This document shows positions 1-64,000 of a DNA stretch of 64,000 nt, one piece after another; positions within the stretch are counted from its first letter, which is position 1, and each line of letters starts with the position of its first letter. The notes below the pieces were generated by a model. The model was not told the origin of the DNA. It searched no databases and saw only the letters and a list, made by a program, of their open reading frames with translations. A program made the translations under genes and the position numbers. This DNA comes from Massalongia carnosa (lineage: Eukaryota): positions 1,488,001 through 1,552,000 of the forward strand of contig OZ287071.1 in NCBI GenBank assembly GCA_965645245.1, in the 5' to 3' direction.

Positions 1-308
1 AGTCTATCTATCTTTCTTCTATCCAGCTTGACTATGCTTTTCAACATCCATTTCGTGACCATTCGCTTGTTCTCTCATTGAGCCTTCTATTCCCTTGTTG
101 GCGATCAAGCAGTTCCAGACGTTACTCGACATCGTTTTTCAGTTGAGTGCATAAATCAATGCCTGTAACTGGGGTTTTCTGTTAAAGCCTTTTGAAGCTA
201 TCTCTGTATTTTCAAACCATACTAAGACTATTTTTCTACTCGCTTCTTCAACCTGAACATATCTTTTCCGGTTCTCTTTACCTACCGGAGCAAAATACGC
301 TGGTGATA

Positions 309-2715
309 ATGATATCGCTAGCAGACCTCCGTGAGTGTTGGGATTTTGCCTCTTCCCCTCAGGATCAAGACCGAACGCTTACGATCAAGTAAGCCGCTGA
401 TATTCTCTACAACATCTTCCCATATCTGAGTGCAGCCGAATTCCTTGCAGTAACGGCTTCTACTGTAAAGTCCATGTCTCAGTTATTAATTGGTTTGCTC
501 GCTTGCAAGCTGCCCTAGCTTACTTATGTGCTCGATCAGAGAGCTCTCTTTCCCTACCGCCAAGACCCTACATTCTGGCGTGCTCTGACTCGAAAAACCT
601 TTCGAATCCCCCCCCAACCTCTTCTTCAGGCAGATGGTGCTCGATGGCAATGGCTCTACAAGTATCTTCTCACTCGGACACAGCTCTTTACGTGGGGAAG
701 CGACGCCAATGGAAACCTAGGACCTAGAAATCCCGCCTTAGCAAATGGCAAACATCCTGAAAAAAACTCGTGGCCGAGAAGGGTGATCGTAGACGATGAT
801 GTTGGCGTGGTAGCGGATGTCCAGTGCGGGTAAGATACAGGCTTTCATCTCCCTTCACTGATTCGTCTCTTGGGCTTGTTTTTCACGATGTGGTTAGTGC
901 ACGTATGCGCTTGTTTTAATCTCTACACATTTTTTTCATTGGTTTTTGGCCTGCAATGATGGATAAAATGACGCTAACCGATAGCAAGGGGATGGTCCAC
1001 ATATATTCTGAACTCTATCGGGGTCATCTATATGTTTGGAATTTTTAATGGAATGGTTGACAATGGGTATAGCCCTTTAAAAAGGATGCTTATATTTCCT
1101 TCGGCATACCCTACCACTACGGCGTCAAGATACGAACCCAGCACAGCGATACAGCAGTGCTCTGCTGGCCGTTCCCATATTATAGGGCTTGCAGATAATG
1201 GCAACGTATGGCTGTGGACGAATGATATGGCTGTAGCTGTGCAACCTCTCGGTATAGATATATCCGGGGGAAGAGTGAAGAGGGTCGTCGCAGGTAGGAT
1301 CTGACATGGTTTCATAACCTAAACCTTCATTGATTAATTGAATAGGCTGGGATCGAAGCTCTATCTACGTCAATAGTGTCGGCATTCTGTATTGGCCCCC
1401 TGGGAAGGGATATTTGAATCAAGACGACTTATCTTCAAACATCCAACTTATAGAACCGGTGGTTATCCCAGGGACGGGGTATCGCCGAAAACGCAATGAT
1501 CGAATCCTCGATACGCTTGACTCTCGCATCGGCCAAGTCATTAATTACATTGTGCTAGAAGGTTACGTTGTCTTTACCACCGACCTCGACAAGATATTCT
1601 CTTACAAGACCCCCTACCCTCTTTCAGAGCAAGCTCTGCCCGAGCCCGTCGAACTCACCACATTTTATCCAGAATCCTCTCAGTCCTCGTTCGGCATTCG
1701 TGACCTTCAAGGCTCCTTCCGATCCTTCGCTCTTTTCACCAAATCCGGCGCCGTCCTCACGGCTTCCTGCCCCCTCCTTGATATCTTCCATTCACAGCCC
1801 AACACAGGCCCTCTCCCCCACCCCACAATCATTCCTGGGCTCCAGGGTCATTCCGTCATATCACTCGCTTTCGGCGACCACCATTTTCACGCCCTCCACG
1901 CTAACGGCACCATTTCATCATACGGCACTGAACCCCAGGGGTGTGGTGCGCTCGGACTAGGGCAGTACGGCACAGCAATTTTGCGCGGCGTCCAAGCCGG
2001 TTGGGGATTCTCCAGAATGAACTGGCTCCCAAATGGGAAGGGCTGCACTGTGTGGTTCGAGCCCTTAAAAAACCTTTGGCTCCGTGACATGTATAGGAAG
2101 TCCAATGAGGGGGAAGCTGCGGAACGCGGCGCCTTGCTGAATGTCGGCCATGGAGAGGCCCGCGAGGCGGTGGCGAGTTATTTCGAACGGGAGGGGAATA
2201 AGTGGGAAGATGGGGTGACGGCCGCAGGGGAGATTGGTGCGTACTTCGCACTCAAGGTCAGCGCGGCTGGGTGGCATAGCGCGGCGCTCGTACTCGTGGA
2301 TGAAGAAAAGGCGGCCATGGCCGAGCGGAAGCATATGATTAACAGCCAGTTACCAGCCGCGGCATCTTCGTTACAGAAACCTGATGACACCCCCGAACGG
2401 CAGCCTCCAGAGCCAAGAGAGGTTGCATCTTGGCTTGCGTGGTTTTCGGTGTTGTTGGTGCACGCCCTGCGCAGTTTTCTAGGTTTGACGGCTCGGGACA
2501 CGGCAGCCGCTGCAAATACGAGAGATCAATCTAGCCGTATTGAGAGAGTGCCGGTGGTAGAACGAATAAGGCGGAATCGCATCCTAGAAGGCGTTGATGA
2601 TGCGGATGAAGAAGAGGAGGAGAATGGGGTGTATTCGTGGTCCAAGGATCCATTCCCGAGACTACGGATGGCGAATGGTGAGGTCATGCCAGGTGAAATC
2701 GAGGTTATGGATTGA
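309..2715 (+). CDS. SAF1: SCF-associated factor 1 / Pof9-like F-box protein with RCC1-like repeats (multi-exon)
   Basis: ATG at 309. Spliced N-terminus reads MISLADLPADILYNIFPYLSAAEFLAV (F-box). Later exons contain TWGSDANGNLG, VISLAFGDHHFHALHANG and KVSAAGWHSAAL (RCC1-like). Last exon is ORF 1414..2715. Confidence 0.8.
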
Positions 2716-3066
2716 ATCCGAGTTGAGGCGATGGGAGGGGGCAAACTGTTGGCGGACGTGTTCTTTGACGGGGAATAGGATAATGGCTTAAGGGGGAAAA
2801 ATGACTATGGATGGATGGACGATGAAGGGAAGGGGTCTTTCCAATATGTACAGAAGCCCCACCATGAAACTTTGAGATTCGCCTTCAAATAGCCAGGATT
2901 TGGTCATAGCTGAGCGCTTTCCGTCATGACATCGTCAATAAAAACGCATCTAATTAACCTGCCCACACAAGAGCAGCAACGGAAGAAACCCTTGCAGATC
3001 CGGGCACCCCACTTTCCCAGCCAAACCAAACCCCCAAACCCCCTCCCCTGCCTTCCCTTTCCCCCT

Positions 3067-6000
3067 TCACAACTCAACATCCATCTCCGCCTCCGCTCTC
3101 TTCTCCGCCACAAACGCCACAAACTCATCCAACACGCCGGGCCAAGCGCCATCCTCACTCCACCACCCTAACGACTCATCGTCCAAGCTCTTCAGTGCAA
3201 ACACAAGCGTCTGATCCCACATGTCGCGGCTGACACCCTTCCGCCACCGGCCCTCCAGGTAGGTGATCCACCACTGCAGCCAGGGGGTCGTGGGCGAGTG
3301 CCACGCCAGCGACGGGGCGCGGAGCAAGAGCCGCCAATACTCGATGGCGACGTCGAGCGCGAGGGATTTCTGGCCCGGCGTGCGTGCGATGACGAAGGTG
3401 TGCTTGTAGACGCGCTTGAGGAAGTCGAGGTTGGCGTGGAGGGAGCGGCGGAAGGTGGCGACTGTGTTTTGCTGTTTGGGGAGGGTTTCGGCGCTATAGG
3501 GGGAGGGGAAGTTAGGCTAGGGGGGGAAGGGGGAGGGGGAGAGGTAGGAGACGATGTGGGTTGGTGGGATGGAAAGGGGGGAAAGCGAGGTTAACCCCCG
3601 GGGGGGGGACAGACTGGTATGTTTTCCAACCCTCGACGAATCCCTCTCGAGTTAGTTCGCCCATTGTTGGGGACGCGAGCTCGGTGAGAATGGCAAGGAC
3701 GACGGCTTCGTCAAGGTTGACGCCCAAATCACCTAGGTATCGCATGGAGCCCGCGACGCCTATCGAGTCCGGTTCTTGACCTGGATTATCTGCGTGCGTT
3801 TCTCTCTGGATTAGTACGATGGGGATAGTGCTGGCTGGAGATGATAGGGCGAAACTTTGCTCACCTCGGTACCGGTCGAAGAGTTTGTTCAGCGAGGTCG
3901 ATGCTCCAGATGCGGTTGAAGCTCCGGTCGAGCTCTGGAAAAACCTAAACTTGGATTGGGCGTTATCAGCTTGTGGTCTCTCACATGAACTTTCTTCTCG
4001 CATAGAAAAAACCCCCCAGCTCCAATTGTAAGGCTATTTCGCTTCTTCTGCATTTGTTTCTCCAGGGACGTCCGTATAATACTGATCCAATACCGTCCTC
4101 AAAGCAAAGAAAGTGCCATGGTGGCTATTTGCAGCGATGGTAGTAAAATTCTCTCTTGAAAATTCCATGTTCGGGAGAGTAATGTATCCCATATAGCATA
4201 TACTTCTGGTTAATGGCATGTTGTCTTCACCAACCGCTGAATGTGAAGCTCTTCTTAGCTACATCTTTGATCTCTTCGAAAACCAACCCTACTTCATATA
4301 TGGCTTGCGCGCCCCCACCTCGTGCGGCTCCAAATATTCAAACCCGTTTTTCCTTCGCGACTTCATCTCATAGAATGGAGTAATTTCCCCAAACCTGATC
4401 ATTAAGTGCAGGCTAATGCAAGACATACATAGCATCTTGTTCACCACTGCAGGAGGCGGCCTAAGTCGACCTTCTTGGTGCTTTTTCAAATCCGCCGAGG
4501 TATCGGAAATAGCAAGGTCGTCGCTCCTTGTAGCCCATGACCAGCAAAAGAAATCATAGGGTAGATTTTAAAGGTTTTAAGCATAGGTTCGCTGCGTAAA
4601 CCGTCATTCCAACTAGTCGAGCTGGTTTTGGTTTTGAGCACCGGTTGTTCAAATTCGTTCACCAATTCCAGGTCATGTAGAGCAATGTGACTGTGTGCTT
4701 TGAACATCATATTCCATGAATACACGTTCAATGATTTGCTCGATGACCTCTCTATCAAGCGAAGAGGCTGGCCCTTTTAGGAATCTTTGTCATTGTATGG
4801 CGACTCTAGTGAAAGCCTTCATTAAACTTTTGACAAAATGACTGATGTGCTTCATCTCCGGACAGATTAGAGCCTCCTTCACAGCCTTTGAAGTTAAATC
4901 CGCATTATAATGTAAATGCCCGTAATTTTGAACATCGCACCAACAATGCAAGCTTAAGCTGCACTCAGATGGAACCCAAGAATTTTATCCAAATACCCCT
5001 TTTCTGGAGAAGGTAGTCTGAACTCTTTATAGCAATATTCGTTATTATCCATTAAGTATCTGTTTCAGGAAAAAAACATAGGCCGCCAAGAGTAATGAGA
5101 AGCACAGAATTTTAGAAGCCCAGAGGTTGGCTCTCTAGTATTTCTATAATGGCTACCGTTTTGTCCCTTGTACGGCACAGAAGCATTATATAAGGTATTT
5201 GATGATCGGATGCTCTGAAACCTCCTAGTATCCCCAATAGCTCAGGAATAGACGAAGCATAATTCCCCAGAAGCTCTTATTAGCATACAGAACTTTTCAT
5301 GAGTAATCCGTGCCCTTGCTCAACGTCCTTATAGGTTTTAGAGTCTGAACTGTGTATGGATCTGAACTGGGAGATATTAGCGTCTCTCAATATGAGATTC
5401 AAGCCTAAAGAATTTCATTTTCAAAATTCTGGTTTGGATAGGCGTTCTATTTGATTGTAGTTCTGTTGCTGTTCAAAGGTACGTATTCCCTCAGTCCTAG
5501 AAACTGAAACCGAAACGCACGAAGATAGTCATAGATCTCGGATCTGTACATTATAGTTCGATAGGTCTTCTTATCGCCGCGAAATTATTCTTGATAATTC
5601 TTGATGTTGGGGTTTATACAGGCTAGATCTGTTCCCAAGTCCGATAGAGCGGCGGAAGAGGCCGTATTCATTCCCCTCATTCCCGCTCCACCATGTACAA
5701 TTTCCATAGCTATGATGAAATCCCACCATCAGGCCCGGCGTGAAGAGACATAGTTGGCTGCGCGACGCGGTGGAGTAACTTCAAAGAGTGGAAGACCCAC
5801 AGGCATCCAGGAGCCCACGAGGGAGGTAATGAAACAGGCATATGCCTGAAACAGATAAAAACTGCCATCGGCGCATAAAAATTAAAGTCAAAAATACGTA
5901 CGCATCTACTGCTTGCTCGACATTCCAGGCATGAGCTTTTAGGTGCTGTTCAAAGTTATCTCGTTAGCAATCTGCCTCTACCAATTTAAGATTCCGGAAC

Positions 6001-6167
6001 CATAAGCTTTTTGATTTTGCCCACCACGACGCAAATCTTCCTTAATATTGAAAGTTTAGAAGACATTCAGTTCAACCAACCTTTGCAGCAAGACTATCTT
6101 TGGCTTGAGTGAAGCCTACGAACTGGGCGATTGCCCCTTTCTGACTAGGGGTGTATGCGGTGGGCAT
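3067..6167 (-). CDS. DCN1: Defective in cullin neddylation protein 1 (UBA-like + PONY/DUF298 domain), multi-exon
   Basis: Exon 1 6167-6081 (MPTAYTPSQKGAIAQFVGFTQAKDSLAAK); exon 2 5945-5902 (HLKAHAWNVEQAVDA); exon 3 from 3944 (FFQSS...LNKLFDRYR). Later exons contain MRYLGDLGVNLDE, GELTREGFVEGW and WSEDGAWPGVLDEFV. Confidence 0.92.
3945..5901 (-). other. 1957-nt second intron of DCN1
   Basis: Donor GTACGT at 5901, branch-like GCTGAT near 3965-3970, acceptor TAG at 3945-3947. Joining GAT GC|G TTT TTC CAG gives the continuous DCN1 frame DAFFQ. Confidence 0.8.
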
Positions 6168-6643
6168 GATAGTAGGACTCTTGTCAGAGAAATGAATTCT
6201 ATCAGATGCGTGAAATGTGTGTAAGGGGTCAGTGGTGGTATAAGCAGTTAGGAGGACATCTAGAACTGAGTCAGCGCGATAGTGGCGATGATAAGGCTGA
6301 AACTTGGCGCGCTGTGACTTCGTCCTACAAGGCTGAAACAATTACAGTCGTGGCACGACCATATTAGGTCTTGACCCGGATGAGTTTACCGTTCGTTCCC
6401 CTCTTTAACAGTCCATGAGGAAGATTCATCGACCGAATTGTTCAAGAATCGTTCAAGAAGCCCTCGCATACGACGCAGCTTAACGTAGTGGCTAATAATC
6501 AAATAGGCTAATGCATTAAACACAGGCAACCAAGTCATCGTGATGATTCAAGCCCTCAGCAAGAACATTATACATTGACCCCTCTCCAATCGACACGCAA
6601 TTCAAAGCCAAACAGTCCGCTATGCTGACCAGGCACGCCCTCC

Positions 6644-9062
6644 CTACTCCCCCAAGGGCATGTTCTCCACCTCCTCGCTCAAGGCTCGCCAATTGTCAGC
6701 TTGCAGCTCGGCATACTTAACCCGCTCCTGACTCCAGTCTTGATGCAATTTGCTAACGTGATATTGAGATTGTTGGAAGAAGATGAGTTCGTCCCGGACA
6801 CATTCTTTGATAAAAACCCCACGGGCATGTTGATCGACGATGGATTGTTTGTCCTACATAGGATTAGCTCAAAGACCACCGACATGGAAGGTGAACCTAC
6901 GGCTCTAACCAGTTGCTCGAGCTTCTCCTGTTCTCCTGGCTTGATAGACGCACCCTCTGGTCTTCCCATCAAGCCTGCTAACTTATGTTCATTATTTTCT
7001 ATCCTTCGCTGGAGTTGAGGGATGTTATCTTTGGCGTAACGATCACGGCGATCAAACATGTCGCGAAGAGCAACCAGAGTGTCTCGTTGTTTCTTGAAAT
7101 CCTCCAACACACCTTCATCCCACGCCCGTGCTTCGTCCTCGAGCAAACTTTGGCTGGTCGTTAAATGCTTCGCTGTTGAGCTGATTCCTTCGTTCAGTAG
7201 TGGGACATCGTTGGTATCAGTGGCATATGTGCTTTCAGAAGCTTCGGTAAGAGCCATCAAGGCATGGGAAAAACGGAGGTAGTCTGCAGCAACCCCTTGA
7301 TTTCGTTTTGCCAATCGCTCTAGTAAAGTAGACAGATTAATGTACGCCTCGGAAGATTGTCGAACCCCACTTCGGACGGTATCAAAAGTATCAGAAAGGT
7401 TTGTTGGTAGGGAGTCTTCGAGACCTGGGGGAAGCGCTTTGCCAGTAAACTCGTCTTGAACCGAGATGGTCGCCTGCTTTCGCCATACCGCGAGCTCCTA
7501 GGGGTTACAATCAGCTTTGATTTAGGAGAATCGTTAGTGGACTTACTGTAGGGACTGTGAGGAACATAACTACAAGCTGTTCTTGACTCAGAATAGGGTG
7601 CCTGACGAGAGAGTTTGCAAACCGAACGAGGCCCCGTCTACGCTTCTCGATGAATGTTACATCGGCTGATAAATGCCTACCGTTCACTGAAACCGTAAAA
7701 TCTATCAGCAGAAACCTGATGGCTAAACAAGGGCTGCAGACTCACCAGCTACTCTTTTTGGTGGCAACAATGGGAGTTGTCGGAAAGGATATCTTTTATG
7801 CAGGCAATCAAGCAACCAGACGAAATCACTATATCTGCGTACCACCGTACTTGCTCTTCTTGCGCTCCTGACCTCGTAGTTACGATGCTGGAACATAAAC
7901 ATACCTTCCTTTTCGGGAAGCAAAGTGACCATAACAATTTCGTCAATGCTCCGATTTATTTGACGGTTACCACCGAGAGATCGTCCAATCGAACCACCCG
8001 CGTGGCCTCTCTGGTCATCTCCGCTGGACCCAAAACCTTCTCCACCAAGCCCGGGCTGTGGGATATTGGGATAATTGCTGGCCGTTCCATATGATACCCA
8101 TCCACCTTCGCCCACATCTCCGGGAGGATTTCCGGTAGGGCCCTCAATCATCGAAGCTGCTTTCGAGGTTTCATCCGCATGTGTCGTAAATGCGCTTGTG
8201 GTTCTCGATGGACCGTTTCCAACTGGTCTAGCGGTGGTAACACCGTTTGAAGCTGGGGTTGCTTCGTTGTTGACTGTATGTGTATGGCCTTTATGCATAG
8301 CAGGGCTACCCCAAGGATCGGCATCTAGATTCTCCAGAGAGTCCCTTCGTAGTCGTCTGGATTTGGAGGATGATGAAGCCGGGGGGGTTTCTTTCCGGAG
8401 AGGAGTTGAGGATTGACGCCGGGGAGGAGACGCTTCTTCTAGGTTATCAGAGACCTTTGCAGTATTCAACTGTTTAACAAATGGTAAAGAAGGCTCCGGG
8501 AGATCTAGAAGTTATTAGTAACACGTACGGGAACCTCTGATGAGAGAAAGCACGATGTTGTTTTACTTTTTCGCCGCTCGTCCACTCCGTCTAGCGTGAC
8601 TTCATCCTTTTCCTGCGATAAGCCTGTAAGAGCAAGTAGAACGTTGAACTCGCTCCGGCTCAGCCCCGCTTGAAGCTCTTGCCCGCCAGTAACTAGGTTC
8701 AGGATTTTCGCTTGTTCCGCTTCCTCCAAACCGCTGCCTTCGAATATCTTTTTTGCGCCTGAAAAAGTGATTGATCCTGAGCGAGTTTTGTACCCAGCTT
8801 CCAGCAATGCATCATACGCGTCAACGTAACTTTCTGGGACTTGTGACACCGGCAGCAGAGTTTTCACCATGTCACTCTTGACCGCCTTCTTCGGGGTGGG
8901 TAAACCCCACGGCGAAGGCCCAGCATCGGCATTGTCATCGAACAGGGAGGCGTTGGAAGCTTCGCCCAGTATTTGCGTATCATCAAACAACGATTTATGT
9001 TCGGATTGCATGGCCTGGCTGGTTACTGTCGAGTCATCGGGCGAGCTGCCAAATAGCGACAT
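6644..9062 (-). CDS. MVP1: Sorting nexin Mvp1 (EH-like N-terminus, PX and BAR domains), multi-exon
   Basis: Starts MSLFGSSP. PX motif LLPEKEGMFMFQHRNYEV...VVRRYSDFVWLLDCLHKRYPFRQLPLLPPKR. BAR region ends ...EVENMPLGE with TAG at 6644-6646. Confidence 0.93.
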
Positions 9063-9663
9063 GATTGGTCAAATAGAGGTAGCTCAACCATGCATTGTCA
9101 AAGTTTACAGTAGTTGGAAGCTTTCTCAATTACCAGGCGGATGCTTCACCAAGTAGTAGCAATAATCATAATGATTAACCGCGTAGACCAGAATTTTTAC
9201 TTTCATCTCAAGGAGAATAGTACGATTCATGACGAAGGAATTACGGAACAAGTCCTATCCATACGAGCCATATCAGCTTGAATGGCCGACCTTACCCTAG
9301 CTGCGTGACTGCTTACCGAATAGGGGGGATTTAACTCGGTGACGAAACTATGTCTAAAAGTCTACCAGAAACTATTAAAAAAAGTTCCCATTCCGACTCA
9401 AGCTTGCTGCGGTCTTGGTTGGCTTCGAGTTTTATTAGTTAGGGGTAAAAGGGTTCGGCCGATTTCAAAATCTGTAAGCCATCTCCACGTAAGACGATGG
9501 ATTGAATCATAATGACAATTCTGCTCTCTGTCCAACCAAGAAGCCGATTTGTTGGAATTAAAATGAGACTTATACAGAAGAAAGCGGTGAAGCTGAACCG
9601 CCGCCCAAGAGGGCGAGGTGAATACAGGAACAGAGGAACAAAATGGACGAAGGCATGAGATCC

Positions 9664-11093
9664 CTAAAGCTCTTTCTTTCCTTTGCCTGTCTCAAGAGTA
9701 CCGCGAGCAGCATTCGTGTGCCCGTTCTTCACCCCTGATTTGTTATCCAACATCTCGTCTTCGTCTTCATCCTCGCTCCGAATATCTTGCGCCACGTTCG
9801 CGAACACGACGTTCAGCGCAATCTTAACAATGAAGAAGAACCAGAATAGATTAATGCACTGCAGCACAGCCAGCAGACCAAAGGTAATCCATTGCGCGAT
9901 CCAGCATTTGTACTGCTCGGCAGCCCAGTCCAGCTGAAAGGGACCAACAGAGCGGAAGGTGGTGAGGGTAGCATAGAGAATAAGTAAATTGATGTAGTGG
10001 CGCAGATAGACCCAAACGACGATGAAGAGCGAGAAGTACGGAACCACAAAAGGCGAGGCGAGGTAATTTAGGGTTTTGGAAGTCTAGTAATCATTAGAAT
10101 ACACATGTGGCAAGCCAGATATAGGAATGAAGGATGATGCCTCTGGGAGGGGTGTAAGGAGCTCACCGCAAGGAAAAAATCGCTAATGTCATGCGTTATA
10201 TATACCGCCAAGCCCATATATCCGAAATGGAAGCGGTAACTTAGCCAAATCAGCGCCAGCGTAACGATATGATGGCCCACCAACTCCTTGAAGTCCTTCC
10301 GCGGCTTCTCTAGCTGCAAGCACAGCACAATGGCCTGCTGTGCCCAGTAGCTGGCCTGTAGCAAGTAGTAGGCCTTGAAGACGCCATCATGCGCACGGTG
10401 CGGAAAACCCTCAAACATTGCCTCGGTATCGAAGTACCATACCGGCGTCCGTGACATAACAAAAAGACCCAGGGGGCCAAAGACCCCAAAATACATTGCC
10501 GTGTAAACCTGCTCCATGAATCGGTTTTGTTTCGCGCGGGAGCGGATGCCGCAGTGTAGGGCAACCGGTCGGATCAGACGCTGCATGAGGAACTCACGCG
10601 TGAAAGACAAAACGATGATATAGAAGGCCACGAAGGCGAAGTCACGACGGCCTTTGCCAAAATAGGTTGAAGCAGCGGGGTCGATGCGGGCGGAAATGGG
10701 GATAAGGGGATCGGAGGGCAGCAGTCGATAGGAGAGAAAGATCGCGCTGTGAAGAGGATTTGATGGTGAGGGATGTATCATGTAGGCGGAGAGTGTGAGT
10801 AGGATCAGAACAAGTGGGTTGGCCCATGTGTGGCGAAATGAAAGGTCCTTCCATCGGCGGAAGAGGCTACGGGCTTTTCGACGTTTGGAGTGAGGACGGG
10901 GGGTTTTGGTTTGGGAATTACGCTGGTAAGGGGCTGGTTAGCAAATGACGTTGCATGGAGATTATAATCCTACTGGGGATAATGGCGGCGAGGTGAATGT
11001 AGGTGTAGGTTCAAGTGTGGACAACGCGGCTGCCCCTGTGTCTCCTCTCAGCTCAGCCCCGAGGCTGCTGGATTTCCGCTGTGGTCGAGGCAT
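9664..11093 (-). CDS. LAG1: Ceramide synthase (sphingosine N-acyltransferase, TLC domain; Lag1/Lac1/LagA type)
   Basis: Lag1p motif RKDFKELVGHHIVTLALIWLSYRFHFGYMGLAVYITHDISDFFLA; C-terminal DIRSEDEDE; ATG at 11093 (MPRPQRKSSSLG). Confidence 0.9.
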
Positions 11094-11494
11094 CGCGCTG
11101 TATACAAAATCTGGATTTCAAAGCTGAGATGAGAGAAAGATTTGAGCAATTGATTTAGAATCGGGCTCGAAACTTGTCGCGTGCGTACGAACCGATTTTG
11201 TAATTGTCTCCAGAAATAACAGATGGCCATTGCTTCACCAAGCATTCGATAAAACAAAGTAAGCTAGGGAAGCAGCACGGACCGTATACGACGATGAGTA
11301 CAGCATGGGTAAGACTGCAAGTGGACTCGAGAGAGGCAGAATGAGTAATTTCGCTTCTTGTCAGGAAGGCACAGAGTTCATCACCACGCGCCAAGAGATT
11401 GACTATGTAATGCAGATCACGGCGTTGATACAAACACGATTCATGAGCACCATATCAGAATCGCTGTGATAACCCTTTCAAACACTTCTTCCCA

Positions 11495-13481
11495 TTACTC
11501 TTCTTGATTTGCCATTGTCTTCCTATCCATCGCCGGCTGCTTCCCCTTCATCAAAGACCCATTCCTACTACTCACACTCGTCTCATCGCTCCCTTTTCTT
11601 CGCCCCAGCAGCCCACCATCCCCCAGAGCCCTCTTTTTACGAATGGGCAACTCTCCCTTCCCCGTCGTAAGCACGTAAAGAAGATATTTCAAGTTCGGCA
11701 ACGTATGTCTCTGATCCACCATCCGTAAACCTTGCCTGCTCATCAAAAGCTCAATGTCCGTGTTCAGAAGAAACACGGCGTACTCAAATCGAAAAGGCAC
11801 TGCGCCTTTCTGGTAAAGAGGAAAGGTCCTTGCAAGAAGAGAATGTAGACTTGTGGAGATGGGATCAAGTATTGTAGAGGTGGAGCCGTGCACAACAGGG
11901 GTGTAAGGAATGGGCGTGGAGAGGTAGAAAGAAAGGAGTTGAGTCATGTGGGCTACCAGAGACAATGCAGCGGCCGTAGCTGCAGGGTCCGCTTCCGTGG
12001 AAGATAAAGAAGGTGAAGTGGCGTTTGGGAGAGGAAGGCCACGAACAGTAAAAAGGAGAGGCTTTTTGGGCACGGGTTCAATAGGGTATATTTGTAGCAA
12101 ATCCTCACATACGCGGCGGATCTGGCCAGACAGCTCTGTTGCGGTATTTTGCAGGAGATTCCTCCGTGTAGATAAACTGGATTGAGCTGACGTAAGGTGT
12201 GATTGGGCTTTTTCTTGGGATCTTACTCCGGACACAATAGCTGCACGTCGAGTCTCGAGACTAGATTGCATATCAGATCGCCGGCTTTGAGCTGATTTAA
12301 GCTGTTTACGAGAAGTCAAGAGGGAACGCTTGCTCGCGGCCAGGGATTCTTGAGCCTGAGAAGCAGAATCGATGGTTTCGATGGCTTGCCGATGCTTGGC
12401 GAGCAAGTCTTTAATCTGGGCAGCGAGATTCTCGCGTGTGCTGAGCGCATCTTGAATACAATCGTCCAAGTTTGAGAGACGCATCAAGGCATCAAACGAA
12501 GACGTAAATTCTGCTCTATGAAATTGGGGCTTGGTACCTTTGGTTGTGAAAAGCACTGGCTCGTCCAATGGGAGATCTGTGAAACTCGTATAACTCCCAT
12601 CGAGCATATGAAAAATGATACAGTTCCGAGGAAATGGATGATGAAAGCTCTCCAGCTAAATGACCCCGTAAGCCTAAAGGCAAAGACACGGATTTAAAAA
12701 GGTTTCAACGCACCGTTTTACCAACAAACTGCAAGGAACGAAGGTAGAGCCGCAGTTCAATTAGCAAAATATATTTATCCATGCTTTCCGTACGTGCCCA
12801 GAATTTGATGGTCAATTCGTCTCGCCGAGTAATTGAAGGTCCATAGGTTTTGAGGTCAAAGAACCTAAAGCTTGGATTCATAGCCTTATTGACCACCTCA
12901 CTCACGTACACGGGCTCAGGTAGGTCGGCACAATGGATGGAGAACCAGGTATCTGCCATCCTACTTGCAGTAACATCCTCCAGCTTCTTCTGCCTAACTA
13001 CAGGAAGGGCGTTGGTCCAATTCAATGTACTCTTCCTCCTTAGCTTCCCAGCCAATGGCCTAACAGTTGCTGAGCTTTCCGCTTCCAAATCATCCTTCTT
13101 TAACAGTCCATTCAGCCTAGAAGGGGATTTAAGATCAACAGATGATCTGGAATGCTCAAGATTGTGACTCTCATGGAGCGCCAGCAGTTTCGTGGGCGAC
13201 CTAAAAGCATGAGGGAGAGATTCATCATCGATTGTTTTCCCGCGGGGTCGAGAAGACGGTCGACAAAGCGTCAAGTTACGTAGTGATATGCCTTGAAGAT
13301 GCCGAAGTTTTCGATTCTATGACGTGGCTTAGCTGTTTTCTTTTACGGTATCTGCACTGGCTAGATTTAATAGTAAACTTACACAAGGTAAAAGCCAAGG
13401 CCTGTCTTTGGAGAGGCTTTTGATGTTGGTAAGATTACTTGTGGTATTATCTTCGTGTTTTGAGCGGAGAGTCGAGGACAT
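11495..13481 (-). CDS. VPS38: Vps38/UVRAG, PI3-kinase complex II subunit, multi-exon
   Basis: Exon 1 MSSTLRS...RPWLLPC splices to NRKLRHLQGISLRNL. C2-like VYVSEVVNKAMNPSFRFFDL, a coiled coil, and RFEYAVFLLNTDIELL...HTLPNLKYLL. Confidence 0.85.
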
Positions 13482-13807
13482 GATGTGATTCGTCAGCGCA
13501 TCCTACAAATAACACTGGATGCGGCATGGATGGCATCATTCATTGAGCAAGTCTAATCCAGCGATATAGAACTATGAAGGAATGGTAAGCACGATGTGTA
13601 TGCCGTGTCTCTGCCCTGACGTACATAGCTTAAGAGAAAGTTCATCCCGTGAAATGAAATATCTAAGTTTGTAGCTAGATAAGTACGCTTCACAACACTT
13701 TAGCTGTTATCTTAAGCTTCCTTCCCCATCCCTCCACCAACCAAAGACCCTTCCCCATAATGTACCAGTAAATTTGATTGAAGCTCACTTCTTCGGTTTG
13801 ATAATCC

Positions 13808-14569
13808 ATGGCCCAGACGGGCTCCCAGCTTGTCAAACATGGCCAACATATCTTCTTCTATAACAACATCCGCACAAACCAAGTCGTTTACTCCTTGACT
13901 CGAGCACTAAATGTATAGTTCTTCCCCATTCTTCATGGCCCCTATCAAATCTGACTCCTTCTTTAAAATTAGAACCGCGCCGCTCTAAAACAACTCCCTT
14001 TCCTCGGCAAGAAAACTGTTCCCGCCTCCCTCCGCAAAGACCTTTGGCAACCCTTTGCCATGGTTGAATTCCCCTCCTCAGTTCAAGGCTTAGCAGCTTA
14101 CCGAAAGTTGCGCGAGTTCCGGCGCCTACACGAAACCAGCTATCCGCTCGAGATCATCACACAGACTGAAGGCAAACACAAGGGTCAACTGCTCAGCACC
14201 AAGAAGCGCAGTAAGGTGCTCATGAACCAGAAAGCGAACAGCGTTGCGGACCTGGCGGCCGTGTTGCAGCAGCAGGAGCGCGCGCCGACGGAGGAGGAGA
14301 TCGAGAGGAAGAAGCAAAGGCTGCGGTACGTGGAGAAGATGCGAAGGCAGAAGGGGCCAACAAAAGTTAAGGGCACGCCGGTGCTGGCAGAGGCATTAGC
14401 GGGGGTAGAAGGCGTGAGGGTAAGATGGGCGAATCTACTTGATGCAGAATTTGCAGAGACATGGCCAGCGGCAGTGGTGCACGATGGGTTGGAAAAGAGT
14501 CGATATATAGCGGCTTTTCCGCCTTGGCCAAAAGAAAATATGGGTGGAGGGATAGATGTAGGGACTTAG
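13808..14569 (+). CDS. MHR1: Mitochondrial ribosomal protein mL67 / Mhr1
   Basis: HGQHIFFYNNIRTNQVVYSLTRAL, one intron, then GKKTVPASLRKDLWQP, AYRKLREFRRLHE, LMNQKANSVADLA and WANLLDAEFAETWP. Confidence 0.9.
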
Positions 14570-14896
14570 CCTAGGATAAGGTGGTGTTAACTTAAGATGT
14601 AGTTCCAATGGACTCTTTAAGAGAAACTGTAGCTGTTTTGTTTGTAACAACTAATGAAAATCCTGGGCGCTCCTCAGGCTACGTCAAGAGGCATAGCTAA
14701 TTTTTACGAAACTCCATGTCAAATCTATACAAATCATTTACATAGCTCTCGTTGTGACTGAGAATGTGCTAAGGCCTCACCCATCTGATGCCACAATAGC
14801 GACTCTATCCTCATGAACACATGAGCAATGATCACCAATGAGTTCCTATACATTGCCCTGTGGTAACAGAAGACTAGAATCCAAACTGAGCGATTG

Positions 14897-17678
14897 CTAG
14901 ACGACGATGCGATCAAAGCTGTATTTGCCCACCATCTTACTCTTAAGTTTCCCAATGTCCCTGCGACTTCGTCCCATCAGCTCGCCGCCTGCGCCGACTT
15001 TCATCGTGGAGACCCGCTGAGCAGCTTTGAGACCCAAAGGTAACGCACTTCTCTCAATACCTGCACCATCAACCGGTAGGGAGTGGATATGTAGAGCCTT
15101 TTGATTCCCTCCAGAGGGAGGGTAATTCTTGACCTGAGGGGCTTCCGCGGTCTTCCTATAGAGAAGTATCTCCCCAAGCATGCCCATGAGATACGTAGCT
15201 TCTTCGATCCCTTCTAATGTTGCAGATATTTCTGCTTTCATATAAGCCAGTGTGTCCGCCATTTCCGTAAGGTCATCTGTAACGGATGCTCCAAGAATCC
15301 AACCTCCTGTGCCAATACTGTCAATTGCACAATTCAGAAGCTTTGCAATTATGCAGACTTGTCCATTATTGGGAAGATTCTCATGCAAAGACTCTATACC
15401 ATCCTCCACATAAGGCGACAGCCACCGACCTCGTGCTAACTCCATCCTCAATAAATCTACAAGGGAGCGCAATTCCGAAGCCAATAGCACGCTCTTGAGA
15501 GCTTGACATAAAATGAACGATGAAAAGGCGTTTAATCTAACCAGGATTGACTCCAGTAAGAGGCGTAAAAATCTGTTAGTTTCATGCATGGAATCTAGAG
15601 GCGTAGAGCTTATTGAGTTATCAACGTCCTCAAACTTCATTTTTTGATCGGATACATCCTCCTGTCGTACATCGTCAGTGGTTAAAAGCTTCGTGGTATT
15701 CAATAGCTCGGACGAGTTTGGGAGATCCATCAAATACTTTGTAGCATGGACAACTTCTCTTGCATCTAAAGGAACTGGACTTATGAGAATCGAATGGAGA
15801 GTTTTGAGCGAACTATCCCACTCAACTAGTGCTTGAGTATATGCACCGATTTTAAGGCATTCAGTTCCTCGGAAAACACCACGGGTTTTCAGCGATGCTT
15901 CGATGTAGTCAACAGATAAGAGACCATGATTAATTAACCAATGACAAAGACGGTCAGGAAACCAGGAGATTTTGAGTTTCCTATTAAGGCCTTTTTCCTC
16001 CCCCAAGGGTCGAATTCTGTCCATTAGAAAAATTTTGCTTAGCAAGTAATGAACCTTGCGCAGATCGGGTGGCTTTTCTGCTGCTGTATCAATGAATCGA
16101 TCAACCTCTGTTTTTGTTTGCGCCATTTGATCTTTCGTTTCTGAAATCTTCAATTCAGAGGCCATGATTGATTCGAACTCTTCAATCTTTTTATTTTTGA
16201 ATAAGCTATCTAGACTTGCTTTGGTACTATTCCAACCGTCCTTGTCGTGAGCATTTGGCAGTTGTGTTCCGAGTGTTTTGGATAAACCATGAAGGAGGCC
16301 AGAATTTTGTGAGTTTTCGCTGGTGAAGAATAGGCCTCTGCCAATGGAATCGATGAGCAACCCTTTTCGTTTCCTTTTTCGCGATCGATTTTCTTGTTCC
16401 ATTCCCGTTGAAATTTGTATTGCTAGAAGCTTCCGTCCGCAGAGCAGGATAACTAGATCCAGAGGAGAAAAATAAGAGAGAAGACGTGTGACTCTATTTT
16501 CGGCCATCGTATACCTATGCTTTGCTGCCGTATTTTGGTCTTTGGGTAGTTGATCTAATATCTGCTCGGCTTGAAGGGAATTATATTGCACATTGACGAT
16601 GGAGATAGTTTTCGAGGTGCTGATTGCGACCAATGCGGGTGAGAGGCGTAAGGAACTGACAAGACTATTGTTTCCCATCCGTAAGTGGTTGATAAGCTGC
16701 GGTGTGGTCCCAGATAGGTCATAAATTGCCAAAAAACTTGGAGTGTTCTGAAAAACAGTCCCGTTTGCGCCGTGCCAAGAATAATTGCATCGATCTATTT
16801 TATGTTCCTTTGGTTCGGGAAGAGTAAGCGAGATAAGATCCTTCAGGGGATGAAGATGATTCTCTGCTAATTCTATATGGAGTATCCGAAGGTATAGAAT
16901 ACTTTCGTGGCCGGAGGGAGCAGTGTCGTTTGAGAAGCGAGTTATGAGAACAAGCAAATGGGTATGCGGCGCGCTAATGTCGCTTCCAAGCATAGCCAAG
17001 ACGTCTTCGCGATTCTTCAAAAGTGATCGAGATGCCTGTTCTAGATTGAGAACCAGCGCGAATTCCACTTGCTCAGCCGGCTGCGAAATAACCTTCGCCT
17101 TCCAGTCCTCCGATTGTAAGTCTGGGGAAACAAACCGAACCTCACCATCTTGATGAACGACAAGAAGTCTGTGTTGCAAAGCAGATCCGTCATCGTCTAC
17201 AGACAGTGTCTCTAGATGGATTATTGGACTTGCTGAGTAATTAACATCAACAAAAGAGTGGTTGAACTGTCTCCCTACCAAAGATCCTACATTAGTGATT
17301 TCTAGAAAGCAATGGAGCCTTGGCTTAGGATCTGTAACAGCCAAATACGTGAAGCGTTGAGCAGGTTTGGCTCCTTGTGATCGAAACCGAATAGAACATG
17401 GGGGGCATGTAAAAACTGCTTCCGGCGAGACAGCATAAGATGTTACAAGCCTTGCCGAACGAATCTGTGAATGATTAAACTATCTTCCGATTTCTCAAGT
17501 AGGTGTTGCAGCTCACATCATAGATATTGACGCCCTCATTGTCTAGAGCTATAGCTAGCTCTGAGCGCTTCCTTTTTCTCCTACCTACCAACGCAAAGAC
17601 ATCTGCTGCTAAGATTCTCCCATTGGGGTTAATAGGGTTCCTTGGAAACTCAGCCAGCGTATAGGGCTCTTGAATCAT
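14897..17678 (-). CDS. UTP8: U3 snoRNP / t-UTP subunit Utp8-family protein
   Basis: N-terminal IQEPYTLAEFP...RKRSELAIALDNEGVNIYD, a long second exon (ORF 14897..17344), and C-terminal VGKYSFDRIVV, as in fungal Utp8 proteins. Confidence 0.75.
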
Positions 17679-17863
17679 TGTGGTAGTTCCATCTATTCCA
17701 GCACCAACAGCTGATCGAGGAGTTTCACGTTAACCATCCCCCATGGTAGGGAAAATAATGAAGTTAACTAGCTGTCATGCCCGTATGAAGCTCATCTTAG
17801 TGAAAGTGATCTGGAACGGATAATTAATCATCCGATATGAACTTGATGATTTAACGAATTATT

Positions 17864-17874
17864 ACGCGACGCGA
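17864..17874. promoter_or_regulatory. Tandem MCB-like (ACGCG) motifs in the UTP8/ELG1 divergent promoter
   Basis: ACGCGACGCGA about 250 bp upstream of the ELG1 ATG. MBF-type sites are typical of G1/S replication genes; function is inferred. Confidence 0.4.
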
Positions 17875-18122
17875 GTTGCGGGTGAATAGGCAATGAAGGT
17901 TATGACAGAAAGTGAAAGGCAGATGACAGCTGATGTCTTGCAAAGTACTTATCTCATCTCTTTCTTCTTTCTTTCTATATTTGTGCATCCTAAAACTAGC
18001 CTCGGAATCAGGAGACTACCGATGGCGGATAAGCCAGCAAAACTTTCTTAAAACCTCCATACTAGGATTCCTTGTGTAGCGGTTCGAGGCTGTCTTATGG
18101 CAAAACTGAAGTGCAAGAATAG

Positions 18123-21100
18123 ATGGCTGCTGCTGTGAGCCATGTGAGTATGGCCAATGAACACGGTCGAAATCTGTACTCTTTCTTCCCTTCAAGGAAT
18201 AGTAAGATGGATCATGCAATTTCCGCATTCAAATATAAAAAGCTAATTATCCCTCCAGGCCTCAGTCAAGGCTTAACCAAGACAGATGGGCCTACGGGCA
18301 GTAGGAAGCGCCAACGTACATCCTCGCCCAAGGGTGAACCTAACTCATCTATAGACGTGGGCACGATTACGTCTTCGAACGAGTGGGAAATCCAGCTTAG
18401 AACAGCAGCATATGGTCAGGATCAATTGGCAGAGAGCGAATCACAGCCCGGGCTCGCAATAGAGTTTATGGGAGATGTCAGTGCAACTGCTGTGGACAAA
18501 TATGCTGGTGGTGCCGGAACTGTTTACTACTTGCAGGAAGACGACGAGCTAAAGACAAGACTAGCTGGCCTGCGCTCTGAAACAGCCTCCAAATTTATGG
18601 ACGCTTTGAGGCCACCGCAAAAGATGCTGACCATCCGGTCCGATGGAAAGTTGCGATCTCCGAAACCTCAAAGCATTAATAGCAACCTTAATAGGAAACA
18701 GCGAAATAACAAAGCGGAGTCCAATATCAAGGAAAAGATTCTTATTCTAAGGTATGGCGCGACTGAAGAGTCCCGTTGTTTTACAGGCAGAAAAATTCAG
18801 GAAATCATCTCAAAAGTACCATTAGGTTCAATTCCCCATGCCAACGCAACTCAGTTTTTTTATAAGCCAGTAGTGCCTCCTAAAAATACGCATCCATTCT
18901 TCCTTGGTGCAAGCCACGGGAGTATCAAAACAGCACCTATACAGAATAACGTTTTAAAAGAAGCTATCAAAGAGAGTAATGCCCCAACTCAACGACAGGA
19001 AAGCAACAGTCCAGGAAAGCGAAAGCTCCCCAAATGCTCTTCCATCAATGAAAATGCGTGGTCCACCATGTCTGCGTTTGAGGGGAGACGGAGCGACCTT
19101 GAAAAATCACAAGTAACTCGATTTCCCGGAGTGATGGAACCGATATGGCCTCCAAGAGAGATGACCCACATTCGGCCTTCTGCCGAAAATATTGTCAGGT
19201 CGCACTTCAAATCCGAAACCTCCTGTATGCCATCTGAAAGGCGGAAAATGAAATACCCCAAAGTCCAGATAGCCGAGAAGGATGAGATTCTTCGTCCGTA
19301 TATTTACTTAGCATCTATGGAGAGGCATCTGGCCGAAACTGCTGCACAAAGTAGCACTCATACATTTAGGCGACCCCATCGAATGGTCATGACAGGCCTA
19401 CAAATGCAGAATGAGGTCAGGAAGAACATAGTCTCTAACCTCCCTCAAACCTCTAAGCCGAAAGAGGTAATTAAGAGGGAAGAAGATGAACTTAGTAGCT
19501 CACACAAATCCCCCCGGGCCATTCATGGTGCTCTAACACGTATATACAAGGACATCCCCGTCTCCCTCACAGCTTTTGACAAGTTTGAATGTGAGACACA
19601 GGATTGGGCTCATAAGTACGCACCACATCGTGCAGAGGAAGTATTACAGCCAGGTCGCGAAGCGCTAGTTTTAAGAGACTGGTTAAGAAGCCTTACTGTT
19701 TCCTCTGTTGAAAGTGGTGATGGTGATGCATTAAAAAGCAAAGACGCATCTTCTGGAAAGATTGATTGTAAATTTAAACACAAGAAGCGAAAGAGAGCAG
19801 AAGATCTGGATGGTTTTTTAATATCAAGTGATGAGGAACCAAACGAGATGGGTGAGCTTTTAAACTTTAGAGGTTACGAAGGAGGCTCAGACAAACATAC
19901 TTCATCTAAGAGGTCTGTTATCCGAACTGAAAATGGCTCTACGCATTCTATTCATGGCCAAAGATTTGCCAACGCAATTGTCATCAGCGGTCCTCATGGT
20001 TGCGGGAAAACGGCTGCAGTCTACGCCGCAGCCCAAGAGCTTGGCTTTGAAGTATTTGAAGTCAACGCCGGAAGCCGAAGAAGCGGGAAGGATGTCCTTG
20101 ATAAAGTTGGTGATATGTCTCGGAACCATCTAGTAAATCATGCGCATGAACGAGAGGAGATGCAAGGTATTGAGTTATTTGAGCCAAGTGAAGCGCTCAA
20201 GCAGGAGCTAGAATCTGGTCGACAGGCTACAGTGAACTCATTTTTCCTGCCTAAAGAAAAGACGAAGAAAAAACCAAGAGGTAGACCTCGAGGTGGAGGA
20301 AGTGGTCTGAGGATCCCAATGAAAACGAAAAAAGCGGCTCAAAGTCAAAAGCAATCATTGATCCTACTCGAAGAAGTCGATGTGCTTTTCGAAGAAGATA
20401 AGCAATTCTGGGCTACAATTCTGGACCTAACACTCACCTCAAAAAGACCCATAATCATGACTTGTACGGACGAAGATTTACTTCCACTCGATGAGATGCT
20501 TCTGCATGCTATCTTACGATTCACTGCTCCACCCCAAGAGCTTGCTGTAGATTATCTACTGCTGGTTGCTTGTAATGAAGGCCATTTGTTGTCACGTTCA
20601 GCAATCTCGCTTTTATGGCACTCTAAGAACTTCGACTTACGGGCTTCAATAATGGAACTTAATTTTTTCTGCCAAATGGCACTTGGAGACGTGAAAGGAG
20701 GACTGGGGTGGATGTTAATAAGATCATCTATAGAGGAGTCTCAGAGCAGAAAAGGCGAGATGCGCCGCGTCGTTAGCGTTGGCACCTATCATGACGGTAT
20801 GGGTTTGCTTGGGTACGAGCCGCAAGACTGCGATGCAGAGACCATCTTTAAAAACGGAACAGGCCTACTCTCACAGATTCGTGACTGTTGGGATACCGAC
20901 ATCAAAGACCCGCAGAGTTTCCACGTCGCGAACTCCCAAATCAACATCAAACCAGAATCAAAAGAAATTTCCTTGGAAGATTTGATAGCTCTCGACCAGG
21001 CTTTGGACGCTATGAGTGCTGGTGATACCTTTTCTGGTTCGGAGACATGGAATGGCAATAAGGTGAGCAGAAAACGTCGTTTCTTCGCATATCATGCTAA

Positions 21101-21823
21101 CTCGGGAAGTCGATGCTGGACACAACTTTGCCTAAGATTCCGGAGAAATCAAGAGCCAATTTCGTTGACGGTCCGATTTTACTCGAAGCGGATCCGTTGA
21201 TCGACCGGTCTGGTGTGGATAAGTCGCTTACCTTGGCATTAAGGATTTGCGCCGGACGGTTACTTTCAATACATGTTGACACCACATTTACACCATTGAA
21301 TCCCTATGCCCTAGTTGATCTGACATGTCGTATCAGCAAGGAGTACCACAGTAGTAAGCAGGTGACGCGGCTCAGTCTTTCTGCCGCGCTTAACCCGATA
21401 GCAAGGCCTTCAAAGTTATCTTTTAACTTACTAAAAGGACCATATATATCCTCATTTGACGGATCTACGTCTATCATTATTGAAGACCTCGCCCCCTATG
21501 TCCGGTCCATTGTCTCTTATGATCTAAGATTGGAGGAGCAGCGGCTTCGACTTGCAATGTTACTATCACAAGGTGCCAGGAACGGAAAACGGGTACGGAC
21601 CACTCGTGCAAGCCGAGCTGCGCTGGAAGGAGGAAACAAACAGCATACCCGAAGAGAAAGATGGTTTCCAGCAAACGTGGATTTTTCCATGATCTTGGAG
21701 TCAGGCGGGAAAGAGTGGCAGGACGTTCTATGGCAAAGCATTGGACAACAGCTTGGAGTTGCTCCGAGGGAAGGGAATTCTCGTAGTTCTTCGGTAGGAA
21801 GCTTAACAAGCAGCAGTTCTTGA
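18123..21823 (+). CDS. ELG1: Elg1/ATAD5 alternative RFC large subunit (PCNA unloader, AAA+)
   Basis: WAHKYAP; Walker A GPHGCGKT; GFEVFEVNAGSRRSGK; Walker B variant LILLEEVDVLFEED; SKRPIIMTC. One intron at ~21063-21109; second exon ends at 21823. Confidence 0.9.
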
Positions 21824-22695
21824 GTGTCATGGGGTTTATGTTGATGACATGTTGTCACTGACTCGGGATCAAGTCATATGGCGTTTAATATATATGCAAG
21901 GCTTAGCATAAGTAGATGGAGGACGTCTAGCATTCCATAGTGTTTCATAGGCACGGTTTTAACCTAGCATTGCTCGGTGAATGCTCGAGGCTTCGATTTG
22001 AGGGGTGATTTAACAAATAAAGTAATTCTTGGAAGGAAGGAAGCCATAGGTCCGATGTCTTAAAAGAACTGATGTGCCGCCTCGTCGTACGGGATTTTCT
22101 TCCTCTTTCGTCCAATTTTCTAGTTTCCTGTATACTTTTCGGCTGCAAGAATGTATTTCGTTCGAATCCGTCCATCCACTCACCCCTGGCAAATGGGTTT
22201 CCTTCTTATCTCGCTCCTGAATTTTTCGTTTCCTTCGTCCTGCACTATTTGCTCTGCAGTTCAGCAGTTCTACTCTTCTGCTTTCTTGTTCAGCTACGCT
22301 AAGCCTTGTCTACAGGCAAAGCGCATTCTTTGTGTCAAGCAGAATCGTTGATTCCGCCTTTAATTTTGCCTTGCGCAAAACAGAGCCCAAAGGCCGAGCC
22401 GTTTGTTAAAACATGGAATAGCATGATCCCAACCTAGATAAAATGTACTTTGGTTTTAAGGTTCATCTTCTCTTTGCCGCCTCTCAATCATCCCGTCCCA
22501 CAAATTTCTTAAATAGGTACGTATCTCAGTATCTTTAAATTCAAGGATATTTTCTCTTATAATCGGCACCTCACTCTTCTTAAATGGATGACGCGATCTT
22601 CTAGTAATTAGGGGTTTCGGATAGGACCTTGTCGTCCACCAGGGATTTCCAGATACCTGGATCAACGTCTTGAAACACATTTCTTTCGTTGCATT

Positions 22696-23490
22696 ATGCG
22701 TTCCTCCACAATGCTTTTTGCAGCTCTTTCTACGGCGATCGCCGCCCTCCCACAGGATTCACCCAACCAAGATACAAGCAGTAACCCATTCTTAGGCTTT
22801 ACGGTGCCAGAAATTCCAAGCATAAACGCCCCTGGCGCGTCTAATGCTGCCTGGTATGCCGACCCTAGCTTCGGTGCACCGGTCAATTTAGACTCCACGT
22901 CGTTCGCCGGCTCAGACCCTCTCATCGCACTCGCCTTTAACAGTATAGCTCCACAGACCGCCGACGCGACCGACCCCAACCAGCCAAACTCGGACCTGAG
23001 TGGATCCGCCGACGCAGAGAAAATCCTGGAAGCCGGCTGCTCGCCCAACACCATTTCAGCCCTCGGAACACTGCGGGCCCGCGACTCCACGACGATCTGT
23101 ACCCCGCCAAAGGCCGACGACGAGGTCGACGACACCTCCGCGTCGCAAGGCTCGCAGCGGAACCCCAACACTAACGCCCGCACCGGCTCCAACTCCGCCG
23201 ATTCCGTGTCAGAGGAGGACCAGAATTCGAAGCCCGACATACCGCCACAGGACGGCAAGAGCTGGGAATTATGCAGAGCAATCCCCACCTCCGACCGTTC
23301 GCGCAAGCTCCCCCTGTGCTGCAAAGGCGACCAGTACATTCGGCCCCAGACGCGCGTGCGGATCCTCGGCGAATGCGTCGTCTATTTCTCGAAGCGTCCA
23401 CGCTGTAGCGTCCCCACCAGACGGTACTGCTGCCTTGACATGGATGTGGATATCGGCGTGGATTGCGTGCAGATGCCTAGGATTTGGTGA
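22696..23490 (+). CDS. Secreted protein with low-complexity acidic N-region and C-terminal 8-Cys (hydrophobin-pattern) domain
   Basis: Signal-peptide-like MRSSTMLFAALSTAIAALP; intronless 264-aa ORF; C-terminal C-X14-CC-X17-C-X9-C-X7-CC-X10-C. Confidence 0.7.
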   Translation: MRSSTMLFAALSTAIAALPQDSPNQDTSSNPFLGFTVPEIPSINAPGASNAAWYADPSFGAPVNLDSTSFAGSDPLIALAFNSIAPQTADATDPNQPNSDLSGSADAEKILEAGCSPNTISALGTLRARDSTTICTPPKADDEVDDTSASQGSQRNPNTNARTGSNSADSVSEEDQNSKPDIPPQDGKSWELCRAIPTSDRSRKLPLCCKGDQYIRPQTRVRILGECVVYFSKRPRCSVPTRRYCCLDMDVDIGVDCVQMPRIW

Positions 23491-24138
23491 ATGAAAATGC
23501 GAAGACTGAGGGCTCCGGGTTGCTTGGAGGGGGAGACAATGGGGAGCATGAGCGCTCCGACCGTTTCCTTTGTTCGGTCTTCTTTTTATCATTTTTGTTG
23601 GTTCCGCTAACGCCGAATGGCGGCCTCGAACGCCTAGCTGTTCGGAAAATAAACCCCGCCCGAGGGGGTCTTCGAGACTTAATTCGAATTTTTGTTCTGT
23701 CTAGCTATTCGCTTATTCCCTACTTTCTTGGACCCTCGGTCTTCTCTCTGAACCCGTCTTCGGTTCCCTTCGGAAGGAAGAATTCAATACCTGGGCAGGT
23801 CTAGACAGTAGCGGGGAGTTTTTGATAAGAGGGGGGGGGGGGGAACAGGTGGACTGGGTTGGTCTGGAGAGTCGGAGGATGGAATGGGCGAGTGGGTTTT
23901 GTAACGTTGATGGGGTTGAGGCTTAGATAAAGTAGTCAGATAGTGTGGGAAATGACGAGATCAGAGACTGAGGTTGGGGTTGAACAAGCTTCTATGTTGT
24001 AACTGCTGCAAAAATTCCTAAACTTCGTGGCGGATATCAGATGTAGTTAATCAAATACGGACCCCCAAAAAATCAAAACTTGATGGATAAAGATAACAAA
24101 CGGCCCCCCAACGCAACCCACTCGTAATCGGCGCAATT

Positions 24139-26812
24139 TCATACTCTTTCATCTTCATCCAAATCCACAACCGGCAACTCGGCCATATGCACCTTTAAGC
24201 TCCCATACGGCCGCAACACCACCTCCACCCCGGACTCCTTGCAGACCCGCTTCCCATCCCCGTCAGCCAGCGGCACAGGCGCTGGCATGCCCCTTAGCAA
24301 CGGCCATTCCATCTCGCAGCCGCGGCCCGAAATATACGGCGGCGGCGCCCCAAGGGCGTAAATGGGAGACGTGAGCAGTTCTTCGGGACTAGAGTGGGGA
24401 GGGGCGGGGTGGAAGGTTAGGGTCGATGGATCGATGGCAATATTCCAGGGCCGGGTGTTGACGATACTGTAGTCATGGGCTTGCCATGGCTGGCTGGTCT
24501 CCGGGTGAATGCGAGCGGATGCAGAGTGGCGAGGGAGAGTGAGTTGGCCGACGTCGAGGGCATAAAGGAGAGCGCCGTGGTAGATGGCCACGGTGGCGTT
24601 GGCACGGGAAACGATGCGCATGGTGGGGGTTAGGGTGTAGGTGACTTTGTTGAGGCCCGCATGGAGGTGGAGGGCCATTAGTCCTGTATGGGGATCTGGA
24701 GTTGCAGGTTGCGGGGAGGCACCATCAAGAGTTATGGACGCAGAACTGGGGAGCTGCCACGCTGGGACGCGAAGGTGGAAGGTAAAGGCAGAGGAGGCAA
24801 AAATGGTGTAGCGGAGGGTGTTGCTGAAGGGGTAATTTGTTTTGCAGGACACGCGAACAGCAACGCCATTTTGCAAGGTTGTTATCGCAGTTGCGGGGCT
24901 CAGCAGCGCATGGGCGAGTCCGTTCTGGCCGACTTGGAGGAAGGAAGCGGAGAGGAATTTAGGAAGCCCTTGCGGCGTGTTGACGGTGCAGCAGGGGTAA
25001 TTGGTCGCTGGACATTACGAGGTGTAAGTCAGCAGAAGAAAATGTTTTTCGAACCTATTTCTTCAAGATTCTACGAAATGGGTTCTTTTTACCAGGCCCG
25101 TAGACCAAGCCCGCATCACCCACATTCCAGAATGCATTGGGGCCTTCTATGTTATGGCTAAAGGGCTGATTCGCCAGGCTAATGTATTGACGTGCCCAAT
25201 GATCGCTCGTGAACATGACGGGGAGGGCGTTGAAAGCTGCTAGCTCGCAGCGATCGGCGAAGTCATTGTCGCCTAGTACCTGGTAGAGGTAGGAGAGGGA
25301 GTACATAGCCTGCAAGATGGATAAGTACTGATTTAGGAGAATGTGTTATCGCGCTTACCTCAACAGCAGCACATAGCTCTGAGCTAGGCTGAAAGTCAGT
25401 AAACTCGTATCTAGCATTTAAACAGATATTTGATACCCTCGGTTAGGTGACAGGTTTGATTCTCTTTCATCACCAATAATACTTCCTGCAACATCTCCGT
25501 GATAAGTAAAGGTCCAGTTTACCCCGTTACGGGTGTTTTGCAGCAAACTCTCATCGGCATTGAATCTACTACGGCATGTAAGCGTTTTCGATATGCCAGG
25601 TCAATGCTTGTAGTAATTCACTAGATAGTAGCTCCTGATTTAAGGCCTGCCTTTTTCGTAAATAGCGCTGGCTAGAGATATTGCCATTCTGTATACACAT
25701 ACCTTGACCAGCATTGACACCGTGTACAAATGGAAAATCTGAATGGCTCGCTGTGATGGGGGGTTGAATGGCGTCGAGATCTGTGAATATAAACCTGCGC
25801 TCATCATAGTATTCTGCCCAGCTGAGACCTCTTGCTTTTAAGAGATGCATGGTTTCCAACAAGTCGTGCTGGTTTTTTCTTGGATGATGCTCATAAAGCC
25901 ACTGAAGGCATATAAGCATATCTGGATACCTGACTCGACCCCAAATCTCGTTAAACCCTATATTATCCAGCAACATATCATGCATGAGATCGATAAATTT
26001 GTACATTGCTACAATAACTTTGCTAGACAGTTCAGTATTCGTGTCAGCAAGCTGACAAAATCCAAGAAAAAGTGGAAAATGACCCCATATATCTCGGCTC
26101 CAAATTTCAGTCTCGGGACCTAGCCAGCCATCTGATTGTTGATGAGTAAGAATATAATCGGTCGCTTGATGTATCTGCGCCTTCAAACGAGTATCATCTA
26201 GACCGTAGGCTAACGGCACAAGACCATTGAGCCAATATGGCAAGCCTTCGTTCAAGCCGGAATACTCTGAACGGCCTCCGAGCCAAGGGGATTCACGGAC
26301 TATTTGATAGAAATCGAATTGATGGCCGGCCAACCCAGCGGCCATTAAATTCATTTGATCTGCTACCCACCCTTCGGGCTTGAGAGTGCCTAGGGGAAGC
26401 GGTTGAAGCATGAAAGGTACCACTGCAAGAATAGTCAGTTTGACATATGAAATACCTTGACATTCCACGTACAAGATGGGGTGGGTTGTGTGCCATCCGA
26501 AGGTGATGGTCCGGTAACTCGGTTCCTAAATGTAGAAGGGATTACGCTGCCTCTTGTGAGTTTGAAGGATAGTACATGGAAGGGCTTCCAAAGCTGCGAG
26601 AGAAGACATAAACCGAGGATTGATAGACTCCATTTTGCTGTCAGAGAGCTATTCCTCTTTTTGTTTCTGGCCTTCCCATCATTTTGTGATGAGTACAAAT
26701 CTGCCTGCGATCGAGAGCAGCAGGATTTTTGTTCGGCCTGGTCACCCCATGCTCTAGCGTCCTCGCTTTCAGAATCTTTCGAAGAGTTTTCTATAAAAGA
26801 AAACAAGGTCAT
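24139..26812 (-). CDS. GH127/GH146-like (DUF1680) glycoside hydrolase, putative beta-L-arabinofuranosidase, multi-exon
   Basis: PLPLGTLKPEGW, EGLPYWLNGLVPLAYGL, HGVNAGQG, ELCAAVE, ADRCELAAFNALP, YPCCTVNTPQG, FTFHLRVPAW, LRPYGSLKVHMAELP. A hydrophobic segment lies near the N-terminus. Confidence 0.8.
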
Positions 26813-27223
26813 ATTTATTGAACATTGGTATTCTGGCGCCAATGATCAAAACGTAAAAGCCAAGATCAAAGTCGATGATCGTGACGAGTGTAATTTATCA
26901 GAGAACTCGAAGCTACTCGAGATACTCCGTACTGGACAGATCTAAAGAAAAAATTGTTTGACGGGGTTGTCATCTGATGGTTAAATCTAGTCACGTGGTT
27001 TAGGTAGCCTGGATACGAGTACGAATCTCGCACAAGATAGGACGACCAGCTGTCTGCATGCGAGGCATGCAAGTTCATGCCCAAGCCAGGATCATCGGTA
27101 TTCCCATACTACAATTATCAGAAAAAGATAGATTGGGAATAGGTGTCAGCTCCTAAAGAAGGACCAAGAGCCCCATATTTACCCCTAATTCCTCCCAGAG
27201 GCCCACATCCTTGTTATATCCAA

Positions 27224-29035
27224 TCATTCCATGCACACATCCAAAGAATCCATCCTAAAGATCTCCACATCTTTTGCGGCGTCCAAAGGTCGCTTCCACA
27301 CTGACCTTCTCCAGCCCCCCTGCTTGCCCTCTTCAGGCCGACCTTGCAGCTTAAGCTTTCCAACCTGGAACAGTAAGCCCCCCAACTCCATCCACTGTAC
27401 TTTCCAGTCATGGTGCTGGCACTCGTTTCCAATCTTCTCTTCATGACGACCATCAACGTCAAGTTCTTTCATTTTCTCGGAGAAAGATTTATCATCAGGA
27501 TTATCAAGAAGCCGGATGGCTCTTAGTTTGGAAAGAAATGGAACCAGTAGCCGAAGATTCATGAAATTGGCATATTCAACTCCAATGCCGAGCTGTTCGA
27601 GATTGGGGCATTGTCGCACAATCAGGGCAATGTCATCGGGTGAAAGTCGCCATTGAGGCATCAGAAGTAGGTGGCGTAGCGTTTTACCATGGTTTGTGGT
27701 AATGGCTTCCAGATATTCATCCTTCAAGTTATGGGTAATGGTGCCATTGCTGGGCGAGTTCGTGCTAGAAGCCGGGGAGTTCGGGAGCGGAGTGGGGTCA
27801 CTTGCAGGCCCATTCTCGATTCCATCTTGCTTTTTGGATGGCCTTTTGGACCCGATTAGATACAGCCTCTCAAGGCCTGTAAAATTGCGAAGGAACTCAT
27901 ATTGTTGCCTAGACACCTTGTCGGTTCGTAGCATCTTGAGTTTAGGCATTAGATGCACCTTAGATAAACGCCAGCTTCGGTCCAGAAACGCAGTGCCTGC
28001 ATCGTCTCCAGATCCACCTGTGCAGTTTATAGCCGTGATCTCTTCAACTGTCGACATATCAAACACGCTGTTACATGATTGGTTATGCAATGTATACAAG
28101 TTCTTGACGACAGAACGTTTTATCTTCAACGGGCGATTTGCAGCAATTAACTTTCCAAAAAAGCTCTCCATGGAGACGCTTGGCTCTCGTGCATCACGCA
28201 TCCGAGGGCTCCATATCAGCTTTAAATCCTCAAGATGCTTGGCTTCGAGAAAAAAAACCGAGACATCATCTGCATAGCAAAGTGGATCAATATCATATAA
28301 AGCAATTGATTTCAAATTTGGCATTGAAGGCACCGTGGCAATAGGCCTTTGATACCGGGAGGATGGAAATCTGATGGTAATATGGGTCAGATTGGAGCAC
28401 TGAGAAAGCCCTTGCCATACGGTGGGTAACATTTTGGTGTTTAATTCCCAGCTAATTTGCCCTGTCAGCAAAGCTCGCTCACGTTGGTTGATTTGCGCCG
28501 TACCTAAAACTGCATAATACACTCATCTTTTCGACGGCCACACGGATTAATGTACCCAGCATCATACTCCCATCTGTAACTCTCCCCACCTGTGCATGTT
28601 CTTGTACTTCGTGCTCCTTCCACGCGCCATGTACCCTGAAACTCCTCACGTAGCCAGCAACATTTCTTGACACCAAACCATTAAGTGCCATCGAGAATGG
28701 GGATGACATGCCGCACCCCTCAGGCCGTCCATCACGTTGCGAGTATCGAATATAGTCATACGAACAAAGGGATACGTTGGCGTAGAGGGAAGGCAGGGTC
28801 ATGTAATGGAATACACGACATGTGCGACAAATTCGCGCAAGATCTGAGGCTTCGTCGAGCTAAGGATCCATCAGCTTTCCTCAGGGATAGCTGTTTGTCA
28901 AAAATGAGAGCTTACATAGGCTATGATGAGTGCTATCAGATTCAAGGGTAAAGGGAGGGCGGAGCCTCCGTACTCTTGTCCATTTCCACTGACTGAGCGA
29001 TCATTCGTGACGGCAAGCACATGGGTTTGGGACAT
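27224..29035 (-). CDS. F-box protein with RNI-like/LRR-type C-terminus, multi-exon
   Basis: Exons 1-2 give LPLNLIALIIAY|LDEASDLARICRTCRVFHYMTLPSLY (F-box); LRR-like repeats such as IVRQCPNLEQLGIG. Confidence 0.75.
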
Positions 29036-30236
29036 TACACAGAATCATAGGAGCATTGAATCCTCATAATAGACAAGAGCCCAAATTTAAGGGAAACTTG
29101 GTCTTGACTCATATTTTGAGGAGATATGGTGGAGAAGTTTAAAGGACAAGGTCACTGAATTAGGCAGACTATCAATGCTAGTTGATCTAACTAGTTGGAG
29201 TTGGACTGTCTGACGTGGATGCGCAAAGCTAATTCCACTTCTCCTAAAATCGGCTTCAAAACTTTCGCGTGCTAAGGTTTCTCCTTTTTCTTCATCTTCT
29301 TCTTTTCCACAAAATGGGCTGGGTCTCAAGTAATGGCATTGAAGTAGGCCCAGTCAATGAATAGGTCAATGGTATTTTGCAGGAGTTTGGAAGAACGGGA
29401 TGGAAACAGATCGTAGAGGGAAATTCGATGAGTGTTGCGAGATGAGTCCCTTGCTTCATGTTGTCCGTTCTAATGTATCATAACGATGAATTTGGAAGGG
29501 TAAAGGTTATGGAAAGCATTGAGCGCATCGCTGTAGCCCTACCGCTGCAGCTCCAATTCAGATTTGCAATTATGTTATGACATCTTAATTTAGGTATCTC
29601 ATAAATGACCACCAAGTAGCCAACTGCACGCTAAATGCGCTTGGAGACCTCGAGCTCTTGGTGCTGAGAGGAGGAGAACAAGACAAACTAGATATCATAT
29701 TTTCGCTTCATATGCCCCCAAACGCCAACGCTAAAGTCGAGTTTAAATGTTGGTATTTGTAGGTTTCAACCGGCAGATCGCGATGAAGCCTGGGTAGAAT
29801 TTATCGAGGCGGAATTAAACTGTAAACCTGCTAAGAAGTCGGCAATTAAATCTGATCAGGCTCCGTTTCCTAATGAAGTCTGTCCTGTAGAAGGAGAAGA
29901 AGAAGAAGAAGAAGAAGAAGGGGATGACATTCGTGGAGCGCTTGTCTGATCGTCGTCGTAGTCGTGGGTAATGCTTGCGGGATCATTACCCATTATCTGC
30001 CGCGGGGTTGGAACAAGGTTTGAGGACAAGAGCGCGGAGCTTTGGGATGCGATGGGCCTGGGGCGATTTTCGGATTTTAGTTGCACGGCATCTATGTCTG
30101 TTGGGAAGAATTTGGCCAAATTCGGACTGATAATGGAGGGCGATGGTTGCTGTGATTTCTCCGTAACATTCAGGGCAGACCCTCTTCTTCTTGTGTGGCC
30201 ATAGAATTGGCTACCTAAACTCCTTATTGGCGATCG

Positions 30237-32180
30237 CTATATTTCCGGCGAGACATGGTCGCTGGGTTGCAGTTGTAGTGTTCGAGATGCCTCCGCTTCC
30301 ATTAGGATGTCTATTCCGAGACGTGGCGCGGGGATTATGATCTGGGGCAGTGAAGCCAGATCCACAGAGGAAGTCCTATTGGGCTTTAGTCTATCAAAGA
30401 AACTTGCCGGTTGTGACGATATATTAATGATGTGCTTAGCCCGCGGGTCAACCGAGCCTCGCGTGTCTCGGGCATCGCCTTGCGCTTGAATAACCTCTTG
30501 AGGCGGGGATGAGCGACCGCGTTTGAACGGGTTTGTGACCCTTTGCCACCCGCTAAGAAGTGCCTTACGTCTTGATGAATGTTCAACCGAGCTTCCTGCT
30601 TGGTCGGACGGAACTGAGCCCTGCTCTAGGTGCGCAAAGGTTTCACCAGGATTCAACCTTGGAGGGCGTGAAGCTGGCATTGGGTCCTCATTGTCGTGAT
30701 AGTGTATAACGTAGACGGTACTCGCTGCGCTGGTTGTATCTTCTCTACTTACGGGCGAAGTAACTGTTGGTAGCGCTGCTAGCGAGTCATTTGTTGAGTA
30801 TTGCTTTGTACCATCGTTCTTCGGTAGCTCGCGCCCCTTGCTGGTCCGATTCTTGGTTCTTTCCCCACGGGTTTGACTTCTATGTGGCGGTACTCGTGCT
30901 CCGACAAATCGATTCGTGATACCGTTCCACCCCGTACTTGTGCCGTTGCCATCTCCTTGGCCACATCGCCCGCCAGCCCTCCTGTTATTTCGTCGCTGGC
31001 CCGAGCCATTGATCTCTGTCGACGGCGTGACTTGAAGCATTTCGTCCCCAGCAAAAATCTCTCGACCAAGGATCCCATCTTTCTTCTCGTCCCTTTCAAG
31101 AGCTTCTATCCGCTCCACCCATTCCCAGACGACCACGCTTGCGGCCGCCGCACCTACCCAGCGTACATAATTACCCCAGCCGTTAACATTAGGTTGTGAA
31201 ATATCCAGAACAAAAAACACCACTGGGATAAGGACTGCCGTCAAGGCAAGTATAGCTAACAAAAATATATTCCGCATTTTACGGTGAAAGAAAGCATATC
31301 GGCGTTTAGATAGTGAATAGTAGATGACCCAAGCGGCATAGAGTAAACTTAGAGAAAGGGCAAACAGATAGTTGAGCGCGGGTATAGCATCCACGAATTT
31401 CCGTGGTCGGGTCTTGCCATTGTTCGCAACAAAATAGTTGAGAATGCTGAAAGTTGTGTCCAGGACTATAAGACCGAATCCAATCCACTTGATAATTACC
31501 TTCTCCTTATGCCTTGTGAAAAGCCGTATAAGAGTTTGAACCTGTGCAAGCCATAGACAAGTATCTGAAATGACCCTGGTGATCCGAATCTCCAACCCTT
31601 CCCCCACACTGTCCGTAAGAGCAACGGCGTCTTGATATCCAGCTTCATATTGTTCCTCAGCGACTCGGAACGTATCCGCCGTAGCAATAGTCAATGATAT
31701 TGCGACAGTCAACGCAGCGACTTTTTGTAGCCATGGCCGGCTTCCGATTCCGATGACTGCCGAGGTTCCCGAGGCTCCAGTGATCATATTTCGCTGTCCC
31801 AAGAACCCTCCTCCTGCGCCACCCACGACGAACGTCCTTGGCGTGATGAAGAGTATGATTACCAGCATGTAGCTCACGATTGTGGCTGCAGCGATGGCAT
31901 AGATCTGAGGTGAAGTGGATGCGTAGAACGGCTCTCGAGCGCCCAAAATGGATGTGTCAGATTCCAGTTGTTCCAGAGTGACGGGATGAGGCTTCGGTTG
32001 GCCTGAACACGCAGGTTGGAAGACCGCATCCTGTAAGAGCGTGATTAAAGTACCATTACCCACAGTGAGAAGACCTCCAGCGGGAAGCCTAAACGGCGTG
32101 CAGTGTCGGGGTAATGCCGTTGTGGTTGGAGTAGGAGGAGCCCATATTTGACGACGAAGCAGCAATGGATCTGGAGGCAT
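30237..32180 (-). CDS. palH: pH-sensing 7-TM receptor PalH/Rim21
   Basis: AREPFYASTSPQ, RPWLQKVAAL, WLAQVQTLIRLF, WVGAAAASVVVWEWVERIEALER, GILGREIF. ATG at 32180; first stop is TAG at 30237, but the frame stays open to 29856. Confidence 0.93.
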   Translation of the reverse strand: MPPDPLLLRRQIWAPPTPTTTALPRHCTPFRLPAGGLLTVGNGTLITLLQDAVFQPACSGQPKPHPVTLEQLESDTSILGAREPFYASTSPQIYAIAAATIVSYMLVIILFITPRTFVVGGAGGGFLGQRNMITGASGTSAVIGIGSRPWLQKVAALTVAISLTIATADTFRVAEEQYEAGYQDAVALTDSVGEGLEIRITRVISDTCLWLAQVQTLIRLFTRHKEKVIIKWIGFGLIVLDTTFSILNYFVANNGKTRPRKFVDAIPALNYLFALSLSLLYAAWVIYYSLSKRRYAFFHRKMRNIFLLAILALTAVLIPVVFFVLDISQPNVNGWGNYVRWVGAAAASVVVWEWVERIEALERDEKKDGILGREIFAGDEMLQVTPSTEINGSGQRRNNRRAGGRCGQGDGNGTSTGWNGITNRFVGARVPPHRSQTRGERTKNRTSKGRELPKNDGTKQYSTNDSLAALPTVTSPVSREDTTSAASTVYVIHYHDNEDPMPASRPPRLNPGETFAHLEQGSVPSDQAGSSVEHSSRRKALLSGWQRVTNPFKRGRSSPPQEVIQAQGDARDTRGSVDPRAKHIINISSQPASFFDRLKPNRTSSVDLASLPQIIIPAPRLGIDILMEAEASRTLQLQPSDHVSPEI

Positions 32181-32615
32181 TGCCAACTGATCGCAAACCT
32201 AGAGTAACGGTTGCAGCCGCGTGTCAGAGAAACTAGAATCTTCTTTTCTTATTCGTCAGCCTCTCCATCTTTGAGGCAAGCAACGCCTCTGATGGCCAAG
32301 CTGCTGGACTTCACTCATCAGAAACGAGGGCAATAAGAGATATGAAAGCAGCATAAACCATGAAGAGGGATCTGAGAACTCAAGCCATAAACCAGAGTAA
32401 GCAGTTCCGGTTTTCCATCATATGCCGAGGGGGTTGTATTGGGCACACGAGTACTTTACGCACTTACTGGCTGAGAACGCCATTAGCCCTACAAGGTAGA
32501 AACGGCTGAACCCGCAACGTTCTTTGATAACCCCCTTACTCTGGATGTTAACCAATTAGAAGTGGTTACAAGAGTACCTAAGCGAGAACCTAATCGAGGT
32601 GCTTTGTACAAGGTA

Positions 32616-35366
32616 CAAATCGGGTACCAGAAGTCACCGATCGATGACGTCATTTTACCCCATCGAAAAAAACCCCCTCATTTTCCATCTCCCATTTCTC
32701 TACCATTTTTCTTTCAATTTACCTCATGCCTTCAAAACCGAAGACCAAAAGACGTGAACATTCAGCCGAGACCATTTCCACCATCATTGCCCTACATCAG
32801 CTAAATAAATCCCATGGTCAAATAGCTGACCATTTGAAATTAGCTAAATCGACCACAGTGGGTGTCAAAAGTTTTTACCTAATGAGGGTAGGATTTTTAA
32901 GCGAAAGTCCCCCATGTGGATGAAATTTTTTTTAGATTTCCTCCCCCAATCAACCATGGCACCATCTACTCCACCACCACAGGCCAAAAAATCCCCTGAT
33001 GCTGATACTATCAGAAAAACCCGCCTTTTTCATGCTATTGATCATCGGCCGGAAAATGTCACCATCAAAGATGTCTGCGAGCAGGAGAGCATCAAGCTCG
33101 ATCAAGGAAAATATTGGCTGAAGCAACGCCAGCGTCTTGAAGACGTCGCCTATCGACGACGTTCTCGTAGCGGTCGACCTAAAAAAGTGAGCACTCAGTT
33201 GATAAATCAGATGCTGAATCCACATACAAATAGCGTTCGCGATCAGCCGTACACCGTTACAATTGGAGCACTTACATATATATGCAATGCGACGTACACT
33301 GCAAAGAGCATTCAGTACTCGCAAACCTCGTGCCGCTCGATTTAAAAAAGCGAAGGTGAAAACGCTCAGTCAGAAAAACGAGCGACTACGAGTTCTATAC
33401 GGGAAAGAGCATGAAAATCATACTATTGAGAATTTCTGGCAGTACGTTCATTTCACGGATGAGGCTCATTTCGACCCGGATCAAACGTACCAAGAGCGAG
33501 TTCTTCGAGAGGAAGGCACTAGATACGAGTTAGAAAACATGCAAAAGATGCCGGACATGAAGGGAGTAAAACTGCATGTGGCCGCTTCTATTTTGTGGCA
33601 TCATAAAGGGCCGCTGACGTTTTACAATGACGAGCACGACGCGCCTGAAATTCTGGTTCACAAGCCCAGAAAACCACGCAAGTCGAAGTATGAAACGGAG
33701 CATGATCATCGTCAGCGAATAGCTGAATGGGAGGCATCTCTACCTCACGATTTAGAGATTAAATCAAAAGGCAATAGCATGACTCAAGCTTATTATACGG
33801 AGCGTCTGCTTCCCGGCTATATGACTGAAATTCATGAATGTCGTGTTTTTCATGATCGATTTTGCATCTTTCAAGAAGATAACGATCCTAGTCACGGCAC
33901 ACGATCTACAGACAATATCGTACGTAGATTCAAGGCAGCTAGCTGGATTGAAACGTTGAATCATCCTCCGCAATCCCCTGATCTCAATCCAACGGAAGGG
34001 GTATGGAATATTCTGAAACAGCGAGTTAGACGGCGACGGTGCAGCAATGTGAGAGAGTTAAAACGGGTGATTCTAGATGAATGGGACAAAATATCTATAG
34101 ATGAAATTCGGGCCCGAATTAAGGAGATGCCTGATCGATGTAAGAGATTAATAGCGACGGAGGGCAAAGCAATAAAATCCGATCTATGGTAAATTCTGAT
34201 GATTTTGGTGAGGTGCCTTGAAAATTTTGGTGAGGGCCCTGACCCCCATTAGGTAAAAACTTTTGACACCCACGTGGACCGTTACCACCATTATACATCG
34301 TCATACCAGGTCTTCAGAAATAATCCCCTTGAGAAAAAACGATTCGGTCGTCCCCCCAAGCTTGATGCCCGTGCCAGACGTCAATTAATTCGTCATGTGG
34401 AGAGGTTTCCTCACGACAATCTACTGTCTTTGGCCACCCCTTCCAAAACGGGACAGAAGACCTCTCGCTCCACCGTACGAAGGTATCTGAAGGCGGCCGG
34501 TTATTTACGCTTTAAGGCTCGAAGGAAGCCCTTTCTAAATGAACGTCACAAGAAGGCTAGGCTGGCCTGGGCTCGAGAGCACAAGGAATGGACATTGAAT
34601 GATTGGCTACGTGTTATATGGACAGATGAAGCTACGTTTGAAACGGGTTTAGACTCTCGAAGTTGCTATGTTACACGCCGAAAAGGAAATGCATTTGAGG
34701 CTCGATACTTAAAGCCTACATTCAAAAGTGGAAGAAGCACTATAGGCATTTGGGCAGCTATAACTCTGAGTATCAAGGGACCGATGCTCGTTTTGACGAG
34801 AGGAAGACGAATGAACTCTGAAATCTACATTGAGGAGGTGCTAAAGCCGCTGGGAGTGACCTTTTATGAAAGATGCGTGGCAAAGAGAGGTCTGATGATT
34901 TGGATGGATGATGGGGCCGGTTATCATACTTCAAAGAAGGTGCTTGATTTTGGACGAGAGGTAGGGCTTTTACGCATGAAATGGCCGGCTCAATCACCAG
35001 ACCTCAACCCCATTGAGAATCTGTGGCGTATCATCAAAATACGAGTCAGTGCCCGTCGTCATCAAATTCATTCAGTTGAGGCCATGACGGAGGCATTGGT
35101 GAACGAATGGGACAAGTTGACTGCGAGGGACTTTCAGAAGTGCATAGCGAGTATGCCTAAACGTTGTCACATGGTAATTAAGGCTCAGGGGGAGGCCATT
35201 AAATACTGATTATTTCATCTGATTTTTCATTCAAAATTTCATTAAATTTGAAAATTTGAGACCATTCCATCAACTATTGAATTTATGGTAGGGGTTGAAA
35301 GTTAGGGTAAGGAGGTGAAATTTGATGGGGTGCGGGGCACGGTCGGTGACTTCTGGTATCCGACTG
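32616..35366 (+). mobile_element. Tc1/mariner DD34E transposon (element A), TA-flanked, interrupted by element B
   Basis: TIRs CAAATCGGGTACCAGAAGTCACCGA (32616) and CAGTCGGATACCAGAAGTCACCGA (reverse complement, ends 35366), with TA on both sides. Transposase from ATG 32726 to 35209 with WTDE, WMDDGAGYH and SPDLNPIE (34 residues between D and E); frameshift near 34335. Confidence 0.92.
32854..34276 (+). mobile_element. IS630/Tc1-like DD38E transposon (element B) with CAC...GTG termini, nested in element A at a non-TA site
   Basis: About 30-bp TIRs CAC(A)GTGGGTGTCAAAAGTTTTTACCTAATG. Transposase 32956-34192 with one frameshift near 33260 (HFTDE, FQEDNDPSHG, SPDLNPTE). Removing B and one GAC copy restores the host frame LAKSTVTTIIHR. 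Confidence 0.9.
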
Positions 35367-35368
35367 TA

Positions 35369-36700
35369 CAAGGTTGGGTGACATTGGTCCGTGCCCCCCC
35401 CCTAAATTTCGAAAAACTGCCCCTTCTACCACCATTTTACATTGATCATTCGTCAATCACATGGCTATTACACGCAGTTTTCGAAGTCCCCGTAAACGAG
35501 GTGGCTATCATGGTTTAGAATGGGGTACGCCCATTAAAAATCAATGCTACGGTCGCATGGACGCAGGGCAATCACTGCATAGAATTCATGCCGTCACAGG
35601 GGTGCATCGGGACACTCTTCGTAAATGGCGAAAACAGCGCGATATTGGAACCACAGTCAGAAGAAAAGGTGCTGAACGGGCTGGAAAAGCACGAAAAGTC
35701 TCCGATTGGGAAATCAAAAAGGTGCTCAATTGGGTGCTAAAGGAGAAATACTCTGGAAGACGTATGTCATTTGCTTAGTTATGCAAACGTCACAATTTAC
35801 CAATTCATCCTCGAACTCTCGCACGACGTTTAGCTCAATTGGGCTATCGCAAAATGCACTGCATGCCCGAACCCTTTCATCAATGAAAAGAATCGAAAAA
35901 TTCGACTCGCTTTCTCTGTAAAGTTCGAGAACTGGACGCATGCCTGGAAACGACTTCGATTCAGTGATGAGAGCACGTTTTACACGGGCAAACATAAAAA
36001 GGATCAAATTCTTCGCAAGGCGGATGAACGATACTGTCTTGATTGCATTCAGACTCGTTTTCGGAGTGGTAGAACGTCGTTTTCAGTATGGGGAATGGTG
36101 GGGTGGGGGTATAAATCAAAACTGGTGTTTTTGCAGAATTTCTCCGGGGCCAGGGGAATGACCAAAGAAGACTATATAAAACAGGTGCTACTACCTGTCG
36201 TTTCTCCGTACTTTCAGGAGAGTAATTATATTTCTCCTTATGAACGTACGGAGCATTCCCTTCATGCCCGAGAGTTCGGTGAAATTCTCTTTCAGGAGGA
36301 TGGAAATCGAGCCCATGGTTTGGGGTTTGGAAAGCGAAATCTTTCACAACTGAAAGACTCATTCAAAATTCCTTTTTTTAATGATGGAGCATGGCCTCCA
36401 TGCTCACCAGATCTCAATATAATCGAGAATGTTTGGAGGATAATCAAGCAACGAATCGGAAGTTATGACATGGTTATCACTACTCTGGATGACATGAAGA
36501 AGGCCGTTCAGCACGAATGGAACGAGGTAAAACAAGAGGAAATTGACAATTTGGTAGCTACAATGCCTTCTCGTATAAAGCAATGTAAAGATAGAGAAGG
36601 TAACGCAACAAAATGGTAGAAATGAAGATGTTTTGTTGTTGTTTTGTGACTGTTTTTCGAAATTTAGGGGGGGGGCACGGACCAATATCACTCAACCTTG
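35369..36700 (+). mobile_element. IS630/Tc1-like DD41E transposon (element C), TA-flanked, abutting element A
   Basis: About 48-bp TIRs CAAGGTTG(G/A)GTGA(C/T)ATTGGTCCGTGCCCCCCCCTAAATTTCGAAAAAC; TA at 35367-8 and 36701-2. Disrupted transposase 35461-36619 (RFSDE, FQEDGNRAHG, SPDLNIIE; in-frame TAG at 35776 plus frameshift). Confidence 0.92.
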
Positions 36701-36896
36701 TACAGTTATACCGTCCAGCCTCATGCCATTTCTGCTCTACAAACATCGCTGGCGACGTAGTGTATCTTTACAAATACAATTGCTCCAGTCCCGATGCCAA
36801 TCTCAATTAATTCGCGGGCCTGCTCAAAGATCTGCCTTTACCACAACGCCTGGCATCCCAAGGCGCATCCGCCACATGCAGCATATTAAAATTACA

Positions 36897-38910
36897 TCAT
36901 CCGGGCCTTTTGTGAGCGAGCGGAACGCCATCATACTTATCGAGCTCACTTCCATCCCCAGAGTAGCCAATCTGATCCCGATTATCATCAATGATACGTG
37001 CATATTCGAGGAGAAGGCGGAACATGTATATCTAAGAGGTTCATATAAGTTTCGGTGCAAAACTCATGACCCTGGAAAGAGTCAAGACTCACTTCAATGT
37101 CCTCTCTTCGCAGAACCTTGCTGGCCCACTCTCTCCCTTGATCCGCTATGCGTTTGCCCTCAGAATCGTGTCTTGCAACGTATGGATGGCTGTCAGAGCT
37201 CCCGTTATCCGCTGCTTGCTGTTGGATAGACATGCCCAGGCCAACAAAGTAGGTGAGCAAGCTATACATATCATCGTACCTGTTGTCCATGGGAACAAAA
37301 TGTCGCCAAGCAAAAAGCCTCGAGTCATGCCATTCGCGAAAGATGGTCGCCTTGATACGTAAAGACTTGCTTTGAAGGAAAGCGTGCCAGCGTCCCGAAA
37401 AGGAATGGCCGTCAACATCAACAAGATACTTGTATTTAAATTGCTCAGGCAGAGAGACCTCGGACTTGAGAGAAAACACGTTGTCGTAAAAGCTACAGTC
37501 TGGTATGCATCCCCAAGTCTCCGTAAACCCAACGTCTGTATGCTTTTCGGCGAACTCAGACGGGCGAAATTGCCGGAAATTTTCGTATTCGCCCCTTTTT
37601 TCGGGTTGTTCAGCTAAGATCCTTACATCTTTACCTTGCATTTCAGTGCCATTGGTCAGCATGACCAATCGTTGACGATGCATTTGTTGCCAGTTATCTT
37701 TATTCTGCGTCCCGCCAGAAGTCACACCCCGCCAAATCATAACTTCTTTCTTGTCATCCCAATGAACGTCGTGCTTGGCGCTGTAATCATACCGCTTATC
37801 ATGTTTCCAATACATGTTGGCAGGGAAAAGGATATCGCTATTCACGTTGACCTTGCACTCGCCAAATATCGGCACGAGCCGTTTAGTGGCAATGACAGAA
37901 GAACTGGAGAAGAGGAAACCATGTTTGTCTTTAATTTCAGGCCCTACCGTACATAAGTCAGAGCTGCGGTTGAAGTTTGTGATGATTCCCCCGAAGCGAT
38001 CTTTGTAGAGGGCTTCGGCATCAAACGACGTCGTCCGATGACTTCGCGCGTGAGCTTCTGGTGGGCAAGCAGTGCTAGCAATGTCCATGTACTGTTTCCC
38101 ATGAGCTGCATACCACTCGGGATCTTCCTTTGGCGTCCCGTCGTCATCCGCGGTCATATTCAGAAGTTCCTGCATTTCCATAGTAAACGCATCGCTAGTT
38201 TCAGGTGGGGTTTTACGGGTTTTTAACTCTTTTTCCAGGAGATCCTGCATATCTCCCCATGGAACCACCACTCGTGGCTGATCTAACCGGTTCATAGCAA
38301 TATCCATGTCTGGCAAGTATTTGATGAATTTTTCGATCAGCGTCACCATTGTCTCGGATCTCCAGGAACCGTGTGTTACTTTCGCAACCTTGTGATTTCG
38401 AATGTGGATGCCCGCCACCCCTTGGCTCTCGTCTTTCCACATATTTGCGGCTAAATTCCGTAACACCCGGGGTTCAACTGCCCAAAAAGGGCGCATGTCA
38501 TCCATTATCTGCTCAAAGTCATCGATATTGTGAACGTCCTTTTTCCGTGCGTATTGATACCAGTCTTTGAAACCTGGAGGGGGATGTCGCCCATATCTCC
38601 GCCTATATCTGCTTACGGTCTGTCTGAAGGTTGTTGATCGGCTATCCTCATATGTGCGCCACGTCTTGTCAGCTTGCCTCATTAGCAAGGATATTGGATG
38701 CTCGTCGACGGGCTCTGGGGAATCGTCCAAGTTCTCGCCGTAATGCCATGGTTTCTTTTTCAGCCCTGGTATAGCAGGAACCGGTATACTATGGATCTGT
38801 GATTTGATGTTTGACTCTGAGAGTCGAAGAAAATTACCAATCGTGATGAGTAGAGTAAATGCCGCAATAGCGAGAACGAGAAGCTGCCTGTTGGGCTTGA
38901 GTGAGGCCAT
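36897..38910 (-). CDS. CAP10-like glycosyltransferase family 90 (putative xylosyltransferase)
   Basis: N-terminal TM anchor; YRRRYGRHPPPGFKDWY; LPDMDIAMNRLDQPRV; WRGVTSGG; YKYLVDVDGHSFSGRW; ATIFREWHDSRL. Last exon IYMFRLLLEYAR ends with TGA at 36897. Confidence 0.9.
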
Positions 38911-39224
38911 GTTTATCTAGGTTGTTGGAATGACATATGGCGCATCGACGAAAGCTCCAACATGCGCTCGGTGGAGACTATAAATAAGCTCAAAGCCATA
39001 TCCCTGATCTATAATACATAACGCTATTCAAAGAGAAGTATGTATTTGGCTAAAGTAAACGAACTCCAGGAGTTTTAATTGAGGGATGTAGTGAGTTACC
39101 GGAGGTTTCCTGAACGACTTCCATACCACTAAAGAATACTTAACTTATCACGTGAGTAGCATTAACGCTATCTATCGAGTTGGTTAGCGAGTCCAGTTCT
39201 GGCTGGACCGCCGTAGCTGCTTGG

Positions 39225-39487
39225 CACGCGGCTGACAAAAAAACCGGGACACCAAAACCTGCTTCCCGGAACAAATCAAGCAAACTTTTCAAAAAAACAT
39301 CTTTTCTTGAAAATCATTCAGCAACAAAAACAACCTGAAAAATCTTGAAGTCTTCTCAGATGACAGTACACATATCAATCTTAAATTCCTGAAATTATTA
39401 AGTGTAGGAAAAAATAATTGCATGATATTGTTCTACGCGTAAGAGTGCTCAAGTTTTTGGTGTCCCGGTTTTTATGTCAGCCGCGTG
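39225..39487. mobile_element. 263-bp MITE with CACGCGG termini and 5-bp TSD (CTTGG)
   Basis: About 35-bp TIRs CACGCGGCTGACA(A/T)AAAAACCGGGACACCAAAA; CTTGG at 39220-39224 and 39488-39492; AT-rich non-coding interior. Confidence 0.88.
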
Positions 39488-39630
39488 CTTGGTTAGTACG
39501 GAGTACGAAGTACTCAAATTTACTACGGCAAAAAGACTCAAATAGTATTGGAAGATTAGGAATACGACTCTTCTATCTACTTTCGGGTAATTATCAATTA
39601 GCGTGTTGAAAATAGGGGTGAATACGAGTA

Positions 39631-42600
39631 CAATCGGGTACCGGAAGTTACCGTCCGGTCGATTTTACCCCATCATTTGCCCCTCTTTCACCATATTAAA
39701 ATAATTTTATCTAGATGATGCTGAGATTTGATGGTAAAACACGCAAATGGTAGATTATATGCTACCCTATTTCATACTTTCAATAGGCTAATATTTGATG
39801 GAGCCTCCTTTTGCTGCTATAACCAATCGACAACGTTTTTCCATGCTCTCTATACACCTCCTGAAATCCTCCTCAGTAAGCAGGCCCCATTCCTTCTCTA
39901 TCGTCACTTTCATCTCATCAACTGAATGAATTTGATGTCGTCTTGCACTGACTCGATGTTTTATGATGCGCCAAAGGTTCTCTATGGGGTTGAGATCGGG
40001 TGATTGGGCTGGCCAATTCATGCGTATCAACCCCAATTCATGGCGATATTTGGTGGTAGTTTTTGAGGTATGATATCCCGCCCCATCGTCCATCCATATC
40101 ATATAACCTCTTTCTTTGATGCATCTTTCATAAAATGGTAATCCTAGCTCTTTTAGAACCTGGTTGACGTAAATATCGGAGTTCATGCGCCCTTCCTTCT
40201 GTAAAAAGTGAACTGGTCCTTTCAACCCCAAAGTTATAGCCCCAAATCCCTATCGTGGTGCGTCCGCTTTTGAAAGTAGGCTTCAAATAACGGGACTCCA
40301 TTGCCGTGCCTTTTGGCCGTGTCACATAGCAGGATCGAGTATCTAAACCTGTTTCAAAAGAGGCTTCGTCCGTCCATATAACATGCAACCACTCTTCCAA
40401 CTTCCAATTGACATGATCTTTGGCCCATTTCAGTCTGGCTTGCTTGTGATGATGATGATGATTGATTCTTGTACCGATCTGACACCGGCCGAAGGCCGGC
40501 CCATGCGGGCTATCTACTTATTCTTACAGGGAAAACCTTTTAAAGGAATAAAAACCATGCAGACTGCGCCATTATCCCAAAAGTATTCCGTTTCTGGACT
40601 ACATTCTTCGCTCGATGTTCTGTGAAATCCTTGACAAAATGAGAGTTATCACTCGTATAACAGTTGCGATGCTAGTGAAAATTGGGTCAGCAAATTTGCT
40701 TTTATTATCCATGTGGTTAGTTTTTTCAACATTTTCGACGAGCTCATGATCGTTCGATAGTCGTTGGTGCCTATTTGTTTTAGCACTTCGTATCTGCCGT
40801 CGATTAGCCTGCAATGTAGAATAATGTGTTTGGCTGTCTGCTTCTGCCATCCGCACGAGCAGGCCGGGGTCATAACGCCCGGTACCCGACGATTGAACAG
40901 GAAGTTTGACAAGCCTATTTTTTCGGTGCGGATTTGCGTGGTTAGCGCGCTTTCTGCTTTCATCAGGTTGTTGTGAATCTTCAGTCTCGTCCTACTGAGA
41001 GATCCCAACTGTGCCTCTGTCGGGCGGGGAATGCGGTTCTGGTACGTCTTCCATTTGGAGTCCCAGCGTTCCTTGATGCGTTCTGTGGTGGCCTTTGTGT
41101 GTTTCTCTATGGTATGGCGTGTCGTGGTGCATTTTTCGAGGTGCGCCGGGTCGGGTGTGGACCAGGGCGGGGGCGATGGGGGCATTGTGACTGGTGCCTC
41201 GTTATTCAACATTTTGCTGGCCCATTCGTATTTCAACTCTCCTGGGGTGAGGTGTTGCGTTCTTTTGCGCCCTGCCTTACCCCGTAGCTTGTTCGCTATT
41301 GTGTTGCAGGCTTTGGAAATCAGTTTCGCCTGCCCTGCGGCCCGTAGACGATACCTTGATTTTATCTGTAGATTGTCCAGATGCAACTCCATGGGGGCGA
41401 TGAACGTTTCCGCTTCGAGAACTTCGACGGGTGTTGCCTTGAACGCCCCTGTCACGGTGCGTAAGCATTTGTTCTGCATGACGCTGAGTTTGGACGTCGT
41501 GGCCTTGTTTTTCTTGATTTCCCTGGGTGTGTGCCACACGGTGCTTCCATAAGTCATTGCCGGGCGAACGATGGCGGTGTAAACCTGCCGGGCCTTCGCG
41601 AAAGAAGCTCCCCAGGTAGATATCGATATTTTTGTGAGCGCCAGCGACTGCGACGTCATCTTTTCCTATGTTTTCCGTATGTGGGCTCCCCATTTCAATT
41701 TGGTGTCAATTTGGAGGCCCAGAACTCGTATGTCCGTTTTCGGTTCTATTAGGTTGTTTTCTATTTGAATAGTAGCCGACATGTCGAATTTCTTTGGATT
41801 TCTGGACAAATGAATGAGCTCATACTTATCCGGTGCAAATACGGACCCGTGGCGTGCCGCCCATAGTTCGCATTTTCTGTGAATTCTTTCGAGGGTTCTG
41901 CAGTTTTCTTCCGTGCTTTTGCCGTATGCCAACACATTTACGTCGTCTACAAATCCTAGCGCGCTCGTGTTTGTGCCGGGTCTCTCGCATATCTCTAAAA
42001 GGTCTGCATTGTAGAACAGGTAGAGAATAGGGGAAATAGGTGAGCCTTGAGGAATGCCCGTGCGCACCGCGAACTCCTCGGTTACTCGCCGGTTTATCGT
42101 TAGCGTGGTTCTTCTTTCCTTCAGAAAGCTTGCCGTCCAGTCTGTGATCCATTTCGGGATTTTCCTTTTTCGCAGATTGTGTATCAGCCTGCGATGAGAC
42201 ACTGTGTCGAATGCGCCTGCTACATCCATGCTGAGGAGAGTTGCCACCTTGTTGTTGCCTTGTCCCCATACAGTGTGTACCTGTTCGGTGAGGAGTTCGA
42301 GCGCAGACTCGGTAGATCGGCCACGCCGAGTACCCATTTGTGTGTCCGGCAGGAGCCGGTGCTGTTCTGCTATATGAGTGATCTTCCTTGCGATGACTGC
42401 TTCTAATACCTTACCCATTGTGTTCAGTAAAGCTATGGGTCTGTATGACTTTGTACTGGTATTGTCTTTCTTTCCCGGTTTTCTGAGCGCGATCGTGTTT
42501 GCTCTTTTGAACTCGCGGGGATGATACGCATGCGTGACGCAAGCCTGAAATAAAGGGGTTAGCAGCTCTGCTAGCTTTGTGGAGCATGCCTTGAGAATTC

Positions 42601-45600
42601 TGTTGGTGATCCCGTCAGGGCCCGGAGCCTTGTCGGACTTAAGACGTTGTATGTTTGCGATCACTTCGTCATTTGTGATTGTCATGGGGCAATCCGCGGC
42701 GGCGGGGTAGAACGACCCAAATATGTCGCTCAAGTCGGCCGGCGGGGGGGGGGAAAGAATTTGGCTTTCAGCATTTCCGCTTTTTCTTCGAACGTCTCCG
42801 CTGTTTGCCCTTCGTGCCTCAATGGCGGCATTTTCGGTATCTCGCGGGGCTTCTGACTCTTGTCTTTTGCCCATCTTGCTAGCTTCCATATGCCCAACGG
42901 CGACTCGGTGGCTTTGCTTATCTCTTTGCGAAATGAGAGCGTTTTTGCTTTTTGGATTGTCTTTTGCTTCTTGTCGTTGGACTTCATATATGCCTTCCAG
43001 TCGTCTAAATGGCGCGATGACGACCAGAAGCGGCGCAATTTGCGAGTCTCGCGGGTGGCGCGGTTGCATTCTTCGTTCCAAAAGGGTTTCGCATATTCGC
43101 TGGGTCTGGCCCAGGGGACGGAGGCGGTTATGATTTTCTGCAGGAATTCTTGAATTGTCTGAGCGTACTGGTCTATTTCTGCGGTTGAGCGGGGGTGGGT
43201 TACGGGCGGGGCGTTGCTTTCAACCTCCCTCACTTTCTCCATGTTCAGCAGCTTCCATGCTCTGCGCTTTACATTCGTTAGCTGTTCACTCCCGAGAAGA
43301 ATGCGAGTGGATATCGGAATGTGATCAGAGGATTGATTCATTTCCGGTCTTGACATGCAGTGTTCCAGTCTTTCCGCCAGAAATTCCGACATGAATACTA
43401 GATCTATAGTGCTAAAAGAGTTTCGGGCCTCCCACGTGGCGGTTCCTTTGGGCAGCGTCAGTGAGAGGTGAAATTCTTCTACTATATTCAATAACTGATC
43501 TGCGGCTGCGGGTTGTGTTGGCCTTGTGATTCCATTCCAAAAGGGGTGGTGAAGATTGAAGTCGCCGAGAAGAACGTGCTGTGCGTCTAGGGCAAGCTGC
43601 TGGCGTACGACAGGGAGTGTGGACGGGCTGTCTGTGGATGAATAAGATGACGGGGACGGGTTGTACACGTTATGAATGTGCAGCACTTTCGTAACCCCAT
43701 CGGTATACACGTTCAATTTCAACGTGCATAGATCTGCGGTAGGGAATTCTACTTCCCAGCTTTCCGGGTCTATTTTCTCGTTAACGTAAAAACATACGCG
43801 TGTGTCACCGCCGGGACGATACAGAAGATGAAATCCGCTTTGATGTGAGCTGAGCGTTGTGGGAGCGTGCGTGCTCCGCCACGGTTCCTGTATTGCTATA
43901 ACATCGTAGTCCTGCGTGTTTAAATCTGCCAAAAGTGGAATCATGTGCTTACTCGATCATTTCTGACGTTTTACTGTAGTATGTTAATGGAGTTTGTGTC
44001 CTTCATAAATCTCCTTCTTCCATTACGTCCGTTGCCGGGGCGGTGGGGTGGTCCGATTCTGGGTCGGCGGGGAGGGAGATGTTTCAAGGGTCGGCGGGGG
44101 GGGGGCAGGATCCGTGCGGGACGGGGCGGGTGTTGCTGCGGTTGGTGTATTTGGTGGTCTGCCAAGAGTGGGCTTTGCCATCGCTCTTTGCATGTTCATG
44201 GGTTTCATGGTCTCCGTGTCCTTCCATGACATGCCCGCTACGCGGCTGGGACCTGCCGAGGAGACTTCTTGGGAACCCGCTGGGGCGGTTTTCCTTTTCT
44301 TGCTTGTGACGACCTTCCAGGCACCGTTGACGGGTCTCTCCGTTGCCTCCCCTGGTGTTGCGCTGCATTCCTTGTCCGTTGAGGTTTGAGACGAGAAGAT
44401 GAATGACCGTGCTACGATCGGGTCGCCCGTGACGAAGAGCTGGGGTGAGCTTTTCCTGGCCTTCTCTATCTTGCTCATTTCTAGTAATCTGAGTTTGCAT
44501 GTTGGGGCCCACGCTACGTGGCCTCTCTCCTCGCAGCATGCGCACCTTTTGTGTTTACCTGTTGTTTCTAGGTTGCATTCGTTGGTCGAGTGCCCGCCGG
44601 CGCAGAGCCCGCACGCCGTTGGGTTGCGGCAGCGATTTCCTATGTGTCCATATTTATAGCAGTTGAAGCACTGCGTTAGCTTGCAACTTTTTACGAATTT
44701 TTCGCAATTCTTAATCTCATGATCGACGAGGAAGCCCTCGGTGATGAGGCGGTTCGCCATAGCGGGAGTCTCTACTTCTACATGCAGCGACGAGTATGTC
44801 TTCATTTCTTTGATGGCCCTGAACGACTAGGCGATTCTCGTGATTTTAGGCCTGAGTGTAATCGTGCGTTAGCTGCCTGCAGGTATTGTATGGTTTGATT
44901 CTGATTGGTGGCATCGATATGTGCCATCTTTACTCCGCTAGCTCGTACTGCATAGGTGCGGCGTTGGACTGTAGCAGACGCCGCAATCGCGGTGATCCAT
45001 TCAGTGTTTTCATGTAAGGTCTTCTTGACCTCTGCTGATTCTGCGTGAATTCATATGTCTCCGCTTGTAAGTCGCGATATTCCCACTATCCCTTCGACGT
45101 TTTTCTGCAGCGATTCCACCAACTCCTGAGTGGGCATCTGTCTCACTCTTTCTCGATCGGCCTCGTTCGTGACTCGTAGTGTGATCTCCCGGGCCCTTTT
45201 GGCCTCGCTGGGGGATGGCTCTTTGGTTTTTTGGGGTTTGGGGTGCTTAAGATTGTACGTCGGGCTTTGCCCGGCCTGGTTCTGGGGCGCCAGCGGGGTG
45301 GCCGCGGCGGCGTAGCCTGTGGGGGGCTCCTTATTCTTTTTAGTGCCTTCCATGCGATTAAGTGCGTTTCTTATGTCCCGTAGGGACTCTGCTACCGTGA
45401 CGGTGTCTTCGTTTTCCGAATTAATGTGAAGCTGGGCTTGCAACGTGGCTTTAACCTCCTTCAACAGAGTTTGCGCCACCGGGTCTCCTACGCTGTTACC
45501 GGGCTTTAAGTACTCATCTATCTTTGCTCCCAAGAGCTTTATCTTCTCCTCCTGCTCCTTCTTGCGTTTCTCGCGGTCTTGTGCGAGTGTGTTGATCATT

Positions 45601-46133
45601 TTCGAAGTTTCCCCTAACTATCTCTGGCTTGCTTGTGTTTGAAAGAAAGAAACGGCTTTTTTCTGGCCTTGAATCGCAGATATCCCGAACTCTTCAGATA
45701 TCTTCGTACGGTGCCTCGAGAGAGAGAATTTCCAGATTTGGAAGGAGTAGCCAACGCAGCCAAACTGTCATGAGGATAAAGCTCTACATGACGAATTAAA
45801 GCTCTTCTAGCACGAATATTCAGTTTCAAAGGTCGACCAGCTCGTTTAGTAGAGCGCAATGGGTGGTGGGAATTCCCAGTCTCTCGATGAATGATGGTGG
45901 TGATGGAGGACTTAGGAACGTTTAATTCTTTAGCTATTTGACCATGCGATTTATTCGCTCGATGAAGAGCAATTATCACCGCAATGGTCTCAGATGAATA
46001 TTCACGTCTAGCATTTTTTGGTATGAAAGGCATTATTTTATTTACTAATTTGATGATAGAATAGTATCAATTTGAAAAGTTTCGATGATTAGCTAATTAG
46101 CGAAATCGGACGGTGACTTCCGGTACCCGATTG
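39631..46133 (-). mobile_element. Tc1/mariner DD34E transposon (element D, same TIR family as A), interrupted by a LINE
   Basis: 27-bp TIRs CAATCGGGTACCGGAAGT(T/C)ACCGTCCG with TA on both sides. Transposase N-half 46033-45623 and C-half ~40433-39788 (WTDE, WMDDGAGYH, SPDLNPIE). Confidence 0.93.
40449..45622 (-). mobile_element. Tad1-like non-LTR retrotransposon (LINE), near full length, disrupted
   Basis: 15-bp TSD TCTGGCTTGCTTGTG (40434-40448 / 45623-45637); (CAT)n 3' tail. ORF1 gag with three CCHC-type knuckles (45599-44023). ORF2 with APE endonuclease (IAIQEPW, GDFNLHH, SDH), RT (KAPGPDG, YRPIALL, GIPQGSPISP, FVDD) and C-terminal CSCG...HIILHC, ending at 40649. Confidence 0.95.
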
Positions 46134-46235
46134 TACAAGGTTACCTTGTATTGTACTTCGTACTTACTATGTAGTACAGACTCGACTTTAATAAACCTCG
46201 TTTACGGAACATAGAAGATCAACAACCTCCTCACA

Positions 46236-47272
46236 ATGCCTTCCAAACTTCAATTTCTCTTTCAAGCAAGCAACATCCTCACCCGTCCATCATTCCAAAT
46301 TTCTCCATTCCTCATCCCATTCTTGCATCCCATTAACCAAACCCTCGGCCGCCGCGCCGCCTCCGTCCTTTCTAGTCTCTCTGACAACCCAGGTGCTTAC
46401 CACAAAAAAATCCGACGTGGCCGCGGCCCCGCTTCAGGCAAAGGCAAGACCTCTGGTCGTGGACACAAGGGCCAGAAGCAGCACGGAAAAGTTCCTCGCG
46501 GTTTTAATGGCGGCCAGACAAAAGATGAAGACGTGAATCCTATTCGCGGGTTTTACAATAGAGTGAAACCGTATGTCAAAAACCCTCCAAACCCTTCCAG
46601 GCTTTTCTGGTCTATTGTTTCATTCAGCTAATGACTCTTCTTCTCCAATATAGTTTCACTGTCGACCTAACTCCCTTGAACCTTCACAACCTACAAGCCT
46701 GGATCGCCCAAGGTCGCATCGATCCCGCCCATCCCATCACCATCAAAGAGCTCGGCCAATCCCGCTGCATTAACCCCGCCGCTCTGAAAGACGGTGTCAA
46801 GCTCCTCGCCACCGGCGCCGAATCTATAACAATACCCTTGCACATAGTCGTCTCGCGTGCCTCCGCTGCCGCTATCTTGGCCGTAGAGCGTGCAGGCGGG
46901 TCCGTCACGACGAGGTATTACACCCCGTTTTCCATCCAACGCATTCTAAAGGGGAAGACGGATCCAATCCGATCGCTGCAGTCGCAGCCTGTAGCGCAGT
47001 TGTTGCCAGTTTTTTCTGTCGCCGCCGCTAATCCGCCGACGCAACCTGGCGGGGAGGAGAAGGAGTGGCAGAACCGGTTGCCGGATCCCGTGAGCAGGAA
47101 GGCAATCGAGTATTATCGTGATCCGGAGCATAGGGGCTATTTAAGCTATCAATTGAAGCCGGGCCAAGGGCCGAGTTTGTTTTACAAGTCGCGAAAGGTC
47201 GGGGTGGAGCGTATGCAGGAGGGGGCGACGAGGGCAAAGGGGGCCACGGCTGCGGAGAGTAGGCTTTGGTGA
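46236..47272 (+). CDS. MRPL10: Mitochondrial large-subunit ribosomal protein uL15m (YmL10)
   Basis: [61 protein letters not shown]; one intron at ~46571-46653. Confidence 0.93.
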
Positions 47273-48001
47273 TTATTGGTAGATGTTCGGGGATTGGTCG
47301 TCGAGCGAAAGGGAACAGGTGGATGACGAGCAGAAGACGAGGTTTGTAGTCCGGGGAAGAGTTCGGATGGTCAATCGACACGACTACGTATACGCATCGT
47401 TCCCAATCCGCACGCCGAAGAGTATGCGCTGCGCCTCGCACCACGGTGAAGAGTCATGGAACGAGCAAGCCGTGTCGTGCTGATATATAAAATATCTAAA
47501 ATAGCCCTTAAGCTGATCAGCACAATATAATCTTCCAAACTCTCATACTTGGCTTGATTTCAACCCCCCCCCCCAAATGCATACCTCCTCTCTTCAGGCG
47601 ACTCCCCCCCCCTCCCGAGATTTGCCCGACCCCCTATACATCAATCGCTACCTCCCTCCAGTACTCTAACTAATTTCCAGAGTATCGAAATAACTACCTC
47701 TCTGGAGAACACCAATTGAACGAATGACCAGGGGGGGGAAGTATATGTAGTAAGATAGAGAAAAGTAGAGAGGGATAGGTCTCCAATTACACCAAGGGTG
47801 TGTGGATACGTAATCTAATAACAGAGGCAAATGAAGAAACTCTTGTTCGTTTCCGATGAATACCGCTTTTATATAAATCGAGAGCTTATAAAGCTACCTG
47901 CTACTGCCCTTAATTATCCACTCTCCCCTAAAACGAACCTCAAAGAATTCCATCAAGGTAATATCCTAGAACTTTGATAACCCTCTCCAACCGAATACCG
48001 C

Positions 48002-50008
48002 CTAGAAAAGCCCGGCGAAAAGCCGTGCTAGCAGATTTCGGAGGGTTTTCCTTGGCTCCCCCTGCCGATCGAGTTCGAGCTCGCGCAACCCCGTCTTGAC
48101 GTCCATTTGATGCGCCCGGACGTAAAAATCCCCTCCGCGCCGATAGATTTTCCAGAACACATAAAGGAAGATAACGATGGGAGCTGCGAGAAAGTTTTGG
48201 AAGAAAGCCTCTGCATTGGGCTTTTTGCCGACGGGCTATTCCAAGAGGATGACAAATTAGTTATGTGTTGAGCAAGTGCCAAAGCCGCTCGGGTTCAGCT
48301 GTGTTTCAAGCGGAGGGGGGGGTAAAACTTACGAACAGCGAAGTATAGAATGTCGCAATGAACGCCAGACAATTCAGCGCGAATCCCAGATAGCTTCCCC
48401 CCACCCCGAGGCTGGCCTGATACGGTAGCTCCTCTAGCCCATGGCCCTGGGCCTTCCACCCGCGCCGAAACCGAATGTGGGAGAGGCAAATGCTGCCCCA
48501 GACAAAAAAATTGGACAACCCCGCCAACGACAAGAGCCAGCCAAAAATGTTTTCTCCCGCTGGCGCTTCGTTGATGAAAGCGAGCAGGCCGAAACACATC
48601 TGGACAACAATACACCAGAAAGGGCGGCCTTTTCGGTCAATATGAGCAAGAAATTTGGGTCCCATTTTGTTCGCGGCCAGAGCTTGTAGGGTGCGCGTAG
48701 AGGCATAAGTGCAGGAGTTTGCAACGCTGATGACGGAAATAGTAATCACGGCGTTGAAGACCGAAGGGAGACCTTTAATACCGGCAGCCTGGATGGACAG
48801 AACGAATGGAGAAGCCTTGGTGTTTGCGCCGGACGATCCAAGCAAGTCCGGGGAGTCCGACGGTAAGATCAACCCCACGATAAAGAGACTTATGACGTAG
48901 AAACATGAGATTCGCCAGAAGACTTGTTTAGTGGCTTTGGGGAGTGATCTGCGAGGATCGGAGGCCTCAGCCGCAGCGAGGCCAACCAGTTCTGTGCCGG
49001 CAAAGGCGAAAGATGCGGTGACAAACACCGAGCAGAAGCCTTTGAAGCCATTGCGGAAGGCGCCTGGCTGATGCCAATACCGGGCACCGATGTAGCCGCG
49101 ACTGTCCGTAGGAACGCCGCCGCAGTCAATGACGATGCCAAGAATGATGAATCCAACAACGGCGACGATTTTGATCACGCCAAGAACGAATTCAACTTTG
49201 CAGATGCCGTTGCGTTAGCCATGAAAATTTAAGTTTGGACATCTGAGTCCATTGTTGTTGCGCTAACCTTCACCGTATCCGCGCACTCCAAAAACCTGGA
49301 CCAATATCAGGATTGCCAGAAAGACAGTTATCCAAACGCCAACGTTGATGTTAGTTCTCCAGAACTTAATCGTTATCCCCGCGGCGGAGAGCTCAAATGG
49401 AAGCACAATGAGCCAACCAATTGCATAGTCCCATCCCATCGCAAATCCCCTGGATAGATATGTAAGGAATGTATGTATCAAAGGAGACAATGGTTTTGGG
49501 AGAAGCCTTCACTTACCAAGCAGGATCCAGGAAACGCACCGAGTACATGTAAAATGCGCCGTTGACAGGATATAAGACCGCAAGTTCCCCCAATGCTTGT
49601 ACTGTGCAAAGTAGCATCACTCCGACAAGCATGAAGGCCAGTAACTAAGGCGTCAGATTAGCTAGGCTCTATCAAATGCAAAGGTTTGGTTGCCCAAAGC
49701 CCGCGCGTAACTTTTTGGAAAGCTACACACCACGCTGGCCGGACCTCCATTGTGAAATGCGCCTCCCGAACCAACAAAAAGACCGGCACCGATGGAACCT
49801 CCTATACCAATGAGTAGCTTAGTAGGAAATCATATTAATTGAGCTCCGCCACAGGTAGAGACATACCTATCGCGATCATTTGCATGTGCCGGCCTTTCAA
49901 ACCCCGAGTAAGTCCAGGAGTGGTGGATTGCAGTTCAACCGCATCTTCAAGCTCTCCTTCGTTAGATGCTTGGCCTCCTATCTTTGCTTCTTTTTCTTTA
50001 TCCTCCAT
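48002..50008 (-). CDS. Amino-acid permease (APC/YAT family, Gap1-like), multi-exon
   Basis: LKGRHMQMIAIG|GSIGAGLFVGSG, FGVRGYGE, FAFAGTELVGLAAAE, LPKATKQVFWRI, ASPFV. ATG at 50008; TAG at 48002. Confidence 0.92.
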
Positions 50009-53000
50009 AATTGACACTCGAGATCTCCAAAGCTCCGAGGAATGAACTGCATGGAATGTACACGGTATATAAAAGACAGGGATATTGATGACGAACGATC
50101 AAAGCAAACACAATATGCACTTCCCAGCCAGGATAGGCAGGTGGGTGTTCAGGACACCACGCCTATCATGTACCTCGTTCATCCGAACTTTGCACTCTGT
50201 ACTCCGTAGATGTAGCGAGTACTCTGTAGATAAACTCAGTCCACAGGTGATGGCTGCATCGGGTTATCCATGAAGTGTCACTACTCTCAGCACAACGGAG
50301 GCTGATATAGGTCGATTTCTCAACAACATCTCGACATGATCGTGCAAGGGCAGAACAAGAGACAAGACGCAAGGGGGTTGGTTGCCGTGTAGTTATCCGG
50401 TTGGGCAGAGGTGGGACTCTATCAAGTGAGGAGTGGAAGCACCATAACAAGCCATCCAAGCGTCTCGCCAGCTGGCTGTTTGCAATACAACACATAATCT
50501 AAAAAACATTATTGAAATAGTTGTGCAGGCAGGGCGTTATATCCAATTTACGGAGTACTTGATCTAGAAAATGGATGAATCCTATTTGATCGCTTGAGAG
50601 AATAGGCTTACAGTACCACCGAAAAAGGCTGCCTTCACTTAGCCCACAGTCTCAGACACCCCTCTTGCTCTGCAGTAAGTCGTCGTAATACTTTGTGCAT
50701 TTCTTTGACGAGAGCTTGCGAACATAGCGATCATTACTTAATACTTGGGAAACTGATCTAGTGATAGAAAGAGTTCTTTACGCTGATATCTTTGCAAGGG
50801 TTCCTGTTCAAAGGTTCATGCACAAGCAGTTGTCTGGCGGCGCCTGCTCTGCAAAACTCTCTGGAGCGTGGCCCAATAGAAGTGTATGTACTCGTTGCTT
50901 TGATTGCTCCGAATGCCATAAGTTCGATCGTTCTCCATTTCATTCGCCGATCTTGCGATTTTCTCATCTCTCTTCTCTCGATGAGCCTCTGCTTTGGCAG
51001 CCCAGCCAGTGTCTCTTCGTATCAAAGCATTTTTTGGTCTTCGCTATCCACTTTTCTATGCGGCCTATTTCACACCGGTCGTGCCAAGTGTAAGTGAGGA
51101 TGATGTGAAGGAGAAATATCTGTTTGATGGACGTTTAATAACCTTAATCCCCCATTTTGGGGCTACTGCGAAATCTACGTGGACCTTGTTATCTTTCTTC
51201 GACCCGACTATCCTAGATACCCATGAGACATATGGTGATTTTTGTCCGGTATCATAGTTCTTTGCCCTACTGCTTTCGTTCATTTATTTCCACGTATAAA
51301 ACGCCACATATATCACCCTTTAGCCATGAAATGTGGATCTTCAATGCCAAACCCTGGGATTTTATAGTTCATAGCTCTATTAGGGCTCGTGATTATTCTT
51401 GTTGCACACAGCCATAAATTTTCAAATAGGGGGAGTGGTTTCTCCTCTATCCAACCCCCCTTTTGAATCAGGCTTGGCATACTCCAAATCTCTTCATGTC
51501 ACTATGAAGTGTCAAGGGCAGAAGCTACCAAATCGGTCGAATTCTATGAAATTCTGAAACTCTTATCGAGCTAATGGTAGCAAGGATCCTCTTTTCCAAA
51601 CACCCCAAAATGAGTAGGAAAGGACGCTGCAGTATGAAAAATATATAACTCCAGGACTCCTAGAGAGGAAACTCGAGCATGCTACTTCTATATCCAACAC
51701 TCCTTTCCGGATCATTATATTCAAATTTGCCCTTCATAGATCAATTCTGATGTGGTTCTCTACCTAAATAGATTTCACTGATTTGTGGGTTTTCCGACAA
51801 CTTCTTTATTTGTTGCTGATCCCCTTGAAGAGTCATGGTCGTAAGAATCCTTTTCTTTCGTGCAATAAGATTAATGTCAAGATTCAGAACAGGGGAGAAC
51901 CTTGCCGTTCGTTGGTATGCGCTTCCATCCATTGCGCCTTATGAATAGGAAGTTTGAGCGCAACGAGCGGTCCGAGTATGCGACTTCATGTAGTTCTCCA
52001 TTCATCTCATTGCCCGGCGGCTCTGTTTAGCTTCTCCGCTCCTTTCCCTAATGCCAGAATCTGAAGTGAGCCCGAGTTCAAGTTTTCTTGCTTGCTGTTT
52101 AATGGCTAGGAGTAAGCTTACGCTTCTTTTCGACTGGCTGCTCGATATTGGATCTATTCAAAGAAAAGAAGAGTTGAGCTCATCATAGACTAACGGGCAA
52201 ATGGAAAGTGCAACGCGAGTTGTTTCCTCTAGACAGAGTATATGGATTATGAAGCGGTTAGTCTAAGACCAACACAACGGAAGCGGAACCGCTGACGTGC
52301 GAAACTCTGCTCTACAAAAAGACTTTGTGTCGAAGAAGTTTCTTCGTTGCAGCTTTCTCCAATGGAACAAGGAGACTAACTTCTAGCCTAGCATGTTAAG
52401 AGTTTCATTCTTCATCCAAGGGATCTCTCCTGGTGATTTTACTGGGTGGCACAGAGCTGACGTTAGGAATGGAAACCAATCGGCAAGGATAATAATGCAA
52501 GGTGGGACTCTTTAGAAATTTCAATTGAACTTCTGGACCCGAGTGCCGGGATGGACCCATTCGGCTTGGAGTTTTGCTCTCCTTCTGATAACGTCTAACT
52601 CCTTCATGGGCCAAAGAGCTACCTTTGAAATAACGGGATCCCCAAAAGTTCCTTCTTGGACTTTCTCTTCCTTTGCTCCAAGAATCCGGCGAGTCTCCTT
52701 TCCCTTGTAATATCTGTACGGCAGATCCCATCCGAAGCCTCCTTGGATAAAGTAGTCGAGCCATCCTCACAACGAAAATTAAGATGGAGCGCTCTCTCAA
52801 TCTTGCGCTGCAAAGTCTCATTAGGAGTCTGCTCGTGCCATTTATCTTTATCTTTCTTCAGTCGTGATGTTTGTCGTACATGCATTTCTAAAGTCCTTGA
52901 ATATACATGGCTTGGTACAACGAAAGACCTGCGTGCATGATGTCCATTTGGCCCCTAATGGACGATGAGGTTGGTTATGCGTACAAATGAAGGAGCAGGT

Positions 53001-55137
53001 GTCTCTCTTGAAGCGATCACTAAATCTCTTTTCCTGAGGATACTTTCCAGACGGAAATCAAGGCGTTCATGTTGAAGAGAATTTCAAGACTTGGGATAAG
53101 AAAACATTGATTAGTCCTGCTCTACTGCAGATTTTGGTTCCAGCCCTTTGGGATGTAAACCGTCGTGCCCATTTTTTTTCTCTCCTCCTAGCTGCGTCAA
53201 GAAACATGCCAATTCTCGTATTTATTTTCTTATACTTTTCCTACGAAGGATAGGTAGCTCCATCCTCGCCCCAGATCGATTATACATAATGAAAAAGCAC
53301 ACAATGCCGGCAAACCCCTCACTAGCTAACTGTTAAAGGGGGTTGTCGGCCCACCGAAGTTTTTCCGGCCGAAGCCCTACCTTCTTCGTATTAACCCTCC
53401 CTCCCACCAATCTGATTTTCCAAAGATAAATATTCTTTTAAGGAAACACCCTATCACTAACAAACCCGCTCCTGTAGTATAGTCAAGTGGTCTAAAGTAT
53501 AACAAGGTAACGGCCACTTCGCAAACGCACACCTCCACGGTTCGAATCCACGACAAGCCGGACAGAGATGTACAAATGAACGGATGCATTATTAACAGCA
53601 TTCGCTCATTTGGAACTCTTTTGCTGATGGAGTCGATGGGGGTTTTTATCATGGAATGACTTTAAATTTTAATTTGAGAAATAGATTTTTTGCTTCCTCA
53701 ATGGAGGATCACATACTTTGCGTTTATGACGGATAACTGTTTGGGGAAAGGAATAACAATCTCAAGTTTAGAATTCTTCTATCATTTCCGTTCATCACAC
53801 TGAAATATATTTAGCATGTAATCACAGCGTACGCTTCACGCATATGCTTTCAGTCCAACTGCCCCTTTCATCATTTCACTCTTCACCTCAACAATATCAG
53901 GATTGAGCAACAGCTTTTTGTCAAATGCTGCATTCATTAACTTCGAGACGATCATAACTAACCCGGTTTCTTTTTAAGGGAAGTAAAGCATGAGGATTTT
54001 CATGGTATTTTCATGGTATTTCTGTCAAGATGAACCTGCCTATGGGACGCTCTGTGAGTCTCGCTCGCTTTCGTTGCTTGATGTTTTTTTTTCATAACAT
54101 TAACTTCTGGACTTAACTGGAGGGTATTTTTCCATTAATCTGGGCCGATTGAATGCACACGAAGCTCAACCTTTTTGGACTGTGATGGGAAGCAGCATCT
54201 TAGAGGAGAGCGGCCTGACTTTACAGGGCTAATGACGGGTTCTGGCTTGTCTCTCAACAGCACCATGGAGCGTGCGGGTCTAATAGCAGAGCTGCCAAAG
54301 CAGGCCGGAGGGAAACCAGGGGGTAGGCACAGCTGAAAAATGTGGGGTTTTTTAGGCCGACCACGGGCATTAGACGAAGAAGCCACAGGGACAACAGACA
54401 CTGCTAGGTTGTTACATAGGCCTATCATGGCCACAAGAAGAACGACAAGAGCGCGAGAAAGTTGACTTCATAACTTTTTCGTCTCGCAAGAGAGTATAAA
54501 GAACATACGTATATCCATAACTAGTTGTTACCGCGCAGGTAAATACATACTCTACATCAAGAAGCTTGCCCAAAAACCCCCAAACGAAACCATCCCCTCC
54601 GTCTTTCATTCTCCTTATATACATAGGTAGTTTACTCATCTTCCATATACCACCTACCTACTTATCCATCTATCCAGTATATCGTCAACCTCCCCCCCAC
54701 GTTTTCCCTTCGCAAAACGCAAAACCTTCCAAAAGAGCAACCAACCATGAACACATTTCTGATGCGTTTTGTATAGTTTTGGTGCATAGAATCCGGCTAG
54801 CTAGCTAGCCGTTCGTCTTTTCATTTCCTTTCTTCCCTCCCCACCTCTAACCGGGGGCCCACCCGGAGAAGGAGGGCTAAATGGCTCGGGGTCACTCCCG
54901 TTAGGGTTTGGTACCACCTTGGCGCACCCCCCCCCCCCCCTTAGAGCTTCCGGTAACTAAAGCCCCTTATCTACGGCTTTTTGTATATCCGGGCCAGGAG
55001 TAACTACTATATGCTTGCTTAGCCAGGCCCCCCTGGGGACCTTGAGAGCTTTTTTTTTTTCTCACAAAGGCATCCATCCATCCATCCGTCCCAGGGATGC
55101 CCTGTATGCTAGGCTGGACATGGGGTTGTTCTTCGTG

Positions 55138-55207
55138 CTTTCTTCTTCTTCTTCTTCTTGTTGTTGTTGTTTGTTTTGTTGTTGTTTTTGTTGTTTTTTT
55201 GTTGTTT
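55138..55207. repeat. Compound (CTT)n/(GTT)n microsatellite
   Basis: A run of ctt repeats followed by imperfect gtt repeats. Confidence 0.85.
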
Positions 55208-55733
55208 GGGTGCTTCTTCATGCTTCTCTGTTGCTCTCTTGCTGCTTTCTGGCGAAGTTTTCCATGCTTCTTCGTTAAAGCGATCATGCTATCTTTTCAA
55301 GAACGAAAACGGGCAATCATCAATCTTATATTCGTGGTGTATATATACAATATATATAGAATCCCTAAGCCGCGGCGTTCACATGATCTCTTGCTGAGCG
55401 AGATAATGCTGTTTTGCTCCCGCGCTAAGGACCATTTCGATGTCCTGCTCTCTGATGCTCCCTTTCTGCTCCCCTATGCTCTCTTTTTGCTTCCCCATGC
55501 CTCCCTTCTGCCTTCTTCTGCCCCCTCCTGCCCCCTTCTGCCCCCTTCTTGCTCCTTCTCCTCCGCCGCCTTTTATTCTCAACACCCTACTCTATTCCCT
55601 CCTCCGCTGACAAGGTTGCGCTACCAGCCTAGCTCAGAAGTGACAACATCTCACGCGCAGGACTCCGGAGTCGGATCCAGCGGTTCCCTCGATTCTAGGA
55701 ACAGAAATCATATCATCTCACTGATTTTGAAAA

Positions 55734-58100
55734 TCATAGCAGTACTAACGCAGGTTTTATCCTTCTTTCCATTTGGTTGTTGACCGCGCACACTACGCAA
55801 GTGTTTCGACCTCGTATGACAAGGGAGAACGCACTCTCGTCTGTAGAATTGTAGAAATCGTCTAATTGCAGCCATCGGGCATCAGGATTTTCGGAAACGT
55901 AGAAATACCATACATCCGTTGATGGAGGCGAGTCTGGTGAGTGATGGATTGAGAGCTTGGGCAGCTTTTTTGGAACAGCAGTGTCATGTCTAATTACAAC
56001 TCTCTCGGTTGAGTCGTTACGGCTTTTCTCATCTTTAGGCCATTTGGTCTCATAACTGAAATTTGCCAGTCCATCGATAGGAGTCTTCAATAGTGCTGTG
56101 TCTCCATTGCACGGCCCATCGTTCAACCTATCTATCCAGGAGATCACACCAACTGGATCGTTCTCGTCACCACTAGGATGTTGGCAAGGAGCAAGTCGCT
56201 CCGCTCTTACGCAAAGCTCCTGCATCTCTCGAAAGCCAAGCTTATGTTGCTTGTCTGTCTTGTTCATAGACTTCCAATTGAATGTCTGCGTGACTTGGAA
56301 TGCATCTGCGTGATGACCAACAAGGACTTGTCCTTTGGTGGCGCTTCCAACGCCAGGGAAGTAGGTGATATGTGGATCCTTTCTCAAGGTTTCCCCGGTA
56401 GTAAATGACATCCTGATTTGTGTGGGGCCGTCGATTATTCGAGTTTTCCGAAGACTGCGGCGGGTTGGCACGCCGCACATAACGCGCATGGTATCTATAG
56501 AGACGTCTGCTGGATCTATTGCGTCAATGGATTCAAAGAAAATGCTCCAGCCCCAGGCGCTGACAAGAATCGCATTCTTGACGTAGTCCTCGGAATACAT
56601 GTGACCCAAAAGTAACCGCGATAGAATTCCAAACGAGCCGATGAGGTTCAAAGATCGAGTGCTAGTACTGTTAGTGGTAATCTTGTCGATTCCATGATCG
56701 GCTTTCTGCAATCTTTGATGCTCGTACAAAGACAACGGCATGGCAGTACATTTTTGGAGATCCTCTTTCCGTATTCTGGCAAATGTCACCAGAATGGCGA
56801 CCAGGCCAGTCCAGTTGACCTGGTTCATGAGACTTGCCCTTTTTGGAGATAAATTGACGCATGAATCTATGAGCATAAAGTCTAGGTTATCCAGAGCGAA
56901 CAGGAACTGCCCAGCTCGAATAAGTCGCTTTCGGGAAGGATTTCCAGACGCAAAGGAGAGACTGTGCGAGGTGTCCGCCTTTGGGTGTGCTTTCGTAGAA
57001 AAGTGGCTGCTGTTAGGAGAATCATCTGAGATACCAGGCAGAGCGCGGGCAATGATCCAGTGCGAGTAGTAATGCCTCTCATCCTCTGGCACCTTCGCAT
57101 GCTTTAGTGCGGTCATACCGAAGCCATAAGCCTCCGCTCGATTCTCGTAATAAAGAGTTGGATTGCTTTCGTCGCTGGCTAAGGTGAACAAAGGCTCATG
57201 CTGATCTGCCGGGTCCATCAGTGAAGCACCTGCATGCGCGGAGTCACTCTCTTCAACGAGAATGTTGCTTGTGCCTTTGCCAAAAGTGATCTCTGACCCT
57301 CGTAAAGAGACGATCACGGTCAGACCTAGGACGTGGTGACACCAGACTACTGTAGTACTAATTCCAGTATCACATCTGAGGTGGAGTAGTCTGTGTTCAG
57401 GAAAGCTTTGCAAAGATTGCAGCCACATAATTAATGACTGTAGTACAGCGAAAGGCAGAGCACGGGTTGTGACACTATAGGGGTTCGCTATCAACGACGT
57501 ATCCACTTTTCGCCTCTTTGCTGTATGTCTTGTTCGTTTTCCCGGCTCAGCTGGCTTGAGCGCGTCCTGGATTCTTCGTTCGACCGATTCATAGAGAGTC
57601 GCCCATTGGAAGGCAGCCGTTTGCTGTCCACAGGCTCGTAAGGTCCCCAGCAGCGAGACGTAATCTGGCACCATTTCTACCTCCGCTCCCGACTCTTTGA
57701 CTATTCTCTCAATTGCCTCTACCATTGCGTTGGCCAGCGACTCGTGTTCGTGGGCAAAGGCCAGAGCGGAGAGCTGTATTACCATTGAGAAGAGAGCAGG
57801 GTTCTTCATCGCTTCTTGCACTGTAGGTCCTGACCCAGACTCCAGCAAAATATCAATGTACCTCGATATAATCGTCTGATCTGCTTTCGCAACCATTTCT
57901 CGAAAGTGGAACTTGATGACTTCGTCGATACGGTGTCTTCCGATCAGAGAAGCCAGTTTCATCTCCGTAATAACGTCTGATCCAGACTTTTTGATGGCGT
58001 CGACTAGAGCTAAAGATGTGAGAGCTCCAACTGCCTGACTCAATGGATTGACGATGTTCGTCAGCTCCAGACCCAACTGGAATTGCACAGGGAGCGGCAT
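55734..58100 (-). CDS. Intronless 788-aa hypothetical protein with C-terminal CxxC
   Basis: Long uninterrupted ORF with globular-protein composition, ending IRGRNTCVVCAVNNQ...; no domain recognised. Confidence 0.75.
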   Translation of the reverse strand: MPLPVQFQLGLELTNIVNPLSQAVGALTSLALVDAIKKSGSDVITEMKLASLIGRHRIDEVIKFHFREMVAKADQTIISRYIDILLESGSGPTVQEAMKNPALFSMVIQLSALAFAHEHESLANAMVEAIERIVKESGAEVEMVPDYVSLLGTLRACGQQTAAFQWATLYESVERRIQDALKPAEPGKRTRHTAKRRKVDTSLIANPYSVTTRALPFAVLQSLIMWLQSLQSFPEHRLLHLRCDTGISTTVVWCHHVLGLTVIVSLRGSEITFGKGTSNILVEESDSAHAGASLMDPADQHEPLFTLASDESNPTLYYENRAEAYGFGMTALKHAKVPEDERHYYSHWIIARALPGISDDSPNSSHFSTKAHPKADTSHSLSFASGNPSRKRLIRAGQFLFALDNLDFMLIDSCVNLSPKRASLMNQVNWTGLVAILVTFARIRKEDLQKCTAMPLSLYEHQRLQKADHGIDKITTNSTSTRSLNLIGSFGILSRLLLGHMYSEDYVKNAILVSAWGWSIFFESIDAIDPADVSIDTMRVMCGVPTRRSLRKTRIIDGPTQIRMSFTTGETLRKDPHITYFPGVGSATKGQVLVGHHADAFQVTQTFNWKSMNKTDKQHKLGFREMQELCVRAERLAPCQHPSGDENDPVGVISWIDRLNDGPCNGDTALLKTPIDGLANFSYETKWPKDEKSRNDSTERVVIRHDTAVPKKLPKLSIHHSPDSPPSTDVWYFYVSENPDARWLQLDDFYNSTDESAFSLVIRGRNTCVVCAVNNQMERRIKPALVLL

Positions 58101-61100
58101 TTTAAGAAGGTTTCTTGCGTCTTATTCTCCTCTCGCGCTCCTCTGGCGCAATGGGGTTGGCTCATGCTACTGCTCCTTCGATGCCATTAGATACAATGGG
58201 GCCATTGGAAACCCAACAGCAACAACGGCGGGGTGCTAGGTTAGCCAGTGATGACCAACAGCTAATCGAGCAAAAAGGAATCTGCTCAGATGGGTAGAGT
58301 CAAAGACCGACGTTCCTTGTGCCAAGACTCAAGATTGGTTGTAACGCGCACCCAAATTACAACCGAAGTAACTAACCTGGGTGACGACTAGTGCCCTAAC
58401 CAGGCTCGCCAGGGAACGCTAAATAAATCATGACAATAAATATCCCACATGCGGAGTACTACACTTGGGAATAGAATCAATGAGATGATATCAGCTAAAT
58501 CAATGAGTCAGAATCGACCAAGTCTGAGTCCTGAAGAAGAGACATCAATCACGAACCGGATTTTCTATGTCTGTAGGACCGCTTGTCACCACTTGTTGAG
58601 CAAACTCGCTAGTTAGGGCTATGGAATTGCTTCGGAAAAAGCGCGATACAGAGTCATCAGGAGTCGATTGAACATGAAACATCCCTTGATCGCTGTCCTG
58701 ACCTTAAGTCTATGTACATTTCTCCCTTGGCGAAGGAACGCCTATTTGTCGTGGGGCAGAGACGGACATTGCGACGCGAGACAGTTTGGTGGGAAGCTTG
58801 GCAGAGCACGGAGCATACGAGTATCTACCTCGTGTTTACCCACCAGCGCTAAAACTAAAAAGATCAGAACAAGCCCAAATCTCTATGGAACTGTCTGAAA
58901 CCTTCAGAATCATCAATTCATATGGTTATAAACTCAATACATAATGTCCTGAGATTGGAGATTTTCTTTCGTTATCACAATCATTATGGCAGTTGATTTT
59001 AATTTTGTGGTTAGTAATCAGGAAGATTAACTTAGCGGCCGCGTCAAGCGCTGGTGCAAAAGGAGGTAAACACACGTGACACAGTAAGGCGAACTCCGCC
59101 CCGAGGATGACTTGCTTATCCATCCACTCCTTTCTTGCAGCATCTATCTGAGATGTCAAAGAAGTTCTGGAAGGCAGAAGAGCAGATGATCATTTCTGTA
59201 GATCGAAAGGGCTGACTTAGCAAGAATTAACTAGGCTAACTGATTAGGAAAAATGCGTTCCCGTTTTCTGAGCACTTCTTTTTATCATTACTGAAAAAAA
59301 CCAACATATTCCTGCAAAGGTAAAAATTTCTTATTTCTATTGCATCTGTCGATAGCGAAGACATCCTATTTTGATCACTCGATGATGACACAGACAATGT
59401 AAAACGCTTGTTTCCTGAGCGAGCGGTTTTATCTAAATGGGTAGATATATGAAAGTTTCAACGATTTTCATAAGCGCACCTCCTCCTGTGACATGATTCC
59501 TTGTTCATCATCGAGATCAAGTTTGTCTCATCACTCAGAAAATTCTTCAGAAGAAATGAAAAGATATATATTCATCACATTTGAACCCGATTCCGGAAGC
59601 TTAGATTTGTTTGGCAAAGCTTTAGGCAAGAAACCGGGGGTTTCCTTGTCATTGGACGCGACTGAATAGCTAGCCCTCCCGGGGGGGGCTCTGGTTTATC
59701 GAGTGGAGATCTTTGGCTAAGTAACTACTGCCGCCGCATCTCGGATCGCCTCCTCCTTGACCGCTTATATGCTTATGATGGCGGGTTGAATGAGTGCCTT
59801 AGGGCCCTTACCTTATAACGACTGCCCCTTAACTCGATTTTTTATCTGTTTTTATTAGTGTAAAATATGATCGATATGATATCTTTTGTCAATGCTATCT
59901 CTATGAGGTTCTCTCACCTTACTAGATCAGACTAGAGGAGATTAGAGATGTCAGCATCCTGGATCCTAACCATCGGGCATCTAGTTTTCTTTCCCCCCGC
60001 CGACCACAATCAATGGTGTGCTTCCGGACAATCACCAGTTCTTGTTGATTGGGTGTTGAGAATAAAATCTTTGGACTTGTTACTCTAGCGGGTCAATGTG
60101 GAGACTTTGGTAGCGGTGGACGCAGATCTGTCCTCGTCATACAGCTTCGGGTCCTCATGGTTATCTCCGCCTTCTCTATCGTTCTTCTTTAATAGCGTAG
60201 AACTTGAGCGAGTCATTAATGTCACAGCTTTAGATAAGAAATCCAGTAGCAATGCTGCTGTGTGTGAGATCGGATCGTCTGATGGATGGATAAATGTGCT
60301 GTTTTGCGGACTCGAATAATTCCACGGCTGATCTTGAGTTCAGAATAAAGTACCTAACAAACGCCACGGAAGGCGAGTTTCGCCGTGGCACCATTGGTAT
60401 ACCTCGGCAAACGAGCAACGACGATTGAAGAAAAATCACCCGGAGCAGATCGCACAGCAACCAGATCTCCCTTTTCCACAACAGACTTTGCGCTTTTCAA
60501 GCTCTTGTAGACTCTTCCTCAATTTTTACATTTCTCCACATCATGCGTTCATAACCTGTTAACGAGTAATAGTAAGAGTACCTGTATGCGTCTAAATAGA
60601 GCGAAGTCGGTTGACTTGGGACGGCAACGGGTAATGAGAGAACGAAGACTGTACGCAAAAAGGGGAAGATCGGATGATGATCCCCACCGGTGCATCATAG
60701 AAGGACAAGTGTAAAAGAATGGGAGATAGTGCATAAATGGAAAGATGAGAAAATATCACCACCCTTCCTAAACTTCATGTCGCCCGAGTGCGGTCTTGAA
60801 TTTGGAAATATTCGGAAGACGATATTGAACGACTCGAAGGATTAGAAGAATCGTCATCACGAACCCAGAAATAAAGAATCTCGAAGTTCAACTGCGTAAA
60901 GATCTCAAAAATTGACTGTTATAATCTTGTGAAGCTTCTACAATCTTCGTGGAAATTCGAGAAATGCCAATGATCACTCCAAAGCTGTCCTGCCCAATCA
61001 GTCGAGCCGACTCCGACTTCTTGTTGTCGGGCGAGTAGCACATGCAAACTTAAAATCCATCGCCAACTCGACTATATTAATCGACCAGGCAGTAGACGCT

Positions 61101-62605
61101 AAGGCTGAGTTTCATCGACTGGCCGGGTATCGCTCTGGCTTGAGTTCTCGACATCTTGTAGATATTTAGCATTCCATTGTTCTCTCCCAAGTATCAATGT
61201 GCTTTCCATATGCTTTCGGCGTAGGCGCCTTCTAGCTCCGTGAAGTCTGACGTATCCTCTTTGAGAGTCTTCTTCTGTTTTTTTAAAAATAGTACAAGAT
61301 AGTTTTTATTTTTGAGGACCAGCTCCTTCAGTTTTTTCTTATGATTTCTCTCTCGGTCTCATTTGCCTCTAAAGCATCACGAGGGTCTTCTCCATACATG
61401 AACGTGTACAATCCACCGCTGTCGGTTTCATTATATATATTTTCAGGATTTCGAGGTTTTTTTAGTGGCTGAAGAGTATTGGATACTGCGCTCGCAGTTC
61501 TGCCATTTGATTCGATTAAGGCTTTCTTGCATAGCGGTGGACGTTAGCGGAGCATATATTTAAGAAGAAGAATAAAGGCTTTGAAGGTTTGGTATTCTAT
61601 CGTAGCCGAGTTCGATGAAGACAGAATAATCAGGTAGTGTAATAAACAAAGATACAATTTCATATTAGCATTTGCTTCTGATCGACATCAACTAAGAAAC
61701 TTCTCCTGCATCGTACTCTCCTCGTACCTTGGCTCTCGGCGAACGCACCAGCTCACTTCGAGCCAATATGGAATGTATAAAAGTACTGCCGCAACAAAGG
61801 CAACTCGTTGGCTGAACTTATAATAATAGGATTTTGTTTAGATCCTTTGGTGCAGATACAAGTTGTAGTACCCAAATTAGACTTGATATCCCTTCATGAA
61901 GACGCCATTACAATTCGCTCGAAGAGACTCGTAAAGGTTTACCGCCCTGTGGATGCTGCCTCGGCTGAAGCAATTCTAGCAGCTCCAGCTCCAGCACGGC
62001 GAAGCTCGACCATAGAAATCGACTTGCTAGCAAATTATCTCAGAGCTCCTATGGAAACGATATTCGTCAGAAGTAAGATGTAACTGACGAATCGCGATTC
62101 TACTGGCGATGGATCTCTGGTTACAATAAATTCTATGTTCCTCGAGGTAGGACATATGTTCGCCGAAAAATGTGTTGATTATTGGTAACAATGACTTGGC
62201 ATGATTTTTTGAAATTTTCGGTATAAGAAGTTCTCACAATAATTCGATTTTTACAAAAATGATGCAAATTTAACCAAGTCTTGTTTGTAAATCTTCTTGC
62301 ACGTCAATTAACGTTTGTTAAGGCGTGTTATTTTCTTCTTGTACTAAGAGCTGACATTTTGTTAAATTTTAATGTGGGTCTTAAAAATTTAAAACTCATG
62401 ATGTTTCTTTCTATTTTTATGATAATCATTTTCATCTAGTAACACCATTCATAATCTTCAAGATTATCATGCCGATAGCGGCCGATGATTCTTAGAAGAC
62501 TTCCAAGCGCACAACGAAAAGAACAGCACCGAAAGGGAAAAGAAAGAGTCTGAAAGACCAAGCCCGAGGAGTTGGCAAATGTTGAATATCCAACTCCTAC
62601 CAGCA

Positions 62606-62652
62606 CAATGAACACGTATTAGTTCAATGAACACCTATCAGTTCAATGAACA
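62606..62652. repeat. 19-bp tandem repeat, 2.5 copies
   Basis: CAATGAACACGTATTAGTT / CAATGAACACCTATCAGTT / CAATGAACA. Confidence 0.8.
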
Positions 62653-62688
62653 TAGCACCTACGGCTGCCCTATATGGACAGACCTACG

Positions 62689-64000
62689 CACGCGGGGGAC
62701 AAAAAAAAAACTACACCAAAATTTAACCGGGTTCAAGCCCCCACCAAAACACAAGCAATTTCCATACAATTTTGATGGGATAATCACCATTTCAACAACC
62801 AGTCATCCAATTCATTCAATCTATTCAATAACCAGTCATTTTACCCTCACCATCCAAAACAGCTCTCGATCTATCTGGCATAGTAGACACCCGTTCATTG
62901 ATAAATGCCTGGGAAACGTTCGCCCACCCCTCATAAATTAGCCCCTTGGTCGTATCATCATCCCAATGAGGATATTTTTTTAAATATTGCTTCGGGGCCT
63001 GCCAGCAATTTTCTATGGGGGCCAAATCAGGTGAACATGGACAGTTGAAATAGTGCTTCAGATCATTGTTCTGCTTCCAAGTGCGTACAATGTTTGATTT
63101 GCCTGGTCCATGTCCAGAATCACCGTCTTCTTCTAAGACGAAATCGCGTTTTGCTTCAATTGTAATGGGCTACGAGACCAGTAAGCTTATCACGAGCGAC
63201 ACTGATCTCGAAAGGGGAAATGCTCAGCGTGAGAGGTGGAAGATAGCTACTACGTGCTGGTCTCCGAGAGTATATGTGATCCAAAGAACTAATCGATGTG
63301 GAAGTGCTCAGACCAAGAGATCTCGTCCGAGACCCAAACGTAGGTTGTTCATAGAATAAAGACTAATTGCTAACGAATACTACAAGATTCGTTCTGGTAT
63401 TTATCCTACTCACCCCAAGCCTATAGCCTTCGACTGAATCTATATCTACACTGCGGACCTGCCTCTAGACACAAGGTCTAGACCACAAGGTCATGTAGGT
63501 TCATTCAGCCGACATCACTACCAACGTAGCAATAAAGGTTGAAGCTGAAGTTTACACCGGGGAGGCCGAGCTCAAGCTGCGTCAAGCTAGCCGTGCCTCC
63601 TGCTACAACTCTTGATCCATCAAGAGATCGAGTAGCTCCGGGTAGGCCAGTAGATTCCATATAGAGTTCACGGCTTCTCCACAGGAGTTCGCCTTACTCC
63701 ATGGCAATCTACCACCACGGCCTCGGCAGGTGTTTGATCTGTAAGCAGTCTAGAACGTAGTAACAACTAATTCGGAGTTGTGTGGCAAGGTGGCGTCGTG
63801 TCAACCTCGACGGCTGTGCGACTAAGTACTACGGCCTGGCTCATGCTAGTTAATCCCGCAACCGCCGTAGGCGATCACGTATCCTTCTAGCGCCATCCGT
63901 ATTACATCAATCCAGGCTTCACAATAGGCTCCAATATAGAGTCGATATAGACTCGTTGACTCATCTTTCCATTGAAGTTTCCAGGAACTTTGTAAAAGTA
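62689..64000 (-). mobile_element. IS630/Tc1-like DD37E transposon (element E), 3' part, with CACGCGG terminus; interrupted by a solo LTR and running off the window
   Basis: Minus strand reads YFYKVPGNFNGKMSQRVYIDSILEPIVKP(W)|IEAKRDFVLEEDGDSGHG...SPDLAPIENCW...GKMTGY* (stop at 62825). Terminus CACGCGGGGGACAAAA at 62689. Confidence 0.85.
63161..63906. mobile_element. Solo LTR (746 bp) inserted in the element E transposase
   Basis: TGTAAT...ATTACA inverted ends; 5-bp TSD TCAAT at 63156-63160 and 63907-63911; transposase sequence continues across it. Confidence 0.9.

Follow-up and report, generated by a model that had tools for sequence, protein, structure and literature searches.

The window analysed here, 64,000 nucleotides of contig OZ287071.1 of Massalongia carnosa, contains several Tc1-like transposons, a MITE and a solo LTR (Table 1). 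Elements A, A2 and C serve as internal controls, as all three (3/3) have TA on both sides. Elements B and E and the MITE each occur once in the window. The solo LTR has inserted into E, which is consequently split and truncated; of its transposase, the piece at 62828-63160 matches P0121 at 98% and the one at 63914-64000 at 93%. The stop codon of this Tc1-like gene is followed, 139 bp further on, by the terminus of E.

Table 1. Transposon-related features of the window, with positions counted from its first letter
Feature	Position	Strand	Basis or remark
Element A, ordinary TA-flanked Tc1 element, host of B	32616..35366	+	TIR; HTH_Tnp_Tc3_2 and DDE_3
B target-site duplication, left copy, GAC	32851..32853	.	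contig joints and flank reading
Element B, Tc1-like transposon, 1423 bp, CAC...GTG ends	32854..34276	+	nested in element A
B left terminal inverted repeat	32854..32889	+	begins CACAGTGGGTGTCAAAAG
B transposase, N-terminal part (DNA-binding region)	32956..33408	+	out of frame with the remainder
B transposase, catalytic part, 309 aa, D-138-D-38-E	33263..34192	+	ORF; Pfam DDE_3, E 6.4e-11
B right terminal inverted repeat	34242..34276	-	reverse complement begins CACGTGGGTGTCAAAAG
B target-site duplication, right copy, GAC	34277..34279	.	contig joints and flank reading
Element C, TA-flanked Tc1-like, common TIR core	35369..36700	+	TIR 55 nt, 96%
MITE 5-bp duplication, left copy, CTTGG	39220..39224	.	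flank reading
MITE, 263 bp, CACGCGG...CCGCGTG ends	39225..39487	.	37-nt inverted ends, 95%
MITE 5-bp duplication, right copy, CTTGG	39488..39492	.	flank reading
Element A2, TA-flanked relative of A, carries nested insertions	39631..46133	-	TIR and arms
Element E, 3' part of second Tc1-like family (DD37E), terminus 62689	62689..64000	-	runs off the window
Solo LTR, 746 bp, TGTAAT...ATTACA, TSD TCAAT, inside E	63161..63906	.	

The target site of element B was analyzed in contigs of public sequencing runs. In runs X1, X3 and X5, which belong to three different studies, the host element is present without B, and the empty site reads AAATC-GACC-GTTACC. These contigs join position 32850 to 34277, skipping 1426 bases and leaving four ambiguous letters, and the sides of the joints comprise 49, 38 and 39 letters, respectively. 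They show that B duplicated GAC, or at most GACC. The four ambiguous letters leave a formal choice between 3 and 4 bp for B itself; given the symmetric CAC ends of the element, the duplication is GAC. The first-pass annotation had proposed such a comparison with empty sites, and the site thus recovered contains no TA. The 5-bp duplication, GACC(A/G), that the same annotation had ascribed to B is refuted by it.

A second, independent copy of B in run X6 is flanked by AAC on both sides, as read from the loose-end consensus and two aligned bases rather than from full contig sequence. On its left, the loose letters ...GAGGA precede position 32852 and are followed by AC and then CACAGTG, while on its right AACGGG... 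stands behind 34276. The loose ends of this copy, together with the empty-site joint in the other three runs, set the boundaries of B, which starts at 32854 with a left end reading CACAGTGGG. An alternative left end at 32856, starting with CAGTG, was rejected. The inverted ends of B amount to 32 nt with a 97% match in an inverted-repeat search of the window, and near the tip the right arm has one base fewer than the left.

B is a defective copy of a multi-copy ascomycete family of cut-and-paste elements. It carries one extra base at 33257, which is missing from other copies in X3 and X5. The N-terminal part of its transposase is matched by residues 1-139 of an intact relative, P0006, at 39% identity (tblastn), and the catalytic part has 249 homologues. 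The hosts of the family are lichen-associated and other ascomycete fungi; a homologue from Venustampulla is annotated in UniRef as a “Tc1-like transposase”. Elements of the B family measure 1.4-1.5 kb and consist of one transposase gene between short inverted ends with 22-60 matched bases. The encoded proteins are ∼410-430 aa long, and the catalytic triad D166, D305 and E344 (P0006 numbering) gives the same spacing as in B itself. A DDE_3 match was obtained for 17 of 21 family members in Pfam, in which the 21 proteins matched only DDE_3, a few HTH models and, in single cases, other DDE models weakly. A profile of 53 members matched a sole entry in the PDB, the Sleeping Beauty transposase SB100X (E 2.8e-28). 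Likewise, the AlphaFold model of P0006 (pLDDT 84) is matched best by the Sleeping Beauty structure 5cr4 (E 2.1e-10, TM 0.75 on target), followed by Mos1 complexes (E 3e-10 to 9e-8). Six helices precede the catalytic core in this model, an arrangement consistent with a two-part helix-turn-helix region, although Pfam HTH matches are scarce among the members. In the alignment, a basic insertion of ∼45 residues, specific to the B family, separates the first two catalytic aspartates; speculatively, this insertion is a candidate cause of a changed target capture.

The flanks of other B-family elements were examined in metagenomes, where 80 loci were fetched, 41 of which showed an inverted repeat and 30 of which were independent and could be anchored at CAC...GTG. 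With this anchor, which is the analyst's choice (in 9 of the 30 loci counted, the inverted match continues outwards for another 1-8 bases), a 3-bp direct repeat was found in 12/30 relatives versus 19/870 mismatched left/right pairs (2.2%; binomial p ∼1e-14), a 4-bp repeat in 6/30 versus 13/870, and a 5-bp repeat in 1/30. TA-flanked copies, whose occurrence the first-pass annotation had held to weigh against its proposal, were sought at the same 30 loci, and none has TA on both sides of CAC...GTG. The duplicated bases vary (AAG, ACC, GTC, GCG, GAC and others), with T as the first base in none of the 13 three-bp sites of the family, and the 3-bp duplications are scattered across the entire B-family tree. 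At loci L014, L022 and L032, GCGC could be part of the TIR rather than a duplication, and L001 and L033, which have AAG and a similar right flank in common, may represent one ancestral insertion. Twelve of the 30 relatives lack a duplication at the anchor, including three with a one-base difference between the two sides; chimeric metagenome assembly or decay of the copies may account for these. On the evidence of the empty site, the independent X6 copy and the non-TA repeats of 3 or 4 bp in 18/30 relatives, the B family is a real and widespread ascomycete clade of Tc1-like elements, which does not use TA and produces mostly 3-bp duplications.

B, the MITE and E had originally been proposed as a single candidate lineage on the basis of a common terminus. 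The terminus itself was confirmed: CACGYGGSKGWCAAAA occurs at 34261-34276(-), 39225-39240(+), 39472-39487(-, with one mismatch) and 62689-62704(+), i.e., four matches versus 0.31 expected for a pattern that was built from these very sites. However, the core of these ends, G(T/C)GGGTG(A/T)CA, is also found in the TA-flanked element C, so that the motif by itself is no marker of a non-TA lineage; it presumably resembles the ends of named Tc1 elements as well. The transposases of B and E are both of Tc1 type, as had been supposed, with DD38E and DD37E spacings, respectively (counted by hand on the translations). The DDE_3 match of E is the weaker one (0.0014, below the cut-off, for a fragment of 114 aa), and full-length relatives of E, in a family of ∼361 aa, carry PF01498 and PF13358. 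The two proteins are only ∼33% identical. A DDE phylogeny of the kind proposed earlier was run as a quick tree containing no Zator or Intruder sequence; it placed B and E in separate families (SH-aLRT 99 each), no closer to one another than either is to the TA-flanked C, with B grouping among fungal TA-type Tc1-like elements. The ends of the MITE match that of E, not that of B, and the single lineage is thus abandoned. Instead, E and the MITE constitute a second, separate Tc1-like family with CACGCGG ends, also without TA flanks.

The perfect CTTGG duplication reported for the MITE is present on both of its sides, and the lack of TA flanks, claimed for the MITE and for B alike, holds for both. 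In all, flanks could be read for five ends, namely both ends of the MITE, that of E and one each from an X1 and an X6 contig, and at none of them does TA stand beside CACG. Runs X1, X3 and X6 contain contigs that break at 39224/39225 and differ in their flanks, and among the contigs of the public runs no joint across the MITE, i.e., no empty site, was found. For this family, the 5-bp duplication comes from this one complete copy. Judging from the ends, the MITE most likely depends for its mobility on an E-type transposase, its tie to a Tc1-like enzyme being drawn from the TIR likeness to E.

Three other explanations of these observations deserve consideration. B and its relatives might be ordinary TA-targeting Tc1 elements, whose ends were mis-delimited or whose TA duplications have mutated. 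The letters just inside the CAC of B, CAGTGGGTG..., do resemble the canonical Tc1 start CAGTG, and the flanks of B, CA...TG, are one transition away from TA on either side. This reading is contradicted by the TA-free sequence of the empty B site and by the relatives, in which direct repeats at the CAC anchor are frequent and paired TA is absent; moreover, the TA-flanked elements of the same window were readily recognised. It is therefore hardly credible. For the MITE, a Transib-like origin has somewhat more in its favour, with its likeness to the E end being due to coincidence or capture: CAC ends with a 5-bp duplication are the signature of Transib/RAG elements, the 5-bp duplication leaves no room for a 3-bp reading, the B family (the sole family with statistics) gives 3-4 bp, and a coding partner of the MITE was not seen. 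Nevertheless, the MITE TIR agrees with the E terminus from the first base on, at 26 of the first 33 positions, and between that terminus and the adjoining Tc1-like gene there is no hint of a nested boundary. General inspection of the window brought up no RAG1-like gene. In an X6 contig, the same 33-nt TIR is followed by sequence resembling the subterminal CCCCACCAAAA stretch of E. We regard a Transib-like MITE as improbable.

The B family could, finally, be real but already catalogued with a 3-bp duplication, e.g., in Repbase or Dfam, in which case nothing here would be new. Its abundance and the UniRef label mentioned above are in line with this, as is the fact that many fungal “Mariner” families in curated repeat libraries never reach papers. 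A search of the open full-text literature, a scope that does not extend to Repbase and Dfam, yielded no description of the B family and no Tc1-like family credited with a 3-bp duplication of non-TA type, and the TIRs reported here were not found in print. In the published accounts consulted, the only variants of the TA target are TAA/TAAA in Fot elements and CTNAG for Tc4. Prior cataloguing is unlikely, though a good deal less so than the two preceding explanations.

The reading preferred here, in which we place considerable confidence, is that of a Tc1-type B family with CAC...GTG ends and a 3-bp (in some cases 4-bp) non-TA duplication, alongside a separate non-TA family comprising E and the MITE. 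The fungal Tc1-like clade with altered target and stagger that the first-pass annotation had envisaged thus survives in its non-TA part for the B family, whereas its 5-bp stagger gives way to one of 3 bp, sometimes 4. As deduced from the sequences, the transposase would bind the inverted ends of ∼30-40 bp via the conserved GGGTG(A/T)CA core and would cut at CAC/GTG. The two 3' ends would then be joined to target phosphates with a stagger of 3 nt, instead of 2, and repair of the gaps would leave the 3-bp duplication.

A broader reading is offered tentatively, and we lean slightly against it: ascomycete lineages of the Tc1 branch may have lost TA recognition while the stagger itself evolved, to 3 bp (some 4 bp) in B and 5 bp in E and the MITE, on a Sleeping-Beauty-like fold, with CAC tips that are convergent with those of CACTA and Transib/RAG, and possibly with a GCGC-specific sublineage (L014, L022 and L032). 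If so, these would be Tc1-type enzymes of natural origin to which the TA rule does not apply, providing a direct handle on target choice and stagger in the superfamily. The B family suggests that target word and stagger can both vary while the Sleeping-Beauty-like fold stays conserved in other respects, and the insertion in its catalytic core is a concrete place to look for the change in target choice. Since intact relatives exist (the matched reading frame is without a stop in 15 of the 30 loci), the non-TA claim can be tested at the bench, and enzymes of this family could in principle broaden the choice of insertion sites open to gene-transfer tools of Tc1 type. In the published accounts consulted, TA is both the hallmark of Tc1/mariner elements and a criterion for their annotation; pipelines that demand TA would therefore mis-delimit or miss this abundant family.

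Among known systems, the CAC tips recall Transib/RAG and also the CACTA (EnSpm) elements, which have CAC tips and a 3-bp duplication. The likeness to B and E is confined to ends and stagger, and the transposases are unrelated: the domains found in B and E are of Tc1 type only, neither RAG1-like nor CACTA-type. A 5-bp duplication as in Transib is seen in the one MITE copy, and one of 3-4 bp in the B family. Fot and Fot-like fungal elements of the pogo superfamily are described as duplicating TAA and TAAA (Gao et al. 2020, PMC7386202). Like the B family, they are fungal IS630-Tc1-mariner elements with 3- or 4-bp rather than 2-bp duplications; Fot elements use fixed TA-based words and a pogo-type (DDD) transposase, while the B family has variable bases and a Tc1-type enzyme.

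Zator elements duplicate 3 bp, as do B, the X6 copy and 12/30 relatives, and both groups belong to the wider IS630-Tc1-mariner assemblage. According to PMC7386202, Zator is related to bacterial TP36 transposases and constitutes a clade separate from Tc1/mariner. By indirect comparison, the B family, with its best matches in DDE_3 and Sleeping Beauty, lies outside the Zator clade. The D-38-E spacing (D305 and E344 in P0006) is the same as in Intruder (DD38E), which is described as a Tc1/mariner family of narrow taxonomic range in animals (PMC7731502); spacing alone does not denote kinship. The B family stands closest in design to the Tc1 family proper (DD34E; Sleeping Beauty, Tc1 and impala), with which it shares DDE_3, a Sleeping Beauty-like catalytic domain and a single-gene element of ∼1.4 kb with short inverted ends. 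Of the features of Tc1/mariner membership, the DDE_3 type, the fold and the single gene within TIRs are thus all present, and the TA duplication is not. In contrast to Tc1 proper, the B family has CAC...GTG ends, a 3-bp (sometimes 4-bp) duplication of any sequence instead of TA, a spacing of 38 rather than 34 residues from the second to the third catalytic position, and the insertion of ∼45 residues between the first two.

DNA transposons are nested within this stretch; their coordinates are collected in the table. B (a Tc1-like DD38E element with CAC...GTG ends), the MITE (263 bp, with CACGCGG...CCGCGTG ends) and E (the 3' part of a DD37E Tc1-like element) each occur once in the window, while A, A2 and C serve as Tc1 controls. 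Where A and C abut (35366-35369), the right end of A and the left end of C have a single TA in common, and the words GTACAAGG to the left of A (32606-32615) recur at the start of C; the shared TA and the recurring words suggest repeated insertion at one site. A 336-aa ORF within A2 (40649-41659, minus strand) belongs to a nested insertion. Where other copies differ from the window (32500-36700 and 39200-39700), C>T and G>A changes predominate (48 and 46 places, respectively, in sequencing run X1, versus 2-25 for most other kinds), an excess reminiscent of repeat-induced point mutation.

Transposable elements of the nest, with their positions in the window, ends and flanks
Element	Position	Description	Flanks
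A	32616-35366	Ordinary Tc1; HTH_Tnp_Tc3_2 and DDE_3 domains; 24-nt inverted ends	TA both sides
B	32854-34276	Inside A's reading frame	
C	35369-36700	55-nt inverted ends; abuts A	TA
A2	39631-46133	Relative of A, opposite strand to A	TA
MITE	39225-39487	37-nt inverted ends	Perfect CTTGG each side
E	from 62689, minus strand, read leftward	Transposase gene 62828-63160 + 63914-64000; runs off the window	
Solo LTR	63161-63906	746 bp, TGTAAT...ATTACA; splits E's transposase gene	TCAAT duplication (63156-63160, 63907-63911)

The left end of B is CACAGTGGGTGTCAAAAG and its right end, as reverse complement, is CACGTGGGTGTCAAAAG; the two differ by a single base near the tip. The element is flanked on the left and right by GAC, with no 5-bp repeat. 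Logan contigs from four public runs were aligned to positions 32500-39700. In X1, X3 and X5, which represent three studies, contigs of the host element A join 32850 directly to 34277, skipping 1426 bases, with 38-49 letters on the shorter side of the joint and 4 letters that fit either side. The uninterrupted site, as given by this joint and its 4 ambiguous letters, is therefore AAATC-GACC-GTTACC, which contains no TA, and the duplication made by B's arrival is GAC, or at most GACC. The 5-bp duplication proposed for B in the first-pass annotation is excluded by the 4 ambiguous letters of the joint.

The fourth run, X6, derives from another organism and carries a B copy at a different location. 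On its left side, loose letters (...GAGGA) precede 32852 and are followed by an aligned AC and then CACAGTG; on its right side, the loose letters behind 34276 begin with AACGGG. As read from this loose-end consensus rather than from a full contig, the copy is flanked by AAC on both sides, and no 4-bp reading is possible. The window's B has one base more at position 33257 than the copies in X3 and X5, which puts its N-terminal and catalytic parts in different frames; it is thus a frameshifted copy of its family, other copies of which, lacking the extra base, may read through there.

Relatives of B are numerous: of 1005 candidates, 249 are homologues of the transposase at E <= 0.001. Those of full length measure 410-430 aa, and one homologue bears the annotation Tc1-like transposase, from the ascomycete Venustampulla. 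The nearest Atlas cluster of a stored homologue (P0117) is mostly Ascomycota, and a lichen metagenome is among the runs containing the window. A metagenome scan yielded 80 loci, 41 of which were found by script to have inverted repeats on the two sides of the gene; the remaining 39, with a weak repeat or none, were mostly on contigs ending inside or beside the element. Also left out were loci without a left flank (L010, L027), one with neither CAC nor a duplication (L071), those with repeat scores of just 15-16 (L049, L056, L057, L062, L069, L066) and duplicates of L001 and L033 (L002 and L034, respectively). The 30 independent loci that were kept were anchored at the common CAC...GTG.

At this anchor, a 3-bp direct repeat was observed in 12 of the 30 loci, versus 19 of 870 mismatched left/right pairs (binomial p ~ 1e-14). 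Repeats of 4 bp occurred in six loci (13/870 mismatched pairs), a 5-bp repeat in a single locus that is also counted under 3 bp (2/870), and TA on both sides in none of the 30. The 3-bp words were varied: AAG (twice), ACC, GTC, CAC, CAT, CAA, GCG, AAC, GCC, GGC and CTC. Target bias was weak, C preceding CAC in 13 of 19 duplication-bearing loci and T never being the first base among 13 three-bp sites. Across the family tree, the 3-bp duplications were scattered throughout. The B family is thus likely a Tc1-like clade, widespread in ascomycetes, whose elements end in CAC...GTG and make duplications that are mostly 3 bp long and not restricted in sequence.

The placement of the ends and the loci lacking a duplication bear on this reading. 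CAC was the outermost part of the inverted match in 19 of the 30 loci, and in two more it was hidden by a one-base gap in the repeat; in the other nine, the match extended 1-8 bases beyond CAC. In three related elements (L014, L022 and L032), GCGC lies immediately outside CAC...GTG at both ends, which is possibly either a 4-bp duplication of a fixed palindromic target or four further bases of the TIR. The inverted match of L032 extends by 8 bases (ATTAGCGC), with GTT/GTT at its own flanks. No repeat at the anchor was found in 12 of the 30 loci, three of which show a single-base difference between the two sides; chimeric assembly of a multi-copy element, or decay, is a plausible explanation for these. 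The TIR core G(T/C)GGGTG(A/T)CA is present in the TA-flanked element C as well, such that the motif reflects common Tc1-like ancestry and not the non-TA habit.

B, the MITE and E had initially been joined into one lineage on the strength of a common end motif. The motif is indeed present at all four places reported for it, and its excess over shuffled sequence is circular, since the motif was built from these same sites. The Tc1-type assignment of both coding elements also held: B's catalytic ORF and, weakly, the E fragment match Pfam DDE_3, with the D-38-E and D-37-E spacings, respectively, correctly described. The single lineage resolved instead into two families, E sharing about 33% identity with B and 34% with the TA-flanked C. 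A quick tree with 15 rows for the B family and 13 for the E family gave each of them an SH-aLRT of 99; how the two relate to C is not settled by this tree, in which A and C lie on long branches. The original observation was therefore of something real and unusual, but the duplication of B was mis-sized and two families were lumped.

The E fragment is 98% identical to a full-length relative (P0121; 361 aa, PF01498 + PF13358), and its family is common in Dothideomycetes and other ascomycetes. The TIR of the MITE matches the E end at 26 of 33 positions, starting from the first base, and its match to the B end is much poorer. The inverted ends and CTTGG repeats of the MITE were as originally described. 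Contigs with differing flanks break at 39224/39225 in X1, X3 and X6, indicating that the MITE is multi-copy and that its tip is the C of CACGCGG. Among the matches listed for the four runs, none joined across the MITE. No TA was found next to CACG at five readable ends (two of the MITE, one of E and one contig each from X1 and X6). A 3-bp reading of the MITE duplication is ruled out, as TGG does not equal CTT, and the E/MITE lineage may therefore use 5 bp. E and the MITE thus probably constitute a second non-TA family, its 5-bp duplication being known from one MITE copy.

Searches for E relatives in genome contigs gave nothing beyond distant bacterial IS630-like and contaminant Tc1 matches, those in viral contigs gave none, and the MITE/E end motif was absent from the 80 metagenome loci, B-type ends aside. 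Two contigs, from an Acidobacteriota MAG (L081:1569-2237) and a Flavobacterium genome (L082:351-1097), encode eukaryote-type DD34E Tc1 transposases and probably represent eukaryotic contamination of prokaryote assemblies.

In a 53-member alignment, the catalytic residues of the B-family enzyme are D166, D305 and E344 (numbering of P0006, an intact transposase). Between the first two aspartates, the family has an additional basic stretch, about 45 residues long, with the pattern ...KPRKPRK...WEASLPH..., which is absent from E's family, A and an animal-type Tc1. The AlphaFold model (pLDDT 84) contains six N-terminal helices followed by an RNase-H-like core, and the insertion, disordered in part, includes one helix (246-259).

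Sources on Mariner/Tc1 elements give TA as their hallmark (Bao and Jurka 2013, PMC3627910), likewise for Sclerotinia elements (PMC4188875) and for the Trem elements of Paracoccidioides, in which the target of one family was undefinable (PMC2836289). Gao et al. 2020 (PMC7386202) report TAA and TAAA duplications for fungal Fot and Fot-like elements and set Zator apart as a clade of its own. CTNAG is given as the Tc4 target (PMC11071193), and Intruder (DD38E) is presented as an animal family (PMC7731502). A Tc1-like family making non-TA duplications of 3 bp was not found in the open full-text literature, which was searched for the TIR words as well and excludes most subscription journals; the B family may be catalogued already, for example in Repbase or Dfam. 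The combination of CAC tips and duplications of 3 or 5 bp resembles CACTA and Transib/RAG, a likeness that concerns the ends alone. By fold, the best match of the B-family model is the catalytic domain of Sleeping Beauty (5cr4, E 2.1e-10, TM 0.75 on target), followed by Mos1 complexes, and SB100X is the sole match of the family's sequence profile against the PDB (E 2.8e-28). The B family is thus Tc1-type by its enzyme, but not canonical by its ends and duplication.
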